In this document: in pieces, positions 1 through 64,000 of the stretch
Numbering within the stretch: position 1 is the first letter of the stretch
Layout: the number at the start of each line of letters is the position of its first letter
Assembly: GCA_038249055.1 (NCBI GenBank)
Contig: JBBRWS010000004.1
Span: 17,939-81,938, forward strand
Origin: Minisyncoccia bacterium
GTDB taxonomy: Bacteria; Patescibacteriota; Minisyncoccia; Phycocordibacterales; UBA9973
Direction: 5' to 3'
Length of the DNA stretch: 64,000 bases
Translations under genes and position numbers: made by a program
The notes under the pieces: model-generated
The model's input: the letters and a program-made list of their open reading frames with translations, nothing else
What the model was told of the DNA's origin: nothing
Databases searched by the model: none

Positions 1-272
1 GTGGAATCAGTGATATTTATATTATTTCTGGTATCTTATGGAAAAGAATTTCTTTAGGTATGCCATTGCAAGTTGATGTTGCTAAATCTACTTATGATAC
101 AAAAGGGCTTCCTTCTAATCCCATTAATAATCCAGGCTTGTTAGCAATAAAAGCCGCAATAGAACCACTAGATTCCTCTTATCTATATTATCTTCATGAT
201 AAAAATGGTAAAGTACATTATGCAGTAACATATGAGGAGCATAAGCGAAATATAGATAATTATCTTAGATAA
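1..272 (+). CDS. mltG: MltG/YceG-family endolytic murein transglycosylase, C-terminal part (5' end lies outside the window)
   Basis: Frame is open from nt 3. The translation ...WKRISLGMPLQVDVA...LPSNPINNPGL...YLYYLHD..GKVHYAVTYEEHKRN matches the conserved MltG C-terminus. Confidence 0.6.
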   Translation, partial: GISDIYIISGILWKRISLGMPLQVDVAKSTYDTKGLPSNPINNPGLLAIKAAIEPLDSSYLYYLHDKNGKVHYAVTYEEHKRNIDNYLR

Positions 273-294
273 TCACTGCCTCTGGCGGATATAT

Positions 295-1179
295 ATGATT
301 TTAAAAACAATAAAACAAAAAGAATATGAGTTGCTTGATTCAGGAAATGGAGAAAAATTGGAAAGATATGGTCCATATATTTTGAGACGCCCAGATCCGG
401 AGGCTTTATGGGAAAAAAGAAAAGATTTTTTATATTGGGATAAAGCGGAATTACAATTTGTTCGTAATAATAATAAAACTAAATGGATTGCAAAAGAGGG
501 TACTTCTAGAAATTGGAATATAGAATTTGGAGGTTTAAATTTCTCAATTCGTCCTACGTCTTTTAAACACACAGGTCTTTTTCCTGAGCAACTTCCAAAT
601 TGGAAATGGACAGAAAAGATAATTATTAATTACAAATTACTAATTAATAATGCAGAAAAGAAACCCAGTGTTTTAAATTTATTTGGATATACTGGTGGTG
701 CAACTTTAGCATGCGCAAAAGCAGGAGCAGAAGTTTGCCATGTTGATGGTTCAAAAACTGCAGTTGAATGGGCGCGAATTAATGCTCAACTTTCAGGACT
801 AGAAGATGCTCCAATAAGATGGATAGTGGATGATGTTTTAATGTTTCTAAAAAGAGAAATAAAAAGAGGAAGAAAATATGACGCGATAATAATGGACCCG
901 CCATCTTTTGGTCATGGACCAAAGGATGAGCTTTGGAAAATTGAAGAACATTTTTTAGTGTTAATGAAATTATGTAAAGAAGTTTTGTCCGATGATCCTT
1001 TGTTTGTTATTATAAATGGCTATACGGCAGGATATTCATCAATAGCTTATGAAAACAATTTAAAGGATATAATGAAAGAATATAAGGGTGAAATCGAAAA
1101 AGGAGAACTTGTGATTGAAGAAAGTGAAGGAGACAGACTTCTTCCTTGTGGTATATTTGCACGATGGAGTAAGAATTAG
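295..1179 (+). CDS. class I SAM-dependent RNA methyltransferase, RlmI/RlmK-like (PF10672-type)
   Basis: FGYTGGATLACAKAGAEVCHVDGS...WIVDDVLMFLK...YDAIIMDPPSFG resembles the RlmI Rossmann motifs (Gly-rich loop, DPP(K/S)F). Confidence 0.65.
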   Translation: MILKTIKQKEYELLDSGNGEKLERYGPYILRRPDPEALWEKRKDFLYWDKAELQFVRNNNKTKWIAKEGTSRNWNIEFGGLNFSIRPTSFKHTGLFPEQLPNWKWTEKIIINYKLLINNAEKKPSVLNLFGYTGGATLACAKAGAEVCHVDGSKTAVEWARINAQLSGLEDAPIRWIVDDVLMFLKREIKRGRKYDAIIMDPPSFGHGPKDELWKIEEHFLVLMKLCKEVLSDDPLFVIINGYTAGYSSIAYENNLKDIMKEYKGEIEKGELVIEESEGDRLLPCGIFARWSKN

Positions 1180-1224
1180 AAATTATAAAATAAGTTATAT
1201 TAAAATTTAATAAACTCTTCTCGA

Positions 1225-1306
1225 AATCCGCACATAATTTTCTGTTGAAAATTTGTTATGCTCAGACCGACGTCTTCCGCAATGCATTTCTCAAAGATTT
1301 ATTAAA
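1225..1306 (+). promoter_or_regulatory. conserved structured intergenic motif, copy 1 (hairpin AGAC-cgac-GTCT at 1264-1275), upstream of mnmA
   Basis: About 85% identical to 15170-15246. The flanks tgctc / tccgcaatg are conserved and the 4-bp stem changes compensatorily between copies. Confidence 0.5.
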
Positions 1307-1368
1307 TTTTAATTTCAAAAAGAGCTTATTTTTTGAAGTAATTACCTAACTTTACATATTATAGAATT

Positions 1369-2442
1369 ATGATTAAAAATAAAAAAACTATATTTGTTGG
1401 AGTATCAGGCGGAGTAGATTCGTCTGTTTCTGCTGCTATTTTAAAAAACCAAGGATATAATGTTGTTGGAGTTTTTATTCGTACTTGGACGCCAGATTTT
1501 ATAAAATGTACATGGCAGGATGAACGTCGTGATGCAATGAGGGTTTGTGCTCATTTGGGAATTCCATTTTTAGAATGTGATGCTGAAAATGAATATAAAA
1601 AAGGAGTTGCAGATTATATGATAGAAGAATACAAAAAAGGTAATACTCCTAATCCAGACGTAATGTGCAATAGAGAAGTAAAGTTTGGAGTTTTCTGGAA
1701 TTTTGCTAAAGAGCGGGGAGCTGATTATATTGCAACTGGTCATTATGCTATAAATAATTATGAATTAAAAATCAAGAATTTCGAATTAAATAAAGGGAAA
1801 GATGAATCTAAGGACCAATCATATTTTCTTTTGACACTTACTCAAAACGATTTGATTCACATTTTATTTCCAATTGGGCACTTAGAAAAAAAAGAAGTTC
1901 GTAAAATGGCTAAAAAATTTTGTATTCCGGTAGCAACCAAAAAAGATAGTCAAGGTGTTTGTTTTTTGGGTCCACTTGATATGAAAGATTTTTTAAGTCA
2001 TTATATTGAGACTAAAATCGGTAATGTTTTAAATAGTAATGGGGAAGTAATAGGAAGTCATAGTGGTGCAGTTTTTTTTACACTTGGAGAAAGACATGGA
2101 TTTAATCTCAATAAACTCGCTAAAAGTGACAAACCCCTATATGTAATATCAAAAGATGTTGAAAATAATACTATTACAGTCTCAGATGATATTTTAAATA
2201 ATAATACAAAATTAATTCAATATAATTTAATCAATACAAATTGGATAACTTTTATACCATTAGAAAATAAAATATATGATGCACAGATTCGATATCATGG
2301 AGAATTAATTAAATGTAAAATAGATATCCTAGAAAATAATAAAGCATTAATTAATTTTGATAAGGCAATATTAGTTTCAAAAGGTCAGTCAGTTGTGCTC
2401 TATGATAATGATGTTTGTCTTGGAGGTGGTGTAGTAATTTAA
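1369..2442 (+). CDS. mnmA: tRNA-specific 2-thiouridylase MnmA
   Basis: PP-loop SGGVDSSV is present, together with the C..KF...A...GADYIATGHYA motifs. Confidence 0.9.
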   Translation: MIKNKKTIFVGVSGGVDSSVSAAILKNQGYNVVGVFIRTWTPDFIKCTWQDERRDAMRVCAHLGIPFLECDAENEYKKGVADYMIEEYKKGNTPNPDVMCNREVKFGVFWNFAKERGADYIATGHYAINNYELKIKNFELNKGKDESKDQSYFLLTLTQNDLIHILFPIGHLEKKEVRKMAKKFCIPVATKKDSQGVCFLGPLDMKDFLSHYIETKIGNVLNSNGEVIGSHSGAVFFTLGERHGFNLNKLAKSDKPLYVISKDVENNTITVSDDILNNNTKLIQYNLINTNWITFIPLENKIYDAQIRYHGELIKCKIDILENNKALINFDKAILVSKGQSVVLYDNDVCLGGGVVI

Positions 2443-2511
2443 ATAATTTGATATATAGATTACTATAGAACAACGGCATTCGGACATTAAGTAAATTAAA
2501 GATTACTTTAT

Positions 2512-3030
2512 TTGCTTATGCTCCTTACTTGTTGTTATAATACAAATATGGAAAATATTTTTGATGCAGTAACAATTGATATTATGGTTCGTCTTTCAGT
2601 GGCATTATTATTGGGTATGATTATAGGTACTGAACGAGTTTGGGCACATAAAACAGCTGGGATGCGTACATACGCACTGGTTTCTATGGGGGCAGCACTA
2701 TTTATTATAATTTCAGAAATGGTAGGAATTAAATATATTAATATAGGTGTCTTTGATCCTACGAGAATAGCTGCTCAAGTTATAATGGGAGTTGGCTTTC
2801 TTGGTACTGGTTTGATTTTTTCTAAAGAATCAAAATTAATTGGTCTAACTACAGCTACTGGTTTATGGGTTTCAGCAGGTATTGGAATGGCATCTGGATT
2901 TAAACTCTACGGTGTTGCTATTATTGCGACAACATTCACTTTATTTATTTTTGTTGTTTTATGGTATTTAGAAGAGCAATTAAAAAAATCTAAATATTTT
3001 AAAAGCAGAGAGCCATTAGATAATATTTAA
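2512..3030 (+). CDS. MgtC/SapB family membrane protein (start probably at M-ENIFDAV, nt 2548)
   Basis: RLSVALLLGMIIGTERVWAHKTAGMRTYALVSMGAALF is the MgtC signature. Confidence 0.7.
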   Translation: MLMLLTCCYNTNMENIFDAVTIDIMVRLSVALLLGMIIGTERVWAHKTAGMRTYALVSMGAALFIIISEMVGIKYINIGVFDPTRIAAQVIMGVGFLGTGLIFSKESKLIGLTTATGLWVSAGIGMASGFKLYGVAIIATTFTLFIFVVLWYLEEQLKKSKYFKSREPLDNI

Positions 3031-3035
3031 AAAAA

Positions 3036-3066
3036 AGACCTTCATTCTAATGTGAAGGTCTTTTTA
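3036..3066 (+). terminator. rho-independent terminator after the MgtC-like gene
   Basis: Stem gaccttca / tgaaggtc followed by a T run. Confidence 0.75.
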
Positions 3067-3218
3067 AATTTAAGATTTTGTTGTACTATATAAAAATACG
3101 ACCCCACTTTAGTCTGCAATTGCGGAATACGGGGTTTAAATTATTAAAATTATAAAGATAAATTAAGTAGGTTTGGTTTGTATCTAAATGATAATAATCA
3201 TAACCTGCTTCTAATCGG

Positions 3219-5090
3219 ATGCAATCAAATGAAATTCGTGAAAAATTTCTCAAATTTTTTGAAAATAGAGAACATAAAATAATACCTTCAGCTTCTCTTA
3301 TTCCTGAAAATGATCCTTCAGTTCTTTTTAATACCGCAGGAATGCAACCCATAGTTCCTTATCTATTAGGACAGAAGCATCCTATGGGAACTCGCCTAGT
3401 TGATTCACAAAAATGTGTCAGAACTAATGATATTGATGAAGTTGGAGATAATCGACATCTTACTTTTTTTGAAATGCTTGGAAATTGGTCATTAGGAGAT
3501 TATTTTAAAGAGGATGCTATAAAATGGAGCTATGAATTTTTGACTGACAAAGAAGAAGGGCTTGGTCTAGATATAAATAGAATTTATGTAACTGTTTTTG
3601 AGGGAAATGAAGATGCCCCTAGAGACACTAATGCTGCAAGTATTTGGGTTAAATATTTACCTGAAAACCGAATATATTTTATGCCCGCAAAAAATAATTG
3701 GTGGAGTGCAGGGGATAATGGTCCTTGTGGTGCTGATACTGAAATATTTTATGACCCAAACGAGAAAGCTATTGGTGATATTACCCATGATGAATTTGTG
3801 AAAGCAGATGATGAAGGTATAATTATTGAAATATGGAATAATGTTTTTATGGAATATGAGAAAAAAAATGGAAAAGTTATTGGAAAACTTTTAAAACATA
3901 ATGTAGATACTGGAATGGGATTTGAAAGAATAACTATGGTTAAACAGGGGAAGAAAACTGTTTTTGAAACTGATTTATTTAGTTCTATAATTTCAAAAAT
4001 TGAAGAGTCTTCAGGAAAAAAATACGGAGAGAAAACAGATGAAGAGTATATTATAAATGGAGAGGAGTTTTTTGTGGATACTAGAAAAATGATGAGAATA
4101 GTAGCTGATCATTTACGTTCGAGCGTTTTTATAATAGCTGATGGTGGTACACCTTCTAATTCTGGAAGTGGTTATGTTATCAGACGTATACTTCGAAGAG
4201 TTATAAGATTTTCAGACAAATTGGAATTTAAAAAAGGTAGTCTATTGGAAATTATAGATTTAATAATTGAAAAATATAAAATAGCATATCCAGAAATAGA
4301 AAAAAATAAAAATTTTATTAAAAATGAAATTATAAATGAGGAATTAAAGTTTCGTCAAACACTTGAGAATGGGTTAAAGGTAATCGAAAAATCTATGACA
4401 GCAATGGAGGTAACTTCTACTGGTGAAAATATTTCTGGAAAAATTAAAGAAATTTTATCTGGTGAAGTTGCCTTTGATTTATATCAAAGTCATGGATTTC
4501 CTATTGAACTTACAATAGAAGAAGCGAAATCAAGAGGAATGTCCGTCGATTTGGATGCTTATAATATTAAAATGAAGGAGCATCAAATACTTTCTCAAAC
4601 TTCTTCTGCAGGTATGTTTAAAGGAGGTCTTTCTAATCATAGTGAAAAGACTATTCGTTTACATACTGCACATCACTTGCTTTTAGCTGCTCTTCAAGAA
4701 ATAGTAAGTAAAGATATAAAACAGAAAGGAAGTAATATTACCGAAGAACGTTTAAGAATAGATTTTACTTGTGATCATAAGCTAACTGATGAAGAAAAGA
4801 ATTCAGTCGAAAATTGGGTAAATGATAAAATAAATAGAAACCTAAATGTTATTCGTCGTGAAATGCCATTAGTAGAAGCAGAAAAGATAGGAGCTCAAAT
4901 GGAATTTGGTGCAAAATATCCTGAAATCGTTTCTATTTATTTTGTAGAAGATGAAAATGGCAATACAGTATCTAAAGAATTCTGCGGAGGACCTCATGTT
5001 TCAAAGACAAAAGAACTTGGTCGATTTAAGATTCAAAAAGAAGAAGCTAGTTCTCAAGGGGTACGACGAATTAAGGCAATTTTAGAATAA
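3219..5090 (+). CDS. alaS: alanyl-tRNA synthetase, short form (623 aa, no C-Ala domain)
   Basis: LFNTAGMQP and FEMLGNWSLGDYFK motifs; an editing-domain HxxxH (HTAHHLL) and FCGGPHV are present. Confidence 0.85.
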   Translation: MQSNEIREKFLKFFENREHKIIPSASLIPENDPSVLFNTAGMQPIVPYLLGQKHPMGTRLVDSQKCVRTNDIDEVGDNRHLTFFEMLGNWSLGDYFKEDAIKWSYEFLTDKEEGLGLDINRIYVTVFEGNEDAPRDTNAASIWVKYLPENRIYFMPAKNNWWSAGDNGPCGADTEIFYDPNEKAIGDITHDEFVKADDEGIIIEIWNNVFMEYEKKNGKVIGKLLKHNVDTGMGFERITMVKQGKKTVFETDLFSSIISKIEESSGKKYGEKTDEEYIINGEEFFVDTRKMMRIVADHLRSSVFIIADGGTPSNSGSGYVIRRILRRVIRFSDKLEFKKGSLLEIIDLIIEKYKIAYPEIEKNKNFIKNEIINEELKFRQTLENGLKVIEKSMTAMEVTSTGENISGKIKEILSGEVAFDLYQSHGFPIELTIEEAKSRGMSVDLDAYNIKMKEHQILSQTSSAGMFKGGLSNHSEKTIRLHTAHHLLLAALQEIVSKDIKQKGSNITEERLRIDFTCDHKLTDEEKNSVENWVNDKINRNLNVIRREMPLVEAEKIGAQMEFGAKYPEIVSIYFVEDENGNTVSKEFCGGPHVSKTKELGRFKIQKEEASSQGVRRIKAILE

Positions 5091-5132
5091 AATGATACAA
5101 TATAAATATATAAATTAATTTTTAAACACTAT

Positions 5133-5693
5133 ATGAAAAAAGATAAGGGTTTAGCACCATTAGTTATAGTTGCAATATTAGCAGGAGTTATAATTGTAGT
5201 TGTAGGTATTTTTTATTTATTAAAAAATAAAAATCCAAGTGAAAATATTTCTATTAATCCAGAAGTTCAAATTCCTGTAGAAAATAAACAGATAAAAAAA
5301 ATTGAGATTTGTAAAGAAGAATCACCTTCAACGGTTACACTTATTTCACCAAATGGAGGAGAAGTTTATAAGGCAGGGGAGAAAATATCTGTTAAATGGG
5401 AAAATTGTAATAATAAAAGTCCAGTTTCTATAACATTAATGAAACAAAAACCAGCAACCCTTTACACTGAAGATGAAAAAAATGTAGTTGCAGTATTTAA
5501 GTTGGATGAAGAAGTAAAAGAAGATCAAAATATTAGTCCTAGAGAAGTTACTTTGCCCGTCTTTGATCAAAATTTACAATCAGGAGAGTATTATTTTATT
5601 TCTTTATCTAGTAAAAGTGACAAAGAAAATGTAGGGCCTAGTTATAATCTTAGAGATTATTCTGATAAATTATTCACAATTAATTTAAATTAA
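5133..5693 (+). CDS. hypothetical N-terminally membrane-anchored protein with a beta-sandwich-like extracellular domain
   Basis: An N-terminal TM helix, then GGEVYKAGEKISVKW-like repeat content. No recognisable enzyme motif. Confidence 0.45.
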   Translation: MKKDKGLAPLVIVAILAGVIIVVVGIFYLLKNKNPSENISINPEVQIPVENKQIKKIEICKEESPSTVTLISPNGGEVYKAGEKISVKWENCNNKSPVSITLMKQKPATLYTEDEKNVVAVFKLDEEVKEDQNISPREVTLPVFDQNLQSGEYYFISLSSKSDKENVGPSYNLRDYSDKLFTINLN

Positions 5694-5721
5694 AAAAATA
5701 AATACAAATATGTCTGAAATA

Positions 5722-5756
5722 AGCACTCCCTTATAGATATTATATGGGAGTGCTTT
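5722..5756 (+). terminator. terminator-like hairpin (agcactccc / gggagtgct)
   Basis: A 9-bp stem with a 14-nt loop and a weak T tail. Confidence 0.45.
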
Positions 5757-5761
5757 ACATA

Positions 5762-5790
5762 TTGACAATATGTGTTATTAATGATATACT
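5762..5790 (+). promoter_or_regulatory. sigma70-like promoter TTGACA-17-TATACT
   Basis: Near-consensus hexamers about 85 nt upstream of the 5877 CDS. Confidence 0.55.
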
Positions 5791-5876
5791 TAAACTAATG
5801 TAAATATTTCCTGTACCATTCTTGTAGTGAGATTGGAGGGATAAAAAAATTTTCTAATCATCTAAAACTTAAACAG

Positions 5877-6806
5877 ATGAAAAAGATTTTTGTATTGTTC
5901 GTTGTCATGGTTTTGTTAATCACAGTGCCTTCTTGTCAAAAAGAAGAAATCCTTATTAGTGACGTACAAATTGAGGCCATAAAGGCTCAATTGGTTGCTA
6001 CTCCAACTCTTTCAAAAGAAGAGGTTGAAACTGTATTGTCTAGTCAAAAACTTAAATCCGCTTCTCTTAACGAAGAAGAAACTCTGGTTCAGGTTTTAGA
6101 TTTGGATGAACGGACCTTCGAGGTGAACGATCAGTTTGCAATCAAAAATTTAGTTTATATGGAATTTGGGCAAAATGGTAATTTGTTAAAACTCATTACC
6201 ATCCGTCAAATATTCGATGTAAATAACGGTAACATTGATGTAAATTCATATTCAATTGAGTATGAAATCGGGTGTAGTTATTCAAGAAATTTCCAATTAG
6301 GTGTTCAAGGAAATGTAAATCAAATTACTTTCTTTTTACATTTTAAAAACGGAAAGCAACTTGCTTTTTATGGAAACGGGAATAATAATATTACACTCTT
6401 ACCAATTGCACGTGCAAGCTGGCAACTGCTTGTAAATTATTACGATAATATTTTACAACAGCAGTACTTAACTGATTTGATTAATTTCTATGATCAATCC
6501 AACGTTATAAATTTAAGATTAGAACTGAAAAGTAAGAATCTTAAGTCTACCGTTAAATTTGACCGAAATTTAATTGAAGGAGCATACAACGTTCAACTTG
6601 GTGGATTCGATGCATCTGGAAATTACAGGTATATGAGTTATCAAGTTATGTATGACTCGTCTATGCCGGAAAAAATTTCCTTTGAAGCATATTTTGACAT
6701 TCAAGATGTAAATATTTGTGGGACCAATGGTTGCTATGGATATTCTACCAAGGATTCAAAATACACTGTTTATAATGCAGATGGTACTATTTTGTACAGT
6801 CTGTAG
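5877..6806 (+). CDS. hypothetical secreted protein / lipoprotein
   Basis: Signal peptide MKKIFVLFVVMVLLITVPSC followed by a Cys. No catalytic motifs. Confidence 0.5.
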   Translation: MKKIFVLFVVMVLLITVPSCQKEEILISDVQIEAIKAQLVATPTLSKEEVETVLSSQKLKSASLNEEETLVQVLDLDERTFEVNDQFAIKNLVYMEFGQNGNLLKLITIRQIFDVNNGNIDVNSYSIEYEIGCSYSRNFQLGVQGNVNQITFFLHFKNGKQLAFYGNGNNNITLLPIARASWQLLVNYYDNILQQQYLTDLINFYDQSNVINLRLELKSKNLKSTVKFDRNLIEGAYNVQLGGFDASGNYRYMSYQVMYDSSMPEKISFEAYFDIQDVNICGTNGCYGYSTKDSKYTVYNADGTILYSL

Positions 6807-6855
6807 GATAGATTAACCCTCTAAATTTATCAAACAAAGTTTGGTAAATAATATA

Positions 6856-6890
6856 TAAAAAAGCCCGACTTGTTCGGTGCTTTTTTTTAT
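6856..6890 (+). terminator. putative terminator (imperfect GC stem plus T8)
   Basis: aagcccgacttgttcggtgcttttttttat. Confidence 0.45.
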
Positions 6891-6913
6891 ATTTATAGTA
6901 TAATGAACTCACT

Positions 6914-8098
6914 ATGGGATTTTTATTTTCATCACAAAAAAAAGAAAAGCTAATCGCTATTTTTGATATTGGTTCAGGAAGTGTTGGTGGTGCTATGGTT
7001 CGTATGCCAATAGATGGAAATGGTGTTCCCATAATAATAAAATCTGTTCGTGGTAATGAGATTAAGTTTCGTAAGGATTTTGACTTCAATTCATTATTGA
7101 AAGATATGACCTCATCACTTTATCTGACTGCAAATTCATTATATGAAAAAAAAATTGGTGCACCTGATGAAATATATTGTGTGATGGCTTCTCCTTGGTA
7201 TTTATTTGAAACAAAAATTATAAAAATGTCTAGAAATAATTCATTTATTTTTACTAAACGTTTAGCAAATGAATTAATTCAAAAAGAAATATCTAGTCTT
7301 ACTGAAATTTATAAAACTAAATATGGTACCTTAGAAGGTTCTCCGGAAATAATAGAACAAAATACAATAAAAGTAGCTTTAAATGGGTATAATATTAAAG
7401 ACCCAATTGGTAAAAAATGTAAATCACTTGAGATGGATATGTTGATATCTTTAGCACCAGAATTATGTCTCAATAAAATACGTGAGACTTTATCAAAAAT
7501 TTTTCATCACACAAGCGTTCGTTTTTCATCTTTCACAATGGCTACTTATTTAGCAATTAGGGATAAATACGTAAAGGACGATTCGTATTTGTTACTTGAT
7601 ATTAGTGGTGAGATTACTGATGTGGGAATAGTTTCAAAAGGTATTTTAAAGGCCGTGCTATCTTTTCCTTTTGGTAAGAAAACTTTTTTTAATCAAATTT
7701 GTTCTAAGTTAGATATTGAATTACGCGATGCAAAAGAATTATTCAAATTATATAGTAGTGATAATCTTTCTCCAGATTTTAAGAAAAAAGTAATACCCGT
7801 TTTTAAATCCATTGAAAATTCTTGGAATGAATCATTCCGTCAATGTATAGGTACACTACCAAGAACACTTTTTTTACCCGATACTATATTTTTAACAGCA
7901 GATAATGATATTAAAAATTGGTTTGCTGAAGTTCTTCGTAATGAGGAATTTATTCAACCAAAAGTTTTTGATAATAAGTTCACAGTTATAACAATAGAAG
8001 GACCTGAGTTTTTGAATATGTGTGATATTGATGGCGGAACTTGTGATCCTTTTATAATGATTGAAGCAATTTCTATAATGAGAAAAATGGGTAAGTAA
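6914..8098 (+). CDS. actin-like ATPase, FtsA/PilM family
   Basis: Phosphate-1 motif IAIFDIGSGSVGG and adenosine motif LLLDISGEITDVGIV...FPFG. Confidence 0.6.
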   Translation: MGFLFSSQKKEKLIAIFDIGSGSVGGAMVRMPIDGNGVPIIIKSVRGNEIKFRKDFDFNSLLKDMTSSLYLTANSLYEKKIGAPDEIYCVMASPWYLFETKIIKMSRNNSFIFTKRLANELIQKEISSLTEIYKTKYGTLEGSPEIIEQNTIKVALNGYNIKDPIGKKCKSLEMDMLISLAPELCLNKIRETLSKIFHHTSVRFSSFTMATYLAIRDKYVKDDSYLLLDISGEITDVGIVSKGILKAVLSFPFGKKTFFNQICSKLDIELRDAKELFKLYSSDNLSPDFKKKVIPVFKSIENSWNESFRQCIGTLPRTLFLPDTIFLTADNDIKNWFAEVLRNEEFIQPKVFDNKFTVITIEGPEFLNMCDIDGGTCDPFIMIEAISIMRKMGK

Positions 8099-8100
8099 TT

Positions 8101-9456
8101 ATGGCGAGAATTATTTTAGAAGATATAAAATTAAATAAGAGACATAATATTATCTTAAAAAAAGAAGATGTTCCTTTTGTAAGTGAGTCAATTCCAAAAA
8201 AAGAAATTATACCAGAAGTTCCCAAAGAATCTAAAATAGATGAATATTTTAAATTTAAATCATATGAAAAGCAGAGATTACAAAGAACACCGCAAATTAA
8301 AAAAAGTAATAATGGATTTAATAAAGTAATTTTATTTATTTTTATATTATCACTTGTTGCTGGTTTAGTATATTGGGGTGGAATATTATTCCAAAAAGTA
8401 GATATAAATATTAGTTCAAAACACCAACCCATATCATATAATAATAAACAGTTTATTTCCCTAAAGGATTCAAATGGAGAAACTGATAATTTTATGATTA
8501 TGATTTATTCAGATAAGAAATCTAAAACAGTTACCTTAACTGAACCTAAGGAAGTTTCTGTTAACTCAACTGGAAGTATCACTTTATATAATGAGTTTAG
8601 TAATAATCCCCAAAAACTATTAGCAGGTACTTTCATTGCTGATAATGAAGGTAAAACTTATAAAATGGATGATACTGTTACTATACCAGGATATAAGATG
8701 GATAATAATAAATTAATCCCAGGTCAGATTGTTGCCAATATTAGCTCATTTCTTCCTGGGGAAGCTTATAATGGTTCACCAAAAGATTTTTTTATAACTT
8801 CATTTAAAGGAACATCTAAATATAATAAAATTTATGGTAAGTTAAAAAGTCCATTAGAAGGAGGTGCGGCTGGTCTAGTATATACACCGAGTGTTTCTGA
8901 TATTCGTATTATAGACAATATAGCTAAAACATCTTTTAAAGATGACTTATATAAAAAGGTTCAGGCTTCTGTTTACCCGGGATATATTTTATATCCAAAC
9001 GCAATGACCTTTTCATATAAAATAGGTAATAATATTTTTTCAAAAACACCAGAGACTGCGATTATGATAGAAGGAGTTTTATCAGTTGTTTTATTAAAAG
9101 AAAAAAATTTAATGGATAATATAATAAAAGTTTCATTACCACAAATTAAAGGAGAAGAACTGAAGGAGATTAAAATAGATGGCATGAATAATCTATCTTT
9201 TAATTTTACAAATAAAGATCAATTAATAACAAAAGATATAAATTCTATCTCATTTAATTTAACAGGGAATATAGATGCAATTTGGAATCCAGATGTAGAG
9301 ATTCTTAAAACAAAATTAATTGGAATTAATAAAAATGAAGTATTGTCTATCTTTAGACAAGATCCTGGAATATCATCTGCCTTAGTTAAAATTTTCCCTC
9401 CATGGCAAAAATATATTCCTAATGATATATCTAAAATTAATATATTTGTAAAATAA
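8101..9456 (+). CDS. hypothetical single-pass membrane protein with a large extracytoplasmic domain
   Basis: A TM helix at about residues 76-97 (VILFIFILSLVAGLVYWGGILF). It is tightly coupled to the upstream actin-like gene (2-nt gap). Confidence 0.45.
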   Translation: MARIILEDIKLNKRHNIILKKEDVPFVSESIPKKEIIPEVPKESKIDEYFKFKSYEKQRLQRTPQIKKSNNGFNKVILFIFILSLVAGLVYWGGILFQKVDINISSKHQPISYNNKQFISLKDSNGETDNFMIMIYSDKKSKTVTLTEPKEVSVNSTGSITLYNEFSNNPQKLLAGTFIADNEGKTYKMDDTVTIPGYKMDNNKLIPGQIVANISSFLPGEAYNGSPKDFFITSFKGTSKYNKIYGKLKSPLEGGAAGLVYTPSVSDIRIIDNIAKTSFKDDLYKKVQASVYPGYILYPNAMTFSYKIGNNIFSKTPETAIMIEGVLSVVLLKEKNLMDNIIKVSLPQIKGEELKEIKIDGMNNLSFNFTNKDQLITKDINSISFNLTGNIDAIWNPDVEILKTKLIGINKNEVLSIFRQDPGISSALVKIFPPWQKYIPNDISKINIFVK

Positions 9457-9551
9457 TAAACTAAGATAAATATTTTTTACGTAAATTTAAGGCATTATAA
9501 AAATAATTTTTAAGAAGAGCATATTAATAATTTAAATTTTATGCAAAAAGG

Positions 9552-9580
9552 TTGACTAAAAATTAATTATTTGTTATATT
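9552..9580 (+). promoter_or_regulatory. sigma70-like promoter TTGACT-17-TATATT upstream of infA
   Basis: Read directly from the sequence. Confidence 0.5.
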
Positions 9581-9592
9581 AATCAAGCATTA

Positions 9593-9808
9593 ATGAATCA
9601 AAAAGACGACAAAAACACTGTTATGGGAATAGTTACGGAAGCACTTCCTAACACACTTTTTCGCGTAGATACTGGGGATGGTAAAATTGTTCTCTCTTAT
9701 CTTGCTGGGAAAATGCGTATGCACAGAATAAAGGTATTAGTAGGAGATAAGGTTGAAGTTCTTTTAGATCCTTATGGTGGTAAAGGGAGGATTATAAAAA
9801 GAAATTAG
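9593..9808 (+). CDS. infA: translation initiation factor IF-1
   Basis: ALPNTLFRV...GKMRMHRIKVLVGDKV...GKGRII is the S1-like IF-1 signature. Confidence 0.9.
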   Translation: MNQKDDKNTVMGIVTEALPNTLFRVDTGDGKIVLSYLAGKMRMHRIKVLVGDKVEVLLDPYGGKGRIIKRN

Positions 9809-9912
9809 CCTTGCTTATTTTATTAAATTAGTGTAATATGAAAAGACATATGCTTATGTAATAAAAATACAGGGTAAAAGCCCTATATTTTTCTTTAGCA
9901 TTTAGATGAAAT

Positions 9913-10023
9913 ATGAAAATCAAATCTGCAGTAAAAAAAATTTGTACAAAATGTAAACTGATCAAGCGAAGCGGTCATCTTCGTGTTATTTGTGATAATC
10001 CTAAGCATAAACAAAAACAATAA
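9913..10023 (+). CDS. rpmJ: 50S ribosomal protein L36 (36 aa; below the ORF-track size cutoff)
   Basis: Manual translation gives [36 protein letters not shown], with the zinc-ribbon Cys/His pattern of L36. Confidence 0.85.
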
Positions 10024-10029
10024 TTTTAT

Positions 10030-10410
10030 ATGAGAATTCTCGGTATAACTATTCCAAACAATAAACATCTAGACGTAGGATTAACTTGCCTTTATGGTAT
10101 AGGTATATCCCGTTCAAGAAAAATTTTAGATCAAGCTGGTATTGATAGAAATATCAAAGGAGATGCTTTAACTGTTGATCAAGAAAATACAATACGTAAA
10201 ATAATCGAAACTATGTCCATCGAAGGTACTTTAAAGCGTGAAGTTGCTTCTAACATAAAAAGATTAAAAGATATTAAAGCTTACAGAGGTGTAAGACATA
10301 TGCGACGTTTACCAGTAAATGGTCAAAGAACAAAGACTAATTCTCGCACAGTGAGAGGAAATGTTCGAAAGACTATGGGAAGTGGTAGAAGAAAAGCTGA
10401 AAAAACTTAG
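10030..10410 (+). CDS. rpsM: 30S ribosomal protein S13
   Basis: MRILGITIPNNKHLDVGLTCLYGIGISRSRKIL. Confidence 0.95.
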   Translation: MRILGITIPNNKHLDVGLTCLYGIGISRSRKILDQAGIDRNIKGDALTVDQENTIRKIIETMSIEGTLKREVASNIKRLKDIKAYRGVRHMRRLPVNGQRTKTNSRTVRGNVRKTMGSGRRKAEKT

Positions 10411-10420
10411 GATAATTTTA

Positions 10421-10474
10421 TAGTTTCTAGGTAGTAAACTTACTAGAAATTAGAAACTTATTACTAGAAACTAA
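10421..10474 (+). promoter_or_regulatory. CTAG-rich palindromic leader element (TTTCTAG-N12-CTAGAAA plus tagtttctag / ctagaaacta) between rpsM and rpsK
   Basis: The inverted repeats are visible directly in the sequence. Confidence 0.35.
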
Positions 10475-10482
10475 TTAAAAAT

Positions 10483-10932
10483 ATGGGAAAGATAAAAATT
10501 ATAACAAAAGAAGAAGATAAAAAGGAAGTTTTGGATAAAGTTCCAGAAGTAACACCTAAACCAGGTACAAAAGTTCCTAAGAAGAAGATTGTTTCAGGTA
10601 CTCTACACGTAGAGGCCACTTTTAATAATACAAAAATAGTCTTGTCAGATAAAGAAGGAAATACTTTATTTTGGACTTCAGCTGGAGCACTTGGATTCAA
10701 GGGAGCAAAAAAGGGTACACCTTTTGCTGCTTCAAAGGCAGGATCTGTAATAGGTGAAAAAGCTAAAGCACTTGGAATTAAAGAAGTAGATGTTAAAGTT
10801 AAAGGAGTAGGTAGTGGTCGTGAACCTACCATTCGTGCGTTTATGGCCTATGATATTGAAATTACAGGAGTAAACGACGTAACACCAGTTCCTCACAATG
10901 GTCCTAAACCTAAGAAGCCTCGTAGAGTATAA
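10483..10932 (+). CDS. rpsK: 30S ribosomal protein S11 (with a Lys-rich N-terminal extension)
   Basis: GTLHVEATFNNTKIVLSDKEGNTLFWTSAGALGFKGAKKGTPFAA. Confidence 0.95.
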   Translation: MGKIKIITKEEDKKEVLDKVPEVTPKPGTKVPKKKIVSGTLHVEATFNNTKIVLSDKEGNTLFWTSAGALGFKGAKKGTPFAASKAGSVIGEKAKALGIKEVDVKVKGVGSGREPTIRAFMAYDIEITGVNDVTPVPHNGPKPKKPRRV

Positions 10933-10938
10933 AAAATT

Positions 10939-11547
10939 ATGAAAACAGTTCAAATGTATAAAATTTGCAGAAGACTTGGCCCTGGAGTGTTTGAAAAATG
11001 TCAAACAACTAAGTTTGCTATGTCCGAAGCTCGTCATGCTAAAAATTCAAAAGGGAAGCGTCCTAAACCTCTTTCTGGTTATGCTACTCAATTTATTGAA
11101 AAGCAAAAAGTTCGTTTTATGTATGGTATCAGTGAACGTCAGTTCTCTAACTATATTAAAGAAGCTGTAGACCACAAGGGTTCTCCTGCAACTGAATATC
11201 TTTTTGAATTATTAGAAAATAGACTAGACAACGTTGCTTACAGACTTGGTTTAACTCATTCTCGTCGTCTTTCTCGTCAAATGGTTTCTCATGGTCATAT
11301 CATTGTTAATGGAAAAAAGACAACAGTAGCATCACAAAGAGTACAAGTTGGAGACATTATTTCTATCCGTGAAGGTAGTAAAAAAAGTGTTCTATTCGCA
11401 GATATGGTAAACAAAATGAAAGATTATACATGTCCAAACTGGTTAACATTTAATGCTGAATCTCTTTCTGGAAAAATTCAAGGCAAACCTAAAAACATTG
11501 AGGGATATATTGACCTCAACACAGTATTAGAGTTTTATAGTCGTTAG
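10939..11547 (+). CDS. rpsD: 30S ribosomal protein S4
   Basis: MKTVQMYKICRRLGPGVFEKCQTTKFA...GISERQFSNYIKEA. Confidence 0.95.
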   Translation: MKTVQMYKICRRLGPGVFEKCQTTKFAMSEARHAKNSKGKRPKPLSGYATQFIEKQKVRFMYGISERQFSNYIKEAVDHKGSPATEYLFELLENRLDNVAYRLGLTHSRRLSRQMVSHGHIIVNGKKTTVASQRVQVGDIISIREGSKKSVLFADMVNKMKDYTCPNWLTFNAESLSGKIQGKPKNIEGYIDLNTVLEFYSR

Positions 11548-11613
11548 ATTAGCTTATGGTTAATTTTTAATAAATAATTATGAAAGCTTCATGCTTTCCA
11601 ATATCATATAACT

Positions 11614-12591
11614 ATGTCTGATTTAAATATTATACTACCATCAAAATTATCTATTGTTTCTGAAGTAGGTACAAATGGTGTCTATGAAATAGATGGTCTT
11701 TATCCTGGGTATGGACATACTTTGGGTAATTCACTTCGACGTATTATTTTGTCATCTTTAACAGGAGCTGCTATTACATCAATTAAAATTGATGGAGTAG
11801 ATCATGAATTTTCAGTTATTGATGGTGTAAAAGAAGATGTTATAACGATTTTGCTTCATTTAAAGCAAGTTCGTTTTCGTTTAAATACTGATGAACCTCA
11901 AACTGTTAAACTTCAAGTAAAAGGACCTAAACTTATAACCGCAGGTGATATTGAAACTACAGGACAAGTTGAAATTTTAAATAATGATTTATATATTGCA
12001 GAAGTTACAGGTAAAAACGCTTTATCTATTGAAATGACAGTAGAAAAAGGTTTAGGTTTTATGCCAAAGGAAATGCACCAAAAGACTAAAAATGAAGTTG
12101 GTGTTATTTCTTTAGATGCAATATTTACACCAATTCGTCGTGTGTCTTATGAGGTAGAAAATATGCGCGTTGGAGATAAAACAAACCATAATCGTCTACG
12201 TATGACCATTGAAACAGATGGAACTTTAACACCACGTGAAGCTCTTGAAAAAGCTATCACTGTTATGGTAGAACAGTTACAAGCAATCGTTGGATTTACT
12301 GTCTCCCATAGAGTTATTGGTAAAGAAATAGAAAAAGAAGAGAAAAAAGATAAAAAAGAAGAAGTAGAAAAGGAAGAAACTAGTGAATTTACAGATATAC
12401 TTAAAACCAGAATTGATACCCTTGAATTATCTACTCGAACATTAAATTCTTTAACAGGTGCAAATATTAGAACAATAGGCGGAATTGCACGAAAAAAGAA
12501 GGAAGATTTATTAGAAATTGAAGGAATTGGAGATAAAGGTATTCAAGAAATCAAAAAAGTCCTTAGTGTTTATGGAATAACACTTAAATAA
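11614..12591 (+). CDS. rpoA: DNA-directed RNA polymerase alpha subunit
   Basis: GYGHTLGNSLRRIILSSLTGAAITSIKIDGV and a C-terminal domain are present. Confidence 0.95.
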   Translation: MSDLNIILPSKLSIVSEVGTNGVYEIDGLYPGYGHTLGNSLRRIILSSLTGAAITSIKIDGVDHEFSVIDGVKEDVITILLHLKQVRFRLNTDEPQTVKLQVKGPKLITAGDIETTGQVEILNNDLYIAEVTGKNALSIEMTVEKGLGFMPKEMHQKTKNEVGVISLDAIFTPIRRVSYEVENMRVGDKTNHNRLRMTIETDGTLTPREALEKAITVMVEQLQAIVGFTVSHRVIGKEIEKEEKKDKKEEVEKEETSEFTDILKTRIDTLELSTRTLNSLTGANIRTIGGIARKKKEDLLEIEGIGDKGIQEIKKVLSVYGITLK

Positions 12592-12618
12592 TTAGTAATT
12601 AGTAATAAGTAATAATAT

Positions 12619-12972
12619 ATGAGACACGGTAATAATGTACGAAAATTTGGAAGAAACAAGAATCAGCGCCACGCTCTGTTAAAGGGTCTTATGTTAGCGC
12701 TTATTGCTCATGGAAAGATACAAACTACAGAGGCTAAGGCTAAAGAGCTTCGTCCTTCTATTGAAAAGATGGTTACAAAGGCCAATATTGGTACATTAGC
12801 ATCTAGACGTTTAGTTATATCACGTTTGTATAACCTTACAGCTGAAGCAAATAAATTGATTGATGATATCGCACCAAAATACAAAGGCAGAACTGGTGGT
12901 TATACTCGCATTACCAAACTTCCACGTCGAGAGGGAGATGCAAGTAAAATGGCAATAATCGAATTTATATAA
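12619..12972 (+). CDS. rplQ: 50S ribosomal protein L17
   Basis: MRHGNNVRKFGRNKNQRHALLKGL. Confidence 0.95.
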   Translation: MRHGNNVRKFGRNKNQRHALLKGLMLALIAHGKIQTTEAKAKELRPSIEKMVTKANIGTLASRRLVISRLYNLTAEANKLIDDIAPKYKGRTGGYTRITKLPRREGDASKMAIIEFI

Positions 12973-12977
12973 TATTT

Positions 12978-13328
12978 ATGACTACTACACATACAATTGA
13001 TGCAGAAGGTAAGACATTGGGTTTTGTTGCAAGTGCAACAGCTAAAATTCTTATGGGCAAAAATTCTACGGACTATGTTCCAAACAAAGTTGCAGATGTT
13101 CTTGTTATTATCAAAAATGCTAGTAAAACAAAAACAACTGAACGCCGAATGAAAGATACTTTACACGAAACATATTCAGGACAACCAGGTGGTTTCAAAA
13201 CAAAAACAAACGAAAAGATTTTAGATACAAAAGGATGGAAGGGATTATATGAATTAGCTGTATACGGAATGCTTCCTTCAAACAAATTAAGACCACTAAT
13301 GATGAAGCGTTTAACAATAAAAGATTAA
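12978..13328 (+). CDS. rplM: 50S ribosomal protein L13 (short)
   Basis: MTTTHTIDAEGKTLGFVASATAKILMGK. Confidence 0.85.
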   Translation: MTTTHTIDAEGKTLGFVASATAKILMGKNSTDYVPNKVADVLVIIKNASKTKTTERRMKDTLHETYSGQPGGFKTKTNEKILDTKGWKGLYELAVYGMLPSNKLRPLMMKRLTIKD

Positions 13329-13336
13329 TAAATATC

Positions 13337-13747
13337 ATGGAAAAAAAATCAACAACAAAAGAATACTTTAGAGCCATCGGACGCCGCAAGACTGCTACCG
13401 CTGTTGTTCGTCTTTATAAAGCTGCAAAAAATACTTATTCTATAAATGGTAAAGATTTAACTGAATATTTTAAAACTGCTGATTTAAAAAAGATCGTAAC
13501 TTCTGCTTTTGAGACTGCAACTCCAGCTGAAAAATTTGAAGTTGTTGTAACAACTAAAGGAGGAGGAATTCATTCACAAGCTGAAGCAGTTCGTCATGGT
13601 ATTTCAAGAGCTTTAGTTCTTCAAGATGGAGAACTACGTGGAGTATTAAAGAAGGCAAAAATGCTTAAACGTGACCCCCGTGTTGTTGAAAGAAAGAAAT
13701 TCGGACTTAAAAAGGCTCGTAAGTCTCCACAATGGTCAAAACGTTAA
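13337..13747 (+). CDS. rpsI: 30S ribosomal protein S9
   Basis: FRAIGRRKTATAVVRLY...KKARKSPQWSKR. Confidence 0.95.
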   Translation: MEKKSTTKEYFRAIGRRKTATAVVRLYKAAKNTYSINGKDLTEYFKTADLKKIVTSAFETATPAEKFEVVVTTKGGGIHSQAEAVRHGISRALVLQDGELRGVLKKAKMLKRDPRVVERKKFGLKKARKSPQWSKR

Positions 13748-13754
13748 TATTGAT

Positions 13755-13777
13755 AAAAGCCCCATCTGGGGCTTTTT
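13755..13777 (+). terminator. rho-independent terminator after rpsI
   Basis: aaaagccccatctggggcttttt. Confidence 0.85.
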
Positions 13778-13803
13778 GATTATTAAATTTTACATTGTAT
13801 AAT
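13776..13803 (+). promoter_or_regulatory. sigma70-like promoter TTGATT-16-TATAAT upstream of grpE
   Basis: Read directly from the sequence. Confidence 0.55.
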
Positions 13804-13850
13804 ACTAGAATGTATAAAAATTTAAATTATTATTAATATAATAAAAAAAT

Positions 13851-14420
13851 ATGAATGATGAAGAAATAAAAAATGAAGATATTGATGATGTAACTTTTGT
13901 TGAAAGCACAGAAGATGGTGAAGCTTTACCTTCAAAAGATATAGTAAAGAAATTAAGAGATGATTTAAAACTTTGTCGCAAAGAGAAAGAAGATTATTTA
14001 GTTGGATGGCAGAGAGCCAAAGCAGATTATATAAATCTTCAAAAAGAACTTGATTTAGCGAGGGTTAATATTTCAATTCTAACTAAACAGAAAATGGTAG
14101 AAAAAATACTCCCAGCCTTAGATAGTTTTGAAATGGCATTTTCCAATAAAGAACATTGGGAAAGTTTAGATAAAGACTGGAGATTAGGAATAGAATCTAT
14201 TTATCAACAATTTGTTTCCGGTTTAAGTATTTCGGGTGTGGAAAAAATTGATGAAATTAATGTAAATTTTGATCCTAATATTCATCAGTCTATAAGTATT
14301 ATAGAAACAAACGAAGAATCAAAAGACCATACAATAGAGAAAGTTCTTCAAGTTGGATATAAAATAGGTGATAGAGTTATTCGTCCCGCAAAAGTAACTA
14401 TTTACGAATACAAGAATTAA
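13851..14420 (+). CDS. grpE: nucleotide exchange factor GrpE
   Basis: A coiled-coil N-terminus and the conserved core ...RAKADYINLQKELD...KILPALDSFEMAF. Confidence 0.9.
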   Translation: MNDEEIKNEDIDDVTFVESTEDGEALPSKDIVKKLRDDLKLCRKEKEDYLVGWQRAKADYINLQKELDLARVNISILTKQKMVEKILPALDSFEMAFSNKEHWESLDKDWRLGIESIYQQFVSGLSISGVEKIDEINVNFDPNIHQSISIIETNEESKDHTIEKVLQVGYKIGDRVIRPAKVTIYEYKN

Positions 14421-14450
14421 TTTTTAGTTGCTAGTTTATAGTGACTAGAA

Positions 14451-14486
14451 AAATACACATATCAGCCATGGCTGATATGTGTATTT
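14451..14486. terminator. bidirectional terminator (36-bp perfect palindrome) between grpE and the convergent PaaX-like gene
   Basis: aaatacacatatcagccatggctgatatgtgtattt. Confidence 0.8.
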
Positions 14487-15043
14487 TAGTTATTTTTCTT
14501 AAAACAAAGTGATAAAAATTCTTTTTTAGTTAGTTCATCAATTTTATCTGTAACTATTATCATCATTTCCGTGGTAAGATTTAAATCATTTTTTATATTT
14601 GTAAATAAATTTTCATATGGATACATAGAAATCCAAACGGAATTTTTAATACAAATAAACCAAGCTTTTTTTAGTAGATAACGTAATGCTTCACGTTCAC
14701 TTTTTCTATCTTCAGGAAGATCAAGAATAATGATTCTCCAATATCCATCCCAATCATTAGATATAAGTGTAGTATCATTATCTATTGCATTGTTATTAAC
14801 TCGCTTTTTACCTTCATTAGACAATCTATAGTAAGGCTGATAATCAGACTGGAAACACTCCACAAGGCCATCAGTGGTTAGATTCTTTATTGAGCGGGAT
14901 ATTGCGTATTCAGGCTTATTTTTGCTTGTATGGAGGTCTTTTATAGTTTTTTCAACCTCTTTTTTGAGAAAATCAAAAGAAACTGCCTTTTTGCCGGTTA
15001 AAGTTTTGAATATTGCCCTTTGAATTGAGGTCTTTTGAGCCAT
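14486..15043 (-). CDS. PaaX-family winged-helix transcriptional regulator, short form
   Basis: A wHTH (AISRSIKNLTTDGLVE) followed by WDGYWRIIILDLPEDRK...LRYLLKK, which matches the PaaX WDGKWLLLL middle-domain signature. Confidence 0.5.
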   Translation of the reverse strand: MAQKTSIQRAIFKTLTGKKAVSFDFLKKEVEKTIKDLHTSKNKPEYAISRSIKNLTTDGLVECFQSDYQPYYRLSNEGKKRVNNNAIDNDTTLISNDWDGYWRIIILDLPEDRKSEREALRYLLKKAWFICIKNSVWISMYPYENLFTNIKNDLNLTTEMMIIVTDKIDELTKKEFLSLCFKKNN

Positions 15044-15169
15044 GTTGTGTATTATATCACTATTCGTGTATTATACAATAGTTTTGCGGTCACGAAATAC
15101 TTGTCAAAATAAAAAGGTAGGTGTATACTATATGCGTGTTTTGGATTTTTAAAAATATAAAATAGCTTT

Positions 15170-15246
15170 TTTCAAAATACGCACATAATTTTCTACTGAA
15201 AATTTGTTATGCTCGGGCCGTCGCCCTCCGCAATGTATTTTTCAAA
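15170..15246 (+). promoter_or_regulatory. conserved structured intergenic motif, copy 2 (hairpin GGGC-cgtc-GCCC at 15215-15226), upstream of dnaK
   Basis: See copy 1. The stem shows compensatory base changes relative to copy 1. Confidence 0.5.
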
Positions 15247-15364
15247 AACTATTTTATTTTTTTTAAAAATTTATAAATTTATTATCAAAACATTATTAAT
15301 TATCTGGTTTAGTTTTTATTTCTAGTCACTAGAAACTAACTACTAGAACCTAATCAAAAAATAT

Positions 15365-17257
15365 ATGAGTAAAATTATAGGTATAGACTTGGGTACAACA
15401 AATAGTGCATTCGCAATTATAGAAGGTGGTCAACCAAAAATATTAGAAAATATTGAAGGAGCTCGTACAACACCTTCTGTTGTTACTGTTACAAAAAATG
15501 GTGATCGTATGGTTGGTTTACTTGCTAAGCGTCAAGCCATAACGAATCCAGAAAATACTGTTTATGGTATTAAGCGTTTCATTGGTCACTTGTTTGATGA
15601 CCCTGAAATACAGAAGGATGACAAAATGACTCCTTATAAAATTCAAAAAGGAACTACAGGTGGAGTTGAAGTAAAACTTGGAGAACAATGGTTACGACCA
15701 GAAGAAATATCCGCAAAGATTTTAGGAAAACTTAAAGCAGATGCAGAAGCAAAACTAGGAGAAAAAATTACAGAAGCAGTTATTACTGTTCCTGCTTATT
15801 TTAACGATGCTCAAAGAAAAGCAACTAAAGATGCAGGTATTATCGCAGGGTTGGATGTTAAACGTATTATAAATGAACCAACTGCAGCAGCTCTTGCTTA
15901 TGGTTTTAATACAAAGAAAAATGAAAAAATAGTTGTTTATGACTTTGGGGGTGGAACTTTTGATGTCTCTGTTCTTGAAGTTGGAGATGATGTTATTGAA
16001 GTTAAATCAACTGACGGTGACTCACACATGGGAGGTGAAGATATAGATCAAAAAATAGTTAAATGGATTGCCGATGAATACAGAAAAGAATCAGGTATTG
16101 ATGTAACAAAAGATGTTCTTGCCCTTCAGCGTCTTAAAGAAGCAGCTGAAAAAGCTAAGCACGAACTTTCTACAACAATGGAATCAGAAATAAATATTCC
16201 GTTTATTACATCTGATGCTTCTGGTCCAAAACATTTACTTTTGAAAATGACACGTGCAACTCTCGAATCATTAACTGAGGAATATGTTACTCGCTCAATT
16301 GAAATAACAAAGAGAGCTGTTGAAGCTTCACCATTTAAAATGAATGAAATTAATGAAATCATTTTAGTCGGTGGTCAAACCAGAATGCCAGCCATCGTTG
16401 AAGCTGTAAAGAAGTTATTCGGTAAAGAACCAAATCGTTCTATAAATCCCGATGAAGTTGTTGCTCTTGGTGCCGCTGTTCAAGCTGGAGTTTTACAAGG
16501 TGATGTTCGTGATGTTTTACTTCTAGATGTTATTCCATTATCACTTGGTATTGAAACACTAGGAGGAGTTTCTACAAAGCTTGTAGAGCGCAATACAACT
16601 ATTCCTAGTTCAAAATCTCAGACATTTTCTACTGCTGCTGACAATCAGACTGCTGTAGATATTCATATAACTCAAGGAGAAAGACCAATGGCCTCAGATA
16701 ATAAATCCCTCGGTAAATTTATTTTAGATGGAATTCCACCAGCACCACGAGGTATGCCACAAATTGAAGTTACTTTTGATGTTGATGCAAATGGTATATT
16801 GAATGTAAAAGCAAAAGATAAAGCTTCAGGCAAAGAACAATCAATCCGTATTGAAGCAAGTTCAGGACTAACTGAGGCTGATATAAAGAAAATGAGAGAA
16901 GAAGCTGAACTTCATGCAGATGAAGATGCAAAGAAAAAAGAATTAGCTGATGAAAAAAATACTGCAGAAATGATGATATTCTCTGCTGAAAAATCATTAA
17001 AAGAATATGGTGACAAAGTTGCTCCAGAAATTAAAACTTCAGTTGAAGAAAAATTAGCAGCAGTTAGAACAGCCAAAGAAGGCTCAGATATTTCTGTTAT
17101 AAAAGCAGCTATCGAAGCACTTTCAACGGAACTTTCAAAAATTGGGGAAGCTATGGCAAAAGAAGCACCTGCTGCTGGTCAAGCAGAAACAACTACTGAA
17201 CCTCAAAGTGAAGAAATAAAAGATGCAGAAGTAAAAGAAGGAGGAGAACAAAAATAA
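15365..17257 (+). CDS. dnaK: molecular chaperone DnaK (Hsp70)
   Basis: [18 protein letters not shown] and the other canonical Hsp70 motifs are present. Confidence 0.97.
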
Positions 17258-17325
17258 AACAAGAATAAATATTTATAGACTTCTAAAAATAGCTTCTCTC
17301 TTCGGGTACGAAAATTTTTTGCTAA

Positions 17326-17365
17326 AAATTTTCTGAAATACTCGCGCCGACGCGCTCGCAACTTC
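17326..17365 (+). promoter_or_regulatory. conserved structured intergenic motif, copy 3, short (hairpin GCGC-cgac-GCGC at 17344-17355), upstream of dnaJ
   Basis: It shares the aattttctg...gaaa...ctc[stem-cgac-stem]tc(c)gcaa architecture with copies 1 and 2. Confidence 0.4.
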
Positions 17366-17496
17366 TTACAGAAGCAGTATACCTTTCACATTTTGATTAC
17401 AAAATGTTCAAGGTCTTGCGTTATGGGTCTCTACCCATAACTCACCCGAATAGAGAACTATTTTTATCCGTCTATATATTTATGCTATTATAAAAT

Positions 17497-18588
17497 ATGC
17501 CTAAAAATTATTACGAAACACTCGGTGTAGAAAAAAATGCCACAAAAGATGAAATAAAAAAAGCATTTCATAAAATGGCACATAAATATCATCCAGACAA
17601 AAACAAAGGCGATGATAAAAAATTTAAAGAAGTGAATGAAGCTCATCAGGTTCTTTCTGATGATCAAAAACGTGCTAAATATGATCAATTTGGCTCTGCT
17701 GATGGTCCTTCTATGGGTGGTGGTTCTTATGGTAACCAAGGTGATGGATTTGGCGGATTTGATTTCTCTGGTTTTCAAAATGGCCAAGGTTTTGATATGG
17801 GTGATTTAGGAGATATTTTTGGGGATATGTTTTCTGGTGGAATGGGCAGAAGTTCAAAGAGTGCTCGTCGTGGAAGGGATATACAAACTGAAATTGATTT
17901 ATCTTTTGAGGAGTCTATTTTTGGAGTGGTTAAAAATGTAAATATTTCCAAACAATCCACTTGTGAAATATGCAAAGGTACTGGTGGAAAAATAGGATCA
18001 AAAATGAATACATGTAATACATGTAAAGGGCAAGGAAAAGTTCGAGAAATTAAACGCTCAATACTTGGTAGTTTTGAAACAGTGAAAGTTTGTGATACTT
18101 GTTTAGGAAGTGGAAAAATTCCTTCTGAAAAATGTTCAACTTGTAAGGGTGCTGGAGTTTATAAAAAACAAAAAGAATTAGAATTAAATATTCCTGCTGG
18201 TATTAACAATGGAGAAATGCTTAAAATGGCAGGTGCCGGTGAGGATATTCAAGGAGGTCCATCGGGTGATTTATATATAAAAGTTCATGTTAAGCCTCAT
18301 CATTTATTTAAACGTGATGGCTTAAATTTAACTATGGATTTGTCTATAAAACTTACAGAAGCTCTCCTAGGAACAGTTTACAGTCTGAAGACCTTAGAGG
18401 GAAATACTGTGGATATTAAAATACCTGAAGGAATAAATCATAATGAATTACTTCGAGTTAGAGGAAAAGGAGTACCATCAAGTCGTGGTAGAGGAGATAT
18501 AATACTGAAGATTATAGTTAAAATGCCGTCAAAAATTTCTCATAAATCAAAAGAATTAATTGAGGAGTTGAAAAAAGAAGGTATTTAA
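17497..18588 (+). CDS. dnaJ: molecular chaperone DnaJ
   Basis: J domain with HPDKN, a G/F-rich region and four CxxCxGxG zinc-finger repeats. Confidence 0.95.
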   Translation: MPKNYYETLGVEKNATKDEIKKAFHKMAHKYHPDKNKGDDKKFKEVNEAHQVLSDDQKRAKYDQFGSADGPSMGGGSYGNQGDGFGGFDFSGFQNGQGFDMGDLGDIFGDMFSGGMGRSSKSARRGRDIQTEIDLSFEESIFGVVKNVNISKQSTCEICKGTGGKIGSKMNTCNTCKGQGKVREIKRSILGSFETVKVCDTCLGSGKIPSEKCSTCKGAGVYKKQKELELNIPAGINNGEMLKMAGAGEDIQGGPSGDLYIKVHVKPHHLFKRDGLNLTMDLSIKLTEALLGTVYSLKTLEGNTVDIKIPEGINHNELLRVRGKGVPSSRGRGDIILKIIVKMPSKISHKSKELIEELKKEGI

Positions 18589-18745
18589 TTTTATCCACGT
18601 TGACTTATTTTTTGTAGATGATATAAAGAAACTATGTATACATTTGTACAAACACATATAGAGAACCGTACAAGATCAATCTTAAAATTTGAGATCGCTT
18701 GTGAGTGTTTGTATATTTAATAAATTTTAAAAACCAACTTTCAAA

Positions 18746-18788
18746 AGCGACCTCAATAAAAAAGGTCGCTTTTGTTCTTTTTGGTTGA
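18746..18788 (+). terminator. rho-independent terminator about 160 nt downstream of dnaJ
   Basis: Stem agcgacc / ggtcgct followed by tttgttcttttt. Confidence 0.7.
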
Positions 18789-18917
18789 TATATATCAATT
18801 TTGAATCAGATACTAGGTATATGATTCAAAGAGGAGTTTATAAAACTTCTAAAATAAAATTTATAAAAGGTAATGAACTTCCTTTGAATAGTTCTTTAAA
18901 AAATAAATATAACTGAT

Positions 18918-19454
18918 ATGATTAGATATGAAAGTTTTACCAGTTTTGATTTAAAAAATTCAAAACTGAGAGGGTATTTTAAATGGTGGTCAAATAAAAC
19001 CTTTAAGGAACCTCGTATGCTTAATAGAACGGTTAAATTCTTCAAGGAAAATTTAATTTTTGCTGTTTTTGCTTTCAGTGATGAAGTTCTTATAGGAGCA
19101 GCTGGACTTATTCCTTGTGTAAACAGACATAAAGAAAAAATGTTTCAGGATGAAATGCTTGTTGTTGAATTCGCTTCAAATTTTGTTGATTCCAATTTTA
19201 GAGATCAGCATATTGGGACCGAATTAGTAAACATAAGACGTTCATTTTGTATTGAAAGGAAGTTACTCGCCGTTATTGTAACTGGAAGTAGTGAAATTAA
19301 AGCCATTTTAGCTCATTATGCTGTTCCAATGAAGGGTATTAAAAAGTATTCTCATATTTACAATGAAGTTCGTATTTGCGAATGCACCGAAGAAGAGAAA
19401 TTGAATTGTAAAAATTGCCCCTTGAAAGATAAAGCAATTTGGGTGTTTGTTTAA
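18918..19454 (+). CDS. putative GNAT-family acetyltransferase
   Basis: LVVEFASNFVDSNFRDQHIGTELV resembles GNAT motif A. Weak. Confidence 0.4.
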   Translation: MIRYESFTSFDLKNSKLRGYFKWWSNKTFKEPRMLNRTVKFFKENLIFAVFAFSDEVLIGAAGLIPCVNRHKEKMFQDEMLVVEFASNFVDSNFRDQHIGTELVNIRRSFCIERKLLAVIVTGSSEIKAILAHYAVPMKGIKKYSHIYNEVRICECTEEEKLNCKNCPLKDKAIWVFV

Positions 19455-19546
19455 GGATTTTTTAATATACATTGACATTTTATTAAAATGTTGTTATTAT
19501 TTTTCATAAATAATAACGTATATTTAAATAACTTAAATCAAACTAA

Positions 19547-20095
19547 ATGGAACTTTTAGCAGAATTAATTGAAGAAAAATGCCAATTTTTAAGGAAAAGA
19601 ATTGATCATTTAGATGGAAATTATTTACTTAGTTCTCAATTTGTTACCTTTGAAAATAATATTAAAATTCAAGGTGAGCAATTGCAAATAGGTAATGTTG
19701 TTGCAAGAAGAATTAATTGGAATGAGAGGGTTAAAAATCTTATTAAATCCGGTTTTTCATCTCCCGATATTATTAATGCTCTTACTTCAAATCAGGATAA
19801 TGTGGCTGAGTCTTTTCTTATCGGAAAAATTTATCTTAATTCAAATACCAACGTAGGTGCTGAAATTGATTTAATTCGCAAGTACGTGAGAGGTATTTTA
19901 TCAAGAGAATATCTTTTATGCTTCTACACTTTATCTTTTAAAAATGATAAGTATAGATTGATGGAGGAGACTTCAGACTGGGAAAACGGGATCACACTTA
20001 TTGCAAGAAGTATATATGATTTTGAAAAAAACCCTACAAGTTTTATTAACGATCGTATCAAAAAATGGCAAACTAAAGAAAAAGAACCCTTGTGA
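19547..20095 (+). CDS. hypothetical protein
   Basis: An ORF with no recognised motifs, followed by a hairpin and T run. Confidence 0.45.
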   Translation: MELLAELIEEKCQFLRKRIDHLDGNYLLSSQFVTFENNIKIQGEQLQIGNVVARRINWNERVKNLIKSGFSSPDIINALTSNQDNVAESFLIGKIYLNSNTNVGAEIDLIRKYVRGILSREYLLCFYTLSFKNDKYRLMEETSDWENGITLIARSIYDFEKNPTSFINDRIKKWQTKEKEPL

Positions 20096-20115
20096 AAGCA
20101 AGAGGTTCTTTTTAA
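20083..20115 (+). terminator. putative terminator overlapping the stop codon of the 19547 CDS
   Basis: Stem agaacc / ggttct followed by ttttt. Confidence 0.5.
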
Positions 20116-20230
20116 TTATAATTTTCTTTACAAATTCTCTCATTTTGTTATCATATTCTCTATTACTATTATTTATCACAGGCCGAAGGTACTCTGAGTA
20201 ATCTCAAAGTGCACAAAGGCTTGGAATGAG

Positions 20231-21607
20231 ATGACTAAACGTTCAATCACTTCCAAAAAACTTTGGAAGCTGGGGATCAGTGATTTCAATACCCAATATT
20301 TTGATTTTAATAAAGATGGGGATTTAATCGCAAAAGAAGGTAATAATGTTTATAATATCCGATACTTAGCAGAAAAATTTGGAACATCACTTGAAATACT
20401 GTTTCCTTATATCGTTGAAGAAAGAGTAGAAGATCTACTTGATCTTTCTTCGTCATTAATTAAAAAATTAAAATATCAAGGTAAGTTTTTTTATCACTAT
20501 CCCATGAAGAGTAATCAGACCAAAGAAGTAGTCATGGCCATGGTTGGTGAAGGAGCAAACATTGAAACATCTTCATATAATGAACTATATATTATAAAGA
20601 AAATGTTAGAGCAACAATCTTTTAATGAAAAAATAAGAATTCTTTGTAACGGGCCAAAAACTGATAAATATATAAATCTAATAGACGAACTTCAGCACCG
20701 TGGATTAAAAATTCTACCAATTATAGAAGGACCTGGTGAATTACAAATGTTTCAATTTTCTAAGTATGATGTTGGAATAAGACTAGATATTCCCGTTAAA
20801 TCAAAGGCAAACTGGAATAAAAAAATAGACAGGTTTGGTTTTAGTAGAATAGAATTATTAAAAATGTCTCCGTTTAAGAATTTGAAAGTTTTGCATTATA
20901 GAATAGGTAAGCTTGAAAAACCGTCTGATATTATTGAATCTACAAAATATGCACTAAATGTTTATTTTAAATTAAAGGAAACGAATCCCACTTTGGATAC
21001 TATCGATATTGGAGGAGGAATGCCTATTCCATTCGAAAGAAATAAAAAATATTCTGTTGAGAAAATATTAGAGAAACTTTTTGAGCTTTTGAAAAGAGAA
21101 TCTGAAAAGAGAGGAGTACCACATCCAAATCTTATTTGTGAATGGGGACGATATATGACCGCTCCCGCACAAATTACTATTTTTAAAGTAATAGATACTA
21201 AAAAGATAGTGAATAAAGGTGTTGAAGCAAAAAAATGGTATGTTATAGATGGTAGTCTTATGAATGATTTGATAGACACATGGTCTATAAATCAAAAGTG
21301 GTTTGTATGCCCAATAAATAATAAACTAGATGGTAAGCTTAATGATGTTTGGATTGCGGGTTCTAGTTGTGATTCTGATGATATTTATACTGGAATAGAT
21401 GAATCCATCCCATTACCAGATTATGATTATGATCAGCATGAACCATTTTATGTAGTATTTTTTGATACGGGGGCTTATCAAGATGCTTTAGCATCACACC
21501 ATTGTATGCTTTCGTCTCCTATAAAAATAATTGCTGAGAATGGTCATATTGTTGTGGCTCGTAAACGCGAATCTGCTGAAGATGTTGGAAAAGAGTTTGG
21601 TTGGTAG
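20231..21607 (+). CDS. PLP-dependent arginine/ornithine decarboxylase (fold-type III, SpeA-like)
   Basis: FYHYPMKSNQTKEVV resembles the SpeA PLP-binding motif (YPVKVNQ) and TLDTIDIGGGMPI resembles the SpeA LDVGGGLG motif. Confidence 0.6.
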   Translation: MTKRSITSKKLWKLGISDFNTQYFDFNKDGDLIAKEGNNVYNIRYLAEKFGTSLEILFPYIVEERVEDLLDLSSSLIKKLKYQGKFFYHYPMKSNQTKEVVMAMVGEGANIETSSYNELYIIKKMLEQQSFNEKIRILCNGPKTDKYINLIDELQHRGLKILPIIEGPGELQMFQFSKYDVGIRLDIPVKSKANWNKKIDRFGFSRIELLKMSPFKNLKVLHYRIGKLEKPSDIIESTKYALNVYFKLKETNPTLDTIDIGGGMPIPFERNKKYSVEKILEKLFELLKRESEKRGVPHPNLICEWGRYMTAPAQITIFKVIDTKKIVNKGVEAKKWYVIDGSLMNDLIDTWSINQKWFVCPINNKLDGKLNDVWIAGSSCDSDDIYTGIDESIPLPDYDYDQHEPFYVVFFDTGAYQDALASHHCMLSSPIKIIAENGHIVVARKRESAEDVGKEFGW

Positions 21608-21669
21608 TAGAATATAATTATCAATTAATAATAATTTTAATAAAGCTACACAAATTATATTTTAAGAAA

Positions 21670-21721
21670 TCTTTTAGAGGTCCAACCTCTAACTGGCTCC
21701 GGAGGTTGTACCTCTAAAAGA
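21670..21721. repeat. 20-bp-stem palindromic hairpin (related to the element at 42996-43032)
   Basis: tcttttagaggtccaacctc ... gaggttgtacctctaaaaga. It shares the 11-mers gtccaacctct and agaggttgtac with the second hairpin. Confidence 0.6.
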
Positions 21722-21766
21722 GTGATTCAGATTTTTTTCTAAAATAATTTTATATGCTAAAAACAT

Positions 21767-22792
21767 ATGCAAAATACAAATTTACCTACTTTAGAATTTA
21801 TTCTAAAAAATTATAAAAATTTTAACGCTCGTGCCACAAAAGACTCAACATTATCATATTGGCGCCACATAGAAAAAGGTGGAAAAATGTTTTGGGCTAT
21901 GGGTGGAGCTATGTCTTCCGCTCAGCTTGGTATTACTCTTGCCCCAGCAATCAGAAATGGTTTAATACACGGTATGTCAGTTACGGGTGCTAACCTAGAG
22001 GAATCATTGTTCCGTTTAGTTGCTCACAAAAGTTATAAGGATTTTCCCGATTACAGATACTTTACAAAAGAAGATGACACTAAAATATTAAACGACCGTA
22101 TGCGCCGTGTCACAGATACAAGTATTCCTGAAGATGAAGCTTTTCGTGTTGTTGAAAAGCAGATTGTTCCTACTTGGAAAGAAGCGTCAGAAAAAGGTAC
22201 AAGAAAGTTCTGGCATGAATACTTTTATGATTTAATTCAATCTATTGATAAAGAAAAACATGAAGGTAATGCGGAGGAATGCTGGCTACTTGCTGCTGCA
22301 GAAAATAATATCCCAATAGTAGTTCCAGGTTACGAGGATTCAACTTTTGGAAACATTTTTGCTTCATATGTTAAAACAGGTGAATGTAGTGCAAATATTG
22401 CAAAATCTGGTGTTGAATATATGGGTGCTTGGTATGACCAATATCAAGAACTTTCAAAAGGAGAGGGAGTTGGTTTTTACCAAATAGGAGGAGGTATTTC
22501 AGGAGATTTCCCAATTTGCGTAGTTCCTTCTTTGAAATATGACATGCAAATTGATAATGTTAAACCATGGTCATATTTCTGCCAGATTTCAGATTCTACA
22601 ACTTCATATGGTTCTTATTCAGGTGCTACTCCAAATGAAAAAATTACTTGGGATAAACTTACAAAAGAAACACCAATGTTTGTTATTGAATCAGATGCGA
22701 CTATTGTAGTTCCTTTAGTTATCCAAGCATTACTAGAATGCAAAGCAAATCCAACTGAAGCAAATAAATTAATAGAAAAATATAGTGCATAG
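21767..22792 (+). CDS. deoxyhypusine synthase-like protein (DHS / homospermidine-synthase family)
   Basis: MGGAMSSAQLGITLAPAIRNGLIHGMSVTGANLEESLFRL matches the DHS NAD/spermidine-binding core. Its 3' end overlaps the next gene by 8 nt. Confidence 0.7.
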   Translation: MQNTNLPTLEFILKNYKNFNARATKDSTLSYWRHIEKGGKMFWAMGGAMSSAQLGITLAPAIRNGLIHGMSVTGANLEESLFRLVAHKSYKDFPDYRYFTKEDDTKILNDRMRRVTDTSIPEDEAFRVVEKQIVPTWKEASEKGTRKFWHEYFYDLIQSIDKEKHEGNAEECWLLAAAENNIPIVVPGYEDSTFGNIFASYVKTGECSANIAKSGVEYMGAWYDQYQELSKGEGVGFYQIGGGISGDFPICVVPSLKYDMQIDNVKPWSYFCQISDSTTSYGSYSGATPNEKITWDKLTKETPMFVIESDATIVVPLVIQALLECKANPTEANKLIEKYSA

Positions 22793-23861
22793 TTTGGTAA
22801 TGAATAATTCTATTGAAAATAAAAAAATATTAGAGGACAAAATTGCAAATTTTGACCCCAATGATAGTGGTGCGCTATACCACGGTATTTTTGGATTGCC
22901 TTTTAACGAGCTTGAATCAAAGGTTGTTTTAGTGCCTGTGCCATGGGAAGCTACTGTTTCCTATGGTGAAGGTACCGCTCTGGGCCCTAAAGCAATACTA
23001 GACGCCTCACAGCAGATAGATTTGTATGATTTGATTAATCCAAATGGCTGGAAAGAGGGTATTGCAATGCAAGATATTCCTTCAAGTATTTTATATAAGA
23101 GTAAACAAGTCAGAGAAAAAACTTTAAAGTACCTAGAAGGTTATAATGAAAAGAAAATCGATACAAATTTGCGAAATGAAATTAATGCTGATTGTTTAGA
23201 TCTTAAAAATTATGTAAAAGAGACTACAGAAAAATTATTAGAAGAGGGCAAAATTGTAGGAATTGTTGGGGGTGAGCATAGCGTTCCTCTTGGATATTTA
23301 GAAGCTCTTTCAAATAAATATGAGGATTTTGGAATACTACATATCGATGCACACTCTGATTTGAGAGATGCATATTTAGGATTGGAATATTCTCATGCCT
23401 CAATATTCTTTAATGCTCTAAAGATTAAAAACATTTCAAAGTTAGTTCAAGTTGGAGTTCGTGATTTTTGTGAACAAGAACATGAACTAATAGGAAAAGA
23501 AAAAAATCGCATAGCTTTATTTACAGATTATGAGATAAAAAAGGATGTTTATTGTGGTAAAACTTTAAAAGAAAAATTTGGAGAAATAATTAAAGAGCTT
23601 CCAGAAAATGTTTATATTTCTTTTGATATAGATGGCTTGATTCCTTATTTAAGTCCCAGCACAGGTACTCCTGTCATTGGTGGTTTTGCTATTGAAGAAA
23701 TGATTTTCTTATTTGAAGAATTAATTTTGTCTGGTAAAAAAATAATTGGCTTTGATTTATGTGAAGTAGCCCAAGGGGATAATGAATGGGATGGAAATGT
23801 GGGTGCTAGAGTTTTATATAAACTTTGTTTACTAACATTAAAGAGTCAAGAAAATAAGTAA
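22785..23861 (+). CDS. speB: agmatinase / ureohydrolase (arginase family)
   Basis: GGEHSV, HIDAHSDL and SFDIDGL are the Mn-binding ureohydrolase motifs. Confidence 0.8.
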   Translation: MHSLVMNNSIENKKILEDKIANFDPNDSGALYHGIFGLPFNELESKVVLVPVPWEATVSYGEGTALGPKAILDASQQIDLYDLINPNGWKEGIAMQDIPSSILYKSKQVREKTLKYLEGYNEKKIDTNLRNEINADCLDLKNYVKETTEKLLEEGKIVGIVGGEHSVPLGYLEALSNKYEDFGILHIDAHSDLRDAYLGLEYSHASIFFNALKIKNISKLVQVGVRDFCEQEHELIGKEKNRIALFTDYEIKKDVYCGKTLKEKFGEIIKELPENVYISFDIDGLIPYLSPSTGTPVIGGFAIEEMIFLFEELILSGKKIIGFDLCEVAQGDNEWDGNVGARVLYKLCLLTLKSQENK

Positions 23862-23871
23862 TATTTAATCT

Positions 23872-23897
23872 AAAAACACCCAATATTGGGTGTTTTT
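23872..23897. terminator. bidirectional terminator between convergent genes
   Basis: aaaaacacccaatattgggtgttttt. Confidence 0.85.
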
Positions 23898-23913
23898 AGA
23901 TATTTCATATTAC

Positions 23914-24837
23914 TTAACTATTCAATATTTTTATAAAATCCCTAGTAAACATTTTTTTATTAATTTTAGTAACTAGGTTTATGTTACAATTTTTATCACC
24001 ATAGGTTCTTTTTTCCATCACAGTCATACCTCTTGTATATTCTCCCTTTGTTTCAATTCTAATATCAGCCTTAATTAAAGAATATGCACTTGGGTTAATC
24101 AAGTAGTATCCAGCTAAAGCGTCATAAACTAAAGCGCCTTTTATTTTCTCAAAATTATTTATTCCTTCGATAAATTTTTTCATCATTGATATAATTGGTC
24201 TATATAGATTTCCTTTTTTAAGGCATTCAAAATCTTTCATAGTTAAAACTATTTTATTACATACATCGAGAGGAACTAGAATAATTTTTGCACCTGAATT
24301 AAAGACAATTTCAGCAGCCTCTGGATCGACAAAAATATTAAATTCAGCAGTTCTATTTTTATTTCCTGGACAATCAATCGCTCCACCCATAATAATAAAT
24401 TCCTTAACCAGTTTTGGTAAATTAGGTTCTTTTATTATAGCCTTTGCAATATTTGTTTCCGGGCCAATTACAACAATAGAAGTCCGACCCGGATTAGTCT
24501 TAATTATCTCGATTATCTTATCGACAGCTAGACCGTTTAGGGGCTCTTCTTTGGCTATTGTGGCCCCATCTAGACCGCTTTCACCGTGAACATTAGCCAA
24601 TATTAAGTCTCTACTTAAGGGTTTTTCAGACCCAGAATATATAGGTATTCCACCATCAACTAAATCAATTATATATCTTGCATTATCGGTAACATTTTTT
24701 AATGTTGAATTTCCGGCCACTGTGGCAATAGCTTTAATATCAACAACGCCAGACTTTTGTAATAGTAGAATAGCCAAGGCATCATCATGACCTGGATCAG
24801 TATCTATTATAATTTGTTTTTTTATATATTTTTTCAT
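23914..24837 (-). CDS. nucleoside hydrolase (inosine-uridine-preferring (IU-NH) family)
   Basis: IIIDTDPGHDDALAI is the hallmark Asp cluster. Confidence 0.85.
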   Translation of the reverse strand: MKKYIKKQIIIDTDPGHDDALAILLLQKSGVVDIKAIATVAGNSTLKNVTDNARYIIDLVDGGIPIYSGSEKPLSRDLILANVHGESGLDGATIAKEEPLNGLAVDKIIEIIKTNPGRTSIVVIGPETNIAKAIIKEPNLPKLVKEFIIMGGAIDCPGNKNRTAEFNIFVDPEAAEIVFNSGAKIILVPLDVCNKIVLTMKDFECLKKGNLYRPIISMMKKFIEGINNFEKIKGALVYDALAGYYLINPSAYSLIKADIRIETKGEYTRGMTVMEKRTYGDKNCNINLVTKINKKMFTRDFIKILNS

Positions 24838-24853
24838 AAATTTATTTAATATA

Positions 24854-25528
24854 TTAATTTATAATTTTTTCCAAACTTAAACTTTTATATAGTTCCTCGA
24901 TATTTTTTATTGTTTTATATTCATTATTTTCTAAATCAGTAATATATATAACATTTAACCCCGCTTCAATGGCTGGAAGTATATCTGAACCAAGAGAATC
25001 TCCAATCATAACAACTTCATCTGGATTAACTGAATATTTTACACAAATATCCTCATATATTTGTTTACTACCACCTTTAGGCATTTGACCTCCTTTTTCC
25101 CAAGCGATGATAAAATCAAAATTATTTTCATCGACATCTATAGCCTTTAAAATTTTTAAAGCTTGGATTGTAGGCCCATCTGTAATAGCACCCACAATAA
25201 AGCCTAATTTTTTTAGATTTTTTAATAATTCATTTGAATAAAGAATTACACTTAAATATTCTTCTGGATTAAGTGACAGTATCGCATCATACCAAACCCC
25301 AATATCTAATCCCGATAATTCAAAACTATATTCACCACGACCATTATATTTACGACGACAATCATCTGCTATTTTTTTACCTTCTTGTAATGATATATTT
25401 AATTCTCTGGCCAAAGTGCTCTCAAGTGTTCTTGAATACTGCGAATAAAATAATTTCGCTTTTTCGCCATATGAAAGGGTATTATCTATATCAAACAATA
25501 CTATTTTGATTTTATTTTTATTTATCAT
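24854..25528 (-). CDS. HAD-superfamily hydrolase (subfamily IA-like)
   Basis: Motif I LFDIDNTL and motif IV GDSLGSDI. Confidence 0.75.
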   Translation of the reverse strand: MINKNKIKIVLFDIDNTLSYGEKAKLFYSQYSRTLESTLARELNISLQEGKKIADDCRRKYNGRGEYSFELSGLDIGVWYDAILSLNPEEYLSVILYSNELLKNLKKLGFIVGAITDGPTIQALKILKAIDVDENNFDFIIAWEKGGQMPKGGSKQIYEDICVKYSVNPDEVVMIGDSLGSDILPAIEAGLNVIYITDLENNEYKTIKNIEELYKSLSLEKIIN

Positions 25529-25546
25529 ATATTTTTATAAATTAAT

Positions 25547-25574
25547 TTAATAAAGCAAAAACACACTTCCGGAC
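25547..25574 (-). terminator. minus-strand terminator just upstream of the HAD gene
   Basis: acacacttccg gac ggaagtgtgt, with a T run on the minus strand. Confidence 0.6.
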
Positions 25575-25619
25575 GGAAGTGTGTTTAAGATGTTTAATAG
25601 CGATATTATAACAAATTAA

Positions 25620-25682
25620 CTAGAAACCACTCCACCCGAGGTGATGTAGTGTATGATGCCAATTTGTTTTAATAATCTTCAT
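25620..25682 (-). CDS. candidate 20-aa small ORF (MKIIKTNWHHTLHHLGWSGF), possibly leaderless
   Basis: It sits between two minus-strand terminators. On the minus strand a TTGACA-16-TAATAC promoter (25717-25690) places the transcription start site at the ATG. Confidence 0.2.
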   Translation of the reverse strand: MKIIKTNWHHTLHHLGWSGF

Positions 25683-25848
25683 ATTCTCAGTATTAACCTT
25701 TCTTTGGTTCTTGTCAACTGCCCATTAAAATTAATTTATTTAACAATCTCTTTAGTAAACGACTTTTCTACATCATTTAAATCTTTTTCATATAATGATT
25801 ATGTCATTTTATTGTTACTATAATAAAAAAGATTAAATTTCAAATCAT

Positions 25849-25877
25849 AAAAAAGCCGGAAATAATTCCGGCCTTTT
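25849..25877. terminator. bidirectional terminator after the minus-strand 25892 CDS
   Basis: aaaaaagccggaaataattccggcctttt. Confidence 0.8.
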
Positions 25878-25891
25878 ATTTGTTTAGATGT

Positions 25892-26308
25892 TTAGTAGCA
25901 GACTCTCATGAGCCCATAAACTTTAGTTCTAATATCATCTCTAATTTCACGCAATCTTTCGATAGATAAATTAAATGGATCTTCGATTTCCCATAGAGTA
26001 ACAGAAGGGTGTTTAAAGACAAAATCAGGACAATCTTCTTTTTTACACATAACAATTACCTTGTCGGCTGATTTTATCATTTCCTCAGTAATGTATTTAG
26101 CGCTTTTAGAAGAAAGATCAATCCTTTCTTCTCTCATGACTTGTATTACATTAGGGTGTAATCTTTTCCATAATGCGGGAGTAGAAGGATCAATACCGGC
26201 ACTTGAGGCATCATTTGAATCTGTCATTTGGTTATAAAAACCTTCTGCCATTTGACTCCTACCTACATTGCCATGACAAATGAATAATAATTTTGGATCT
26301 GTATTCAT
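25892..26308 (-). CDS. arsenate reductase (thioredoxin-coupled ArsC) / LMW phosphotyrosine phosphatase family
   Basis: P-loop LFICHGNVGRSQMAE, and a second Cys pair in VMCKKEDCP as in Bacillus ArsC. Confidence 0.7.
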   Translation of the reverse strand: MNTDPKLLFICHGNVGRSQMAEGFYNQMTDSNDASSAGIDPSTPALWKRLHPNVIQVMREERIDLSSKSAKYITEEMIKSADKVIVMCKKEDCPDFVFKHPSVTLWEIEDPFNLSIERLREIRDDIRTKVYGLMRVCY

Positions 26309-26492
26309 GAGATTAAATATTAGATTGTTTTAAGAATTTATTTATATTTATGGTACCATACCTTTAAAATAATACAAATTTGAATAGTTGGTGCACTTTT
26401 AAAAAGTTGCAAGTTTTATACTAGTATGCTAGTATATGCGTAAGTACTAATGCACATTAAATTCAAAAATATAAATACAAAAACCAAATATT

Positions 26493-27608
26493 ATGGACGT
26501 AAAAAGCTTACTTAAAGAAAAAGCATACCAAAACATTCCATTAAGTTTTGAAGAAGCTTATGAACTAGCAGCTTATACAATTGAGGGATGCAATGGTAAT
26601 GACCTTGCACAAATTCAATCAGTTGCTGTACTCTGTGCGTTGCATAATAAAGCAACATATCTTCACAAAGATGCATATCTTCAGATTGCTGGCATTTCTG
26701 CCGGAATCATTGATTTTGATATTAAAAAATCAATAAACGGATTTGCAAAACCAAAAGTTCCATATGTTGTTGATAACTGTGGAATGGGAGGAGATCACTT
26801 TGTAACTGCTAATGTTTCTACTTTAGCTGGATTAACTGCTGCATCTCTTGGTGTATACGTGTGTAAACATGGATCACCCGCAAATGCAGATAAGGGCAGA
26901 CAAGGAAGTTCAGATTTCATAAATTTTTGTGGAATACCAAACATCTTGCCTAAAAATGATATTGAAAGGATGATTGAATCTCATAGATTTGGTTATATTG
27001 AGGCTTTGGATACTAATTTTAAAGTTGTTCATCAGCAGACGCATAATTTTGCTCATCTGCCACATATGAATGACCTTATTGGCCCATTAACTCATCCTAT
27101 TGATCCTGTGCTTCTAAAGTATAAAATCATAGGGATTAATCATCTTGTACCAGTTGAAGTTGTAGTCAAGGCATTAAAAGTATTAAACGAAAAAGGATAT
27201 ACTTTTTTTGAAAAAGCTATGGCCGTTAGAGGAAGTGTTGGGTCTACAAATCAAGATGGAATTGATGAATTATCAATTACAAAATGGGGAACAACAGTTT
27301 CTGAATTATCTGAAAATGGTATTAGATCTTATTCTATCAATTCTGATGATTTCGGTATTAATCCAGTAGATAAATCATTTTTGACTCCGCCAAATGGTAT
27401 GAGTAAGGCTGATTTTTCGTTAAGTATTCTCAACAACGAGTCACCAAAAGAAAGTATTTATATGATTGCAGCAAGCAGTGCACTTATATTACAAATGGTT
27501 GGTGAAGTTAAAACTTTGAAAGAAGGATTTAATGTATCTTACGAACAGATTCGTTCTGGAAAAGTTGTTTCGTATTTATCAGATTTGAAAAATAGTATTG
27601 TTATTTAA
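26493..27608 (+). CDS. TrpD-like glycosyltransferase-family-3 protein (anthranilate phosphoribosyltransferase homolog), paralog 1
   Basis: DNCGMGGDHFVTANVSTLAGLTAASLGVYVCKHGSPANADKGRQGSSDF matches TrpD GTGGD...KHGNR...GSAD. Confidence 0.7.
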   Translation: MDVKSLLKEKAYQNIPLSFEEAYELAAYTIEGCNGNDLAQIQSVAVLCALHNKATYLHKDAYLQIAGISAGIIDFDIKKSINGFAKPKVPYVVDNCGMGGDHFVTANVSTLAGLTAASLGVYVCKHGSPANADKGRQGSSDFINFCGIPNILPKNDIERMIESHRFGYIEALDTNFKVVHQQTHNFAHLPHMNDLIGPLTHPIDPVLLKYKIIGINHLVPVEVVVKALKVLNEKGYTFFEKAMAVRGSVGSTNQDGIDELSITKWGTTVSELSENGIRSYSINSDDFGINPVDKSFLTPPNGMSKADFSLSILNNESPKESIYMIAASSALILQMVGEVKTLKEGFNVSYEQIRSGKVVSYLSDLKNSIVI

Positions 27609-27620
27609 ATTAACAATTTA

Positions 27621-27660
27621 GGGATAATTATTTTTTATAAATAATTATCCCTTTTGTTTT
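27621..27660 (+). terminator. rho-independent terminator
   Basis: gggataattat (loop) ataattatccc followed by ttttgtttt. Confidence 0.75.
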
Positions 27661-27689
27661 GTAATTATTATATTGTATAATCAATCATT

Positions 27690-28508
27690 ATGCCTACTAA
27701 ATTTAATTTTAATAAAAAAAATAATATCTTAATAGGGGCAGTGCACTTGCCTCCACTTCTTGGGTATCCAGATTTTCCTGGTTTTGAAATAGCACTTAGA
27801 AATGCAAAAACCGATTTAGAAACATTTCAAAAAGCTGGATTTGATGCAGTTATTATCGAAAACAATTATGATATTCCTCATTTTGAAAATGTTAACCCAT
27901 CTATAGGAATTTCTATGAGTATTTTGTGTTATCAATTAAAACAAATAGCAACAATACCCATAGGAATAAGTGTATTGTGGAATGATTATAAAACCGCACT
28001 TTCTATTGCAAAAACTATAGGGGCGGATTTTATTAGAATTCCTGTTTTTGTAGATACCGTTGAAACAAGTTACGGTGTTATTAAAGGTAACTCAAAAGAG
28101 GTTATTGATTTTAGAAAAAGTATAGACGCAGAAAATATTTTAATTTATACTGATATACACGTAAAACACGCGAAATTACTTTCTTCCTATTCTTTAATTG
28201 AATCAGCGACAAAGGCTATATCTGAGGGTAGTGATGGTCTAATAATAACCGGTAAATGGACAGGTGAACAACCTTCAATGGAAGACCTAAGGTCGGTTCG
28301 TGAATCTGTTGGCGATTTTCCAATTATTGCTGGAAGCGGTGTTGATAATAAAAATATTAAAGAAATATTTTCTTATGCGAACAGTTGCATTGTAAGTACT
28401 TCAGTAAAAGAAGGCATAAATAACAATAAAGAAATAAATATAAAAAACTATTCACAAAGAATTAACTTAGAAGAATGTATAAAATTAGTAAAAACAGTCA
28501 ACAATTAA
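27690..28508 (+). CDS. BtpA/SgcQ-family TIM-barrel protein
   Basis: LIGAVHLPPLLGYPDF...DAVIIENNYDIP matches the BtpA N-terminal signature. Confidence 0.65.
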   Translation: MPTKFNFNKKNNILIGAVHLPPLLGYPDFPGFEIALRNAKTDLETFQKAGFDAVIIENNYDIPHFENVNPSIGISMSILCYQLKQIATIPIGISVLWNDYKTALSIAKTIGADFIRIPVFVDTVETSYGVIKGNSKEVIDFRKSIDAENILIYTDIHVKHAKLLSSYSLIESATKAISEGSDGLIITGKWTGEQPSMEDLRSVRESVGDFPIIAGSGVDNKNIKEIFSYANSCIVSTSVKEGINNNKEINIKNYSQRINLEECIKLVKTVNN

Positions 28509-28521
28509 ATATAAAAATAAT

Positions 28522-28806
28522 ATGAAAAAAATTAAAACGAATGATTTAATTGATATAATAAATTCTATAAATAATGATAAAAATCTTTTAAATTCTTTTT
28601 TGACAGATTTATTGACACCAGCAGAATATACGGAAATAAAAAAACGTTGGGAAATTGTAAAAATGCTGAATGAGGGTATAAATCAACATCAAATATCAAA
28701 AAGTCTTCACGTTGGAATAGCTACAGTAACGCGAGGTTCTAGAGCCATAAAAGATTCAAAAGGTGGTTTTAAGAAAGTTTTAAATCAAAAAGACCATCTC
28801 AACTAA
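28522..28806 (+). CDS. YerC/YecD-family TrpR-like DNA-binding protein
   Basis: LLTPAEYTEIKKRWEIVKMLNEGINQHQISKSLHVGIATVTRGSR aligns with B. subtilis YerC. Confidence 0.7.
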   Translation: MKKIKTNDLIDIINSINNDKNLLNSFLTDLLTPAEYTEIKKRWEIVKMLNEGINQHQISKSLHVGIATVTRGSRAIKDSKGGFKKVLNQKDHLN

Positions 28807-28822
28807 TTAGCAGAGATGGTCT
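28791..28822. terminator. hairpin between convergent genes (agaccatctc / gagatggtct)
   Basis: A 10-bp stem. The YerC stop codon lies in the loop. Confidence 0.55.
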
Positions 28823-28852
28823 ATGATGGTTTAATTTTCAAATACACACTTT

Positions 28853-29953
28853 TCATGAAGTAATAATATCAGAGATTAATAAGTCGATTATTTTCTTATT
28901 TACATGTTGCATTACAACAATATGAGCTCTATCATTTTTTGTAGCAAGTTGCCACTTATTAATGATATTTTTTGATGGCTTATCAAAAGTTACAATATTT
29001 GAATTAATATTTAACTTAGGATTATAATGTATATCCATAAGCATCTTTTCCAAATATTTTGCATTTTCAATACATTCGATAGCTTCTTTTTTGAATCCGA
29101 TAATTCCCTTATTGTTTATTAATGCCCACAAAAATACTGCGAGCTGGCCATTTCTGGAGCCTGAGATAGTTGTATCGTCTGAGTCTATATATTCTATACA
29201 GTCGACAAAACTACCATGCGGTTTTTCTTTTGAAAGAAAAACACCAGAAGGAAAGGGGATACCAAAAAATTTATGAGCTGAGAGAGAAATACTATTAATA
29301 GGTTTATTAAAATTTAATTCATGTTCAATGCCTAAAAAGGGAAGAAACCCTCCAAATAAGGCTGCATCACAGTGAATATAAAAATTTTCATGTGATGTTT
29401 CTTTGAGTATGGATAAAACTTTATCAACATCATCAATAGCTCCATCAAAAGTAGTTCCTATAGTTAAATTAAGAATAGGAATTTTTCTTTCCTTGGATAA
29501 GAGATCATAAAGGTTTTCATAATTCATTTCACCATTTGATGATTCAACTTCCGCATATGGAACATTAAGAATAACTGAATTTTTCTTAATTGAATAATGC
29601 CCATCTGCTGAGTAAATTACTCCATCTGGATACTTGTTTCTTCCAAGAAGAAGCCCCATCAAATTACTTTCTGTTCCACCATTCGTAAGGTATCCCCACG
29701 AATTTTGGTCAAGGTTATAAATTCCTTTAAAGAATTCGAGCACTTTTTGCTCATATTCTTTTGAGTGCATTCTGTACGAACCATCCGTACAGCTTGGATC
29801 ACCTACATTGTTAATAACAAAATCAAAGAATTTATAAAATTCTGAAAAATCATTATTAAGATTACCAGGAAAACCTAGCATAAATGGAGCACTAGATTGC
29901 AGTCGCCAGTAAAACTGGCGCATTTCATCAGTCAACGTTATTAAAGCTTTCAT
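28853..29953 (-). CDS. PLP-dependent histidine decarboxylase-family (group II) decarboxylase
   Basis: SWGYLTNGGTESNLMGLLLGR and PLP-Lys context ISLSAHKFFGIPFPSGVFL. Close to bacterial HdcA (about 378 aa). Confidence 0.75.
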   Translation of the reverse strand: MKALITLTDEMRQFYWRLQSSAPFMLGFPGNLNNDFSEFYKFFDFVINNVGDPSCTDGSYRMHSKEYEQKVLEFFKGIYNLDQNSWGYLTNGGTESNLMGLLLGRNKYPDGVIYSADGHYSIKKNSVILNVPYAEVESSNGEMNYENLYDLLSKERKIPILNLTIGTTFDGAIDDVDKVLSILKETSHENFYIHCDAALFGGFLPFLGIEHELNFNKPINSISLSAHKFFGIPFPSGVFLSKEKPHGSFVDCIEYIDSDDTTISGSRNGQLAVFLWALINNKGIIGFKKEAIECIENAKYLEKMLMDIHYNPKLNINSNIVTFDKPSKNIINKWQLATKNDRAHIVVMQHVNKKIIDLLISDIITS

Positions 29954-30140
29954 ATTGCTTATATTTAATTTTTAGGGCAAAATTGCCAACTATCCTTACT
30001 TAAAATGATACTACGCTAAATTACATTAGTCAATATGGCTGAATAATGTCTAAATGCATTTAGCACTTTTGTATATTTTGTATGCTATCGCACATATACT
30101 GTTTTTTTGCGAGTGGAGAAAAAATAAATAAAATTATATG

Positions 30141-30296
30141 ATATAATACGACCTATATGACATGGTTTATTATTGTAGTTGGAGCTTCATTTTTATGGGT
30201 ATTGGTAAATATTGCCAATCAATACCTTGTTTCTAAATTTTCTCAAAAGGAAAAGAGTTCCGGTGGTCTTGTTTTATTTTCTAGTCTCAGAAGTAT
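30141..30296 (+). repeat. diverged direct duplication (copy A) of the EamA-transporter promoter-proximal region and 5' coding end
   Basis: About 80% nt identity to 37295-37443. The atataatac...atgacatggttt stretch is shared. Confidence 0.7.
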
Positions 30297-30342
30297 GTTT
30301 ATTAGTATTTTTAATGTTTCTAGTTTATATACATTAATTTAA
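30157..30342 (+). pseudogene. N-terminal fragment / paralog of the EamA-like transporter gene (61 codons)
   Basis: MTWFIIVVGASFLWVLVNIANQYLVSKFSQKEKSSGGLVLFSSL compared with MTWFFIALGAPFLWAIVNIADQFLVSKYSEKEKERSSGGLVLFSSL at 37304. It then diverges and stops. Confidence 0.6.
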
Positions 30343-30407
30343 TTAATCTCATGAGGTTTATTTATTCTTAGGGTTATTTTATAAATTTAAAATATTTTTA
30401 ATAAATT

Positions 30408-31616
30408 ATGGAAATCAATATTACTTTATCGGATGAGGAATTAAAAGAAATAGCTTTAAAGCAGAATAAATCGATTGAGGAGGTTGCGAATGATTATAAG
30501 CACATGATAAAAGATTTAGGTTATTCAAATAAAAAACTTAACGAAATAATCGAGAACTCCGCCTATATCAGGTTTCCTAATAATTTTTTACTACACGGAT
30601 ACGGTAAAAACAACGAGCTTAACTCAAAATACTTATGCTATGATAATTTAGATATTTTTAATGAAATTCCAAAAACCGAGTTAGCTATAGTTACAGGATT
30701 CGGTCCTACTAATTCTCCAACCGCTGGTACGCTGTGTTCAATTTTTAGAGTACTTGAACTTCAAAAACTAACTGGAATTTATACTCATATAATTATTTCA
30801 GAATTAAGTGCATTAAATTCAAGACAAAAGCCATTAAATGAACTAATAAAAAATTCTCATCAGTTTATATCATTTATTAAAAAATTAGGCTTTGATGAGA
30901 AAAATGGTGAGATTAGAACACACAACCACCATGATCATTCTCGGGTATTTTCACTTGTTTCTAGTGTTTTAAGTATTAGTGATTTGCTCGAAAAAATAGA
31001 AGTCACCAATGATACGTATAAAAGACTGCAATTACTTGGAAACGATTTCTCAAAAATGGTGAGCAGAACATATACAATGACAGACATTATATTACCAATA
31101 GTACGTGATAAAAAACGAGGAGTAATAGTTCCATTAGGATTGGAAGAACACCACCATCCTCATTTAGCGAGAATAGCACTAAATAGAATGAAACTAAAAA
31201 TAGGAGGTCTGGATAGTTTAGTTAAACACGACGCTGAAATTGGAGCATTACACGGGAAGCTTATTAGCGGTTTCTTTCCTTATGTTAAAATGTCAAAAAG
31301 TATTCCTGATTCTTCAATAAATCTAGGAGATAGTGAAGAAGAATTACATAAAAAAATAATAGAATGCGGGATAAGAAATGAAGAGGTTATTTTACAAATG
31401 ATGATACTTGCTTCCAATTGGAGTCCTGATAGATTAAATGAGGCAAAAAGTGCCTTTGAAAATTTAACAATAGATTACAAGCGATGGGAAAAGATAAAAT
31501 ATGACTATTTAAAGTTTTTTACTGAAATTAAAACTCTTTGGGAGGAGTCAAAATATGATAAAGAAATTAATACACACGAAGAGCTATTTTCAAATATAGG
31601 GGACACGGAAAAATAA
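30408..31616 (+). CDS. divergent tryptophanyl-tRNA-synthetase-like class I aaRS paralog (402 aa, N-terminal extension)
   Basis: Degenerate HIGH region TGFGPTNSPTAGTL (compare TrpRS TGxxPSGxxTIGN). KMSKS is intact (YVKMSKSIPDS). Confidence 0.55.
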   Translation: MEINITLSDEELKEIALKQNKSIEEVANDYKHMIKDLGYSNKKLNEIIENSAYIRFPNNFLLHGYGKNNELNSKYLCYDNLDIFNEIPKTELAIVTGFGPTNSPTAGTLCSIFRVLELQKLTGIYTHIIISELSALNSRQKPLNELIKNSHQFISFIKKLGFDEKNGEIRTHNHHDHSRVFSLVSSVLSISDLLEKIEVTNDTYKRLQLLGNDFSKMVSRTYTMTDIILPIVRDKKRGVIVPLGLEEHHHPHLARIALNRMKLKIGGLDSLVKHDAEIGALHGKLISGFFPYVKMSKSIPDSSINLGDSEEELHKKIIECGIRNEEVILQMMILASNWSPDRLNEAKSAFENLTIDYKRWEKIKYDYLKFFTEIKTLWEESKYDKEINTHEELFSNIGDTEK

Positions 31617-31650
31617 AAAAACACTACAATATAAGATTATTGTAGTGTTT
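31614..31650. terminator. bidirectional terminator between the convergent TrpRS-like gene and trpS
   Basis: aaaaaaacactacaat ataagatt attgtagtgttt. Confidence 0.8.
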
Positions 31651-31678
31651 CTAGATTTCAGTTTGTTGAGAAAAAAAA

Positions 31679-32686
31679 TTAATTTTCTTCAAAACCCATG
31701 GCTTTTTCAACTCTTTGGATAACCTCATTGGCATTTGCGCGAGCAATAGAGATGCCTTTTTTCAAAACTTCAGCCACTTGTTCATCTGAAATTTGTGTGC
31801 GTCTCTTTTGAAAAGAAGTAGTGAACTCAATGATAATATCAGCAACAAGTGTTTTGAATTTACCCATCACTTTCTCACCATTGAGATGTTGTTCAATAAG
31901 CGCATTAACTTCGCCTAATCTTTCTGGAGCGATAGCTTTTACAATAGCAACAAGATTGTCGAGCTTTTCACTTGTTTGCCCTTCGATGGCAGTCTCAGCT
32001 CTTTTCATTTTCTTTCTGATGTCTTCTGGACTATCATTAAGAAAAATTGCTCCTTCTGGTTTACTCTTGCTCATTTTTCCATCCCCAGTTAGTGACAAAA
32101 TGTTTACTGGTTCGTCGATGTTCATGGTTTCTGGACGGACAACAATTTTTCCGCCATTGCCATACTTGTTATTAAAAGCGTCAGCAAGTTCGCGAGCAAC
32201 TTCCATATGAGAAAATTGATCTTTTCCTACTGGAACCAACTGAGCATCCTGCAAGAGAATATCAGCTGCCATCATAATTGGATATGCCATAAGGAGGACG
32301 GTTGCTTGTTCTGGATTTTGTCCATCTTTTAATTTTTCCTTCAAAGTTGGCACGCGAGTCGCACGAGAAACAGTAATATGACGCTCGAGATAAAGTTTGA
32401 GCAAGGCAACCTCTTTGCGGAGACCACGTTGGTCAAAGATAACTATTTTCGATGGGTCTAATCCCAAAGCAATATAGTCCTTCACGATATCGCCTACTTT
32501 TAACTGTTCGGGTTCATGATCTGTTAGACCATGTAGAGTTGCAACGAAAACTAAAATTTCGCTTGATTCATTCAGCTTCTGCAATTCCAACAAAGGAAAT
32601 GTAGCACCAATCAAATTAGCGATAGTCAGGGTTGCAGTAGGTCTGATTCCTGTCAAAATTCTTTTCTTTGATTCTATTTTTTCCAT
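31679..32686 (-). CDS. trpS: tryptophanyl-tRNA synthetase
   Basis: RILTGIRPTATLTIANLIGA (a TIGN-type HIGH variant, as in Bacillus TrpRS) and KMSKSKPEGAIFL. Confidence 0.85.
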   Translation of the reverse strand: MEKIESKKRILTGIRPTATLTIANLIGATFPLLELQKLNESSEILVFVATLHGLTDHEPEQLKVGDIVKDYIALGLDPSKIVIFDQRGLRKEVALLKLYLERHITVSRATRVPTLKEKLKDGQNPEQATVLLMAYPIMMAADILLQDAQLVPVGKDQFSHMEVARELADAFNNKYGNGGKIVVRPETMNIDEPVNILSLTGDGKMSKSKPEGAIFLNDSPEDIRKKMKRAETAIEGQTSEKLDNLVAIVKAIAPERLGEVNALIEQHLNGEKVMGKFKTLVADIIIEFTTSFQKRRTQISDEQVAEVLKKGISIARANANEVIQRVEKAMGFEEN

Positions 32687-32883
32687 GGTTATATTTTTTA
32701 ATGAATTTATAGTGAATTATATCATTTTATGAGAAAATGTCAATGCTATAAATCTGATTAATTCTAATAATATCAGTATAGTTTTTTACTTTAAAATAAG
32801 CAAACTCAAATGTATCGTTATAATACAATTTATTGACACTTAATCTATTCATTGATATAATATTGTTTACTAAATTAAATATT

Positions 32884-34008
32884 ATGTATAATACTTTTTT
32901 AAGTGATAAAAATATTAGAGAACCGTACGAAACATTTTACAAACTGAATATTGGTTTATCGATTGATGAGTTTGAAGCACAAAACGCTATGCTGGAAATC
33001 TTTAATGAAAAAGACTTACAGAAAAAAACATATCTATTGACAATGTTACTAAATGGAATAATGATTAAGGGTCCTTCTGTGTCTGAGGTAAAAGGTTTAA
33101 TTAATGCTTCTTTATCCTTAGATGGTATACAAAAAAAACAAAAAATTACATTACCAAATAATGAATTGTTGGTTGGCGTAGCTGGTAGTGGAAAAAAGGG
33201 TTTTAAAACTATAAACATAACTACACCTGCTAGTTTTGTTGCTGCTGCCTGTGGTGCATATGTTGCAAAAGCGTGTTCTCATTCGACGTCGTCAAAAACA
33301 GGTTCCTCCGATTTTTTAGAATTAGTAGGTATTAATATAGATATTCCTTTTGTGGAAAAAGTAGAAATTTTGAAAAAGAAGAAAATTTCTTTTTTTTCAA
33401 TTGAGGATACTACTCCAAAATTTGCGGATGTTTATGGGGGTATATTTCATGCACCGCATGCAATGAGTTTTGCTTTGGCTGGGCTTAGCTTTCCGATACA
33501 AATTGATACTCTTGTGTATGGTTTATCACATCCTAATATTAAATTGTCTTTAGAGGTATATAAAGAATATGGTTTTAAAAATGTTTTAGTCTACTCATCT
33601 AGTGAGGATGGGGTACATTTTTTAGACGAACTCTCCATATCCGGGCGTGTAAATATCATTGGTATGAAAAATTATAAAGTTGGACAAACAGTATCAGCTA
33701 ACATAATAGATGAGTTTCCTTTTTTCTCAAATAGTAATTTAAAAGAATTAGCAGAAAAGGAATATCCAATTGATAACGTGAAATGTTCTCTAAAGGTACT
33801 TAATGGTACAGGTCTAAAAAGTCATATTGAAACTATATGTCTTAATGCGGCACCAATTATTCTTGCGGCTGGAAAAGTCAATTCATTAAAAGAGGGATAT
33901 TTGTTGGCAAAGAAAAATATTGAAAATGGAGAAGTATTTAAATTATTTTTAGAAGTTGTTGAATTGTATGGAGGAGATAGAAATAAAATATATAATATAA
34001 TTGACTGA
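32884..34008 (+). CDS. TrpD-like glycosyltransferase-family-3 protein, paralog 2 (degenerate GTGGD); the ORF could begin at 32833
   Basis: VGVAGSGKKGFKTINITTPASFVAAACGAYVAKACSHSTSSKTGSSDFLELVGI. Confidence 0.6.
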   Translation: MYNTFLSDKNIREPYETFYKLNIGLSIDEFEAQNAMLEIFNEKDLQKKTYLLTMLLNGIMIKGPSVSEVKGLINASLSLDGIQKKQKITLPNNELLVGVAGSGKKGFKTINITTPASFVAAACGAYVAKACSHSTSSKTGSSDFLELVGINIDIPFVEKVEILKKKKISFFSIEDTTPKFADVYGGIFHAPHAMSFALAGLSFPIQIDTLVYGLSHPNIKLSLEVYKEYGFKNVLVYSSSEDGVHFLDELSISGRVNIIGMKNYKVGQTVSANIIDEFPFFSNSNLKELAEKEYPIDNVKCSLKVLNGTGLKSHIETICLNAAPIILAAGKVNSLKEGYLLAKKNIENGEVFKLFLEVVELYGGDRNKIYNIID

Positions 34009-34915
34009 GAAAAATAGACAAGTTATGAATACAATACACAATAACAATCGTCATCCAGAAATTTTTCTGGGAACTTGGCGTATGGGAGGGGATGTTGAGG
34101 TAAATCCAAACAATGACGATGGAAGAGATGTTGACGCTATAAAATATGCAATTACTAGGGGTATTTCTCATATTGATACCTCAGAAAGTTATGCAAATGG
34201 CAAAACCGAGTTACTCATCAGTGATGCAATAAGACAATTTTCTAGAGATAGGTATTTTATAGCAACCAAAGTTCGTGAATACAATCTCTCTTATGATAAT
34301 ATCATTCGCTCTTGTATGAAATCTCTAGAAAGGCTAAATGTGTCATATATTGATTTATATTATATTCACAAACAAAATCCTCTTGTTGCAATAGAAGATA
34401 TCGCGAGAGCATTAAATAAACTGATGGAAATGGGTCTAATTAAAAATGTGGGGTTAAGTAATGTTGGAATTAATACAATAAAAAAATATTCCCAACTACT
34501 AAATAAACCAGTGTATGCGGTTCAAAATCAATATAATCTAGTCTGTCGTGAATCGCAAAGAAAGGGTATTATAGATTATTGTAAAAAAAATGGCATTAAG
34601 TTCATTGCGTGGAGACCTGTTCTACTTTCGTATCCCGGAGTCATAGACCCTTATTATCGTACTGGCACATATCAACTTCTAGATGAAATGGCTCAAAAGT
34701 ACAATAAATCAAATACTCAAATTGTAGCTAAATGGCTTTTACAGCAAGATGGTGTTTCAATTGTTTTTAAAAGTTCAAATAAAAAACATATTGATGAGAT
34801 TTTAGATGTAGACAATTTTAATCTTTCTGAAGCTGATTGGAATATCTTAGATAAAAATTTTCCAGTACAAAAAGATGTCGGATGTACTGCTGATGCATAC
34901 TTTGAGGTGTCATAA
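34001..34915 (+). CDS. aldo/keto reductase
   Basis: IDTSESYANGKTELLI...IATK and the wider aldo-keto reductase (AKR) fold pattern. It overlaps the upstream gene by 8 nt. Confidence 0.8.
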   Translation: MTEKNRQVMNTIHNNNRHPEIFLGTWRMGGDVEVNPNNDDGRDVDAIKYAITRGISHIDTSESYANGKTELLISDAIRQFSRDRYFIATKVREYNLSYDNIIRSCMKSLERLNVSYIDLYYIHKQNPLVAIEDIARALNKLMEMGLIKNVGLSNVGINTIKKYSQLLNKPVYAVQNQYNLVCRESQRKGIIDYCKKNGIKFIAWRPVLLSYPGVIDPYYRTGTYQLLDEMAQKYNKSNTQIVAKWLLQQDGVSIVFKSSNKKHIDEILDVDNFNLSEADWNILDKNFPVQKDVGCTADAYFEVS

Positions 34916-34937
34916 TAAAATAAAAATATAAAACTAT

Positions 34938-36032
34938 ATGAAAAAAGAACATAGTACCGTACTAGAATTAGTAAAATATGGTAACAAAAAAATAGATAAG
35001 TTATTGGAGATACTTGACGATAAAACCATAAATTGGATCGAGGTCTTGGGATACCTGTGTTATCATCGTGTTAGTGGGCTTGCCTATGAGATTATGAACT
35101 CAATTGAGGTAAGGAAGCTCGATTTTCCTGTATTTTTTACAATATATATGATTCATGAGTCTCAAGGAATAAGAACAAATTTGCAAAAAGAATATATAAA
35201 AATAATTTCTTCTAAATTATGCGAAGCTAATATAAAGCATGTTTTCTTAAAGGGGTCTGTTTTATCAAGTACTATTTATCCGATAGGCGCTAGGGCCTCT
35301 AATGATATTGATATATTGGTATCAAAAAAATCAATTTTAGAAGCTAAAAATGTATTGAATGATTTAGGGTTTTTGCAGGGTAAATATGATTACAAAAAAG
35401 ATGCCATCGATGAGGCTGACCAAGATGCACTTACAAAAAGTCTGAACACTAGAGGCGAAATGTTTCCATTTATTAAAATAATTAACGAGAGAACCGCTAA
35501 AACTATAGATGTTGATGTTAATTTCTCACTAGATTGGACACCAAATTCTTCGGATAGCGCAGTTGATTATTTTTTAGAAGAACGAACTCTTCTTCCTGTT
35601 GATGGAGATTTTTCAATTTATTCTTTAACAGAAGAACATTTATTTATCCATTTGTGTAGCCACCTATACAAAGATGCGGCTTTATTAGACATTGTGAAAA
35701 AAAGAAAAGTACTAGACCTGTATAAATTTGTTGATATATATACATTTATTCAAAAGTATTTCGAGCGGATTAATATTGAAAAGATATATAAAGATTCTGT
35801 AAAATATGGTTTTGATAAAAATGTTTTCTTCACACTAAATTACACCTCTATAATTTTTCCAGAGATATTGGAAATACCTAATGTTGTTTTACTTCATAAA
35901 AAATTTAATTATATAAACGATAATGTTATGGAAGAAATTTTTGACCAGGATAATCCTGAAAACAAAATGATAGATAGAGGTGGTTTAATTGATAGATTAT
36001 TTTCGTATGATATCATAAATAAATATAACTAA
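34938..36032 (+). CDS. Pol-beta-superfamily nucleotidyltransferase (NTP_transf_5 / PF14907-like)
   Basis: FLKGSVLSSTIYPIGARASNDIDILV carries the GS...DxD nucleotidyltransferase signature. Confidence 0.55.
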   Translation: MKKEHSTVLELVKYGNKKIDKLLEILDDKTINWIEVLGYLCYHRVSGLAYEIMNSIEVRKLDFPVFFTIYMIHESQGIRTNLQKEYIKIISSKLCEANIKHVFLKGSVLSSTIYPIGARASNDIDILVSKKSILEAKNVLNDLGFLQGKYDYKKDAIDEADQDALTKSLNTRGEMFPFIKIINERTAKTIDVDVNFSLDWTPNSSDSAVDYFLEERTLLPVDGDFSIYSLTEEHLFIHLCSHLYKDAALLDIVKKRKVLDLYKFVDIYTFIQKYFERINIEKIYKDSVKYGFDKNVFFTLNYTSIIFPEILEIPNVVLLHKKFNYINDNVMEEIFDQDNPENKMIDRGGLIDRLFSYDIINKYN

Positions 36033-36046
36033 TAATTGAAATTCCT

Positions 36047-37210
36047 ATGAATAATTTAACCTTAAGCACAGAATTATCTGAAATATTTAGTTGTAGTATT
36101 AAAACTATAAAAAATGATTTAAACCATACATTTCATACGATGATGAGTGATAGTCTGACGACAACTATTACATGTAACTATGCCTTATGTTCTGATCATT
36201 TGAAGGAATTCAGTAGTACTTTTAATGCTCTGATGAAACCTTCGCAGAATAATAGTCGTACTATCATTAGTGCTTTTGTTTTAGAAAATGAAGATATTTT
36301 CCAAAAAATAGAATCTGTGTTTCTATATGAAGGTTGGTCAAAGAACAGTGATATAAATAAATTTAATTTAGCAACTCATGATACATCCAGAGCTAAATGC
36401 ACAGCTGAAAATAAGTTTTACATAATTAAATGCTATGATCATTTTTATTATATTTATAACACAGAATCTAATGAGTGCCTGCTTGTAGTAAAGGACGAAA
36501 AAAAAGCTTTGACTATGATTAATATTTTATTACTATCGCCATATTTATCATATGGTGATTTATATGCTATCCATGGTGGATTGGTAAGTAATGGAAATAA
36601 TAATATCCTTCTTACTAATTTATCTTTGGGTGGAAAAACCACATTTGCTTTGCTTTTTTTAGAAAATGGATGGAAAATTGTGACAGAGGAAACTACATAT
36701 ATTACAAAACATGGACAGATACTAAATTATAATATAAGAAATTATTTCAATATCAGAGTTGGTACATATTTGGAATTTAAAGATTTTTTTATGAAAGCTG
36801 GTATTGTTAATGACTTCTTTTTAAGTATGGCAAACATGGATAAAAATGAATTATTTAAACTTGGGAAGAAAGAACAAATGCTAATATATTTTGATATTTT
36901 ATCTAAGGATAAAGCTAATTTACCAAATGATCAGATAACCCATACATTAAGAGTTTCTCTTGATAAAAACAAATCCGGTATTACGATTGAGAGTAGTAGT
37001 GGTCATGAAGAGATTGTCGACGGGTTCCTAGAAATAAGTTTTGCACCAACTGTTACACTTTTTAAAGGTCTGTTAAAGATAACTAATGTAGTTAAAGAAA
37101 AAAGTAAAAATGGGTTAATGCAAATATTCAAAACTGTAAAAAGTTACTCGTTAATATCTGGTCTTGATTACAGAAAAAATTTTGATTTTCTAATACAAGA
37201 AATAAAGTAA
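36047..37210 (+). CDS. HPr-kinase/phosphorylase C-domain-like P-loop protein
   Basis: IHGGLVSNGNNNILLTNLSLGGKTTFALLFLENGWKIVTEETTYI compared with the HprK_C consensus lHG..v...g.GvLltG.SGiGKSe.aLeLi.rGh.LvaDD.v. Confidence 0.5.
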   Translation: MNNLTLSTELSEIFSCSIKTIKNDLNHTFHTMMSDSLTTTITCNYALCSDHLKEFSSTFNALMKPSQNNSRTIISAFVLENEDIFQKIESVFLYEGWSKNSDINKFNLATHDTSRAKCTAENKFYIIKCYDHFYYIYNTESNECLLVVKDEKKALTMINILLLSPYLSYGDLYAIHGGLVSNGNNNILLTNLSLGGKTTFALLFLENGWKIVTEETTYITKHGQILNYNIRNYFNIRVGTYLEFKDFFMKAGIVNDFFLSMANMDKNELFKLGKKEQMLIYFDILSKDKANLPNDQITHTLRVSLDKNKSGITIESSSGHEEIVDGFLEISFAPTVTLFKGLLKITNVVKEKSKNGLMQIFKTVKSYSLISGLDYRKNFDFLIQEIK

Positions 37211-37294
37211 ATAAAACTCCTTTATAAAGATTTTAGTAAAGTTTTAGAAGAAGCATGTCTGTATATTAAAACAATATAAAGATTTTATGTTACA

Positions 37295-37443
37295 ATATAA
37301 TACATGACATGGTTTTTTATTGCACTTGGAGCTCCATTTTTATGGGCAATTGTAAATATTGCGGATCAGTTTCTAGTTTCTAAATATTCAGAAAAAGAAA
37401 AGGAGAGGAGCTCTGGGGGGCTTGTTTTATTTTCTAGTCTCAT
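37295..37443 (+). repeat. diverged direct duplication (copy B) at the start of the full-length EamA transporter gene
   Basis: Pairs with 30141-30296. Confidence 0.7.
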
Positions 37444-38224
37444 AGGTATTTTTATTGCTATTTTTATTGCTATCTTTACAACTGGTATTTTAGATGTAAG
37501 TAATTTAGATATTATTTTATTGCTTTTAGCTGGAGGATTATCTATTGTTTGGATTATTTTATATTTATACGCTATTGAAATTGAAGATATTTCAGTTATT
37601 GTACCTTGGTTTTTAACTGTCCCTATTTTTGGATTTATTCTAGGTTATATTTTTCTAGGAGAAACATTATCTACCTCGCAAATTTTTGGTTCCATTGTTG
37701 TATTTTTTGGGTTGATTTTACTTTCTATTGATTTTTTCGAGAGAAAGATTACTGCAAAAAAGAAAACAATTATATACATGCTTATTGCGTCTTTAATAAT
37801 TGCTTGCTCTGGTGTTTTATTTAAATTTGTAACGATTGAGGGTAATTTTTGGGTATCTTCATTCTGGGAATATTCTGGATTAGGAATAACAGGCTTATTT
37901 TTATATATCTTTATTCCTAAATATCGTAATGAATTTTTGTATATGCACAGAATGGGAGGAAGAAAGATTCTTATGGTTAATATAACAAGTGAATTAATGA
38001 CTATTTCAGGTAATTTAATGACAAATTTTGCCTTATTGTTGGCTCCAGTAAGTATGGTTTATCTTGTGGGAAGTTTTCATCCGGCGATTGTTTTAATTTT
38101 AACTATTATCGGTTCAAAATTTTTCCCTCATATTATAAAAGAAAATATTTCAAAAAAAGCTCTACTTCAAAAATTTATCGCAATTTTTATTATGATTATA
38201 GGCAGTGTATTTTTATTTAAATAA
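37304..38224 (+). CDS. EamA/DMT-superfamily transporter (about 10 TM helices)
   Basis: Multi-TM hydropathy pattern with two EamA-like halves. Confidence 0.6.
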   Translation: MTWFFIALGAPFLWAIVNIADQFLVSKYSEKEKERSSGGLVLFSSLIGIFIAIFIAIFTTGILDVSNLDIILLLLAGGLSIVWIILYLYAIEIEDISVIVPWFLTVPIFGFILGYIFLGETLSTSQIFGSIVVFFGLILLSIDFFERKITAKKKTIIYMLIASLIIACSGVLFKFVTIEGNFWVSSFWEYSGLGITGLFLYIFIPKYRNEFLYMHRMGGRKILMVNITSELMTISGNLMTNFALLLAPVSMVYLVGSFHPAIVLILTIIGSKFFPHIIKENISKKALLQKFIAIFIMIIGSVFLFK

Positions 38225-38339
38225 TTACTATAAATTAGGATTTTTAGGACTTATATAATTAATTAATAAAAAATTACGGCGGGGTTTACAAAATAAATTT
38301 TAAATTGTAGTATCTAGGTGAATCTTTAAATCATAAACA

Positions 38340-38816
38340 ATGAAGAAAATCGTTTTTTTAATGGCGATGATTGCTGTAGTTTTTACAGTTTCCGCCCAGG
38401 AAAAAACAGGGATAAAAGTTATCCCTGAAGTTAGGCTCGAGCCAGTCGTCTGGTTTGGTGGAGATAAAATGGTCTTTGAACCCACTGTGTCTATGGGTGC
38501 AAGGTTTGAACTCGGAAACTTTTCGGTTTTTCCGGCCTACAATGTTGGCTATTCTGACGAAGTTTGTCACAGCATGATCCTTTCTATCGATTATGTCCCT
38601 AAAAAATTTGGGGGATATTTGTATCTTAGTAAAGACCTTGGTTCGGAATATTTATATTCCGAAATAGGAGTGCAGTACATCTTTGCTTTTGGAAAGAAAG
38701 AAAGATTCAAAATCAATCCATTTGCCGGAGTCGGTCGTGATATGATCATTTACCCAGGTGATCCATTAGAATTTTACGCTACATTAGGTGTAAACTTTAT
38801 TTATTCTTTTAAATAG
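38340..38816 (+). CDS. hypothetical secreted protein
   Basis: Signal peptide MKKIVFLMAMIAVVFTVSAQE. Confidence 0.5.
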   Translation: MKKIVFLMAMIAVVFTVSAQEKTGIKVIPEVRLEPVVWFGGDKMVFEPTVSMGARFELGNFSVFPAYNVGYSDEVCHSMILSIDYVPKKFGGYLYLSKDLGSEYLYSEIGVQYIFAFGKKERFKINPFAGVGRDMIIYPGDPLEFYATLGVNFIYSFK

Positions 38817-38856
38817 GATATTCTCCTATAGAAAAAATCACCTAAAAAAACAAAAA

Positions 38857-38895
38857 AGAACCAAGAAAATTTATTTGACTTGGTTCTTTTTAATC
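38857..38895 (+). terminator. rho-independent terminator (9-bp stem, 13-nt loop, T5)
   Basis: agaaccaag...cttggttct ttttt. Confidence 0.6.
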
Positions 38896-39063
38896 TAAAA
38901 GTTCGCCTGATACTTACGTAGGGTTTATTTGGTCCATATTTACTTTTTGATAATGATTGTGGGTAGTGTATTCTTATTTGTATAAAATAATCTATACATG
39001 GATTATTTTTGGAATTAATGGTATAATTAAATATTAAATAGAACGAGGTATCTAATACCCCAT

Positions 39064-39885
39064 ATGGACAAACCTTTAGACTATAATAAAATAATGTCAG
39101 ATAAAAATCTTTTTAACGAGACTATTTATACTACACTTTCTGATGCAATAAAAATTCTTGAAGAAAGACAAAAGGACCCAAAAATTATAAAAAAAATTGA
39201 GGAGCTTTTAAAAGGTGATATACCTGAACCTCTAAATAAGATTGGGAAATATGGTATAAACGAAAAACAAGTAGCAACTCCAAGTTATGATACAAAATGG
39301 TTTATTGATTTAACTCAAAATAATGGATTATTACCAGTTTTTTTTGAATACCATAGTGATAAATTTACTTCAAATAATCATTTTAAACATTCTTTGGGTC
39401 AGTTGCGTATACACGATAACCATAATGATAAAAAAGGGGATAATATTGAAGAAAAAATAACTATTGTAGATTTTAATAAATACAATGGAAAGCCTTTGTG
39501 TGAAGTTAATACACTTTGGGGTGAACCATTAATATTATTTCACAAGAGATTGTTTGAAGCATGTGATTATAAGATTAATGATATAATATTCTCAGACTTT
39601 TCCGGGTGGCTAAAAAGAAATGGAGGTAGTGCCGAAAAATATTATGAAAAAGATTTGTTGTTATATATATGCCACGGTATTCTTTTTGAAAATTTTTTAA
39701 TGACTGACGATACCGAGGGAAATTTTACAAGAAATATATTTTTACCCGCTTTTGAAAAAGTTATAAAATTAACTGGATTAAAACCTTTAATAGTTCCAAT
39801 TCCACCAATGGACAATGAAGAAGACTCCCACTGGATTTCATATAATAAAATAATTAAAACACAAATTAATTTAATTAATTCATAA
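39064..39885 (+). CDS. hypothetical protein
   Basis: An ORF with no recognised motifs. It is the first gene of a tightly packed four-gene string. Confidence 0.45.
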   Translation: MDKPLDYNKIMSDKNLFNETIYTTLSDAIKILEERQKDPKIIKKIEELLKGDIPEPLNKIGKYGINEKQVATPSYDTKWFIDLTQNNGLLPVFFEYHSDKFTSNNHFKHSLGQLRIHDNHNDKKGDNIEEKITIVDFNKYNGKPLCEVNTLWGEPLILFHKRLFEACDYKINDIIFSDFSGWLKRNGGSAEKYYEKDLLLYICHGILFENFLMTDDTEGNFTRNIFLPAFEKVIKLTGLKPLIVPIPPMDNEEDSHWISYNKIIKTQINLINS

Positions 39886-39909
39886 TATATTATAATTTAA
39901 TTTTAAAAA

Positions 39910-40263
39910 ATGGATAAAAAAAATAAAATTTTATACACAACAGCATCAATACTTATTTTATTAGTAGTTGTAATAACAGCTTATAAAATTTTTATATTGC
40001 ATGACTACATGATTTCTTATGAAGTTGCTTGTGACCCAAAAATAGACACGTGCTATGTTTATAGTTGTGTTGAAACTACCGGTGATGAAAATTGTATAGA
40101 TTCAGAAGTTGAATATTATAAAATAATAGAAAGAAAAGCATCTCAGTCCTTAATGTGTGAATATAATAATCTTGATTGTTCTGTTTGCTTGGAAAATGAA
40201 ATTAATTGTCAAATTATAACTTGTGATTCTTCTTTAGAAGAAAATACTTGTAGTATTTTATGA
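39910..40263 (+). CDS. small Cys-rich membrane-anchored protein (13 Cys in the extracytoplasmic part)
   Basis: An N-terminal TM helix followed by C-rich repeats (CDPKIDTCYVYSC, CSVCLENEINCQIITC). Confidence 0.45.
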   Translation: MDKKNKILYTTASILILLVVVITAYKIFILHDYMISYEVACDPKIDTCYVYSCVETTGDENCIDSEVEYYKIIERKASQSLMCEYNNLDCSVCLENEINCQIITCDSSLEENTCSIL

Positions 40264-41285
40264 TACATAAGATAGTCTTTTTGGGGTTAAATAATGATAC
40301 TTTAATTTTACTCAATAAAAATAAGTCGTTTAATGTTATAGGTGTAAATTATTATGAATATTTTGATATTTGTACTCTTAACCCATTTGATTATATATTT
40401 TGTTTAGCTTATAAATTACATTATAAAAAAAAATCAAATGTAATATCTAAATTAATTTTTAAAATTTGGTGCATGTTGTCGGTTTTTTCAAGTAAAATAT
40501 ATAAAGAAAATAAAGAATATTTAAACTGTATATTAATGCATAAAATAGAAATCATAGACACTGAAGATGTTCATTATTTTTCTTCATTTATAACCTCAAA
40601 TGCAATAGATTTGCTAGTTATTAATTCATGGGGAATTATTCCAAATATAATTTTGACTTTACCAAAATTTAAAACTTTAAACATTCATCCATCATTGTTA
40701 CCTAAATATAGAGGTGCATTGCCAACGCTGTGGTCTTTAAAAAATAAAGATACAGCTACTGCTCTTACTTATATTGTATTAAATGACTCAATAGATGATG
40801 GCTTAATTGTGGCGCAACATGTTTTTAGTATAAATGAATTAGACGATTGGAAGAGTTTGGAGATAAAAATTTCTAAACTATTAAATGTGACTTTGTGTAA
40901 TGATATTTTAAATTATTTAAATAATACTTTTGTTCCAATTAAAACGACCTGTGATCCGTCATATACTGATTATTATAATAAATACAGAAGAATAGATTTA
41001 TTAAATGAATATTCAAGAGATATTTATAATAAGGTAGGACTATATCCTTACATAGAGCCATTTTTTTATTGTTACATAAAAATTTTAGATAGAAAAATAT
41101 TCTTAAAAAAGATTTATTATTATAAAAAGATAAATATAATCTTAGTCCCTGGTGGTATATATTTGGGATTAGGTTTTATTCTTTTTTTCTCAAAAGATGG
41201 TATACTCAAATCATATCTTTTTAAAGATATGCAATTTAGAGATAGTATTTTTATTATTTTTAAAAAAATAACATCAAAAATATGA
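40260..41285 (+). CDS. formyltransferase-family protein (Fmt/PurN/ArnA-like catalytic core) with a C-terminal TM segment
   Basis: LNIHPSLLPKYRGALPTLWSL...LNDSIDDGLIVAQ carries the catalytic Asn/His/Asp of formyltransferases. It overlaps both flanking genes by 4 nt (ATGA). Confidence 0.6.
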   Translation: MIHKIVFLGLNNDTLILLNKNKSFNVIGVNYYEYFDICTLNPFDYIFCLAYKLHYKKKSNVISKLIFKIWCMLSVFSSKIYKENKEYLNCILMHKIEIIDTEDVHYFSSFITSNAIDLLVINSWGIIPNIILTLPKFKTLNIHPSLLPKYRGALPTLWSLKNKDTATALTYIVLNDSIDDGLIVAQHVFSINELDDWKSLEIKISKLLNVTLCNDILNYLNNTFVPIKTTCDPSYTDYYNKYRRIDLLNEYSRDIYNKVGLYPYIEPFFYCYIKILDRKIFLKKIYYYKKINIILVPGGIYLGLGFILFFSKDGILKSYLFKDMQFRDSIFIIFKKITSKI

Positions 41286-42964
41286 TTTGTCCAAGTTACC
41301 CAACTCCATTTTTATATATTTTTTCTGAACAAGTTCCACAACTTTTGTATTATTCACACTTACCCCTTATTTTTATTTCCATTTTTATAGGTTTTTTTGT
41401 TTTGATTAAAGATAAAAAATCAAAATTAAGCATAGCATTGTCAACACCCCTATTCATTTTTTCTATTTGGTTGATATTTGATTTAATTACATGGACAAGT
41501 AATTCAAGTGACAACATAATGTTTGTCTGGTCTTTTTTTGGTATACTTTTTATTTCTTTAATTTATTTCTTTTTACGTTTTTTGTATATATTTTTTGAGG
41601 ATAAAGAAATCCCATTCTATTTATCATCGATAATATTTATTTTATATTTACCAGTTTTATTTTTAACTTTTACATCTTTAAATTTGTCCATTTTTGATTT
41701 AGTGCAATGTAGCTCTATAGAAAATAATTATTTCGTCGCCTATTATTATTCCATTGGAGTATTAATATTTATTTATCTTTGTTACTTTGTTGCAAAGCAC
41801 TATATTAGGTCCGACTCTTTTTCAAAATCTAAGATCTTACTAACTGGAGTTGGCACTATATTATTTTTGATTTTCTTTTTTTTAACTGGAATCATGGTTA
41901 CTATATTAAAATATTTTAATATAGTAAAGGATTTTCAGATTGAACAATATGGCTTTTTCCCGATTATTATTTTTATAATATTACTCGCTCTGACTGTTAT
42001 AAAATATAAAGTATTTAACATTAAGCTTTTAGCAGTTCGTTCTTTAGTGTTTGCGCTAGCTTTTTTAATCGGTTCTCAATTTTTCTTTATAAAAGTAACA
42101 ACAAATTTTATTTTAAATGGTATCACTTTTGTCGGGGTTATCATTTTTGGTCAATCTCTTATAAAATCAGTCAAAAAAGAAATCGAGCAAAAGGAATATC
42201 TTGAAAAACTTTCAGAAATGTTGAAACATTCAAGAACTCGTCTTGAAGAAGCAAATGTAAAATTACAAAGCTTGGATAAACTTAAAACTGAATTCGTTTC
42301 TTTGGCCTCACATCAACTACGTAGCCCCCTTACAGCTATTAAAGGTTATACTTCAATGCTTCTTGAGGGAGACTATGGAGAAATAAACCCACAGGCAAGA
42401 GAAATCGTTGAGAGAGTAGCAGAATCAAGCAAAAACCTAACATTGGTAGTTGAAGACCTTCTAAATGTTGCCAAAATTGAACAAGGAGGAATGAAATACG
42501 AAATAGATAAAGTTGATTTTAGTGAACTAGTTGAAAATACAGCGAGGGATTTATCTATTACTGCAGAAAAGAAAGGCTTGAAATTAATTGATAGTATTCC
42601 AAAAGATCAAAAATTCTTTGTTAGTGGAGATAAGGAAAAACTTAGACAGGTTTTGATTAATTTGATTGATAACTCAATGAAATATACTCCCTCTGGTCAA
42701 ATAGAAGTAAACATGAATTTCAAAGATGGAAAAATTCTTTTATCTATTAAAGATACAGGAGTGGGAATATCAAAAGAAGTAATAGGAACTTTGTTTGCAA
42801 AGTTTTCTCGCGGAGATGGTGCCAAATTAAATAGTACTGGTACAGGTCTTGGACTATACTTGGTAAAAGAAATTGTAGAAGCTCACCATGGCCGAGTCTG
42901 GGTAGAATCAGAGGGCACTGGTCACGGCTCAACATTCTTTGTGGAAATTGAAGGGGTGGAGTAA
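41282..42964 (+). CDS. sensor histidine kinase with an about 8-TM N-terminal domain
   Basis: HisKA H-box LASHQLRSPLTAIKGY and the N, G1 and G2 boxes (LIDNSMKYTP, DTGVGI, GTGLGL). Confidence 0.85.
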   Translation: MICPSYPTPFLYIFSEQVPQLLYYSHLPLIFISIFIGFFVLIKDKKSKLSIALSTPLFIFSIWLIFDLITWTSNSSDNIMFVWSFFGILFISLIYFFLRFLYIFFEDKEIPFYLSSIIFILYLPVLFLTFTSLNLSIFDLVQCSSIENNYFVAYYYSIGVLIFIYLCYFVAKHYIRSDSFSKSKILLTGVGTILFLIFFFLTGIMVTILKYFNIVKDFQIEQYGFFPIIIFIILLALTVIKYKVFNIKLLAVRSLVFALAFLIGSQFFFIKVTTNFILNGITFVGVIIFGQSLIKSVKKEIEQKEYLEKLSEMLKHSRTRLEEANVKLQSLDKLKTEFVSLASHQLRSPLTAIKGYTSMLLEGDYGEINPQAREIVERVAESSKNLTLVVEDLLNVAKIEQGGMKYEIDKVDFSELVENTARDLSITAEKKGLKLIDSIPKDQKFFVSGDKEKLRQVLINLIDNSMKYTPSGQIEVNMNFKDGKILLSIKDTGVGISKEVIGTLFAKFSRGDGAKLNSTGTGLGLYLVKEIVEAHHGRVWVESEGTGHGSTFFVEIEGVE

Positions 42965-42987
42965 TTACGAATTAATAATTAAGAATT

Positions 42988-43040
42988 AAAAAAAATAGAG
43001 GTTGTACGTCTAAGGAAGACGTCCAACCTCTATTTTTTTT
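42988..43040. terminator. bidirectional terminator (A8, 15-bp stem, T8) between the histidine kinase gene and convergent cysS
   Basis: tagaggttgtacgtc taaggaa gacgtccaacctcta. Related to the hairpin at 21670. Confidence 0.85.
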
Positions 43041-43046
43041 ATCTAT

Positions 43047-44411
43047 TTATATTTTAGAAATTACTGAACCAGCATCAGTATCTTTTATTTCATATCCCAA
43101 AGAATTTATTTTTTTTCTTAGCTCGTCACTTTTTGCCCAATCTTTTTCTATGCGAACTTTTTCACGCTCTGTAACTAATTCCTTTATATCATCGGGAATT
43201 ATGATTTCTGTTTCTTTTTTTATTTTATCTAAACCAAACCCAAAAACTTTATCAAAATCTAAAATGGTTGCTTTTTTATCTATATCAGAAAGGGAAGTGT
43301 CTTTCAATAATTCCCAGACAAGAGCCAAGGCTTTAGGACTTTCAAGGTTATTGTCTAAATACTCCACAAAACGTGATTTATAAGTAGTATTTATCGTTCC
43401 AGTATCACTTCCAAGGGCTAAAAATGCCTCTCTGAGCCTTTCTAATGCAGTTTGAGCCCCACTTACTGCTTCTAAAGTAAAGTTTGTTCTAGTGGTATAG
43501 CTTGAAGTGTATAGCCAATATCTAAAAGCAATAGGATCAATATTTTTATTTATTAAATCTTGTAATGTATAAAAATTACCAAGCGACTTACTCATTTTTT
43601 GTCCGTCTACAAGCAAATGCTCGTTGTGCATAAAATATTTTGCAAAGCTTCTACCAGTAGCACATTCTGACTGTGCTATTTCATTTTCATGGTGAGGAAA
43701 AATATTATCTACTCCTCCAGTGTGAATATCAAAACTTTCACCAAGTTCACTCATACTCATAGCAGAACATTCTATATGCCAACCTGGGCGTCCTTTGCCT
43801 AAATCGGTTTCCCAAAATACTTCGCCATCAGTTTCATCCCATGCTTTCCAAAGAGCAAAATCTTGAGCGTTTTCTTTTTCATATTCATCTTTTTTGAGTC
43901 GGTTGTCAGCATTTTCTTTTAAATCCGAAAGATTGAAGTGAGATAGTTTACCGTACTCTTTATCCTTATGAATATCAAAGTATACAGAGCCATCACTTGT
44001 TTTATATGCAAAACCTTTTTTCTCTAATTCCTGAATAAGAGTGACCATTTGATGTATATAATCAGTTGCTTTGGTATAGATATCTGCTGGAACAATATTT
44101 AAAGCATCTCTATCTTTAAAGAATTCTTCTGTGTAAAATTCAGTAAGCTCCTTTAGGGATTTATTCTGAGCTTGGACTTCACGGATTATTTTATCTTCAA
44201 CATCAGTTATATTCATGACGTGTTTAACGCTATAACCACTATATTTTAAGTATCTTTTAAGTAAATCAGCAAAAATATATGCACGCCAATTACCTATATG
44301 AAGATGATTGTAAACAGTTGGACCACATGTATACAAACCAACACTACCATAAAGGTTTGGTTCAAAAGCTTCTTTTTTTCTACTAAGTGTATTAAATATG
44401 ATTAAAGACAT
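43047..44411 (-). CDS. cysS: cysteinyl-tRNA synthetase
   Basis: GPTVYNHLHIGN and KMSKSLGNF. Confidence 0.95.
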   Translation of the reverse strand: MSLIIFNTLSRKKEAFEPNLYGSVGLYTCGPTVYNHLHIGNWRAYIFADLLKRYLKYSGYSVKHVMNITDVEDKIIREVQAQNKSLKELTEFYTEEFFKDRDALNIVPADIYTKATDYIHQMVTLIQELEKKGFAYKTSDGSVYFDIHKDKEYGKLSHFNLSDLKENADNRLKKDEYEKENAQDFALWKAWDETDGEVFWETDLGKGRPGWHIECSAMSMSELGESFDIHTGGVDNIFPHHENEIAQSECATGRSFAKYFMHNEHLLVDGQKMSKSLGNFYTLQDLINKNIDPIAFRYWLYTSSYTTRTNFTLEAVSGAQTALERLREAFLALGSDTGTINTTYKSRFVEYLDNNLESPKALALVWELLKDTSLSDIDKKATILDFDKVFGFGLDKIKKETEIIIPDDIKELVTEREKVRIEKDWAKSDELRKKINSLGYEIKDTDAGSVISKI

Positions 44412-45201
44412 ATAAATATATTGATATAATAACGACTAAAGATGTTACAACTAATGCAATTAATAATTTTATCTTTCTATTGTTCTGCTTTATTAAAATT
44501 AAATTATTAAGATTATATAAATTAATTAAACTTTTATTTTGTGAAGCGATTATAAGTTTTACTTTGATAAACTCTTCTGTAATAATGGATGAATAGTTTT
44601 CAAACTTATCTCCAAAAATCTGAATTAAATATTTTGACATAGTATCGAGGACTTTATCGTGTGACCCAATAATTTCTTCCATTTTTATTAAAATTTGATT
44701 CTTCTTAAAAATTAACCATGGAGTATTTTTAGTTTTTGATTTATTTATTTTATTTTCTATTTCTTTTATATAATTTTCATTTTGACTAAGTTGCTCTTTT
44801 AGATTTAAATATAAACTTTTAATTAAATAGAATGATAGTAAATCAGTATGCTTAATCTGTAGTTGTTCAGGAAGGGTAGTATCAATTTCTAAATTCTTTA
44901 TAAATTCACTAAAAGCTTCAACTGGTTTATCGTGAATTGTTAAAACAAAATTATTATTGATAATAAAATCTATTTTATTTTTTTGAACAATATTTTCTTT
45001 GCTCAAAATTTGTGGAAAATATAAAGAACTAAAAATATAACCGGAATTTAGTTTGGTCTTGGATTCTTCATTTTTTATCCTCATTTCTTCTTCTATAGAC
45101 AAAGGGATAGAATATTGTTCTATTACATAAAGAATTTCTTCCTCACTAGGTGTCTCTAAATCTACCCAAGTTAGCTCTTTATGACTATATTTTGATATCA
45201 T
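44392..45201 (-). CDS. hypothetical protein with a CorA-like N-terminal region and a single C-terminal TM helix
   Basis: LTWVDLETPSEEEILYVIEQYSIPLSIEEEM resembles the CorA N-terminus. No GMN motif is seen. Confidence 0.35.
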   Translation of the reverse strand: MISKYSHKELTWVDLETPSEEEILYVIEQYSIPLSIEEEMRIKNEESKTKLNSGYIFSSLYFPQILSKENIVQKNKIDFIINNNFVLTIHDKPVEAFSEFIKNLEIDTTLPEQLQIKHTDLLSFYLIKSLYLNLKEQLSQNENYIKEIENKINKSKTKNTPWLIFKKNQILIKMEEIIGSHDKVLDTMSKYLIQIFGDKFENYSSIITEEFIKVKLIIASQNKSLINLYNLNNLILIKQNNRKIKLLIALVVTSLVVIISIYLYVFNHI

Positions 45202-45306
45202 GCTGTTTATTATACAATTTTGCTTGCTTTTTTCAAAACTTTTGTGTATTATAGTTGTTATCCGGAGATTCCATATATTAAAGGGATTATAAGGGTAAAA
45301 TCAATT

Positions 45307-45678
45307 ATGCCTAAAACAATAAAGACAGCAGAAAAGACGAAGAAAGCAGCTCCCGAAATAAAGGAGTTTGCAGTTATTTTAACAGGTGGCAAACAGTACA
45401 AAGTGGCTGTTGGTGATGTGTTAAAAGTAGAAAAGATTGATGGAGAATTCAATATTGGAGATAAGGTAATTTTTGATAAAGTTTTACTTGTAGACAATGG
45501 AACAGATACAACAATCGGAGCTCCATATATAGAAAAAGCTACAGTTGAATCATTGTTCCAAAGATTTGGTAAAGCTAAGACAGTAAATGTAGTTAAATAT
45601 AAACAAAAAAGTAGATACCTTAAAAAGAACGGACACAGACAACCTTTTATAGAAGTAAAAATCTCAGCAATTAAATAA
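45307..45678 (+). CDS. rplU: 50S ribosomal protein L21 (the longer ORF from 45220 is probably spurious upstream extension)
   Basis: FAVILTGGKQYKVAVGDVLKVEKI...KYKQKSRYLKKNGHRQPFIEVKISAI. Confidence 0.85.
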   Translation: MPKTIKTAEKTKKAAPEIKEFAVILTGGKQYKVAVGDVLKVEKIDGEFNIGDKVIFDKVLLVDNGTDTTIGAPYIEKATVESLFQRFGKAKTVNVVKYKQKSRYLKKNGHRQPFIEVKISAIK

Positions 45679-45683
45679 AAATC

Positions 45684-45710
45684 AGCCCCGAAAGGGGTTG
45701 TTTTTTATTT
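45684..45710 (+). terminator. rho-independent terminator with a GAAA tetraloop after rplU
   Basis: agcccc gaaa ggggtt gttttttattt. Confidence 0.8.
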
Positions 45711-45780
45711 GACTAATTATTTTGTAAGTTGTAATCTGAAGGAAAAGACAATGTTTTCTCACTCTTTAAAATTCTAAACT

Positions 45781-46230
45781 ATGAAAAAATTTTATGATTT
45801 GAGGATTTTTCACCCCATGGTAATGGGTGGTGAATACGAAAAAGTAAGAAGGGCAATTCAGGTGATGATTTGCAATATACTTTTAGAAAAACTGAACCAA
45901 TCAGAAAAGGATATTTTTCTGATTAAAAACTACTTTATTTGGGATCCAAATTATCCAGAACAAGGTGAGACACAAGACTTGTTGGAACATCTTGTTTTTG
46001 ATGCAATAAGTCACGCTGGTACTCTAAACTGTTCCGACAATTTTATTTCAAAAATGTATCTTTATGATCTTGAAAAATTTACCGGTATTTCAGACCCTTC
46101 AACTTTCATGGCTCTTGTTGAAAAGATAAATGAAAAATGGGAAAGATTGGCCGTAATTACAGTCTTTAGTGTTAATGGTAATAATCCAGAAATAACATTC
46201 AGGTTATTAACAAAACTTGAACTGGATTAA
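45781..46230 (+). CDS. hypothetical protein
   Basis: An ORF bounded by terminators. No recognised motifs. Confidence 0.45.
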   Translation: MKKFYDLRIFHPMVMGGEYEKVRRAIQVMICNILLEKLNQSEKDIFLIKNYFIWDPNYPEQGETQDLLEHLVFDAISHAGTLNCSDNFISKMYLYDLEKFTGISDPSTFMALVEKINEKWERLAVITVFSVNGNNPEITFRLLTKLELD

Positions 46231-46251
46231 AATATTTAAATTAAAGATATA

Positions 46252-46284
46252 TAAAAACCATCCTTGTAATAGGGATGGTTTTTT
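46252..46284 (+). terminator. rho-independent terminator
   Basis: aaccatcc ttgtaatag ggatggtt tttt. Confidence 0.8.
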
Positions 46285-46413
46285 GTATTAAAAGTTATTA
46301 AAATATTTTAAATATAATTTCCATCGCTTTACTCTATAGCGTAAAGTGATGGAAGTGTGCTTATAACTTTTTCTGCTTATTATTTTTTTATTTAAATATT
46401 ATGCTCTATAATA

Positions 46414-47067
46414 TTAAGCGCGATTTTTAAGAGCATTTTTTATCGTTTCTCCATCAGAATACTCAAGTTCTGTTCCAGTAGAAAGGCCACGACCAAGTGA
46501 TACAATTTTAAAATTATATTTATTTTGCAATCCTGATAATTGCTCTCTTAAATACATATCAGTATGTTCTCCTTGTGGATTTAAAGAAAGGGCAATAATA
46601 ACTTCCTTTAAACTATCCCCGCCTGAATGACTATCAAGTCGGGCAGGTTTTTTGGCCCTATTTTCAACTGTATTTAATAATTCTTTTAAACGTAAAAAAC
46701 TAGGTGTTTCTTTCGTAACGATAGGTGCTAACCCTCCAAGAATAAAATACATTCCAGAATAATTTTTACTTCTTTTTATATTTTCATAATCAGCATCTTT
46801 TTCAATAATTAAAAGGGAAGTCTTATCTGTTTTTGTATTCTTGCAAACATCACACAATTGATTACTTTCACCCTTAAAAAATAAAAAACAAGAAGGACAT
46901 TGATGAATTAAATTTTTCAATCCAAGGATACTATCCCCAAGTTCTTTTGAATAAGTAGGATTTTTATGAAGCAGAAAATAAACAAAGCGCTTTGCTTGTC
47001 GTTCTCCTATTCCAGGAAATTCTTTAAAGTATTCTGTTAGTTTTTCTATTGGATCCATAGTGTGCAT
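46414..47067 (-). CDS. recR: recombination protein RecR
   Basis: HhH (LPGIGERQAKRF), a C4 zinc finger (CPSC...CDVC) and a Toprim domain. Confidence 0.9.
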   Translation of the reverse strand: MHTMDPIEKLTEYFKEFPGIGERQAKRFVYFLLHKNPTYSKELGDSILGLKNLIHQCPSCFLFFKGESNQLCDVCKNTKTDKTSLLIIEKDADYENIKRSKNYSGMYFILGGLAPIVTKETPSFLRLKELLNTVENRAKKPARLDSHSGGDSLKEVIIALSLNPQGEHTDMYLREQLSGLQNKYNFKIVSLGRGLSTGTELEYSDGETIKNALKNRA

Positions 47068-47112
47068 TTTAAAGCGGAGTCATAATAATATTATGATGAA
47101 GCTTAACTAAAT

Positions 47113-48495
47113 TTAAAATTGGTCCATTCCGCTAGTTTGAGGTGAACTATAATTATTATTTGATTTATCTATAGACATAAATGTTGTTGATTTTTCATCA
47201 AAGTAAAGATCGACTTTACCAACAGGTCCATTTCGATGTTTTTCAATTAATATTTCAGCAATATTTGTTTTTTCACTTTCGTCTTTTCCTTTATCTTCAC
47301 GATGGATAAACATTACAATATCAGCATCTTGTTCAATAGAACCAGAATCACGAAGGTCGGATAAACGAGGGCGACCACCACGAGATTCAACTGCACGAGA
47401 AAGTTGGGAAAGTGCAATAACCGGAACATCAAACTCTTTTGCAAGTGCTTTAAGAGAACGGGAAATTTCAGTGACTTGGTTTACCATATTGTCATAGTTC
47501 TTTGATGTAGACATTAACTGTAAATAGTCAACAATAATTAAACCAATACCATGCTCTGCTCTAATACGGCGACAAACCGAACGCATTCTTATAATAGAGT
47601 TGCCAGCAAGGTCATCCACAAAAATAGGAGCTTTTGCTAATGCATCAAGAGAATCACGAATTTTTGAAAATTCTCCATCAGATGATAGATTTCCAGTTCT
47701 TAAATTCCATGCGTTAACTTTTGATTGTGCGGCTAGAAGTCTATCAACCAATTGTTGAGTGCTCATTTCGAGAGAAAAGATAACAGTAGGAGTGCCATGA
47801 TTTAGCGCTGCTTGACGAGCAATATCGAGAGCAAGAGTTGTTTTACCCATAGAAGGTCGTGCAGCAAGAATAATCAAATCTGATTTTTGAAGACCGGAAA
47901 GATATTGATCTAAATCATGAAATCCCGTGGGTACGCCTCGTAGCTCACCTTTATTTTCATGAAGTTTTTCCAAACGTTCCCAAGCTTCTGGTAAACTATC
48001 TTTTAGAGATTGAAATGCATGACTACTAGTATTATTATTAATACCCATCATTTTTTTCTCAGCCTGATCGAGAATTTCAAAAACATCTTCTACATCATCT
48101 CTAAAACCAAGCTCTGAAATATGATCTCCTGCTTCAATAATTTTTCTTAAAATATTTTTTTTAGTTACTATATCAGAATAATATTTTATATTTGTAGAGG
48201 CAGGAACAGAATTAGTTAATTCACTTAAATAACTACTTCCTCCGATTTGGTCAAGTAATCCTTTTTCTTCAAGTTTGTGAGACATTGATAATATATCAAT
48301 TGGTTCACCCTTACTTGAAAGTTCAAGCATTATTTTATAAATTTGTGCATGCTTTGTAGCATAAAATGATTCTGTACTTATAATGTCATTAATTTCATGG
48401 ATTGCACCAGGTCGGAGCATTATAGAACCTAATATAGCTTTTTCTGCATCAATACTTTGCGGTGGTACTCTTAGTTTTGTTTTTTTGTCTGTCAT
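47113..48495 (-). CDS. dnaB: replicative DNA helicase DnaB
   Basis: PPQSIDAEKAILGSIM and Walker A ARPSMGKTTLALDIA. Confidence 0.95.
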   Translation of the reverse strand: MTDKKTKLRVPPQSIDAEKAILGSIMLRPGAIHEINDIISTESFYATKHAQIYKIMLELSSKGEPIDILSMSHKLEEKGLLDQIGGSSYLSELTNSVPASTNIKYYSDIVTKKNILRKIIEAGDHISELGFRDDVEDVFEILDQAEKKMMGINNNTSSHAFQSLKDSLPEAWERLEKLHENKGELRGVPTGFHDLDQYLSGLQKSDLIILAARPSMGKTTLALDIARQAALNHGTPTVIFSLEMSTQQLVDRLLAAQSKVNAWNLRTGNLSSDGEFSKIRDSLDALAKAPIFVDDLAGNSIIRMRSVCRRIRAEHGIGLIIVDYLQLMSTSKNYDNMVNQVTEISRSLKALAKEFDVPVIALSQLSRAVESRGGRPRLSDLRDSGSIEQDADIVMFIHREDKGKDESEKTNIAEILIEKHRNGPVGKVDLYFDEKSTTFMSIDKSNNNYSSPQTSGMDQF

Positions 48496-48620
48496 CCCGT
48501 TAGAAGTAGATAATCTTTAGATTATCGTACATAAAATTAAATAATAATGAGGAAATTTACCAAAATTTAACAACATCCTCATTTAGAAAATTACATGCAT
48601 AACTTCTAACGGGATCATGA
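48496..48620 (-). promoter_or_regulatory. structured 5' leader of dnaB with nested inverted repeats
   Basis: cccgttagaagt (48496-48507) pairs with acttctaacggg (48604-48615). An inner pair atgagga / tcctcat is also present. Confidence 0.35.
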
Positions 48621-48837
48621 GAGTTATTGTATCATCAATTTAGTTTACCCGAAACTTGATTATTCTAATAAATATGTGCGTAAAATGTGCAAAACTATTT
48701 GTTATTTGGTATTATATAGGTCATGAATAAAAGATTATTATCGGGAATAAAACCATCCGGAGCAAAAAAAGCTAAAATTATTGCAGTGGATAAAATAAAA
48801 ATTATTAGAAATAATATCAGAATAAATATTTAAATTT

Positions 48838-49050
48838 ATGAAATATATTTTCGCTCTTATTCTCTTAATACTTAATCTTGTCGCTGTACCTTTGAATATT
48901 CTTTATATGAAAGTTCAAAAATGGTATTTACCAATGTGGAAAAAAGATAAAGTTATTTATTTTGCTTTCGCACCCTTTTATTGGATACTTGTTGGATTAA
49001 CCTTTGCTTTTGGATACCCATGTGACATATTAGCAAGGCTTGTTCATTAA
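48838..49050 (+). CDS. hypothetical small membrane protein (2 TM)
   Basis: Hydrophobic ORF. Weak support. Confidence 0.3.
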   Translation: MKYIFALILLILNLVAVPLNILYMKVQKWYLPMWKKDKVIYFAFAPFYWILVGLTFAFGYPCDILARLVH

Positions 49051-49064
49051 AATTTTACTTGTAA

Positions 49065-49268
49065 ATTTATCTGTGATATTATAAGAAAGTAGCCATTGAT
49101 CCAGATGACACTGGGGAGGCGAGAGAAGAAAGCCTTTTGGTAAGTAGAACTCTCCGTTAATCTGCGTAAAAGATTACGAATTAAGTTATAAAGTAGGGTG
49201 GCACCGCGAACCAAAAATCGCCCCTGCAAATTTATCAATTAGATAAGTTTGAAGAGGCGATTTTTTGT
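49065..49268 (+). promoter_or_regulatory. T-box riboswitch leader (Asp specifier GAC) preceding aspS
   Basis: T-box sequence agtagGGTGGcACCGCG at 49192-49208. GAC lies in the stem I specifier region (49107-49109). AGAGA motif at about 49122. Terminator atcgcc...ggcgatttttt at 49214-49267. Confidence 0.75.
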
Positions 49269-49325
49269 ACCAATAATGATATAATAAATTATTGAAACAT
49301 TTAAACACAACTTCAACATTTTTTT

Positions 49326-50675
49326 ATGAAAGACAGAATTTATATAAAAGAATTAAGTAAACACACTGGCGAAGAAGTTACAATTGCTGGATGGGTGGAT
49401 GTTCGTCGTGACCAGGGAAAAATGATTTTCTTAGATTTTCGTGACATGACAGGAAAAGTACAAGGTGTTATTTTGCCTAACTATATTGAAACTTTAGAAG
49501 TAGGAAAAACTTTACGTAATGAATTTGTTGTTAAAATAAAAGGTAAAGTAAACGAAAGACCCGAAAGAAACAAAAAAGCCGGTATTCTTAATGGGGATAT
49601 CGAACTTGAAATATTGGAAATAATAGTTTTGGCTGAAGCTGCGCCACTTCCTTTTGATATGTCAGTGGATGGATACAACCTAGAACTAAGTACGGAATTA
49701 GATAACAGAGCATTAGTTTTAAGACAACCAAAAGTACAAGCAATATTTAAAGTTAGCGAAACTATAATAGATTCATTTAGAGATTTTATGAAAAGTAATA
49801 TGTTTTTTGAATTTCAAGCACCTTCAATGGTTCCAGCAACTGCTGAAGGAGGAGCGGAGGTTTTTCAAATAGATTATTTTGGGAAAAAAGCGTTTCTATC
49901 TCAATCACCACAACTTTATAAACAAATTGTAATGTCTGCATTTGAAAGATGTTTTTCTGTAAATAAAGTTTTTCGTGCTGAACCATCTTCCACAACAAGA
50001 CATATCACTGAAATAGTTTGTTTAGATGCTGAAATGGGTTTTATAGATTCCTGGACTGATATACGCGATATGGCAGAAGAAACAGTAAGACATATTTTGA
50101 AACAAGTGGAAACAAAAAATGCAGATCATCTCAAAATGTTAAATGTTGAAATGCCAGTTATGATAGACAAAACTCCTACCTATTCACTTCGAGAAGTTCA
50201 ACAAAAGATTTTCGAATACAATGGACGGGACAACAGAGGAGACAAAGACACAAATCCACAAGATGAAAGAGAAATATGTGAAATTGTAAAAAAGGAAACT
50301 GGTTCAGATTTCGTATTTATTTACGGATACCCAACTCGTAAAAAACCTTTTTATGTTTATCCAAATCCAAACGAACCAGAATACAATGAAGGAGTAGACC
50401 TTATTTGTCGTGGAGTAGAATGGCTCTCAGGAGGAAGAAGAATAAATAATTATGACCAACTTATGGAGCATGTAAAGATTTGGGGTATGGATCCTGATAA
50501 AATTAAAATGTTTTTGGAAGCATTTAAATACGGTGTTCCACCTGAAGGAGGATTTGCTTTTGGAGCAGAGCGTATTACTATGCAATTATTGGGCTTAAAA
50601 AACATTCGTGAAGCATGTATGTTTCCAAGAGATATGAATAGAATTGATGAAAGATTAAGTGAAGAAGGTTATTAA
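49326..50675 (+). CDS. aspS: aspartyl-tRNA synthetase, archaeal/short type (449 aa)
   Basis: Class II motifs FRAEPSSTTRHITEI and GFAFGAERI. There is no bacterial GAD insertion. Confidence 0.9.
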   Translation: MKDRIYIKELSKHTGEEVTIAGWVDVRRDQGKMIFLDFRDMTGKVQGVILPNYIETLEVGKTLRNEFVVKIKGKVNERPERNKKAGILNGDIELEILEIIVLAEAAPLPFDMSVDGYNLELSTELDNRALVLRQPKVQAIFKVSETIIDSFRDFMKSNMFFEFQAPSMVPATAEGGAEVFQIDYFGKKAFLSQSPQLYKQIVMSAFERCFSVNKVFRAEPSSTTRHITEIVCLDAEMGFIDSWTDIRDMAEETVRHILKQVETKNADHLKMLNVEMPVMIDKTPTYSLREVQQKIFEYNGRDNRGDKDTNPQDEREICEIVKKETGSDFVFIYGYPTRKKPFYVYPNPNEPEYNEGVDLICRGVEWLSGGRRINNYDQLMEHVKIWGMDPDKIKMFLEAFKYGVPPEGGFAFGAERITMQLLGLKNIREACMFPRDMNRIDERLSEEGY

Positions 50676-50688
50676 TTAATATAAACTT

Positions 50689-51141
50689 ATGGATGATTGT
50701 ATATTTTGTAAAATATTAAAAGGTGAAATTCACTCATATAAAATATGGGAGGATGAAAAACATTTAGCCTTTTTAACTATATATCCCAACACTACTGGTG
50801 CTACAGTTGTCATAACAAAAGAACATCACGAAAGTTATGCTTTTGATGCTTCAGACGAAGTATTGTCTAGTTTAATTTTAGCTTCAAAAAAAGTTGCTCT
50901 TCTTCTTGATAAAAAATTTGAAGACGTAGGACGTACAGCTATGGTTTTGGAAGGTTACGGCGTAAATCATTTACATTCAAAACTTTTTCCAATGCATGGA
51001 ACTACAAAAAATGAATGGAGTCATATAGCTTCAAATGTTGACAAATTTTTTGATAAATATGAAGGTTATATTTCATCACATAATTATAAAAGAGCAGATG
51101 ATGAGTGGCTAGTGGAAATAGCGAGGAAAATTAAAGAATAA
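50689..51141 (+). CDS. HIT-family hydrolase
   Basis: CIFCKI N-terminus and the histidine triad region VNHLHSKLFPMHG. Confidence 0.75.
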   Translation: MDDCIFCKILKGEIHSYKIWEDEKHLAFLTIYPNTTGATVVITKEHHESYAFDASDEVLSSLILASKKVALLLDKKFEDVGRTAMVLEGYGVNHLHSKLFPMHGTTKNEWSHIASNVDKFFDKYEGYISSHNYKRADDEWLVEIARKIKE

Positions 51142-51143
51142 TA

Positions 51144-51917
51144 ATGCAAGAGACATATTCACCATATCAAATACGACAGGGGACATTTGAGGGGCCTTTA
51201 GAATTACTTCTTTCTCTTATAGAACAAAGAAAGCTTTTTGTTAATGAAATTTCTTTAGCTGAAGTAACCAATGACTATATTTCTTACATAAAATCTTTAT
51301 CTGACGTACCAACAGATAAACATATCGCTGATGTTTCTTATTTTATTTTAATAGCAGCGACCCTAATATTAATTAAATCTAAATCTCTTTTACCCAATTT
51401 ATCTCTTACCGACGATGAAACGGAAAAAATTGTTGATCTTGAAGCACGTTTAAAATTATTTAAAGTTATAAAGGAAGCTAGCATTGAAATAGGAAATAAT
51501 TTTGGTATTAAAATAATTTTTATGCCAAATGAACGTATTTGGAGTGAACCACTTTTCTCTCCTGATGCATTAATTACACAAGATAGCATGTTTGTATCAA
51601 TATCTGAGGTTCTCACTCATATTCCAAAGAGAACTGAAAAACTACCAGAAATAGAGATAAAAAAGATAATAAACATAGATGAAATAATAAATAATTTAAC
51701 AGAAAGAATTCAAGGAGCAATTAATTTATCTTTTAAAAAATTTACCGAGAGTAGCGGAGCTGAAAATCAAGAAGAGGCAAAAGTTCATGTTATTATTTCG
51801 TTCCTTGCTATGTTAGAATTGGTCAGAGAGGGAATAATCGATGTTATACAAAATTCCTCTTTTGGAGACATAGAGATTAACAGACAATTAAATGAAGATG
51901 TCTCACCAAGCATTTAG
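51144..51917 (+). CDS. scpA: segregation and condensation protein A
   Basis: FEGPLELLLSLIEQRKLFVNEISLAEVTNDYISYI. Confidence 0.8.
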   Translation: MQETYSPYQIRQGTFEGPLELLLSLIEQRKLFVNEISLAEVTNDYISYIKSLSDVPTDKHIADVSYFILIAATLILIKSKSLLPNLSLTDDETEKIVDLEARLKLFKVIKEASIEIGNNFGIKIIFMPNERIWSEPLFSPDALITQDSMFVSISEVLTHIPKRTEKLPEIEIKKIINIDEIINNLTERIQGAINLSFKKFTESSGAENQEEAKVHVIISFLAMLELVREGIIDVIQNSSFGDIEINRQLNEDVSPSI

Positions 51918-51950
51918 TAAAATAATCTACTGAGTATAAAATTAAATTAT

Positions 51951-52496
51951 ATGCAAACAAAATTAGAATCAAAAATTGAAGGCTTACTTTTTTATAAAGG
52001 CGAAGATGTCCAGATTAAAATTTTGGCTCAACTTTTAAAAGTAAGTGAGGAAGAAATAGAAGAAGCCTTAAAAAAATTGGAATCATCGCTCACAGATCGT
52101 GGACTAGTTCTTGTAAGAAAAGATGATTCTGTTGTTCTCGGAATAACAGGTGAACTAAGTCCTCTCATAGAATCTATACGTAAAGATGAAATTACAAAAG
52201 AACTGACCAAATCATCTTTGGAAACTTTATCTATTGTTCTATATAAAAATGGTGTGTCTCGTAGTGAAGTAGATTATATTAGAGGAGTAAATTCAAGTTT
52301 TATTCTTCGCAACTTGCTTGTACGTGGTTTAATAGAAAAAATAATTGACCCGAAAGATAGCAGGAGAGTACTTTATCGACCAACATTTGATACATTATCA
52401 TTTATGGGAGTTTCATCTATAGATCAATTACCTAAATATAATGAGGTGAGAAATCAATTACAAGAAGTAATTAATCAAGAAGCAAAAAATGACTAA
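51951..52496 (+). CDS. scpB: segregation and condensation protein B
   Basis: IEGLLFYKGEDVQIKILAQLLKVSEEEIEEAL is the ScpB winged-helix N-terminus. Confidence 0.8.
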   Translation: MQTKLESKIEGLLFYKGEDVQIKILAQLLKVSEEEIEEALKKLESSLTDRGLVLVRKDDSVVLGITGELSPLIESIRKDEITKELTKSSLETLSIVLYKNGVSRSEVDYIRGVNSSFILRNLLVRGLIEKIIDPKDSRRVLYRPTFDTLSFMGVSSIDQLPKYNEVRNQLQEVINQEAKND

Positions 52497-53547
52497 TGCT
52501 TTAAAAATTTTTATCCCAGCAACAATAAGTTTTATTATTGGGATACTTCTGACTCCGATCGCAACACACTATTTTTTTAAATATAAAATGTGGAGACGAA
52601 CTTCAAGGAATGATAATATCGCTTCAGCAAATTTAACTGGATTTGCTAAAATTCACGATGAGCATGCAGAAGTATCAACTCCTCGTACCGGCGGAATGAT
52701 AATATGGATAGCAGTTATTTTAACCATTGCTATTATATGGTTCATTGATTTAATTTTTCAAAATAGTTTAAGTAATAAATTATATTTTATAAGTCGAAAT
52801 CAAACATTGCTACCATTTTTTGCTTTAATAATTGCTTCATTGGTTGGTCTTGGAGATGATTTCTTACAAATTTTTGGTCGTGGTAAATGGACTACAGACC
52901 CAATAATTTTACGATATATAAAAATAGGAATTATTTTACTATTAGGAACTGTAATTTCTTTTTGGTTTTATTTTAAACTAGGAGTAACTGATATTTATAT
53001 TCCTTGGTATGGATTTGTCTATTTGGGTTATTTTTTTATTCCGTTCTTTATACTTGTAATGCTTTCACTTTGGTCTTCAAGTGTGATAGACGGTATTGAC
53101 GGTCTTTCGGGAGGAGTTATGGCTTCTATTTTTATGGCTTATACATTGATTTCTTTTTTTAATAATCAATTAGATATTGCTGCCTTTTGCGCTGTAATAA
53201 CTGGAGGTATAATGGCATTTTTATGGTTTAATATTCCTCCAGCTCGTTTCTATATGGGTGAAACTGGGATGATAGGTCTTACTGTGACTCTTTCTGTTAT
53301 CTCTTTTATGACGGATACTGTTCTACTTCTTCCTATTATCGCATTTCCACTTTTCATAACATCTCTGTCTAATATAATACAAATGTTATCTAGAAAATTT
53401 AGAAATGGTAAAAAAGTATTTTTATTTGCACCACTTCATCATCATTTTGAAGCATTAGGATGGCCAAAATACAAAGTTACAATGAGATATTGGATCGTAG
53501 GTATTATGACATCAATAATTGGAGTAATTATTTCATTAATTAATTAA
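52489..53547 (+). CDS. mraY: phospho-N-acetylmuramoyl-pentapeptide transferase
   Basis: GLGDDFLQIFGRGKW, DGIDGLSGG and PLHHHFEALGWPK. Confidence 0.8.
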   Translation: MTNALKIFIPATISFIIGILLTPIATHYFFKYKMWRRTSRNDNIASANLTGFAKIHDEHAEVSTPRTGGMIIWIAVILTIAIIWFIDLIFQNSLSNKLYFISRNQTLLPFFALIIASLVGLGDDFLQIFGRGKWTTDPIILRYIKIGIILLLGTVISFWFYFKLGVTDIYIPWYGFVYLGYFFIPFFILVMLSLWSSSVIDGIDGLSGGVMASIFMAYTLISFFNNQLDIAAFCAVITGGIMAFLWFNIPPARFYMGETGMIGLTVTLSVISFMTDTVLLLPIIAFPLFITSLSNIIQMLSRKFRNGKKVFLFAPLHHHFEALGWPKYKVTMRYWIVGIMTSIIGVIISLIN

Positions 53548-53625
53548 GATTATTAATACAGTTAGATAGGTGCCTATTATTATTTAAAGACAATTACTAA
53601 TATCTATGATTCGAAATTTGACTAG

Positions 53626-54741
53626 ATGAAAAAATACAGTATTGATAAAATTTTTTTGGGGATAGTTATAGCTCTTGTAGTTATTGGATTAATTACATTT
53701 ACTTCCGCTTCATTAGGAATACTTGCAAAAAATGAAACCAAATTCTACGGTGTTATTTTCGGACAATTTGTATTTGGTTTTTTGGGTGGCATAATAGCAT
53801 TATTTATTGGTCTTAAAATTCCTCTGAAATTATTAAAACAATATTCTTTAATATTATTTATTATATCTATTATATTAACAGGGTTAGTCTTCATCCCTGG
53901 AATAGGACAGTCTCACGGAGGAGCTCGTAGATGGGTAGATATTTTAGGTTATTCTTTTCAACCTGTTGAATTTTTAAAAATAGGATTTATTATTTATTTT
54001 GCAGCTTGGCTTTCTTGGGTAAAAGGAAAAGTAAAAGATCCACTTTTTAGTATTTTACCTCTTATTATATTTTTAGGAATTATTGCAACTGTTCTACTCA
54101 AGCAACCAGATACAAAGAGTTTAATTCTTATTACTATTACAGCTCTAATAATGTTATTTGTTTCTGGAACTCCTATAAAATATATTCTAGGATTTTTTGG
54201 AATAGCAATAATAGCATTCGCAATTTTAGTATCATTCCAACCGTATTTAAAAGAAAGAGTTAATACTTTTCTAAATCCTAGTGAAAATAGCCAAGGATCA
54301 TCGTATCAGCTACAACAATCATTAATAGCTGTTGGGTCAGGTGGAATATTTGGTAGAGGTCTTGGTCAAAGTATTCAAAAATTTAACTACCTTCCTGAAC
54401 CTCAAGGTGATTCTATCTTTGCTGTTATAGGAGAAGAATTAGGATTTGTAGGGTGCACCGTATTAATTTTATTATATATCTCTTTTGCTATGAGAGGATT
54501 TAGAATTGCAATCAGAAATGCACCTGATTCATTCAGTAAACTTGTTGTAATAGGATTTATTACTATTATTACAGCTCAGTCATTCATGAATATAGCTTCT
54601 ATAATAGGAGTTTTTCCTTTAACTGGAGTTCCTCTTGTATTCATTTCACATGGTGGAACTGCACTATTGTTATCTTTAGGAATGATGGGAATCATTCTAA
54701 ATATTTCTCGTTTTCAAAGTAAACTAGCAATAGATAAATAA
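53626..54741 (+). CDS. ftsW: shape, elongation, division and sporulation (SEDS) family peptidoglycan polymerase FtsW/RodA
   Basis: FQPVEFLKIGFIIY, SIFAVIGEELGF and the multi-TM profile. Confidence 0.85.
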   Translation: MKKYSIDKIFLGIVIALVVIGLITFTSASLGILAKNETKFYGVIFGQFVFGFLGGIIALFIGLKIPLKLLKQYSLILFIISIILTGLVFIPGIGQSHGGARRWVDILGYSFQPVEFLKIGFIIYFAAWLSWVKGKVKDPLFSILPLIIFLGIIATVLLKQPDTKSLILITITALIMLFVSGTPIKYILGFFGIAIIAFAILVSFQPYLKERVNTFLNPSENSQGSSYQLQQSLIAVGSGGIFGRGLGQSIQKFNYLPEPQGDSIFAVIGEELGFVGCTVLILLYISFAMRGFRIAIRNAPDSFSKLVVIGFITIITAQSFMNIASIIGVFPLTGVPLVFISHGGTALLLSLGMMGIILNISRFQSKLAIDK

Positions 54742-54863
54742 AAACAATCATTAGACTAGTTTTTAAATACCAATATAGAACATTAAATTAGATTGACAAT
54801 CTATGTATATTGTTGTAATATATAAGAAAATTCTTTAAAAAATTCAACTAAAAAATTATAAAA

Positions 54864-55313
54864 ATGAGAACATTTAACTCTAATTATTTATTTTTACCTT
54901 CTTGGTTTCAACACCTAAAAGAAATTGAAGTAATAAATTTAAAGGTGGGCAATCTAATTACTCTTGAAACAGTTGATGCATGCAAGACTTCATTAATAAA
55001 AAAAGAAATTCTTTACAAGGTTACTAAAATTGAAGAAGTTTCTGAACATTTAGTAATTTCTTTTAATTTTTATGGAATTTTGGAATGGAAAATGGTTTCA
55101 ATGTTTATTAAAAAATTATTTTTTGGAACTTTTCCATATTCGTATGGACCAAAAACTGACGTTGTGATTTCATTTTGCCAAGATTCTCCTGACTGGAATT
55201 CAAAAACTGTTGAACTTTACAAAAAATCTGACAAGATAAAACAAATTAATAAATTTATGCAAATAAACAACATTCTTTTGATTAGAAAACAAGTTACAAA
55301 AGCCAGCAATTAA
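54864..55313 (+). CDS. hypothetical protein
   Basis: An ORF followed by a strong terminator. Confidence 0.4.
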   Translation: MRTFNSNYLFLPSWFQHLKEIEVINLKVGNLITLETVDACKTSLIKKEILYKVTKIEEVSEHLVISFNFYGILEWKMVSMFIKKLFFGTFPYSYGPKTDVVISFCQDSPDWNSKTVELYKKSDKIKQINKFMQINNILLIRKQVTKASN

Positions 55314-55333
55314 TCATTGTTAGTTATTTAATC

Positions 55334-55372
55334 AAAAAAAACCTATATGCTCCCATGCATATAGGTTTTTTT
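55334..55372 (+). terminator. rho-independent terminator
   Basis: aacctatatgc tcccat gcatataggtt ttttt. Confidence 0.85.
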
Positions 55373-55535
55373 ACTAGAAATATATGTACAAATACGTTAT
55401 AATTAACTCATATGAATCCCGTTAGAGATGTGCTTGTTATGGTATACGGGATAGATATAAATATCGATAAGGTTTATATTATTATAATTAATTTATAAGG
55501 TACGGAAGTCTAATGACTTCCTATCTCAAACAGGG

Positions 55536-56666
55536 ATGAAAATATTACTTACAGGAGGTGGTACAGGGGGGCATTTTTATCCTCTGATAGCAATAGCTGA
55601 AAAACTTGTTGAAGTTGCAGATAAACAAAAGATTATTGATCTTAAACTTTATTACATGTCCGATAAACCATATGATAAACGTATACTTTTTGAAAATAAG
55701 ATAACATTTGTTCAAATACCTTCAGGTAAGATGCGTACTTATTTTTCTATCCAGAATTTTTTTGATATTTTTAAGACTATTACTGGAGCTTTTTTTGGTC
55801 TTCTTAGTATGTATTTTATTTATCCAGATGTTGTTATATCAAAAGGTGGGTATGCAGCATTTCCAGCTGTTTTAGCTGCTAAATTATTAAGAATCCCTGT
55901 AATAGTTCATGAATCTGATTCATATCCAGGAAGATTAAATATTTGGACTGCAAAATTTGCATTACATGTTGCAATCTCTTGGCCAGAAGCTTCAGAATAT
56001 TTACCTGAATCAAAAACTGCTCTAACCGGCCAACCTATTCGTAGGGAAATTTTACATGGTGATCCAAACGGAGCACATGATTTCTTTAAACTTAGCCCTG
56101 ACCTTCCCACTATACTTATTTTAGGTGGTTCTCAAGGTGCACAAACAATAAATGATATCGTTGTAGATACATTACCCGAACTTCTTTCTAGGTATCAAAT
56201 TATTCATCAAACGGGGATTAAAAATATTGAAGAAGTTAAATCACGTTCTAATTTACTTTTGGATAAAAATCCCAACATATCAAGATATGTACCAATCCCA
56301 TATTTAAATAATCTGGCCACAAGAATGGCAGCGGGCTGTTCAAATCTTGTAGTTTCTCGTGCTGGTTCAGCTATTTTTGAAATTGCATCATGGGGTATTC
56401 CATCAATAATTATACCTATTACCAATTCTAATGGTGATCACCAAAGAAAAAATGCATATAATTATGCAAGAAGCGGTTCATGTGAAGTGATAGAAGAGGG
56501 TAATTTAACTTCACATTTATTTGTTTCAGAAGTAGATAAATTATTTTCATTACCACAAAAACTTACCAAAATGAAAGAAAATGCTTTAGCATTTTCTTCA
56601 CCACTTGCAGCTGAAAAAATAGCTCAATCTGCAATAAATTTAGCTTTAACACATTACCAACAATAA
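55536..56666 (+). CDS. murG: UDP-GlcNAc:undecaprenyl-PP-MurNAc-pentapeptide GlcNAc transferase
   Basis: MKILLTGGGTGGHFYPLIAIAEKL. Confidence 0.9.
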   Translation: MKILLTGGGTGGHFYPLIAIAEKLVEVADKQKIIDLKLYYMSDKPYDKRILFENKITFVQIPSGKMRTYFSIQNFFDIFKTITGAFFGLLSMYFIYPDVVISKGGYAAFPAVLAAKLLRIPVIVHESDSYPGRLNIWTAKFALHVAISWPEASEYLPESKTALTGQPIRREILHGDPNGAHDFFKLSPDLPTILILGGSQGAQTINDIVVDTLPELLSRYQIIHQTGIKNIEEVKSRSNLLLDKNPNISRYVPIPYLNNLATRMAAGCSNLVVSRAGSAIFEIASWGIPSIIIPITNSNGDHQRKNAYNYARSGSCEVIEEGNLTSHLFVSEVDKLFSLPQKLTKMKENALAFSSPLAAEKIAQSAINLALTHYQQ

Positions 56667-56720
56667 TCCTTGCAATGTATTAAATTAGACAAAAGTATTA
56701 ATAAATAGTATAGATTAAAT

Positions 56721-58214
56721 ATGATAGATAATAGTAAAAATTCTAATAAAAAAGTTGTTACTCGTTTTGCGCCCTCTCCAACAGGATTTGTTCATGTTGG
56801 TAACATACGCACGGCACTTTATGCTTGGGCCTTTGCAAAGAAAAATAATGGTACTTTTATTTTAAGAATAGAAGATACAGATAAGTCTAGAGAGGTAGAA
56901 GGTTCTATTGGTCATGTTATGGCCTCTTTAAAATGGCTTGGAATAGAATGGAACGAAGGACCAGATATTGGTGGACCAAATGCTCCATATAAACAATCAG
57001 AAAGATTAGATTCATATAAAAAATATGCAAAAATTTTAGTAGAGAAAGGTCTAGCTTATGCTGATCCGTACACAGAAGAAGAAGTAGAAATATTTAGAAA
57101 AAAAGCAGACGAAGAAAAAAGACCATTCTTATATAGAGATCATAGACCTGACAATCCACCAATTTGGGATGGAACTCAACCTCTACGTTTCAAAGTTCCA
57201 ATAATAAAGAGTTATGAATGGGAAGACTTAGTTAGAGGGCATTTAAAAGCTGGGCCTGAAGCCTTGGATGATTTTATTTTAATTAAAGGTGATGGATATC
57301 CAACATACAACTTTGCTCATATTATAGATGACCTAGAAATGGGAGTTACTCATATAATGCGTGGGGATGAATTTATATCATCAACTCCAAAGTTTTTATC
57401 AATATATGACGCACTTGAGATAAAAAGACCCGAGTTCGTTATGTTACCTCCAATAATGGGCTCTGAAGGTAAAAAAAAATTAGGCAAAAGAGATGGGGCT
57501 AAAGATTTCTTGGAATACGAAAAAGAGGGTTATTTACCAGATGCTATGATAAATTTCTTAGCTTTTATAGGATGGAATCATGGCGATGAAAAAGAAATTC
57601 TAACCCCGGATGAATTTATAAATCTATTTGATATAAAACAAATTCATATTAGTGGTGGTCAATTTAATGAAGAAAAATTAGATTGGATAAATCATGAACA
57701 TCTAAAATTACTAACACTTGAAAAACAAGAAGAATATATATCAAAATATATCCCTGATAATATTAAAAGTCTACCTAATTATTCAAGAGATATTTTACAC
57801 AACATCACCCCTATAGTTATAGAAAGGATTAAAAATGGAAAAGAAATATTAGAAATGGCAAATAATGGTGACCTAACTTATTTCTTTAGCGAGCCAACTT
57901 ATTCAAAAGATTCTTTATTTTTTAAATCATCAAAAATACCAGAGGATAATAAATACGAAATACTTTCGTCATATATTACAAACTTCATTTCTTTATTGGA
58001 TGAAATTTCAGATTCTGATTTTAATAAAGAAAATATTAAAAATAAAATTTGGGCATATGCAGAGGAGGTTGGACGAGGTGATATTCTTTGGCCAATGCGT
58101 TTTGCATTATCAGGAGTAGATAAATCACCTGACCCTTTTGTTTTAGCTTCTATTCTTGGTAAAAATGAAACTATCAGTCGCTTAAAAAATGCGATAAAAA
58201 TACTTAAAATATAG
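56721..58214 (+). CDS. gltX: glutamyl-tRNA synthetase
   Basis: VTRFAPSPTGFVHVGNIRTALYAW; KMSKS-equivalent region. Confidence 0.9.
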   Translation: MIDNSKNSNKKVVTRFAPSPTGFVHVGNIRTALYAWAFAKKNNGTFILRIEDTDKSREVEGSIGHVMASLKWLGIEWNEGPDIGGPNAPYKQSERLDSYKKYAKILVEKGLAYADPYTEEEVEIFRKKADEEKRPFLYRDHRPDNPPIWDGTQPLRFKVPIIKSYEWEDLVRGHLKAGPEALDDFILIKGDGYPTYNFAHIIDDLEMGVTHIMRGDEFISSTPKFLSIYDALEIKRPEFVMLPPIMGSEGKKKLGKRDGAKDFLEYEKEGYLPDAMINFLAFIGWNHGDEKEILTPDEFINLFDIKQIHISGGQFNEEKLDWINHEHLKLLTLEKQEEYISKYIPDNIKSLPNYSRDILHNITPIVIERIKNGKEILEMANNGDLTYFFSEPTYSKDSLFFKSSKIPEDNKYEILSSYITNFISLLDEISDSDFNKENIKNKIWAYAEEVGRGDILWPMRFALSGVDKSPDPFVLASILGKNETISRLKNAIKILKI

Positions 58215-58231
58215 TATAATGTAAAGAGTTA

Positions 58232-59506
58232 ATGAAAAAATTAATACTTTATATACTAATAATAGCTATTTATGCATCGATATTTCCATATCAGGTGCTT
58301 GCTTTGACTGCAACTGAAGTACGCAATCAAATAGAAGAAGCTAATAAGCAAATAGAAGCACTTGATAAAGAGATTAAGCAATATCAATCACAAATAACAC
58401 AAACAAGTTCTCAAAAAAATACTTTGTCTAATTTAATAAAAGAACTTACTTTAACAAGAAGCAAATTAATTAAAGAGAAAGAACAAATACAAAAAAAAAT
58501 TACAGCTACTGGTTTAATAATTAAAGATATTTCCGGTGATATAACTGAAAAAGAAAAATCTATAAATATATCTAAAGAATCATTGGCTCAAATGATAAAT
58601 AGTTTAAATCAAAATGATAATGTACCAATAGTAGAAAGATTGCTTTCAGTAAATGATTTTACTGATTTTAGTAGAGAATATAACAATATTATTACTTTAA
58701 ATGAAAAAATCAGGGAAAATATAGTAAATGTATCTTTAAAAAAGAAAGAGCTTTTAACTTCAAAAGTTCAAAAAGAAGGCGAGCAACAAAATTTAAACTC
58801 ACTTAAAAGCAATCTACTGCAAAAAGAACAAATAGTAGCAATTGCAAAAAAAGAAAAAGATTCTTTGTTGAGTCAAACAAAGAACAAAGAAGCTGAATAC
58901 CAGAAACTCCTAGCGGAAAAAATTAAGATTCGAGATGCTTTTGATAAAGCATTAGAAGATTATGAAGCTCAACTGTATTTTATTTTAAACCCAAAACTTA
59001 TACCAAAAGAAGGTTCGGGTGTATTATCTTGGCCTCTAAAATATATACTGATAACTTCTCAATATGGTGCTAGGTGGGGTAAATTTCATTATGGATTAGA
59101 TTTTAGAGCAGCAGTCGGAACACAAGTTACCGCTATGGCAACCGGAGTTGTAGAGGGCACAGGAGATACAGACATTGCTTGTAAGGGTGCCTCTTTTGGA
59201 AAATGGGTGTTTATAAAATACAATAATGGATTATCAAGTACCTATGGCCATTTATCTGTAATAACAGCTAAGGTTGGACAAAGTGTTAAAGCAGGAGATA
59301 CAGTTGGGCTTTCTGGAAATACAGGCTCATCAACAGGCCCACACTTACACGTAGCAGTTTACGCTTCAGATGGAGTAAAAGTAGATACAGTTCCAAGTAA
59401 AAGTTGTAATGGTAAAATATTTACCCAACCAATAGCAGCACTAAGTGCATATTTAAATCCTGGATCATATTTACCTAAAATAACCCCATTGATGGTTAAA
59501 AAATAA
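58232..59506 (+). CDS. M23-family peptidase with an N-terminal coiled coil (EnvC-like)
   Basis: HYGLDFRAAVGTQV and GNTGSSTGPHLHVAVY. Confidence 0.85.
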   Translation: MKKLILYILIIAIYASIFPYQVLALTATEVRNQIEEANKQIEALDKEIKQYQSQITQTSSQKNTLSNLIKELTLTRSKLIKEKEQIQKKITATGLIIKDISGDITEKEKSINISKESLAQMINSLNQNDNVPIVERLLSVNDFTDFSREYNNIITLNEKIRENIVNVSLKKKELLTSKVQKEGEQQNLNSLKSNLLQKEQIVAIAKKEKDSLLSQTKNKEAEYQKLLAEKIKIRDAFDKALEDYEAQLYFILNPKLIPKEGSGVLSWPLKYILITSQYGARWGKFHYGLDFRAAVGTQVTAMATGVVEGTGDTDIACKGASFGKWVFIKYNNGLSSTYGHLSVITAKVGQSVKAGDTVGLSGNTGSSTGPHLHVAVYASDGVKVDTVPSKSCNGKIFTQPIAALSAYLNPGSYLPKITPLMVKK

Positions 59507-59521
59507 CATTTTTTATTTTTA

Positions 59522-59863
59522 GTGTGGTATAATAAAATCACATACATGAACGACGACGAAAGAAAACCTAAAATACACATACATACTGGAGGATTAATTA
59601 TTTTAATTATAATTCTTATAGTGTTATTTAAAGTTGATATTCTTTCAACTGTAAAATCTCCACAATTTCAAAAAAACATTACATATATAACTGAAAAAAC
59701 AAAAGACATTTGGGAAAATGGTATTATGGAACCATTTAAAACAAGATTATTTGATCCAATCGTTAATGCAGGAAATGATAACATTGAAAAGCTACAAAAT
59801 GGTATAAAAAATAATGTCATTAAAGTAACATCTGAAGAAGATGTACAAAAAATTTTAGATTAA
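59522..59863 (+). CDS. hypothetical small membrane protein
   Basis: An ORF with a TM segment LIILIIILIVLF, followed by a terminator. Confidence 0.4.
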   Translation: MWYNKITYMNDDERKPKIHIHTGGLIILIIILIVLFKVDILSTVKSPQFQKNITYITEKTKDIWENGIMEPFKTRLFDPIVNAGNDNIEKLQNGIKNNVIKVTSEEDVQKILD

Positions 59864-59893
59864 AATCACTATTGAATTTAATAGTGATTTTTT
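59863..59893 (+). terminator. rho-independent terminator
   Basis: aaatcactatt gaattt aatagtgattt ttt. Confidence 0.7.
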
Positions 59894-60074
59894 GTGCCCG
59901 AGGTGGGATATCTTTCTCTATGAGAGCGGGACCGCGAGTACGCTTATCGAATACTACGTAGCCACCCAGTAGGTCATTCTGCTAAATGAGGTATTTCGCT
60001 CTGGTTAACACCAGAGAACGAAAAGTCTTTCGATTCCCACACGCAAGCCAAGCAGTTGGCTTGCTCTCGGGCAC
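59894..60074. other. tRNA-Leu-derived mosaic tRNA-like element (pseudo-tRNA or integration scar)
   Basis: ttgtgcccgaggtggga (59892-59908) is an exact direct repeat of 60108-60124, which is the reverse complement of the tRNA-Leu 3' end. The 3' part contains TTCGATTCCCAC...CTCGGGCAC, complementary to the 5' GTGCCCGAG. Confidence 0.4.
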
Positions 60075-60109
60075 AATAAAAAAACACGGCTTACACCGTG
60101 ATTTTTATT
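60075..60109. terminator. bidirectional hairpin (A run - cacgg/ccgtg - T run) directly downstream of tRNA-Leu
   Basis: aataaaaaaacacggcttacaccgtgatttttatt. Confidence 0.7.
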
Positions 60110-60110
60110 G

Positions 60111-60192
60111 TGCCCGAGGTGGGAATCGAACCCACATCCCTTACGAGACACGATTTTAAGTCGTGCGCGTATACCAGTTCCGCCACTCGGGC
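60111..60192 (-). tRNA. tRNA-Leu (anticodon UAA), type II with a long variable arm; CCA not encoded
   Basis: Reverse complement gives GCCCGAGTGGCGGAACTGGTATACGCGCACGACTTAAAATCGTGTCTCGTAAGGGATGTGGGTTCGATTCCCACCTCGGGCA. It has a 7-bp acceptor stem, anticodon loop CUUAAAA, T-loop TTCGATT and discriminator A. Confidence 0.85.
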
Positions 60193-60270
60193 AATTCGTT
60201 TTAAACACTAAAACACATTCATATAATTACATAATTTTCAAAAAATTACAAATTTTGATATACTCAACAT

Positions 60271-61686
60271 ATGTCAAAACAGTATTACACAACAATAGGG
60301 CTTGAAGTACACGCAGAATTAAACACTAAATCTAAAATGTTTTGTGGTTGTATAAATAACCCCGATGAAAAAACTCCAAATGTAAATATTTGTCCTATAT
60401 GTATGGCTCACCCTGGTACATTACCAGTGATTAATAAAAAAGCAGTAGAAAGTGTTGTAAAAGTTGGATTAGCTTTAGGTGCAAATATTGCAGACTTTAC
60501 AGAATTCGACCGAAAAAATTATTTTTACCCAGACATACCAAAAGCATATCAGATATCCCAATATAAATTTCCTATAGTATCAGGTGGTAAATTAAATGGA
60601 ATAGATATAACACGAGTTCATTTAGAAGAGGACACTGCTACATCAAAACATGATAAGGGAGATTATTCTCTTGTTGATTTTAATCGTGCCGGTGTACCCT
60701 TAATGGAGTTAGTAACAGAACCAGTAATTCACTCATCAAAAGAAGCGGGTGATTTTGGAAGAGAACTTCAGTTGCTTTTAAAATATCTTGGTGTTTCAGA
60801 AGCAAATATGGAGAAGGGTCAAATGCGAGTAGAGTTAAATATTTCAATTTCAGAAGATAAAGATAAACTTGGAACCAAATGTGAGGTTAAAAATATAAAT
60901 TCTTTTAAGGCTGTTGAAAGAGCTGCTGAATATGAAATAAAAAGAATGACTGAACTTCTTGATAGTAACCGCGCTCATGAAATAGTTCAGGAAACTCGTG
61001 GATGGGATGAAAACAAACAATCAACTTTTTCTCAACGCTCAAAAGAAAATGCAAATGATTATAGATATTTTCCGGATCCAGATTTACCAAAATTATTTTT
61101 AGCTAAAGTATTTAGTAATGAAGAAATTAAAAGTAAATTACCAGAACTCCCTGAGGCAAAAAGAAATAGATACCGAAATGATTACGGAATTAAAGATGAG
61201 GATATAGAAAGCTATATAACTGATCAAGAACTAGGTACATGGTTTGAGGAAGTTGCACATATTTTAAATGATAAAAATAAAATAAAAAATTCATCAAATT
61301 ATATAACTTCAGACTATTTGGGGCTAAAAAAAATAAATAGTAATATTAAATTACCAAACCCAAAGAATTTTTCTGAATTAATTGAAATGGTTAGCGACGG
61401 AAGAGTTTCATCTAGAGGGGCTAAAGATATTTTAGCTTTAATTGTATTAAATGATGAATCACCATTAAAAATTGCAGAGGAAAAAGGTTTTATTCAAAAT
61501 CACGATGAAGGTGCTCTGAAAGAGATTGTTCAAAAAATTATAGATTTAAATCCTGAAGTTGTTGCTACTTATAAAGGAGGCAAAGAAAATGCAATAATGT
61601 CACTTGTTGGCCAAGTTATGAAAGAATCACATGGTTCAGCCAATCCAGGATTGGTCCAAAAAATATTAAAAGAATTACTTGCTTAA
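60271..61686 (+). CDS. gatB: Asp-tRNA(Asn)/Glu-tRNA(Gln) amidotransferase subunit B
   Basis: YYTTIGLEVHAELNTKSKMFCGC. Confidence 0.95.
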   Translation: MSKQYYTTIGLEVHAELNTKSKMFCGCINNPDEKTPNVNICPICMAHPGTLPVINKKAVESVVKVGLALGANIADFTEFDRKNYFYPDIPKAYQISQYKFPIVSGGKLNGIDITRVHLEEDTATSKHDKGDYSLVDFNRAGVPLMELVTEPVIHSSKEAGDFGRELQLLLKYLGVSEANMEKGQMRVELNISISEDKDKLGTKCEVKNINSFKAVERAAEYEIKRMTELLDSNRAHEIVQETRGWDENKQSTFSQRSKENANDYRYFPDPDLPKLFLAKVFSNEEIKSKLPELPEAKRNRYRNDYGIKDEDIESYITDQELGTWFEEVAHILNDKNKIKNSSNYITSDYLGLKKINSNIKLPNPKNFSELIEMVSDGRVSSRGAKDILALIVLNDESPLKIAEEKGFIQNHDEGALKEIVQKIIDLNPEVVATYKGGKENAIMSLVGQVMKESHGSANPGLVQKILKELLA

Positions 61687-61912
61687 AATGAAAGAGGAAA
61701 TAAAACTAGGTAAATATAGACATTATAAGGGACATATTTGCCAAGTTATTGGAGTAGCTCACAATAGTGAAGACCTTAACCAAAAACTCGTAATATATTT
61801 TCATCCTGACGAAAATGGAATCAATCAACTCTGGGCCAGACCAATCGAAATGTTTCAAGAAAATATAGATACCGATACTTATAAAGGACCTCGATTTAAA
61901 TATTTAGACTAA
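61679..61912 (+). CDS. DUF1653-family small protein
   Basis: YRHYKGHICQVIGVAHNSEDLNQKLVIYF...LWARPIEMF. It overlaps gatB by 8 nt. Confidence 0.55.
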   Translation: MLKMKEEIKLGKYRHYKGHICQVIGVAHNSEDLNQKLVIYFHPDENGINQLWARPIEMFQENIDTDTYKGPRFKYLD

Positions 61913-61930
61913 AAAATACCGGAGAAATTT

Positions 61931-61965
61931 CTCCGGTATTTTATATTTTAAGCTTATTAGATTAA
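61931..61965. terminator. bidirectional terminator between convergent genes
   Basis: aaaaaataccggagaaatttctccggtatttt. Confidence 0.85.
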
Positions 61966-62307
61966 GGACATTAAATATGGTAAATCATCATCTATATCAA
62001 TCTTTCGAATACAACCATCTATATTTTTTAATTCAAGAGGTAATTCGTTTGTGTAAATATAAATTTTATTTTTTTTATTTACTCTTTTTGTAATTGCTGC
62101 CAATTTTTCAAAACCTAATGGTTTATCGAAAATAAATACTACATAATTACCCCCTGGCATATTATGCCTAACCATATCTATAGCATTTTCACAATTTCTA
62201 TAAAATAAAAAAACTTTTTCATTTTTTAAATATCTTTTACTAATTTTAGGCGATGTTTTAACAAAACCATCTGTAATAACAAAAAGAACTTTTTTATCTA
62301 CTATCAT
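61957..62307 (-). CDS. stand-alone receiver-like (CheY-fold) domain protein, start at MIVDKK; divergent motifs
   Basis: KVLFVITDG...YVVFIFDKPLGFEKL...IYIYT follows the receiver-domain pattern with the acidic pocket and phospho-Asp position conserved. Weak. Confidence 0.35.
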   Translation of the reverse strand: MIVDKKVLFVITDGFVKTSPKISKRYLKNEKVFLFYRNCENAIDMVRHNMPGGNYVVFIFDKPLGFEKLAAITKRVNKKNKIYIYTNELPLELKNIDGCIRKIDIDDDLPYLMSLI

Positions 62308-62367
62308 CTTAAATAATTTAAAGTAAAATTTAATAAAGATTAACATAAAACAATGCATTGTCAAAAT

Positions 62368-62396
62368 TTTTGTTTTAATTACTAAATTGGTATAAT
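62368..62396 (+). promoter_or_regulatory. promoter with an extended -10 (TGGTATAAT) upstream of gap
   Basis: TGgTATAAT at 62388-62396 with a weak -35. This argues for the gap start at 62425, not 62395. Confidence 0.45.
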
Positions 62397-62424
62397 GACT
62401 TTATATAATTTAACAGATTTATTT

Positions 62425-63453
62425 ATGGATAAAAAATTAAAAGTAGCTATCAATGGTTTTGGAAGAATAGGTCGCGCATTTTTAAAAATTGCATGGGAAA
62501 GAAATGATATTGAAATAGTGGCCATAAATGACCTCGGCTCCATTGAAAGTCTTTCTTACTTACTTCGTCATGATACTGTTTATCGTAATTGGGGTCACAA
62601 AGTAGAAGTTGTGGGTACCGACTTAGTTATTGATGATAAAGTAGTTAAATTTATTTCAGAAAAAGATACCACAAAACTTCCTTGGAGTGTTTTAGGAATT
62701 GATGTAGTTGTTGAATCAACAGGTTTATTTACTTCTTTTGATAAAGCAAAATTCCATATTGAACAGGGCGCTAAAAAAGTTGTTATAAGTGCTCCCTCAA
62801 AAGGTTCAGAAAGCGAAACTCATGGAGAAACTATTCTTCTTGGTGTAAATGAAGAAAAATTTGGTACTTGTGATATTACTTCAAATGCATCTTGCACTAC
62901 AAACGCAGCTAGCCCTATTATTGCAATAATGCATGAATCAATAGGAGTGGAGAAAGCAATATTAAATACAGTACACGGATATACTGCTACTCAATCACTC
63001 GTTGATGGTCCAAGTAAGAAAGACCTCAGAGAAGGACGCGCTGCGGCTCAGAACATTATTCCTTCTTCCACTGGTGCAGCAATTGCCGTTACAGAAGCTT
63101 TTCCAGTTCTAAAAGGATTATTTGATGGTATATCTATACGAGTACCTGTCCCAGCTGGTTCTATTGTCGATATAACATTTATAGCAAAGAGAGATACCAC
63201 TAAAGAAGAAATAAATGAAATAATGAAAAAAGCAGCGCTTGACCCTCGATGGGAAAAATTATTTGCAGTTACTGAAGACCATCTTGTTTCTTCAGATATA
63301 TTAGGTGAAAGTCATGCTTCAATTGCAGATTTAGAATTAACTCGTGTTGTAGGAGGAAATTTAGTAAAAGTCATGGGCTGGTATGATAATGAAATGGGGT
63401 ATACATATACACTCATTGACCATGTAATTAAAACTGGAAATACAATTAAATAA
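62425..63453 (+). CDS. gap: glyceraldehyde-3-phosphate dehydrogenase
   Basis: KVAINGFGRIGR and the catalytic ASCTTN. Confidence 0.9.
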   Translation: MDKKLKVAINGFGRIGRAFLKIAWERNDIEIVAINDLGSIESLSYLLRHDTVYRNWGHKVEVVGTDLVIDDKVVKFISEKDTTKLPWSVLGIDVVVESTGLFTSFDKAKFHIEQGAKKVVISAPSKGSESETHGETILLGVNEEKFGTCDITSNASCTTNAASPIIAIMHESIGVEKAILNTVHGYTATQSLVDGPSKKDLREGRAAAQNIIPSSTGAAIAVTEAFPVLKGLFDGISIRVPVPAGSIVDITFIAKRDTTKEEINEIMKKAALDPRWEKLFAVTEDHLVSSDILGESHASIADLELTRVVGGNLVKVMGWYDNEMGYTYTLIDHVIKTGNTIK

Positions 63454-63460
63454 ATTTTAA

Positions 63461-63498
63461 AAAATACTATCCGGCACAATACCGGATAGTATTTTTTA
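63461..63498 (+). terminator. rho-independent terminator after gap
   Basis: atactatccgg cacaata ccggatagtat ttttt. Confidence 0.85.
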
Positions 63499-63590
63499 TT
63501 TCACAATATTTTTTAAAAAAAATCAAAGTATTAATATTCACGACTAGTAAAGAATTATTTTGTTAAATTTTTGACAAGAAATACTTTTTT

Positions 63591-63839
63591 ATGGTATTGT
63601 TCTTAAAAAACAAAAAGTGGAGGAAACTTATGATCACAGATCAAAGAATAGGCGAGATTGCCATGTTGTTAGTTCTTAAAACATTCGAAAATGTTGAAGG
63701 AGAAATCATCCCATATGATGAATTTGAAATTCTCATAAATGATGAAGAGGAATTAACAATGGCCCAAGTTATTGGAATTGAAATTTCAGAATATGTTGAA
63801 TTTCTGAAAGTTTTATATTCTAAAGCAAATGAATTATAA
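63591..63839 (+). CDS. hypothetical small acidic protein (possible start at 63630)
   Basis: ORF only. Confidence 0.35.
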   Translation: MVLFLKNKKWRKLMITDQRIGEIAMLLVLKTFENVEGEIIPYDEFEILINDEEELTMAQVIGIEISEYVEFLKVLYSKANEL

Positions 63840-63856
63840 GATCTAACATGGAATTA

Positions 63857-63886
63857 GGATACCCGCAAATTTGCGGGTATTTTTAT
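63857..63886. terminator. bidirectional terminator (22-bp perfect palindrome)
   Basis: atacccgcaaatttgcgggtat tttt. Confidence 0.8.
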
Positions 63887-64000
63887 ATTTCTCCCTTAAA
63901 TACAAAAGTTGCAGGACCCCGAAGTATTATTTCTCCTTTTTCATTTTCTGATAGATAAAGATTACCACCTGGAAATTCTAATGTTATTTCTTTTTTAAAA
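63883..64000 (-). CDS. 3' end of an unidentified minus-strand CDS (...EFPGGNLYLSENEKGEIILRGPATFVFKGEI*)
   Basis: Open frame running off the window edge, with its stop at 63883-63885. Confidence 0.3.
   Translation of the reverse strand, partial: FKKEITLEFPGGNLYLSENEKGEIILRGPATFVFKGEI

Follow-up and report, generated by a model that had tools for sequence, protein, structure and literature searches.

A previously undescribed family of dispersed, structured palindromic repeats in Paceibacteria

REPs occur in hundreds of copies and are simple imperfect hairpins of 20–40 nt that share a 5′ GTAG-type motif and a stem conserved in sequence; REP/RAYT elements are thought to move as folded single strands. 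REPs are not known to lie inside genes. Small repeats can cluster, insert into one another and invert, and are cleaved by RNase III when transcribed (PMC10969869). Rickettsia palindromic elements (RPEs) insert in frame and are predicted to form stable hairpins in transcripts (PMC10969869). The TIGR-Tas systems of candidate-phyla bacteria comprise tandem arrays of 36-nt units with box C/D motifs beside a tas gene (PMC12045711).

We analyzed a window of 64,000 nt from a Minisyncoccia bacterium (contig JBBRWS010000004.1, assembly GCA_038249055.1) and found that three of its sequences are members of a previously undescribed family of dispersed, structured palindromic repeats of Paceibacteria, about 90–130 bp long. 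A close parallel is with RPEs, which are likewise ~100–150 bp palindromic repeats of a small reduced genome, fall into several related families, have no known transposase, and combine intergenic copies with in-frame copies in housekeeping genes whose frame is kept open (PMC10969869), here tsaD of L009 and dus of L021. This resemblance is an analogy only: the lineage is unrelated, the apex of the Paceibacteria element is a conserved three-way junction with two covarying hairpins, and its copies are mostly extragenic and directly behind stop codons, with two in frame among ~40. Bacterial MITEs (Correia, ERIC, BOX/RUP/SPRITE) share its small size, lack of coding capacity, multiple copies and AT-rich insertion contexts, a long stem-loop in the transcript, clustering, apparent nesting and possible in-place inversion, and possible side effects as an RNase III target or terminator-like structure (PMC10969869). 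Apparently unlike MITEs, the element has inverted repeats (the arms of its closing stem, P1) without fixed sequence, only short end motifs being conserved, and its core is conserved across very different base compositions. Nor did we detect a target-site duplication (no consistent direct repeats flank the outermost stems, and the dus sites with and without a copy have diverged too far for a junction to be defined) or find a parent insertion sequence when neighbors of copies were annotated. Like the REP/BIME/REPIN elements of proteobacteria, the family consists mostly of extragenic palindromes at gene 3′ ends, with two types alternating in inverted orientation across short linkers, but its fold is branched, ~90–130 nt long and built of stems of variable sequence. 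As in integron attC sites, a single-strand fold would be what is recognized, and variable stems accompany few conserved unpaired or terminal bases; unlike attC, the element lacks a GTTRRRY/RYYYAAC boundary, has core housekeeping neighbors rather than cassettes, occurs in mixed orientation and has no integrase nearby. TIGR-Tas guide arrays were considered and rejected because copies are dispersed or paired rather than arrayed; among annotated neighbor genes no Pfam match suggests a Tas protein.

A preliminary description of this DNA had reported an intergenic element upstream of mnmA, dnaK and dnaJ, in three copies that each carry a 4-bp stem. All three copies and their stems were confirmed, as was the similarity of copies 1 and 2 (~81% identity across the 88-nt model span). 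Their features, with the closing stem P1 bearing the hairpins P2 and P3, are as follows.

1202..1310, + strand: copy 1, subtype A, whole hairpin from the direct repeat; model match 1213–1300, 92.6 bits; outer P1 arms AAAATTTAATAAA / TTTATTAAATTTT
1229..1284, + strand: conserved core of copy 1, from alignment, pair counts and fold, in the order CGCACAT, P2, TTATGCTC, P3, TCCGCAATG
1236–1242 / loop 1243–1246 / 1247–1253: P2 of copy 1, extended by ACA 1232–1234 paired with TGT 1254–1256, with bulged T1235
1264–1275: P3 of copy 1, AGAC-cgac-GTCT (AGAC 1264–1267, loop CGAC, GTCT 1272–1275), extended by TGC 1259–1261 paired with GCA 1279–1281
15101..15129, + strand: sigma-70-like dnaK promoter, TTGTCA-17-TATACT; context, upstream of copy 2 and outside the element
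15146..15269, + strand: copy 2, subtype A, whole hairpin, its P1 extended and AT-rich; model match 15164–15251, 98.5 bits
15180–15235: core of copy 2
15215–15226: P3 of copy 2, GGGC-cgtc-GCCC (GGGC 15215–15218, loop CGTC, GCCC 15223–15226)
17291..17380, + strand: copy 3, subtype B; subtype-A model 27.5 bits, subtype-B/C model 80.6 bits
17310–17319 / TGCT / 17324–17333: P2 of copy 3
17344–17355: P3 of copy 3, GCGC-cgac-GCGC (GCGC 17344–17347, loop CGAC, GCGC 17352–17355)

The top direct repeat of the window aligns 1202–1310 with 15153–15261 (109 nt, 77% identity), and copy 3 is a divergent relative of both. The motif pattern first suggested for the element matches the window twice (0.02 matches expected by chance), as does a longer pattern (0.00 expected). 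Covariance-model building, also suggested at the outset, gave two models that, run without filters, recover only the three copies in the window: one (the subtype-A model) built from 14 copies, whose remaining matches are plain hairpins and which finds copy 3 at an E value of about 1e-5, and a second representing the divergent subtypes (B/C). Element density is low by both models, with all three copies in the first 18 kb of the 64 kb. Copy 1 is flanked by an rRNA-methyltransferase-like gene, whose stop codon lies 23 nt before it, and by mnmA, 59 nt beyond it; copy 3, whose 3′ half is partly decayed, begins 34 nt beyond the dnaK stop codon and has a more complete orthologue with identical P3 (L048). 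At or above family gathering thresholds, the sole Rfam 15 match in the window is a tRNA at 60111–60192; nothing overlaps the three copies at E up to 10, and other copies gave only matches of the miRNA-precursor hairpin type, far below threshold.

The 4-bp hairpin proved to be one arm (P3) of a larger three-way junction, in which P1 is a long closing stem of 17–35 bp, P2 consists of 3 bp, a bulged U and 7 bp, and P3 of 3 bp, an internal loop and 4 bp capped by a CGNC loop. Subtype-A junction sequences (CGCACAU, UUGUUAUGCUC and UCCGCAAUG) are nearly invariant, which is partly a selection effect because the pattern scans fixed 20 junction bases. The compensatory changes originally seen in the 4-bp stem are real and general: among 41 distinct copies from Paceibacterota and Nomurabacteria-type metagenome genomes, both partners vary in 4/4 pairs, with 98% of cells paired. 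All helices covary, supporting the earlier argument that a folded structure, and not just the sequence, is under constraint. In 14 pattern-selected copies 88% of cells are paired, against 71% in shuffles and 35–50% in slid controls, and 23 pairs change on both sides; in the 41 distinct copies, whose alignment had been fitted to the model's structure, 88.5% are paired against 64.7% and 32/35 pairs change on both sides, with one-side-only changes in P2 and P3 very rare relative to both-side changes. The helices show no strand asymmetry and almost no G-U intermediates (P2b has 283 Watson-Crick cells, 0 G-U and 0 A-C; P2a, P3a and P3b combined have 7 G-U vs 11 A-C), a substitution pattern that reads as DNA-like. 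A G-U pair is conserved at the top of P1, replaced by A-U in L046 and L002. The two "direct-repeat half-sites" once thought to flank the hairpin are not independent elements: the first combines junction sequence with the 5′ strand of P2, the second combines it with the 3′ strand of P1, and the second does not follow a compensatory P2 change from AATTTTC to AAAATTC. P1 arms vary in sequence between copies yet remain complementary. Between the end motifs (CGCTCG...CTCGCT) and the core, the P1 arm measures 16–18 nt in eight G+C-richer copies (17 nt in 6/8); AT-rich copies have end motifs AAATAGCTCTT...AAGACTATTT. Whole hairpins are 92–124 nt or longer and fall into subtypes A, B and intermediates.

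Several copies per genome occur in Paceibacterota, Nomurabacteria and Taylorbacteria genomes and in metagenome contigs. Their neighbor genes are unrelated and include a comF-like gene, queA, maf, pilM, dsbD, dus, a gatA-like amidase gene, map, fpg, S7, comEC, sod, uvrD and ksgA. The preliminary description had held that a dispersed repeat, found in unrelated intergenic regions and inside genes, would count against its proposal; the many neighbors and the insertions into tsaD and dus are of exactly this kind. Content also turns over between close relatives, as judged in genomes with 90–97% identical DnaK and conserved gene order. The dnaK-leader copy is missing in 3/4 relatives examined, including relatives at 94–97% DnaK identity with the same gene order. 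Depending on the genome, the spacer between dnaK and dnaJ contains subtype B, subtype A, a convergent pair or an unrelated plain hairpin. Behind the comF-like gene, L003 has a subtype-B copy where L006 has one of subtype A with identical P3, and dus is preceded by a subtype-A copy in L017 and again in L021, in opposite orientations. Two copies fall in frame within genes: tsaD of L009 contains an extra segment of ~40 residues exactly where an antisense copy falls (between residues 191 and 194 of PDB entry 8iey), and dus of L021 contains, with the copy in sense orientation, a 31-residue insert relative to its 69%-identical L017 orthologue.

The best reading of these observations, which we hold with moderate confidence, is a palindromic repeat that moves, or once moved, and to which 3′ untranslated regions are tolerant. 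In its favor count the covarying fold, the dispersal among unrelated genes, the placement just past stop codons, the turnover and same-site swaps between relatives, the convergent A/B pairs, the in-frame insertions, the DNA-like substitution pattern and the comparable behavior of known small repeats. Each copy, as single-stranded DNA or RNA, can fold into the three-way junction, with P1 bearing P2 and P3 joined by the nearly invariant junctions; some trans-acting enzyme would recognize the conserved core and flanking end motifs, and the family may spread, or may once have spread, through a single-stranded DNA intermediate and be homogenized at the DNA level. Copies would persist chiefly at sites where they are nearly harmless, just past stop codons in 3′ untranslated or intercistronic regions and in leaders, and rarely in frame in protein surface loops. 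Effects on the expression of dnaK, dnaJ or mnmA, if any, would be incidental and could come from the long double-stranded stem of the transcript, which might act as an RNase III target or 3′ stabilizer. Counting against a mobile repeat, no transposase occurs among annotated neighbors of copies (the single pair of copies that flanks a gene encloses comEC), and neither a fixed-sequence terminal inverted repeat nor a target-site duplication was found in the family.

A possible but rather less probable alternative is a host-functional structured RNA of 3′ untranslated, intercistronic and leader regions, whose junction would bind a Paceibacteria protein or ligand while P1 directs processing, 3′-end protection or attenuation, dispersal then reflecting many genes that share one module. 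Covarying helices with nearly invariant junctions are the usual signature of functional RNA. Position favors it as well: of 35 subtype-A copies for which an upstream gene was called, 26 share its orientation, and 21 of these 26 begin 11–117 nt past the stop codon, mostly 11–46 nt. This bias and the near-constant P1 arm of the G+C-richer copies would also suit a transcript RNA read by a protein, and so count against a mobile repeat. The subtype-A core is essentially identical in genomes of 33–48% G+C, and the orthologous copies L013 and L016 are far better conserved than the surrounding spacer and differ by three compensatory P3 pairs; purifying selection on a functional molecule explains these patterns no less well than a selfish repeat does. 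Copy 2 is very probably transcribed, because it lies just downstream of a conserved dnaK promoter, and the G-U atop P1, with its A-U replacements, would suit RNA. However, five intact copies are antisense to both neighbors (L013, L016, L046, L003 and L045), 3/5 of them also 18–23 nt beyond a stop codon, and every convergent A/B pair includes one antisense copy. In-frame copies in tsaD (antisense) and dus (sense), presence/absence or subtype swaps among close relatives, helices in which G-U is not in excess of A-C, the lack of a matching Rfam family and the lack of a consistent class of neighbor gene also speak against a host RNA. The element is distinct from the terminator: L050 has a copy after the grpE stop codon and, beyond that copy, a separate canonical terminator. 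A cis-regulatory RNA or riboswitch was rejected, given positions tied to the preceding stop codon, mixed orientation and unrelated downstream genes.

An improbable alternative is a host signal acting at the DNA level through a hairpin or cruciform fold (a recombinase, topoisomerase, nucleoid-protein, DNA-uptake or recombination site), kept behind genes since it is tolerated there, in the manner of REP/BIME or uptake sequences. Such a signal would account for copies in either orientation behind stop codons and for strictly Watson-Crick covariation with symmetric strands. Subtypes A and B often form convergent pairs ~40 nt apart, whose flanking modules repeat as if nested, and this alternation of inverted pairs recalls BIME/REPIN organization. 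Several neighbors are DNA-uptake or repair genes (comF-like, comEC, pilM, recJ, uvrD, fpg and RNase H), a post hoc impression that would also lean this way. Yet three copies per 64 kb, all in the first 18 kb, is a sparse density for it, double-stranded-DNA-binding proteins conserve sequence and not pairing, in-frame genic copies and rapid turnover are ill-suited to an essential host signal, and no partner protein was identified.

We give very little credence to independent sibling sRNA genes, each with its own promoter and with P1 as terminator. The copies are multi-copy, conserved, structured and intergenic, and the AAAATAG...CTATTTT at the P1 base of AT-rich copies resembles an A-tract/U-tract terminator, but no promoter-like motif occurs at a fixed upstream distance (the apparent TAnAnn motifs by G+C-richer copies are stop codons of upstream genes, 2–6 nt from the element end), a U-tract is missing from the G+C-richer copies, and in-frame copies lie inside genes.

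The dnaK region itself had suggested a heat-shock cis-element or promoter-proximal stem-loop. The predicted dnaK transcription start lies only a few bases ahead of copy 2, which would thus be the 5′ end of the dnaK leader, the window indeed holds no CIRCE (TTAGCACTC-N9-GAGTGCTAA gives 0 matches with ≤3 mismatches allowed), and L050 carries four copies around grpE-dnaK-dnaJ. The likeness to a CIRCE/HrcA operator is limited to this one copy's position upstream of dnaK: the element is dispersed, and upstream of grpE there is no hrcA, the genes there being S13, S11, S4, rpoA, L17, L13 and S9. What is conserved upstream of dnaK is the promoter, in five related genomes, and an adjoining stretch, palindromic in the closest relative (L047); both precede copy 2 without belonging to it and stand beside a divergent gene for a PaaX_M-domain (PaaX-like regulator) protein. 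Copy 2 ends 96 nt (widest P1 stem) or 114 nt (model span) before the dnaK start codon and leaves the ribosome-binding site uncovered, and copies 1 and 3 end 59–121 nt ahead of the next start codon. A 5′-UTR RNA thermometer (ROSE, fourU) was rejected, since none of the three copies sequesters a ribosome-binding site or start codon. A heat-shock operator or thermosensing, regulatory 5′ stem-loop common to dnaK, dnaJ and mnmA is refuted by the distribution of copies, most of which lie behind unrelated genes, and by dnaK leaders without a copy in the 94–97% relatives, and we assign it almost no probability.

Tentatively, the junction may be the recognition module of a new system in Paceibacteria, either as a structured 3′-UTR RNA or as a folded single-stranded DNA site. 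If the RNA version is true, a lineage-specific protein would read a new class of 3′-UTR RNAs for processing, stabilization or a catalytic role. If the single-stranded DNA version is true, a recombinase or transposase of its own would constitute a new mechanism of transposition, able to insert in frame into genes.

The three copies near mnmA, dnaK and dnaJ belong to a dispersed family of palindromic repeats, and the best-supported reading is that this family is mobile now or was formerly. The preliminary description placed copies 1, 2 and 3 at 1225–1306, 15170–15246 and 17326–17365, with central hairpin stems AGAC/GTCT, GGGC/GCCC and GCGC/GCGC, and all three sequences and stems are as it gave them. 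The likeness it saw between copies 1 and 2 is the strongest direct repeat in the window (1202–1310 versus 15153–15261, 109 nt, 77% identical), and identity comes to ~81% over the 88 nt used for modelling. Its search pattern matches exactly copies 1 and 2 in this window of ~30% G+C, against 0.02 matches expected by chance, and both of our covariance models (R1 and R2), run unfiltered, return copies 1–3 as the only family members present. Copy 1 is surrounded by an rRNA-methyltransferase-like gene and mnmA, and copies 2 and 3 by grpE, a divergent PaaX-like regulator gene, dnaK and dnaJ. Rfam searches of the window and two other copies, at gathering thresholds and at E up to 10, gave nothing relevant and no family for the copies, and literature searches found no described candidate-phyla repeat or RNA motif matching the family. 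A second direct repeat (30154–30316 versus 37301–37469, ~160 nt, 82–83% identity, 7.15 kb apart) is unrelated to the hairpin family and may represent paralogous gene segments.

Folding of either strand suggests that the element goes beyond the 4-bp hairpin to a three-way junction, in which a long closing stem (P1) encloses two hairpin arms (P2 and P3).

Architecture of the element in aligned copies
P1: closing stem of at least 16–18 bp, often 25–35 bp
5′ junction: CGCACAU between P1 and P2
P2: 3 bp, a bulged U, 7 bp (P2b) and a 4-nt loop
Junction between P2 and P3: UUGUUAUGCUC
P3: 3 bp, an internal loop, 4 bp and a CGNC loop
Junction after P3: UCCGCAAUG, followed by the 3′ strand of P1

The compensatory change first proposed for the 4-bp stem holds throughout this fold. 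In an alignment of 14 copies, 88% of cells are paired, versus 71% in shuffles and 35–50% with slid partners, and 23 pairs show two-sided changes. Among the 41 distinct copies of the covariance-model set, whose alignment was fitted to the model, 88.5% are paired versus 64.7%, and 32/35 pairs have changed on both sides. Divergent subtypes (B and intermediates) have the same architecture with different junction sequences, and they give compensation even in short helices that are invariant within subtype A: ACA/UGU to GGA/UCC, GAA/UUC or AAA/UUU, and UGC/GCA to UGU/ACA. The invariance of subtype-A junctions is itself partly imposed, because the patterns of both collection scans specified 20 junction bases. 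Subtype A includes copies 1 and 2, and copy 3 is a subtype-B member with a decayed 3′ half; a genome whose DnaK is 95% identical carries a more complete orthologue of copy 3 with P3 unchanged.

The family is dispersed across related candidate-phyla genomes. A scan of species-representative genomes, using a pattern in which the junctions alone were specified and the hairpin was free, yielded 18 loci. Approximately 13 of these, up to three per genome, lie in Paceibacterota, Nomurabacteria, Taylorbacteria and metagenome genomes labelled “Saccharibacteria”, a label that is doubtful for some genomes since one such locus shares its gene order with a Nomurabacteria locus; the other ~4 lie in unrelated bacteria and have no such fold. 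The same pattern matched 27 metagenome contigs, although many metagenome loci are near-duplicates and locus counts therefore overstate independent events. Among viral contigs it produced one chance match, with no fold.

Neighbouring genes are functionally incoherent. Copies elsewhere adjoin comF-like, queA, maf, pilM, dsbD, dus, gatA-like amidase, map and fpg genes, as well as genes for S7, comEC, sod, recJ, RNase H, uvrD and ksgA. Position relative to the upstream gene is more regular: with genes called as simple open reading frames, 26/35 subtype-A copies that have a called upstream gene are co-oriented with it, and 21 of the 26 start 11–117 nt past its stop codon, mostly 11–46 nt. The end motif of G+C-richer copies begins only 2–6 nt past the stop codon, and spacing to the next gene is far more variable than spacing to the preceding stop. 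Five copies are antisense to both neighbours (3/5 also lie 18–23 nt past a stop codon), and four, including copy 2, lie between divergent genes. Subtype A and B copies form convergent pairs ~40 nt apart at seven loci and a divergent pair at one further locus; modules flanking these pairs repeat both directly and invertedly, as if nested.

Some neighbours recur in kind. Genes for tRNA modification lie beside or around copies in the window (mnmA, 1369–2442) and at other loci (queA, L008:1948–3009; dus, L017:3451–4443 and L021:75–1280; tsaD, L009:543–1865), and DNA-uptake or repair genes (comF-like, comEC, pilM, recJ, uvrD, fpg) lie beside several others; an excess near these two classes is a post hoc impression from ~20 contexts. 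At L014:5785–7068 (also L039) three family members stand in a row downstream of the ribosomal protein S7 gene, within the ~2.5-kb stretch preceding the next large gene, and are overlapped by a 363-residue reading frame that has no Pfam match and is probably spurious. Locus L013 has a long G+C-rich inverted repeat (1800–1917; CCCGTTAGAAGCCGCGGTCGC ... GACCGCGACCTGCTTCTAACGGG) just before the start of a 911-residue HerA/TrwB-like ATPase gene, where L016 has a subtype-B copy.

Copies also occur within genes. A high-scoring subtype-A copy lies antisense within an uninterrupted 440-residue tsaD frame (L009:1002–1130). The encoded TsaD can be aligned with a solved TsaD structure on either side of ~40 extra residues, which fall between residues 191 and 194 of that structure, and the stretch of DNA coding for these extra residues coincides exactly with the element, CGCTCG...CTCGCT ends included. 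Similarly, an intermediate-subtype copy lies in sense orientation within dus (L021:921–1028); compared with an orthologue that is 69% identical and has no copy, the gene product gains 31 residues. Both insertions are in frame and leave the reading frame open. Upstream of dus, both genomes carry a subtype-A copy in opposite orientations, and the regions were too diverged for a useful alignment bearing on in-place inversion. Behind the comF-like gene, one genome has a subtype-B copy and another a subtype-A copy at the same site, and P3 is identical in the two.

Six observations (dispersal, the existence of subtypes, inverted pairing, turnover at orthologous sites, insertions in frame and incoherent neighbours) together argue for a palindromic repeat family that is or once was mobile. 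Rickettsia palindromic elements and bacterial MITEs are its analogues, and a review covers their comparable behaviours (PMC10969869). A mobilising enzyme would recognise the conserved core together with end motifs at a fixed distance from it; no such enzyme, fixed terminal repeat or target duplication was found among annotated neighbours or in the folded flanks of copies.

The main rival casts the element as an RNA module with a host function, recognised by a conserved protein within 3′ untranslated regions. This accords with a core that is extremely conserved among genomes spanning 33–48% G+C, the orientation bias of the copies and the 16–18-nt P1 arm of G+C-richer copies. The substitution pattern, however, is unusual for RNA. 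P2b has 283 Watson–Crick cells and neither G-U nor A-C, and the remaining short helices contain no more G-U (7) than A-C (11). Changes on one side of a pair are very rare beside changes on both sides, adjacent pairs flip together (TT/AA to AA/TT), and in orthologous copies whose flanks are ~85–90% identical three of four P3 pairs differ, all of them compensated. Stepwise RNA evolution, though possible, explains this less well than does a palindrome that is kept or corrected as DNA, or frequent conversion among copies. As to strand, a conserved G-U at the top of P1, which becomes A-U in two copies, and co-orientation with upstream genes argue for the plus strand of the preliminary description. 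On the opposite strand the conserved mismatches would be tandem G-A pairs, an option weakened by other subtypes having UGU rather than UCC on the 3′ side of the P3 internal loop; G-U versus A-C counts show no strand asymmetry. The mobile-repeat and RNA-module readings are not mutually exclusive.

The preliminary description raised the possibility of a heat-shock cis-element or 5′ stem-loop shared by mnmA, dnaK and dnaJ. The window DnaK gave no record in an exact look-up; a homologue search with it returned a 100% identical entry and graded relatives named Paceibacterota or Nomurabacteria, and four relatives (loci L047–L050, DnaK 90–97% identical) share the order grpE, PaaX-like gene (opposite strand), dnaK, dnaJ.

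Features of the chaperone region (window coordinates)
14450–14487: nearly perfect palindrome of 17 bp that includes A- and T-tracts, AAAATACACATATCAGCCATGGCTGATATGTGTATTTT, in the spacer where grpE and the PaaX-like gene converge; probably a bidirectional terminator
14486–15043, minus strand: divergent PaaX_M-domain gene, between grpE and dnaK in every relative
15101–15129: dnaK promoter-like site TTGTCA-17-TATACT, common to five genomes (the window and L047–L050)
15319–15349: palindrome TTTCTAGT-c-ACTAGAAA, then repeated CTAGAAC, in the dnaK leader downstream of copy 2; kept in L047 (97%), absent from L048 and L049
17388–17408 and 17421–17443: small hairpins ACATTTTG-atta-CAAAATGT and GTTATGGGT-ctct-ACCCATAAC, outside the family, in the dnaK–dnaJ spacer after copy 3

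Lying just downstream of the promoter, copy 2 would be expected to make up the 5′ end of the leader of dnaK. The 97%, 95% and 94% relatives have no copy in this leader, and only the 90% relative carries one, of a divergent subtype. Between dnaK and dnaJ, the window and the 95% relative have a subtype-B copy, the 94% relative has one of subtype A, and the 90% relative has a convergent pair; in the 97% relative this spacer contains an unrelated hairpin, long, G+C-rich and with a T-run. Such variability, together with unrelated neighbours elsewhere, shows that the element is not a heat-shock signal.

A different feature of this region is conserved. The stretch directly before the dnaK promoter (15083–15129 region; TTTTGCGGTCACGAAA in the window, TTTCGCGGTCGCGAAA in L047) is conserved in all five genomes compared (window and L047–L050; alignment A6, columns ~53–102), forming the palindrome TTTCGCG-gtc-GCGAAA in L047, the closest relative, and an imperfect one in the window and other relatives. 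With the promoter and the PaaX_M gene, it looks like a candidate operator–repressor pair for the chaperone genes. A CIRCE search of the window found none, in agreement with the lack of a CIRCE-like inverted repeat upstream of dnaK noted previously, and no hrcA lies upstream of grpE; neither was seen in this lineage's chaperone region. Locus L047 has two PaaX_M-domain genes between grpE and dnaK (926–2029) and, in its dnaK leader, a 91-residue reading frame where the window has copy 2.

Other candidate functions were also considered. A terminator role is disfavoured because A/U tracts at the stem base occur in AT-rich copies and not in G+C-richer ones, and because L050 carries, after the grpE stop codon, a copy followed by a separate canonical terminator, at a place where the window and L048 have only plain palindromic terminators, that of L048 being a different palindrome. 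The L050 arrangement indicates that the element is a passenger of 3′ untranslated regions and not the terminator itself. A promoter within or just upstream of the element was rejected for lack of a consistent −35/−10 pair, TAnAnn motifs there being upstream stop codons. By inspection, a peptide-coding core (ATGCTC...) conflicts with P3 changes that are non-conservative in the implied codons and with a stop position that varies among copies. The flank AGCUCUUUUCAAAAU, which resembles the boxA antitermination motif, is missing from L023 and from G+C-richer copies; the 428-residue gene enclosed by an A...B pair in L023, considered as a composite transposon, is comEC; and identity with TIGR-Tas arrays was also considered and rejected.

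The genomes of candidate-phyla bacteria are among the smallest and most streamlined known, which makes the survival there of a multi-copy structured repeat unexpected. This one turns over among close relatives and even sits in essential genes such as tsaD and dus. Its signature is unusually clean: the branched core is conserved, the helices vary by double substitution only, and the end motifs are defined. This offers a tractable handle on either a new mobility mechanism or a new RNA–protein system in unculturable organisms. In practical terms, the repeat is a source of false “regulatory motifs” before genes such as dnaK, and two covariance models now exist that can be used to mask or census it.

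Follow-up and report, generated by a model that had tools for sequence, protein, structure and literature searches.

The 64,000-nt stretch of DNA analysed here (the window) carries on its plus strand, at positions 20231-23861, a three-gene operon for a PLP decarboxylase, a deoxyhypusine synthase (DHS)-family protein and a ureohydrolase. By analogy with characterised homologs, this operon most probably represents an agmatine/SpeY-type homospermidine module, in which two agmatines would be coupled and the product trimmed to homospermidine. The agmatine-coupling route was published in 2024 and 2026 (PMC10981699, PMC13625781), and the operon is thus a new example of a known pathway and not a new system. 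All three genes can be assigned to their enzyme families with intact catalytic motifs, their synteny is conserved, and DHS-like genes are linked to arginine decarboxylases (ADCs) and ureohydrolases in relatives. The following features make up the locus:

20127..20154, + strand: promoter-like site upstream of gene 1, TTTACA-16 nt-TATCAT with an extended -10 TG; a putative promoter
20179..20223, + strand: 5'-UTR stem-loop just 5' of the gene 1 ribosome-binding region; CAGGCC...GGCUUG closes an inner hairpin
20231..21607, + strand: gene 1, PLP decarboxylase, 458 aa; Pfam Orn_Arg_deC_N (PF02784) and Orn_DAP_Arg_deC (PF00278)
21670..21721, + strand: long hairpin within the 159 nt separating gene 1 from gene 2; 12 + 8 bp, one C/U mismatch, 10-nt loop
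21767..22792, + strand: gene 2, DHS-family protein, 341 aa; Pfam DS (PF01916), E 2.5e-36, residues 18-321
22785..23861, + strand: gene 3, arginase-fold ureohydrolase, 358 aa from GTG 22785, or starting at ATG 22800; Pfam Arginase (PF00491), 171 bits
23868..23901, no strand assigned: palindrome with perfect 17-nt arms and A/T runs on both sides, between the ureohydrolase gene and a convergent nucleoside-hydrolase gene

By gene content (RpoA with alpha C-terminal domain, S4, S9, GrpE-DnaK-DnaJ, MnmA) the window, with a GC content of about 30%, is bacterial. The nearest relatives of the locus belong to Candidatus Nomurabacteria/Paceibacterota, and the host is a Nomurabacteria/Paceibacteria-type bacterium. 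The original prediction, made from the DNA alone, described three co-directional genes, and all three open reading frames are indeed present on the plus strand. The 8-nt overlap which it reported for the last two genes exists only with the GTG start at 22785; the in-frame ATG at 22800, located 7 nt past the DHS stop codon TAG (22790-22792), is an equally possible start. Genes 1 to 3 probably form one transcription unit that extends from the promoter-like site to the palindrome. A consensus scan gives 10/12 matches for the promoter-like site, and most Patescibacteria relatives show a TTTACA...TGnTAT(n)AT arrangement at the equivalent place 5' of their ADC gene. The gene 1 leader folds at -23.0 kcal/mol (RNAfold), and a CAGGC/GCYUG-closed hairpin of variable length occupies the same place in relatives (e.g. 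CAGACG/CGUCUG in locus L011). An RNAalifold analysis of four sequences lends weak support to the leader stem-loop, for which no Rfam match was found. At the 3' end, the palindrome forms 15 pairs followed by a T-rich tail (terminator scan) with 100% complementary arms (repeat search), and is likely a bidirectional terminator closing the operon.

Gene 1 was originally described as a SpeA-like fold-III PLP decarboxylase, which agrees with its Pfam domains, its best NCBIfam match (speA; 169 bits against a cutoff of 369 and 150 against 624, both well under cutoff) and its conserved motifs. YPMKSNQ with the PLP lysine, DIGGGMP, EWGR, CDSD and GAYQ are intact and align with the biosynthetic ADCs 3N2O and 3NZQ. 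These two are the best PDB matches, and the alignment consists of two blocks, between which about 100 residues of 3N2O and 3NZQ remain unaligned. Gene 1 has no counterpart of the roughly 100-residue insert 365-467 of 3N2O, the four-helix-bundle region, and therefore fits the 'ancestral' short ADC form (PMC13625781). Its product is predicted to be a compact alanine-racemase-fold ADC of this short form, lacking the four-helix bundle, and the genomic context suggests specificity for L-arginine.

The assignment of gene 2 to the DHS family, for which the original prediction quoted the peptide MGGAMSSAQLGITLAPAIRNGLIHGMSVTGANLEE present in its product, is confirmed by the full-length PF01916 match and by the fold: the top PDB matches of the AF2 model (pLDDT 87) are all DHS (8PUT, 1DHS and 7CMC, TM 0.68-0.78). 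The catalytic lysine, which was proposed as a check together with the NAD-binding residues, is present, as K297 in ITWDKL corresponds to the lysine of the SWGK motif in human and archaeal DHS (human K329) and is invariant in all alignments. Also kept are E291, W295, D191, E79 and D310 (human E323, W327, D238, E137 and D342). As for the acidic residues of the NAD site (human E137, D238, D313 and D342), E79, D191 and D310 are thereby conserved, whereas the equivalent of D313 is Y281. The spermidine-binding residues D243, H288 and D316 of DHS are replaced by N196, D247 and Y284. At the D243 and D316 positions the protein is thus non-acidic, as is CdmS (F204, L286).

The gene 2 protein belongs to a divergent "GGGI[A/S]GDF" subfamily, in which an invariant Gly-Asp replaces Lys287-His288 of DHS (KHH), and no His was found in it from the GGG motif up to the following strand. 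This replacement counts against a SpeY-type function, since CdmS, by its authors' description, equals DHS at this place and its site is otherwise like that of human DHS. Also counting against it, no NCBIfam DHS/SpeY equivalog cutoff is reached by the gene 2 protein or by ten scanned 'GDF' sisters (98-128 bits vs 300-500). For gene 2, the canonical DHS equivalogs give 77-91 bits (cutoffs 304-434), NF002699 gives 58.5 bits (cutoff 500) and NF001980, a homospermidine biosynthesis protein, 97.9 bits (cutoff 450).

Gene 3 had been called an agmatinase. The arginase-fold ureohydrolase stands, with the binuclear Mn ligand motifs GGEHS, DAHSD and SFDIDG and the Glu of CEV intact and aligned with 3PZL, an agmatine ureohydrolase, and 3NIO, a guanidinobutyrase, which are also the best PDB matches. 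Co-directional orthologues with 69-83% identity occur in the nearest relatives. Against the agmatinase model TIGR01230 gene 3 scores 153.3 bits and does not reach the cutoff of 174.3, and the orthologue of relative L001 scores 164.7 bits. We know of no published sequence signature for a diagmatine ureohydrolase (DUH), i.e. an enzyme hydrolysing G44G (see below) and not agmatine. By analogy with SpeY-linked SpeB homologs, which act on G44G and not on agmatine (PMC13625781), the gene 3 product is predicted to be an agmatinase-like bis(guanidino)homospermidine ureohydrolase, which most likely acts after the coupling step and not as the agmatinase of the original prediction.

The substrates, the diagmatine intermediate and the ureohydrolase specificity of the following pathway are taken from the characterised homologs. 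L-arginine would be converted to agmatine by the compact PLP decarboxylase. The DHS-family enzyme would then oxidise one agmatine by means of bound NAD+, and the catalytic Lys297 would take over the 4-guanidinobutylidene group as an imine with release of ammonia. A second agmatine would accept this group on its primary amine, and reduction by the NADH just made would yield N1,N9-bis(guanidino)homospermidine (diagmatine, caldomycin; G44G). Finally, the Mn-dependent ureohydrolase would strip both guanidino groups as urea to give sym-homospermidine. With the ureohydrolase acting after coupling, gene order corresponds to pathway order (PMC13625781). The original proposal, according to which a bacterial DHS homolog performs an agmatine-based transfer for the synthesis of homospermidine and not for hypusination, is thus supported by the present evidence and the literature. 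It had also envisaged an aminobutyl group donated by agmatine or putrescine; here the agmatine-based part holds up, and the transferred group would, by SpeY/CdmS analogy, be 4-guanidinobutyl.

The closest known systems are those of SpeY/CdmS. Thermus thermophilus CdmS joins two agmatines, with SpeB then producing homospermidine (PMC10981699), G44G is the product of all seven tested SpeY homologs, which come from diverse phyla (PMC13625781), and the Winogradskyella algicola cluster combines a short alanine-racemase-fold ADC with SpeB and SpeY (PMC13625781). The window shares with them the clustering of the same three enzyme families (PMC10981699, PMC13625781): a compact ADC that lacks the four-helix bundle, a bacterial DHS homolog which retains the catalytic Lys and a SpeB-like ureohydrolase. 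It differs in its host, as Patescibacteria are not mentioned for SpeY in either report. A Flavobacteriales MAG carries a 464-aa Orn_Arg_deC_N gene directly 5' of a DHS-like gene whose product is 55% identical to that of gene 2, and thereby shares the ADC-SpeY layout with the experimentally tested Winogradskyella cluster; taxonomy and synteny thus suggest kinship of the gene 2 protein to a tested SpeY. Eukaryotic and archaeal DHS (EC 2.5.1.46), with which the protein has the fold and the conserved residues listed above in common, are only 15-21% identical to it, and the window gene resides in a bacterium, presumably without eIF5A, and is clustered with ADC and ureohydrolase genes. Bacterial homospermidine synthase (HSS, EC 2.5.1.44) shares the end product and the use of NAD as a prosthetic group, but its fold is non-homologous, it relies on putrescine, and it neither requires a ureohydrolase nor produces G44G (PMC13625781). 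The classical SpeA-SpeB putrescine pathway likewise pairs an arginine decarboxylase with an arginase-fold ureohydrolase, but in the window a DHS-family gene lies between the two.

The alternative that comes closest to the agmatine-coupling route is nevertheless an improbable one: the ADC and a true agmatinase would yield putrescine, and the DHS-like enzyme, like the non-homologous HSS, would join two putrescines, or putrescine and agmatine, to homospermidine. Gene 3 indeed lies near the agmatinase equivalog (153 vs 174 bits), and an alternative ureohydrolase of other Patescibacteria loci passes this cutoff (222 bits). Moreover, the agmatinase of E. coli accepts agmatine as well as G44G, and the order of steps can therefore not be fixed from sequence alone. 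Against the putrescine route, every SpeY tested made G44G and SpeB was required for homospermidine (PMC13625781). According to the same authors, a true agmatinase would starve SpeY of its substrate, rendering the two routes mutually exclusive (PMC13625781). Furthermore, the DHS Asp residues which bind spermidine or putrescine by their amino groups are replaced by Asn and Tyr in the gene 2 protein.

The neighbourhood of the DHS-like gene is conserved in relatives, and not unrelated, as the original prediction had considered. An ADC gene lies upstream in 38 of the 45 Patescibacteria loci and a ureohydrolase gene nearby in 33. In locus L021 a SpeD-type decarboxylase gene takes the ADC position directly 5' of a DHS-like gene with 85% identity, and a ureohydrolase gene follows downstream. 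Among sister proteins with 35-55% identity, SpeD-DHS fusions occur, a fused pyruvoyl-ADC+arginase gene overlaps the start of one DHS-like gene (P0126) and an arginase gene that of another (P0175). Across relatives, DHS-like genes are thus tied to ADCs of three different types as well as to ureohydrolases. Within the cluster gene 2 shows the strongest conservation, with a median identity of about 79% between Patescibacteria and high-GC phyla (Myxococcota, Planctomycetota) despite a GC3 ranging from 28% to 100%. Such strong conservation is unusual in a small-molecule enzyme and to this extent counts against the homospermidine reading; a Bacteroidota-centred sister subclade, which includes the Flavobacteriales with the tested cluster type, is similarly conserved. 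In 35 non-Patescibacteria loci, moreover, the near-identical gene stands alone, with no polyamine genes within 4 kb, which also counts against that reading.

Both the extreme conservation and the solitary genes would suit a second, very unlikely alternative, in which the DHS-like enzyme places the guanidinobutyl group of agmatine on a protein lysine, e.g. the one at the tip of EF-P, after which trimming by the ureohydrolase would leave deoxyhypusine. For about half of the bacterial EF-P types no modification is known (PMC13602936), and for Haloferax volcanii aIF5A a trio of ADC, DHS homolog and agmatinase-like protein, with agmatine as the likely donor, has been proposed (PMC5178350). There, however, the target is an archaeal protein, whereas the window locus has no linked target gene and the bacterial precedents, the tested SpeYs, are small-molecule enzymes. 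No efp gene was found when the window and 86 related loci were searched, and hypusine has never been found in bacteria (PMC2821294). The fusion or coupling of sisters to ADC and ureohydrolase domains is as expected of a metabolic module, and the similarly conserved subclade includes the Flavobacteriales with the tested cluster type. The carrier taxa of near-identical proteins, including Isosphaeraceae and Myxococcota, are known homospermidine producers: sym-homospermidine is the polyamine of Planctomycetes such as Isosphaera (PMC4334474), and Myxococcus makes homospermidine lipids (PMC9548883). A dual role of the 'GDF'-type homolog, as diagmatine synthase and as modifier of a lysine in a conserved protein such as EF-P that is then trimmed to deoxyhypusine, appears just as doubtful; if true, EF-P-type modification by such a homolog would represent the first case of a hypusine-like modification in bacteria.

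Least probable of all is a chance adjacency, in which gene 1, with no relation to genes 2 and 3, would encode a decarboxylase for diaminopimelate or for ornithine/lysine: the lysA equivalog does match over the full gene length (113 bits), PDB diaminopimelate decarboxylases (1TWI) align end to end and gene 1 reaches no ADC equivalog cutoff of NCBIfam, but ADC models (169 vs 113 bits) and structures outscore those of LysA, contrary to the diaminopimelate or ornithine specificity which the original prediction had also considered, and the gene pair is kept in 38 of the 45 Patescibacteria loci and again in Flavobacteriales, with a SpeD-type decarboxylase taking its place in L021.

The genomes of Patescibacteria are very small, and most biosynthetic pathways are missing from them. 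If the agmatine-coupling reading is correct, a complete arginine-to-homospermidine module near dnaK-dnaJ would mean that these cells make their own triamine and do not take it from a host, and homospermidine would be their working polyamine. The agmatine/SpeY route would thereby be extended to another large lineage, a modest conceptual gain given that the pathway itself is already published. In addition, the large, very strongly conserved and poorly annotated DHS branch, found in databases only as "deoxyhypusine synthase family protein", merits its own annotation model.

The spacer between genes 1 and 2 does contain the 20-bp-stem hairpin of the original prediction. It folds at -34.9 kcal/mol (z = -4.2 vs shuffles), and a T-run (21732-21738) follows about 10 nt 3' of the hairpin. 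Both arms were recovered by a DNA search and by a repeat search; the DNA search found no second copy within the window, and no Rfam family scored above noise. The hairpin may act as an attenuator or as an mRNA-stability or processing element. It belongs to a spacer element that recurs in loci L002, L015 and L027, where the A/T-rich arms are conserved and the GC core varies, and in inverted form in L018. In many relatives the spacer measures just 30-50 nt and contains no hairpin.

The three co-directional open reading frames of the original prediction were all found, with exactly the coordinates it had assigned, and the peptide quoted for the deoxyhypusine synthase (DHS)-family protein is present in the gene 2 product. 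The window is bacterial and of low GC content, with Candidatus Nomurabacteria/Paceibacterota as closest relatives. The operon comprises the following features:

20127-20154, promoter-like site upstream of the predicted arginine decarboxylase (ADC) gene
20231-21607, gene 1, decarboxylase, 458 aa, with both Pfam domains that characterize fold-III PLP decarboxylases
21767-22792, gene 2, DHS-like, 341 aa, Pfam DS/PF01916 over the full length (E 2.5e-36)
22785-23861, gene 3, ureohydrolase, 358 aa, arginase family (171 bits)
23868-23901, perfect palindrome, likely a terminator closing the operon unit

The predicted 8-nt overlap of genes 2 and 3 holds if gene 3 starts at its GTG codon and is lost with the equally plausible ATG at 22800, which lies 7 nt past the DHS stop codon.

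The composition of this operon matches a published route. In Thermus, the DHS homolog CdmS joins two agmatines to bis-guanidino homospermidine, which is then hydrolysed by SpeB to homospermidine (Kobayashi et al. 2024; PMC10981699). More recently, all seven SpeY homologs studied, taken from diverse phyla, were found to yield that same product (G44G, "diagmatine"); SpeY homologs accompany ADCs of three unrelated folds, and SpeY-linked SpeB homologs are active on G44G and not on agmatine (Li et al. 2026; PMC13625781). One of the tested clusters, that of Winogradskyella, consists of a short "ancestral" alanine-racemase (AR)-fold ADC, SpeB and SpeY (PMC13625781) and thus has the same composition as the window operon, in which the gene order appears to be the pathway order. 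The original prediction had favored homospermidine synthesis by an agmatine- or putrescine-based transfer, and its preferred interpretation is supported. In all likelihood the agmatine/SpeY homospermidine pathway already described gains a new Patescibacteria member with this operon. Two points of interest are left: the enzyme subfamily, which is divergent, lacks annotation and is very strongly conserved, and the retention of the pathway in a lineage with a minimal genome. A putrescine-first route to homospermidine is contradicted by all tested SpeYs and appears unlikely.

The gene 2 product adopts a DHS fold, as judged from an AlphaFold2 model (pLDDT 87) with TM scores of 0.68-0.78 to 8PUT, 1DHS and 7CMC. 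The human DHS sequence that served as reference for the site residues was checked against the PDB. The catalytic lysine, whose conservation was to be checked according to the original prediction, is retained (human K329, here K297), as are E323, W327, D238, E137 and D342. D243 and D316 are replaced by N196 and Y284, respectively; these are the two positions at which CdmS likewise differs from DHS. Among 1.84 billion cluster representatives, searched exhaustively, 1362 relatives were identified, and the protein falls into a large DHS-family branch, here called the GDF subfamily, which is marked by GGGI[A/S]GDFPICVVP (where DHS has GGGVVKHH) and SDSTTSYGSYSGAxPNEKITWxKL. Both motifs are shared by the closest full-length relatives (35-49% identity) and lie at residues 241-254 and 275-298 of the gene 2 product (protein alignments A2 and A5). 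The catalytic-site residues His288 and Lys287 of DHS are thereby replaced by an invariant Gly-Asp in a segment devoid of histidine; conjecturally, Asp247 could act as base in place of His288. Neither the gene 2 product nor any of ten scanned sister proteins reaches the NCBIfam DHS/SpeY equivalog cutoffs, and members of the branch are labeled in databases merely as 'deoxyhypusine synthase family protein'. Named members occur in DPANN archaea, marine group II Euryarchaeota, Omnitrophica, Zixibacteria, Gemmatimonadota and many Bacteroidota. In DPANN archaea, stand-alone GDF-type DHS homologs are found (Micrarchaeota locus L088, 4001-4972; proteins P0302, P0393 and P0415).

The tested Winogradskyella enzyme very probably belongs to the GDF subfamily as well. 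The link from the gene 2 product to this enzyme rests on Flavobacteriales synteny: in a Flavobacteriales MAG, a 464-aa Orn_Arg_deC_N gene lies directly 5' of a gene whose product shares 55% identity with that of gene 2, in the same order as in the tested cluster, and the ADC of this MAG is colinear with that of the window at 29% identity. A tblastn search for the tested SpeYs against plasmids returned haloarchaeal DHS as the sole matches. One tested SpeY comes from Sericytochromatia, and the loci of this group were considered as a possible connection to it; with a GT2-GNAT-DHS arrangement that lacks both SpeB and SpeD, they provide no support.

For the gene 1 product, speA models give the top NCBIfam score, yet far under the cutoff, and the closest solved structures, 3N2O and 3NZQ, are both biosynthetic ADCs. 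The alignment to these falls into two blocks and skips their insert of ~100 residues, which identifies gene 1 as encoding a short form; its product retains the PLP lysine as well as the remaining site motifs. Chance adjacency of the DHS-like gene with a LysA-like gene 1 is very unlikely. An ADC lies upstream in 38 of 45 Patescibacteria loci and an arginase-fold gene nearby in 33 of 45 (many of the loci are incomplete). These loci belong to a set of 80 obtained from a scan of species-representative genomes, which was split into Patescibacteria and non-Patescibacteria by hand from database titles and GC content, so that the locus counts are approximate. A frequent arrangement in Patescibacteria is DnaK-DnaJ-(GNAT)-ADC-DHS. 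In the 35 non-Patescibacteria loci there are no conserved neighbors except shadow ORFs and a gene for a short-chain dehydrogenase/reductase (SDR; 6 loci).

The gene 3 product retains the full set of Mn ligands and scores just under the agmatinase equivalog cutoff (TIGR01230; 153 vs 174 bits). Two ureohydrolase forms accompany ADC-DHS in Patescibacteria loci. The long form of ~350 aa, to which that of the window belongs, is co-directional, stays below the agmatinase cutoff and shows 69-83% identity in the nearest relatives. The second is a standard agmatinase-like form of ~297 aa, convergent downstream and 28-32% identical, which passes TIGR01230 with 222 bits (e.g. locus L021, 3754-4647, and locus L018, 7146-7898).

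In locus L021, a SpeD-type gene (AdoMet_dc, 97 bits) takes the place of the AR-fold ADC directly 5' of an 85%-identical DHS-like gene, a swap of the same kind as the in-place exchanges of the agmatine-producing enzyme described in the SpeY literature. Such a substitution near the DHS-like gene, by a SpeD-type gene of 128-151 aa, is seen in some Paceibacterota (L021, 2303-4647; L012, 3314-7017). The SpeD-type gene of L012 adjoins genes for S-adenosylhomocysteine hydrolase and a PfkB kinase and, in view of these neighbors, may encode a true AdoMet decarboxylase. Sister proteins include two SpeD-DHS fusions (marine Euryarchaeota, Pseudomonadota) and a 756-aa fusion of SpeD, an NNMT/PNMT-like methyltransferase and DHS (fusion proteins P0123, P0130 and P0124). 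Moreover, a fused pyruvoyl-ADC+arginase gene in one sister locus and a plain arginase gene in another lie 5' of the DHS-like gene and overlap its start (L081, 3601-5948; L084, 4126-5969). These fusions and couplings are direct links to agmatine metabolism.

The DHS-like protein is unusually conserved. The gene 2 product shows 76-80% full-length identity to its counterparts in Myxococcota, Planctomycetota, Bdellovibrionota, Sericytochromatia and Acidobacteriota, a range that separates Patescibacteria from these phyla across the window and loci L033-L080. In 80 sequences, the median identity between Patescibacteria and other phyla is 79%, and 160 of 333 columns are invariant. The ADC in the same loci shows only ~68-72% identity, even among close Patescibacteria relatives. 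Recent horizontal transfer was ruled out as the cause, since the GC3 of the DHS-like gene tracks each host from 28% to 100% (Patescibacteria, ~28-40%); the high identity is therefore a result of purifying selection over long times. Conservation is of a similar degree in a Bacteroidota-centred sister subclade, where 76-81% identity spans several orders and extends to Riflebacteria and Kapabacteria, and the conservation is thus a trait of the enzyme type and not the sign of a clade-specific function. Such extreme conservation would also be accounted for by protein modification along a Haloferax-like route with EF-P as target, and about half of the EF-P types are without a known modification (PMC13602936). 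This explanation is nevertheless highly improbable: no efp gene is present in the window or in 86 related loci (87 sequences), no bacterium has been found to contain hypusine (PMC2821294), the sister proteins have the fusions of a metabolic module, and homospermidine production is known for the carrier taxa (PMC9548883, PMC4334474).

Between dnaJ and the operon lie a weak GNAT-like ORF (18918-19454, 178 aa), homologs of which recur in four relatives, and a 182-aa ORF without family match (19547-20095). In two Sericytochromatia MAGs, an unrelated GNAT gene is located directly 5' of the DHS-like gene (L051, 991-1425; L061, 71-502). A polyamine acetyltransferase role of the GNAT genes is conceivable; as a common partner GNAT was discarded, because the window and Sericytochromatia proteins share no sequence similarity. 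Further genes follow downstream of the operon:

23914-25528, nucleoside hydrolase and HAD hydrolase
26493-27608, 27690-28508, 28853-29953 and 32833-34008, a few kb downstream, two paralogous Glycos_transf_3 genes (nucleoside/AMP phosphorylase-like), a BtpA-family gene and a group-II PLP decarboxylase (Pyridoxal_deC)
30408-31616 and 31679-32686, two divergent genes, both matching class-I Trp/Tyr tRNA synthetase (PF00579), with a weak match for the first (39 bits)

Upstream of the ADC gene (20127-20230), a promoter-like sequence of the form TTTACA ... TGnTATnAT is conserved in ~25 related loci, as is a CAGGC/GCYUG-closed 5'-UTR hairpin directly 5' of the AAAGAG-ATG region. The window, L006, L015 and L034 carry a longer two-tier variant of this leader, for which a consensus fold was not adopted: its support was weak, as it was derived from just 4 sequences, which align poorly. 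The leader could serve stability or regulation.

The hairpin predicted between genes 1 and 2 was located at 21670-21721 (12 + 8 bp); the spacer folds with z = -4.2, and a T-run begins only ~10 nt past the hairpin. In a gathering-threshold Rfam search of the whole window, tRNA was the sole match and no riboswitch was found, and in E-value mode 19400-24000 gave only noise, so that hairpin and leader correspond to no known RNA family. In relatives whose spacer is long, the same site is occupied by an element in which conserved A/T-rich inverted arms (AAATTATATTCTGAAAAAA / TTTTTTCATAAAATAATTT) enclose a GC-rich core of variable sequence (window 21640-21766, L002, L015, L027 and, inverted, L018), which is absent from relatives with spacers of 30-50 nt. 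Being optional and tolerated in either orientation, it looks like a palindromic terminator-like or stabiliser element and not like an essential pathway regulator. The hairpin of the window is not a repeated element there, as the window holds no second copy of the arms. A terminator-like palindrome between convergent genes at 42978-43050 reuses its words (AGAGGTTGTAC / GTCCAACCTCT), C/T mismatch included, which suggests that the genome harbors several palindromes of one family.

Follow-up and report, generated by a model that had tools for sequence, protein, structure and literature searches.

In the window, the whole 64-kb stretch of DNA of a Minisyncoccia bacterium analyzed here, a six-gene unit (the Trp module, 30379–37223, 6.85 kb) lies between two copies of the 5′ region of an EamA transporter gene, one decayed and one retained. 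We consider it probable that the module entered by integrase-free, homology-based insertion-duplication. By this route it would have recombined into the genome of this uncultured, tiny-genome, Paceibacteria/Nomurabacteria-like CPR bacterium about 86 codons into EamA, duplicating ~310 nt of the target. The right-hand copy would have kept its connection to the remaining gene, leaving EamA intact. The left-hand copy would have become a pseudogene, in which ~12% substitutions have since built up along with three indels and a stop. The original prediction, that a DNA segment entered the transporter gene at its 5′ end and a remnant was kept, is supported by the discreteness of the module, by module-free relatives and by the decay of the left-hand copy. 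Its view of an old event and no fresh target-site duplication agrees with the decay of one copy and the conservation of the other.

Copy A (30121–30381, plus strand) lies immediately next to the module's left end, and copy B (37268–37576, plus strand) is continuous with the remaining EamA. The two are ~78–84% identical from position –36 to about codon 86 of EamA. BLASTN within the window pairs 30121–30316 with 37268–37469 (78.4% identity over 204 columns, E = 4e–42 to 8e–40), a repeat search returned ungapped blocks of 102 and 72 nt at 82–83% identity, and the first 140 coding nucleotides match at 83.6%. Past a 6-nt and a ~27-nt deletion, the homology of copy A runs on to ~30381, equivalent to EamA codon ~86; this extension has a local score of 37, compared with 16 ± 3.1 (maximum 31) in ~3000 random windows, and EamA residues 1–86 align to copy A in tblastn. 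Hence both the placing of the copies at 30141–30296 and 37295–37443 and the ~80% identity of the original prediction were borne out by formal alignment. However, the duplicated target (~310 nt, –36 to ~+272) is about twice as long as the ~150 bp first given, and copy A does not break off after 61 codons, as had been thought, but remains homologous beyond its stop. Of the proposed promoter duplication, a –10-like element at most stands; a full promoter was not duplicated, as the copies have only ~36 nt in common upstream of the ATG. Uninterrupted identity between the copies is 22 nt long at most, and homology extends ~120–150 nt to either side of this run, reaching the module edge. As predicted, copy B heads an intact 306-aa EamA/DMT-family transporter gene (37304–38224, plus strand, PF00892); its orthologs are conserved. 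A 44-nt filler (37224–37267) separates the module right end from copy B, and a simple single crossover, one variant of the main explanation, would not account for it.

The lesions of copy A comprise a ~6–8 nt indel in the short leader, the two deletions mentioned above and a stop at codon 62. Changes between the copies were assigned to branches using outgroups. Among the polarized substitutions, 28 are A-derived and spread evenly across codon positions, 7 are B-derived and mostly at third positions, and 3 are shared derived; by codon position (1:2:3), 14 A-derived changes fall 6:4:4, and the 2 B-derived ones are both at third positions. By this analysis copy A is a pseudogene in neutral decay, and purifying selection acts on copy B. 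The copies diverged deep in the tree (3 shared derived versus 7 B-derived changes), as would be expected of an old event in situ and equally of two alleles that came from separate lineages. The copies may stem from in-situ duplication or from a homologous fragment that arrived with the cargo, both being compatible with the data.

It is hardly credible that no insertion took place at all and that the 61-codon ORF inside copy A (30157–30342, plus strand) is a small membrane-protein gene in its own right, or that assembly joined two strains into a chimera. With its ATG and –10-like element, the ORF runs for 61 codons without interruption, and a gene caller annotated it. Yet it has no Pfam hit, its product finds no homolog but itself among 5.8 billion proteins, its substitutions are unconstrained, and the EamA homology goes on beyond its stop; the conserved small gene that would have spoken against a transporter remnant was thus not found, and the ORF is a fragment of a pseudogene. 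With regard to a chimera, the 14.6 kb that include both junctions are matched at 100% in the Logan assembly of run SRR19962012. Because copies that are ~80% identical neither collapse nor cross-join in assembly, and because the second assembly agrees, the duplication is not an assembly artefact.

We compared the locus with that of 40 related species. The EamA ortholog is intact in all of them (54–78% amino acid identity in 38 species, 36–40% in two more distant ones), and none (0/40) has any of the six module genes within 10 kb, the pattern expected from an insertion into the transporter gene. The same gene order without a duplicated fragment, which would argue against the original prediction, was not seen there. 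In one relative (L027) a conserved arginase-family gene directly abuts EamA; here the two are separated by a variable region of 13.4 kb. The older part of this region (23914–29953), absent between these two genes in relatives, carries IU_nuc_hydro, HAD and LMWPc genes, a first TrpD-like gene, BtpA, a TrpR-family gene and a histidine-decarboxylase-like PLP enzyme gene. Another relative (L010) has kept a TrpR 3′ remnant right beside EamA. The 90% protein clusters of EamA and of its neighbor gene have one member each.

All six genes named in the original prediction were recovered by Pfam and NCBIfam, and its TrpRS-like and HPr-kinase-like assignments hold at the level of fold. The module starts with a 402-aa TrpRS-like paralog of the archaeal/eukaryotic TrpRS fold type (30408–31616, plus strand; PF00579 at 39 bits), the best score of which against TrpRS equivalogs, 41 bits, is far below all cutoffs (176–891). 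On reading by eye, KMSKS is kept while the HIGH and GxDQ motifs are altered; the AF2 model (pLDDT 83.9) has archaeal and human TrpRS as best PDB matches, and the family numbers 293 clusters at 60–92% identity. Judging from the model, the paralog probably works like or derives from TrpRS, but by sequence it is no member of the family. A 15-bp hairpin (31617–31652), terminator-like on the minus strand, lies between this gene and the convergent module trpS (31679–32686, minus strand). The latter encodes a bacterial-type TrpRS of 335 aa (TIGR00233 at 227.6 bits versus a cutoff of 176.75) with a KMSKS loop visible in translation, no tryptophan residue at all and 32% identity to the native TrpRS of relatives. 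It is a codon-usage outlier (GC3 0.31, z = –3.1); the codon-usage shift looked for across the block is only mild, being strong for module trpS alone. A divergent promoter region follows (32716–32861, both strands), with two predicted sigma-70 sites that match the consensus perfectly (minus strand 32743–32716, plus strand 32833–32861; TG before the –10 in each), as judged by consensus match only. Downstream are, all on the plus strand, a TrpD-like phosphoribosyltransferase-family gene (32884–34008, PF00591, 374 aa from the ATG at 32884), an aldo-keto reductase gene (34025–34915, PF00248, E = 1.4e–57), an NTP_transf_5 nucleotidyltransferase gene (34938–36032, PF14907, E = 2.2e–30) and a gene for a P-loop protein with a predicted HPrK/PEPCK fold (36047–37210), a fold-level match in a family of 129 clusters without a Pfam model. 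An alternative TTG start of the TrpD-like gene, at 32833, falls within the –35 box. The TrpD-like protein scores below the TIGR01245 cutoff, and its PDB sequence matches are anthranilate phosphoribosyltransferases.

The Trp module is a discrete, widespread, mobile unit. It occurs at 87–90% nucleotide identity with unrelated flanks on other CPR contigs (L042/L043 and L047–L053/L058), where its neighborhoods include Peptidase_S51/LPG_synthase_C (L042), ychF (L047) and a PAD_porph gene that precedes it (L053), as opposed to EamA in the window. The six genes are also co-conserved in shuffled orders in many other lineages, on contigs with a GC content of 0.28–0.61, and in the occurrences examined the divergent TrpRS is always linked with the five enzyme-like genes. 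Neither a PADLOC or literature match for the module nor an occurrence in viral contigs was found. The module ends are common to the window and L042 within a few nucleotides although both flanks differ; such agreement is to be expected of an element with fixed ends more than of fragments captured at random, which weighs against our main explanation. In L045 the module adjoins the gene for a large, 524-aa serine recombinase and a Replic_Relax gene, a neighborhood that likewise weighs against it by leaving room for site-specific mobilization in trans.

The same geometry recurs with other cargo at three other loci, amounting to four events. In L002 the target is again EamA, with an AbiEii/DUF6922 cargo and copies at 88% identity; in L015 it is the gene beside EamA, with an ArgRS-containing cargo and a 246-nt repeat at 98.8%; in L042 it is the LPG_synthase_C gene, with two nested remnants at 95% and 90%. 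Duplication lengths across events are about 84, 87+, 246 and 310 nt. No motif common to the junctions of independent insertions was seen. Likewise, no recombinase or transposase was found by Pfam scans among the ORFs examined from 21767 to 42964 (three ORFs had no Pfam hit), no terminal inverted repeats at the module ends and no tRNA near the insertion. A DDE transposon or insertion sequence was rejected, given the lack of a transposase among these ORFs, the lack of terminal inverted repeats and a duplication of ~310 nt versus 2–15 bp. An att-flanked integrase-mediated island, ICE or IME is likewise disfavored, there being no recombinase among these ORFs, no core-bounded homology and no common target site.

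Two variants of the insertion-duplication route can be envisaged. The first is a Campbell-type single crossover of circularized DNA that would carry the module and an EamA 5′ fragment. Campbell-type insertion-duplication, the single-crossover integration of circular DNA with a 5′ gene fragment, is used in insertion-duplication mutagenesis. It needs no transposase or integrase, its repeats are of arbitrary length, and the insert is bordered on both sides by directly repeated copies of a promoter-proximal gene segment, the left copy being 3′-truncated and the right one heading the intact gene. This is the arrangement found here, where the repeats are a target-gene segment, the left copy is 3′-truncated and the right copy is continuous with intact EamA. 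The filler at one junction, the same module ends in two unrelated contexts and the unexplained source of the EamA fragment are, however, unlike the Campbell type, and the sole hint of a circular intermediate is the gene order of L054/L065, a circular permutation of that in the window. The second variant is homology-anchored illegitimate recombination of imported DNA. Classical homology-facilitated illegitimate recombination usually deletes or replaces recipient DNA, whereas a 310-nt duplication was left here. The two are alike in that foreign DNA is anchored through a single homologous arm, in this case the EamA 5′ region, the other end is joined illegitimately and no mobile-element genes are required. 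For CPR bacteria this would be a suitable route, should they be capable of DNA uptake. Such recombination is known from natural transformation in Acinetobacter and Streptococcus and from E. coli conjugation (PMC3240628).

We weighed two further accounts of the repeats. One, which we regard as unlikely, is a long target duplication during insertion, through fill-in of staggered breaks ~310 nt apart or through MMBIR/FoSTeS-like template switching. In the latter case the fork would leave EamA at ~+272, copy the module from co-resident foreign DNA and re-enter at –36, so that the copies start identical and copy A then decays. The variable duplication lengths, the filler at the right junction, the lack of a common junction motif and the placement of nearly all changes on the copy A branch are consistent with this, as is the youngest case, L015, where 227 nt are 100% identical and the 3 mismatches all fall within the final 20 nt, next to the junction. 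Nonetheless, no donor template or microhomology was identified, the identical module ends in two contexts are left unexplained, and we know of no documented long duplications as an outcome of bacterial insertion mechanisms. In L002, moreover, the sequences that precede the two copies are unrelated, though both consist of a hairpin plus promoter, which fits two alleles better than an in-place copy.

The other account, a site-specific genomic island moved by a tyrosine or serine recombinase in trans (CIME/IME-like), is very unlikely in our view. It would place attB in EamA, with a 5′-end mimic on the element, and read the repeats as attL and attR. Gene-end mimicry is well known in integrative elements, and integrase-borne islands, ICEs and IMEs, as well as CIMEs, their derivatives without an integrase, resemble the present case in their discrete cargo, gene-end direct repeats, functional target and remnant on the far side. 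The common module ends, the 22-nt perfect run as a core and the recombinase neighbor in L045 are in line with it. On the other hand, no recombinase was found among the ORFs examined in the block and its vicinity, and homology does not stop at the 22-nt run, there being no short core bounded by non-homology. The targets (EamA, its neighbor gene, the LPG_synthase_C gene) and repeat lengths differ, no motif is shared, the cargoes of the parallel loci are unrelated, and viral contigs yielded no module. Insertion-duplication by homology, without an integrase, therefore remains the explanation that we prefer. As the repeats retain no more than 22 nt of perfect identity, homologous recombination is now unlikely to excise the module, which is probably locked in. 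The promoter in the remnant would feed the first module gene.

Of the native trpS a remnant is left (48723–48833, plus strand), an internal deletion of ~866 nt having joined its first 13 codons in frame to its last ~22. In relatives trpS is intact between dnaB and a class II aaRS gene. Apart from module trpS, no intact TrpRS gene was found in the 64-kb window, and another may be present elsewhere in the genome. In our preferred account the native gene was destroyed after the module arrived, with module trpS taking its place; the module is probably essential. As in xenologous aaRS displacement, a foreign TrpRS, 32% identical to the native one, is present and the native gene is destroyed. Auxiliary or antibiotic-resistant TrpRS copies have been described, with trp-repressor-family genes near such operons (PMC5370408, published in 2017). 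Similarly, an archaeal-type TrpRS-like paralog here travels with a bacterial-type, tryptophan-free TrpRS, and a TrpR-family gene is nearby. Unlike those systems, the module has no tRNA-Trp gene and no 'ORF1', and it is always accompanied by the TrpD-like, AKR, NTP_transf_5 and HPrK-fold genes, which are not mentioned in that paper.

As regards self-resistance aminoacyl-tRNA synthetases, the observation is that a divergent TrpRS is co-located with five enzyme-like genes and that the native housekeeping trpS is deleted in the window. We put forward, as a quite unlikely reading, that the module is a self-protecting, addictive biosynthetic cassette and that CPR bacteria gain such cassettes by a general integrase-free insertion-duplication. 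The TrpRS-like ligase, TrpD-like transferase, reductase, nucleotidyltransferase and HPrK-fold kinase might together produce a tryptophan-nucleotide mimic toxic to ordinary TrpRS, and the tryptophan-free TrpRS might be the immunity enzyme. If so, once the cassette had arrived, the cell would no longer have needed its native trpS or would have been harmed by it, and the deletion of that gene would be explained. Separately, insertion-duplication as a general route would regenerate the 5′ end of the gene that it strikes and give the promoter of the remnant to the cargo.

Within the 64-kb window, BLASTN pairs positions 30121–30316 with 37268–37469 (78.4% identity over 204 columns, E = 4e–42 to 8e–40), and the two duplicated regions lie where the original prediction had placed them. 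Identity reaches 82–83% in ungapped blocks and 83.6% over the first 140 coding nucleotides; the longest perfect identity left between the repeats is 22 nt. The right copy (copy B, 37268–37576) is the 5' end of the intact gene of an EamA/DMT-family transporter (hereafter EamA, 37304–38224, + strand), and the left one (copy A, 30121–30381) contains a 61-codon ORF (30157–30342, + strand). The homology runs past the stop codon of this ORF and, after a 6-nt and a ~27-nt deletion, reaches ~30381, the equivalent of EamA codon ~86. This extension has a local score of 37, versus 16 ± 3.1 (maximum 31) in ~3000 random windows of the same AT-rich sequence, and EamA residues 1–86 were also aligned to copy A by tblastn. 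The duplicated target is ~310 nt long (–36 to ~+272, only ~36 nt being shared upstream of the ATG), roughly twice the length originally estimated. A stretch of 14.6 kb that includes both junctions was found at 100% in the Logan assembly of run SRR19962012. An Rfam search with the copy A region gave no match.

We polarized the differences between the copies using four outgroup loci (L003, L004, L006 and L010). In the first 146 nt, 14 changes are derived in copy A (6:4:4 at codon positions 1:2:3) and 2 in copy B, both at third positions; in the remainder, the counts are 14 and 5, respectively. Three changes are common to both copies. The even spread of A-derived changes over codon positions and the small number of B-derived ones indicate an unconstrained pseudogene in copy A and a selected gene in copy B. 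The ~80% identity between them thus mostly reflects decay of copy A and makes the insertion event old. Measured against the outgroups, the split between the copies is deep enough to allow also for an origin in two related lineages. The 61-codon ORF could alternatively be a conserved small gene in its own right, an idea we rejected because a search of 5.8 billion proteins returned no homolog of its 61-aa product but itself. Since a –10-like element is kept and no terminator-like site occurs between copy A and the first gene of the bracketed block, the remnant may now act as a promoter of that gene, which encodes a TrpRS-like protein. No terminator-like site was found between the last gene of the block and EamA, and read-through into EamA may occur.

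EamA orthologs are present in 40 species-representative genomes, all of them Patescibacteria (Paceibacteria/Nomurabacteria-type) MAGs; 38 share 54–78% amino acid identity with the window protein and two more distant ones 36–40%. Comparison of synteny, proposed along with the original prediction, shows no member of the bracketed six-gene set less than 10 kb from EamA in any of these genomes. The backbone order, readable in loci L004, L005, L010, L012, L025, L027 and L035, is deoxyhypusine-synthase-like, arginase-family, EamA, 273-aa gene, histidine kinase, further genes, dnaB, trpS, and class II aaRS. In L027 the arginase-family gene directly adjoins EamA, whereas 13.4 kb separate the two in the window. 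The left 6 kb of this gap (23914–29953) hold seven other genes, one of the TrpR family. In L010 (9865–9972), only the 3' part of a TrpR-family gene (residues 56–91, 78% identity to the window TrpR) is left immediately upstream of EamA, the rest having been replaced by glycosyltransferase genes, which again points to turnover of genes at this position. Taken together, the gap, the seven left genes and the L010 remnant identify the space upstream of EamA as a variable region, of which the 7-kb bracket is the youngest layer. The 90% protein clusters of EamA and its neighbouring gene have one member each and thus offered no close strain or empty site; a metagenome scan with the HPrK-like protein of the block recovered only 9 loci, none at EamA. 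On the other side of EamA, a 158-aa ORF with a signal-peptide-like N-terminus (38340–38816, + strand) precedes the conserved 273-aa gene. It is absent from that position in all relatives, is the strongest codon-usage outlier of the region (GC3 0.36, z = –3.3) and is probably another foreign insertion.

The bracketed block behaves as a discrete unit, which we call the module. Positions 30379–37223 align at 87–90% nucleotide identity with contigs of unrelated flanks, and the backbone comparison revealed no flank genes in common between the window and module-bearing genomes. The module lies between Peptidase_S51 and LPG_synthase_C genes in L042 and L043, has ychF and leuS to its right in L047–L052 and L058, and has a PAD_porph gene to its left in L053. 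Its left end is 29 nt 5' of the first ATG and its right end 13 nt 3' of the last stop codon, both common to the window and L042 within a few nucleotides; L047, L053 and L058 have variant ends in common, with ~25 nt extra on the left and ~35 nt extra on the right. In the window the module edges lie exactly within the bracket, with copy A reaching the left one and 44 nt of filler between the right one and copy B. Elsewhere the six genes are kept together in other orders and orientations, the arrangement in L054 and L065 being a circular permutation of that in the window. The gene set was found in contigs of GC 0.28–0.61 labelled WS2, Bacilli and Parvarchaeum, and two queries against IMG/VR detected it in no viral contig. 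The compositional shift suggested as a test in the original prediction was borne out only in part: there is no clear GC step along the window and the module genes deviate only mildly in codon usage (z = –0.75 to –1.4), whereas the module trpS is a clear outlier (GC3 0.31 versus 0.18 ± 0.04, z = –3.1). In L045 (3852–9635 of the 1.1-Mb contig BOLA01000001) the module adjoins genes for a 524-aa serine recombinase, Replic_Relax and HTH_36, which could represent an integrative mobilisable element that carries or abuts it. In L063, a 72-nt inverted repeat (6507–6578 and 13762–13832, 87.5% identity) flanks the module upstream of two inward-facing operons, those of the TrpD-like gene and trpS, and suggests a shared regulatory region.

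The gene labels of the original prediction proved right, as judged by the TIGR00233 cutoff, a TrpRS fold match and concordant family assignments. The product of the module trpS (31679–32686) is a bacterial-type TrpRS scoring above the TIGR00233 cutoff. It lacks tryptophan residues in seven of the eight modules checked (window, L042, L045, L047, L053, L054, L067 and L068); the exception, L045, has two trpS-like genes, one tryptophan-free. The window TrpD-like protein (32884–34008) is also tryptophan-free, against a backbone tryptophan frequency of 1.07%. The TrpRS-like paralog is a 402-aa class Ic protein far below every TrpRS cutoff, but the closest full-length matches to its predicted structure (pLDDT 83.9) are archaeal and eukaryotic TrpRS. 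Related non-canonical TrpRS paralogs in CPR and DPANN, as well as tryptophan-free TrpRSs in CPR and nearby trp-repressor genes, were reported by Mukai et al. 2017 (PMC5370408), where the six-gene set of the module is not described. The remaining products are a TrpD-like transferase, an aldo-keto reductase, an NTP_transf_5 nucleotidyltransferase and an HPrK/PEPCK-fold P-loop protein. Sequence searches of PDB matched neither the TrpRS-like nor the HPrK-like protein, PADLOC defence-system models gave only a weak AbiEii-like match for the nucleotidyltransferase and none for the other five proteins, and literature searches on the gene combination found nothing relevant. By consensus matches only, two perfect sigma-70 promoters face outwards from the trpS/TrpD-like intergenic region, where no palindromy worth noting was seen, and a hairpin lies between the two convergent synthetase-like genes. 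Apart from one tRNA, no regulatory RNA in the window reaches the Rfam gathering score. Across the copy A remnant from the TrpRS-like gene lies a histidine-decarboxylase-like PLP enzyme gene (28853–29953, – strand); a 33%-identical Pyridoxal_deC gene adjoins the TrpRS-like gene in L067 (8249–9637), a distant 'Bacilli' scaffold, and a functional link between this decarboxylase and the module may exist.

Relatives have a native trpS, its product only ~32% identical to the module TrpRS, that is flanked by dnaB and the class II aaRS gene. The corresponding window interval (48496–49325) contains no long ORF. It does contain a 36-codon ORF (48723–48833, + strand), the first 13 and last ~22 residues of which match the two ends of native TrpRS in frame. 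Alignments of 48660–48760 with L010 19069–19170 (82%) and of 48766–49035 with L010 20037–20304 (74%) indicate that the native trpS has lost ~866 nt by internal deletion, leaving this in-frame stub. Across the 64 kb examined, no TrpRS gene other than the module trpS is intact. With the native gene lost and perfect identity between the repeats down to 22 nt, the module is probably fixed in the genome. The class II (Asp/Asn/Lys-type) aaRS gene at 49326 is preceded by a T-box leader-like element (49087–49228, + strand) that scores 49.8 bits (E = 8.6e–10), under the Rfam gathering score of 93.

We scanned 857 kb of CPR loci for an orphan 5' gene fragment followed by cargo and the intact gene and obtained four further cases, which differ in target, cargo and repeat length. 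In L002 (173–1368) the target is again EamA: an AbiEii/DUF6922 toxin-antitoxin pair, encoded on the other strand, lies between the intact gene and a 5' remnant of 29 codons that is independent of the one in the window (repeat 87 nt, 88%). The sequences upstream of these two copies are unrelated, yet each has a hairpin and then a –10-like element. In L015 (11760–16341) the target adjoins EamA and the 4.1-kb cargo comprises a VanX-like gene, an Asp racemase, an unknown gene and a 577-aa arginyl-tRNA synthetase. Its 246-nt repeat is 98.8% identical, with all 3 mismatches within the last 20 nt of the left copy; this is a young example of the same geometry, again with an aaRS. L042 (4762–4851, 6603–6686 and 14665–14811) has two nested remnants of the 5' end of the LPG_synthase_C gene that separate successive cargo blocks. 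The older, further from the gene, covers codons 15–42 (90%) and marks off an acetyltransferase and an AstE-like gene; the younger covers –21 to codon 21 (95%), its inner block holding Peptidase_S51 and the six-gene module. A mirror-image counterpart, left by the 3' end of a gene, was not encountered, which with five events is only suggestive. Direct repeats in L004, L011, L018, L023, L040 and L064 were rejected as scars, being paralogs, tandem genes or shared upstream regions. The window itself has a 120-nt direct repeat (1202–1321 and 15152–15269, 79% identity), each copy intergenic and ahead of a gene (those at 1369 and 15365). It has no Rfam match and may serve both genes as a leader or regulatory element.

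A transposon and an integrase-borne island both fit the bracket poorly. There is no recombinase, terminal inverted repeats are lacking, the repeat does not have the form of a short core flanked by non-homologous sequence, and the loci have no common target. Likewise, no junction motif is common to the bracketed loci and no recombinase occurs in any of their cargoes; a 13-nt motif found twice in L042 was dismissed as a general junction signal because it is local to that contig family, with a single, apparently unrelated match outside it in L039. The original interpretation, that a segment was inserted or recombined into the 5' end of the gene and a remnant kept, is supported. We consider it likely that a mobile module was inserted in the EamA 5' region with duplication of the target, followed by decay of the remnant and replacement of trpS.

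The arrangement matches insertion-duplication by homologous recombination, a route that we put forward for this event only tentatively. Two variants would yield it: in one, a circular DNA bearing the cargo and a piece of the target's 5' end integrates by a single crossover; in the other, imported DNA recombines illegitimately while anchored by homology. The circular permutation of gene order seen elsewhere hints weakly at circular forms. Capture of purely random fragments is at odds with module ends that are fixed in two contexts, with the filler of 44 nt at the right junction and with the serine recombinase adjoining the module in L045. A serious rival to homologous recombination is that the long duplication was made at insertion, via staggered breaks or template switching.

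CPR bacteria (Patescibacteria) have tiny genomes with few recognisable mobile elements, and little is understood of the ways in which they gain genes. As a rearrangement, the scar is of a known kind; new are its integrase-free and recurrent occurrence in CPR genomes, its cargo, a widespread uncharacterised TrpRS-centred module, and the loss of the native synthetase gene. The window locus and the four parallel events show gene blocks, including aminoacyl-tRNA synthetase genes and a toxin-antitoxin pair, entering CPR contigs at the 5' ends of genes and leaving target duplications of 84–310 nt with no recombinase involved. In the window, both halves of an essential-gene replacement are visible, a foreign TrpRS in a mobile module and a native trpS reduced to a stub. 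The six-gene set around TrpRS and the archaeal-type TrpRS paralog, widespread and uncharacterised, are a concrete target for biochemistry. Should this pattern hold generally, the number and timing of gene gains in CPR genomes could be read from such scars.
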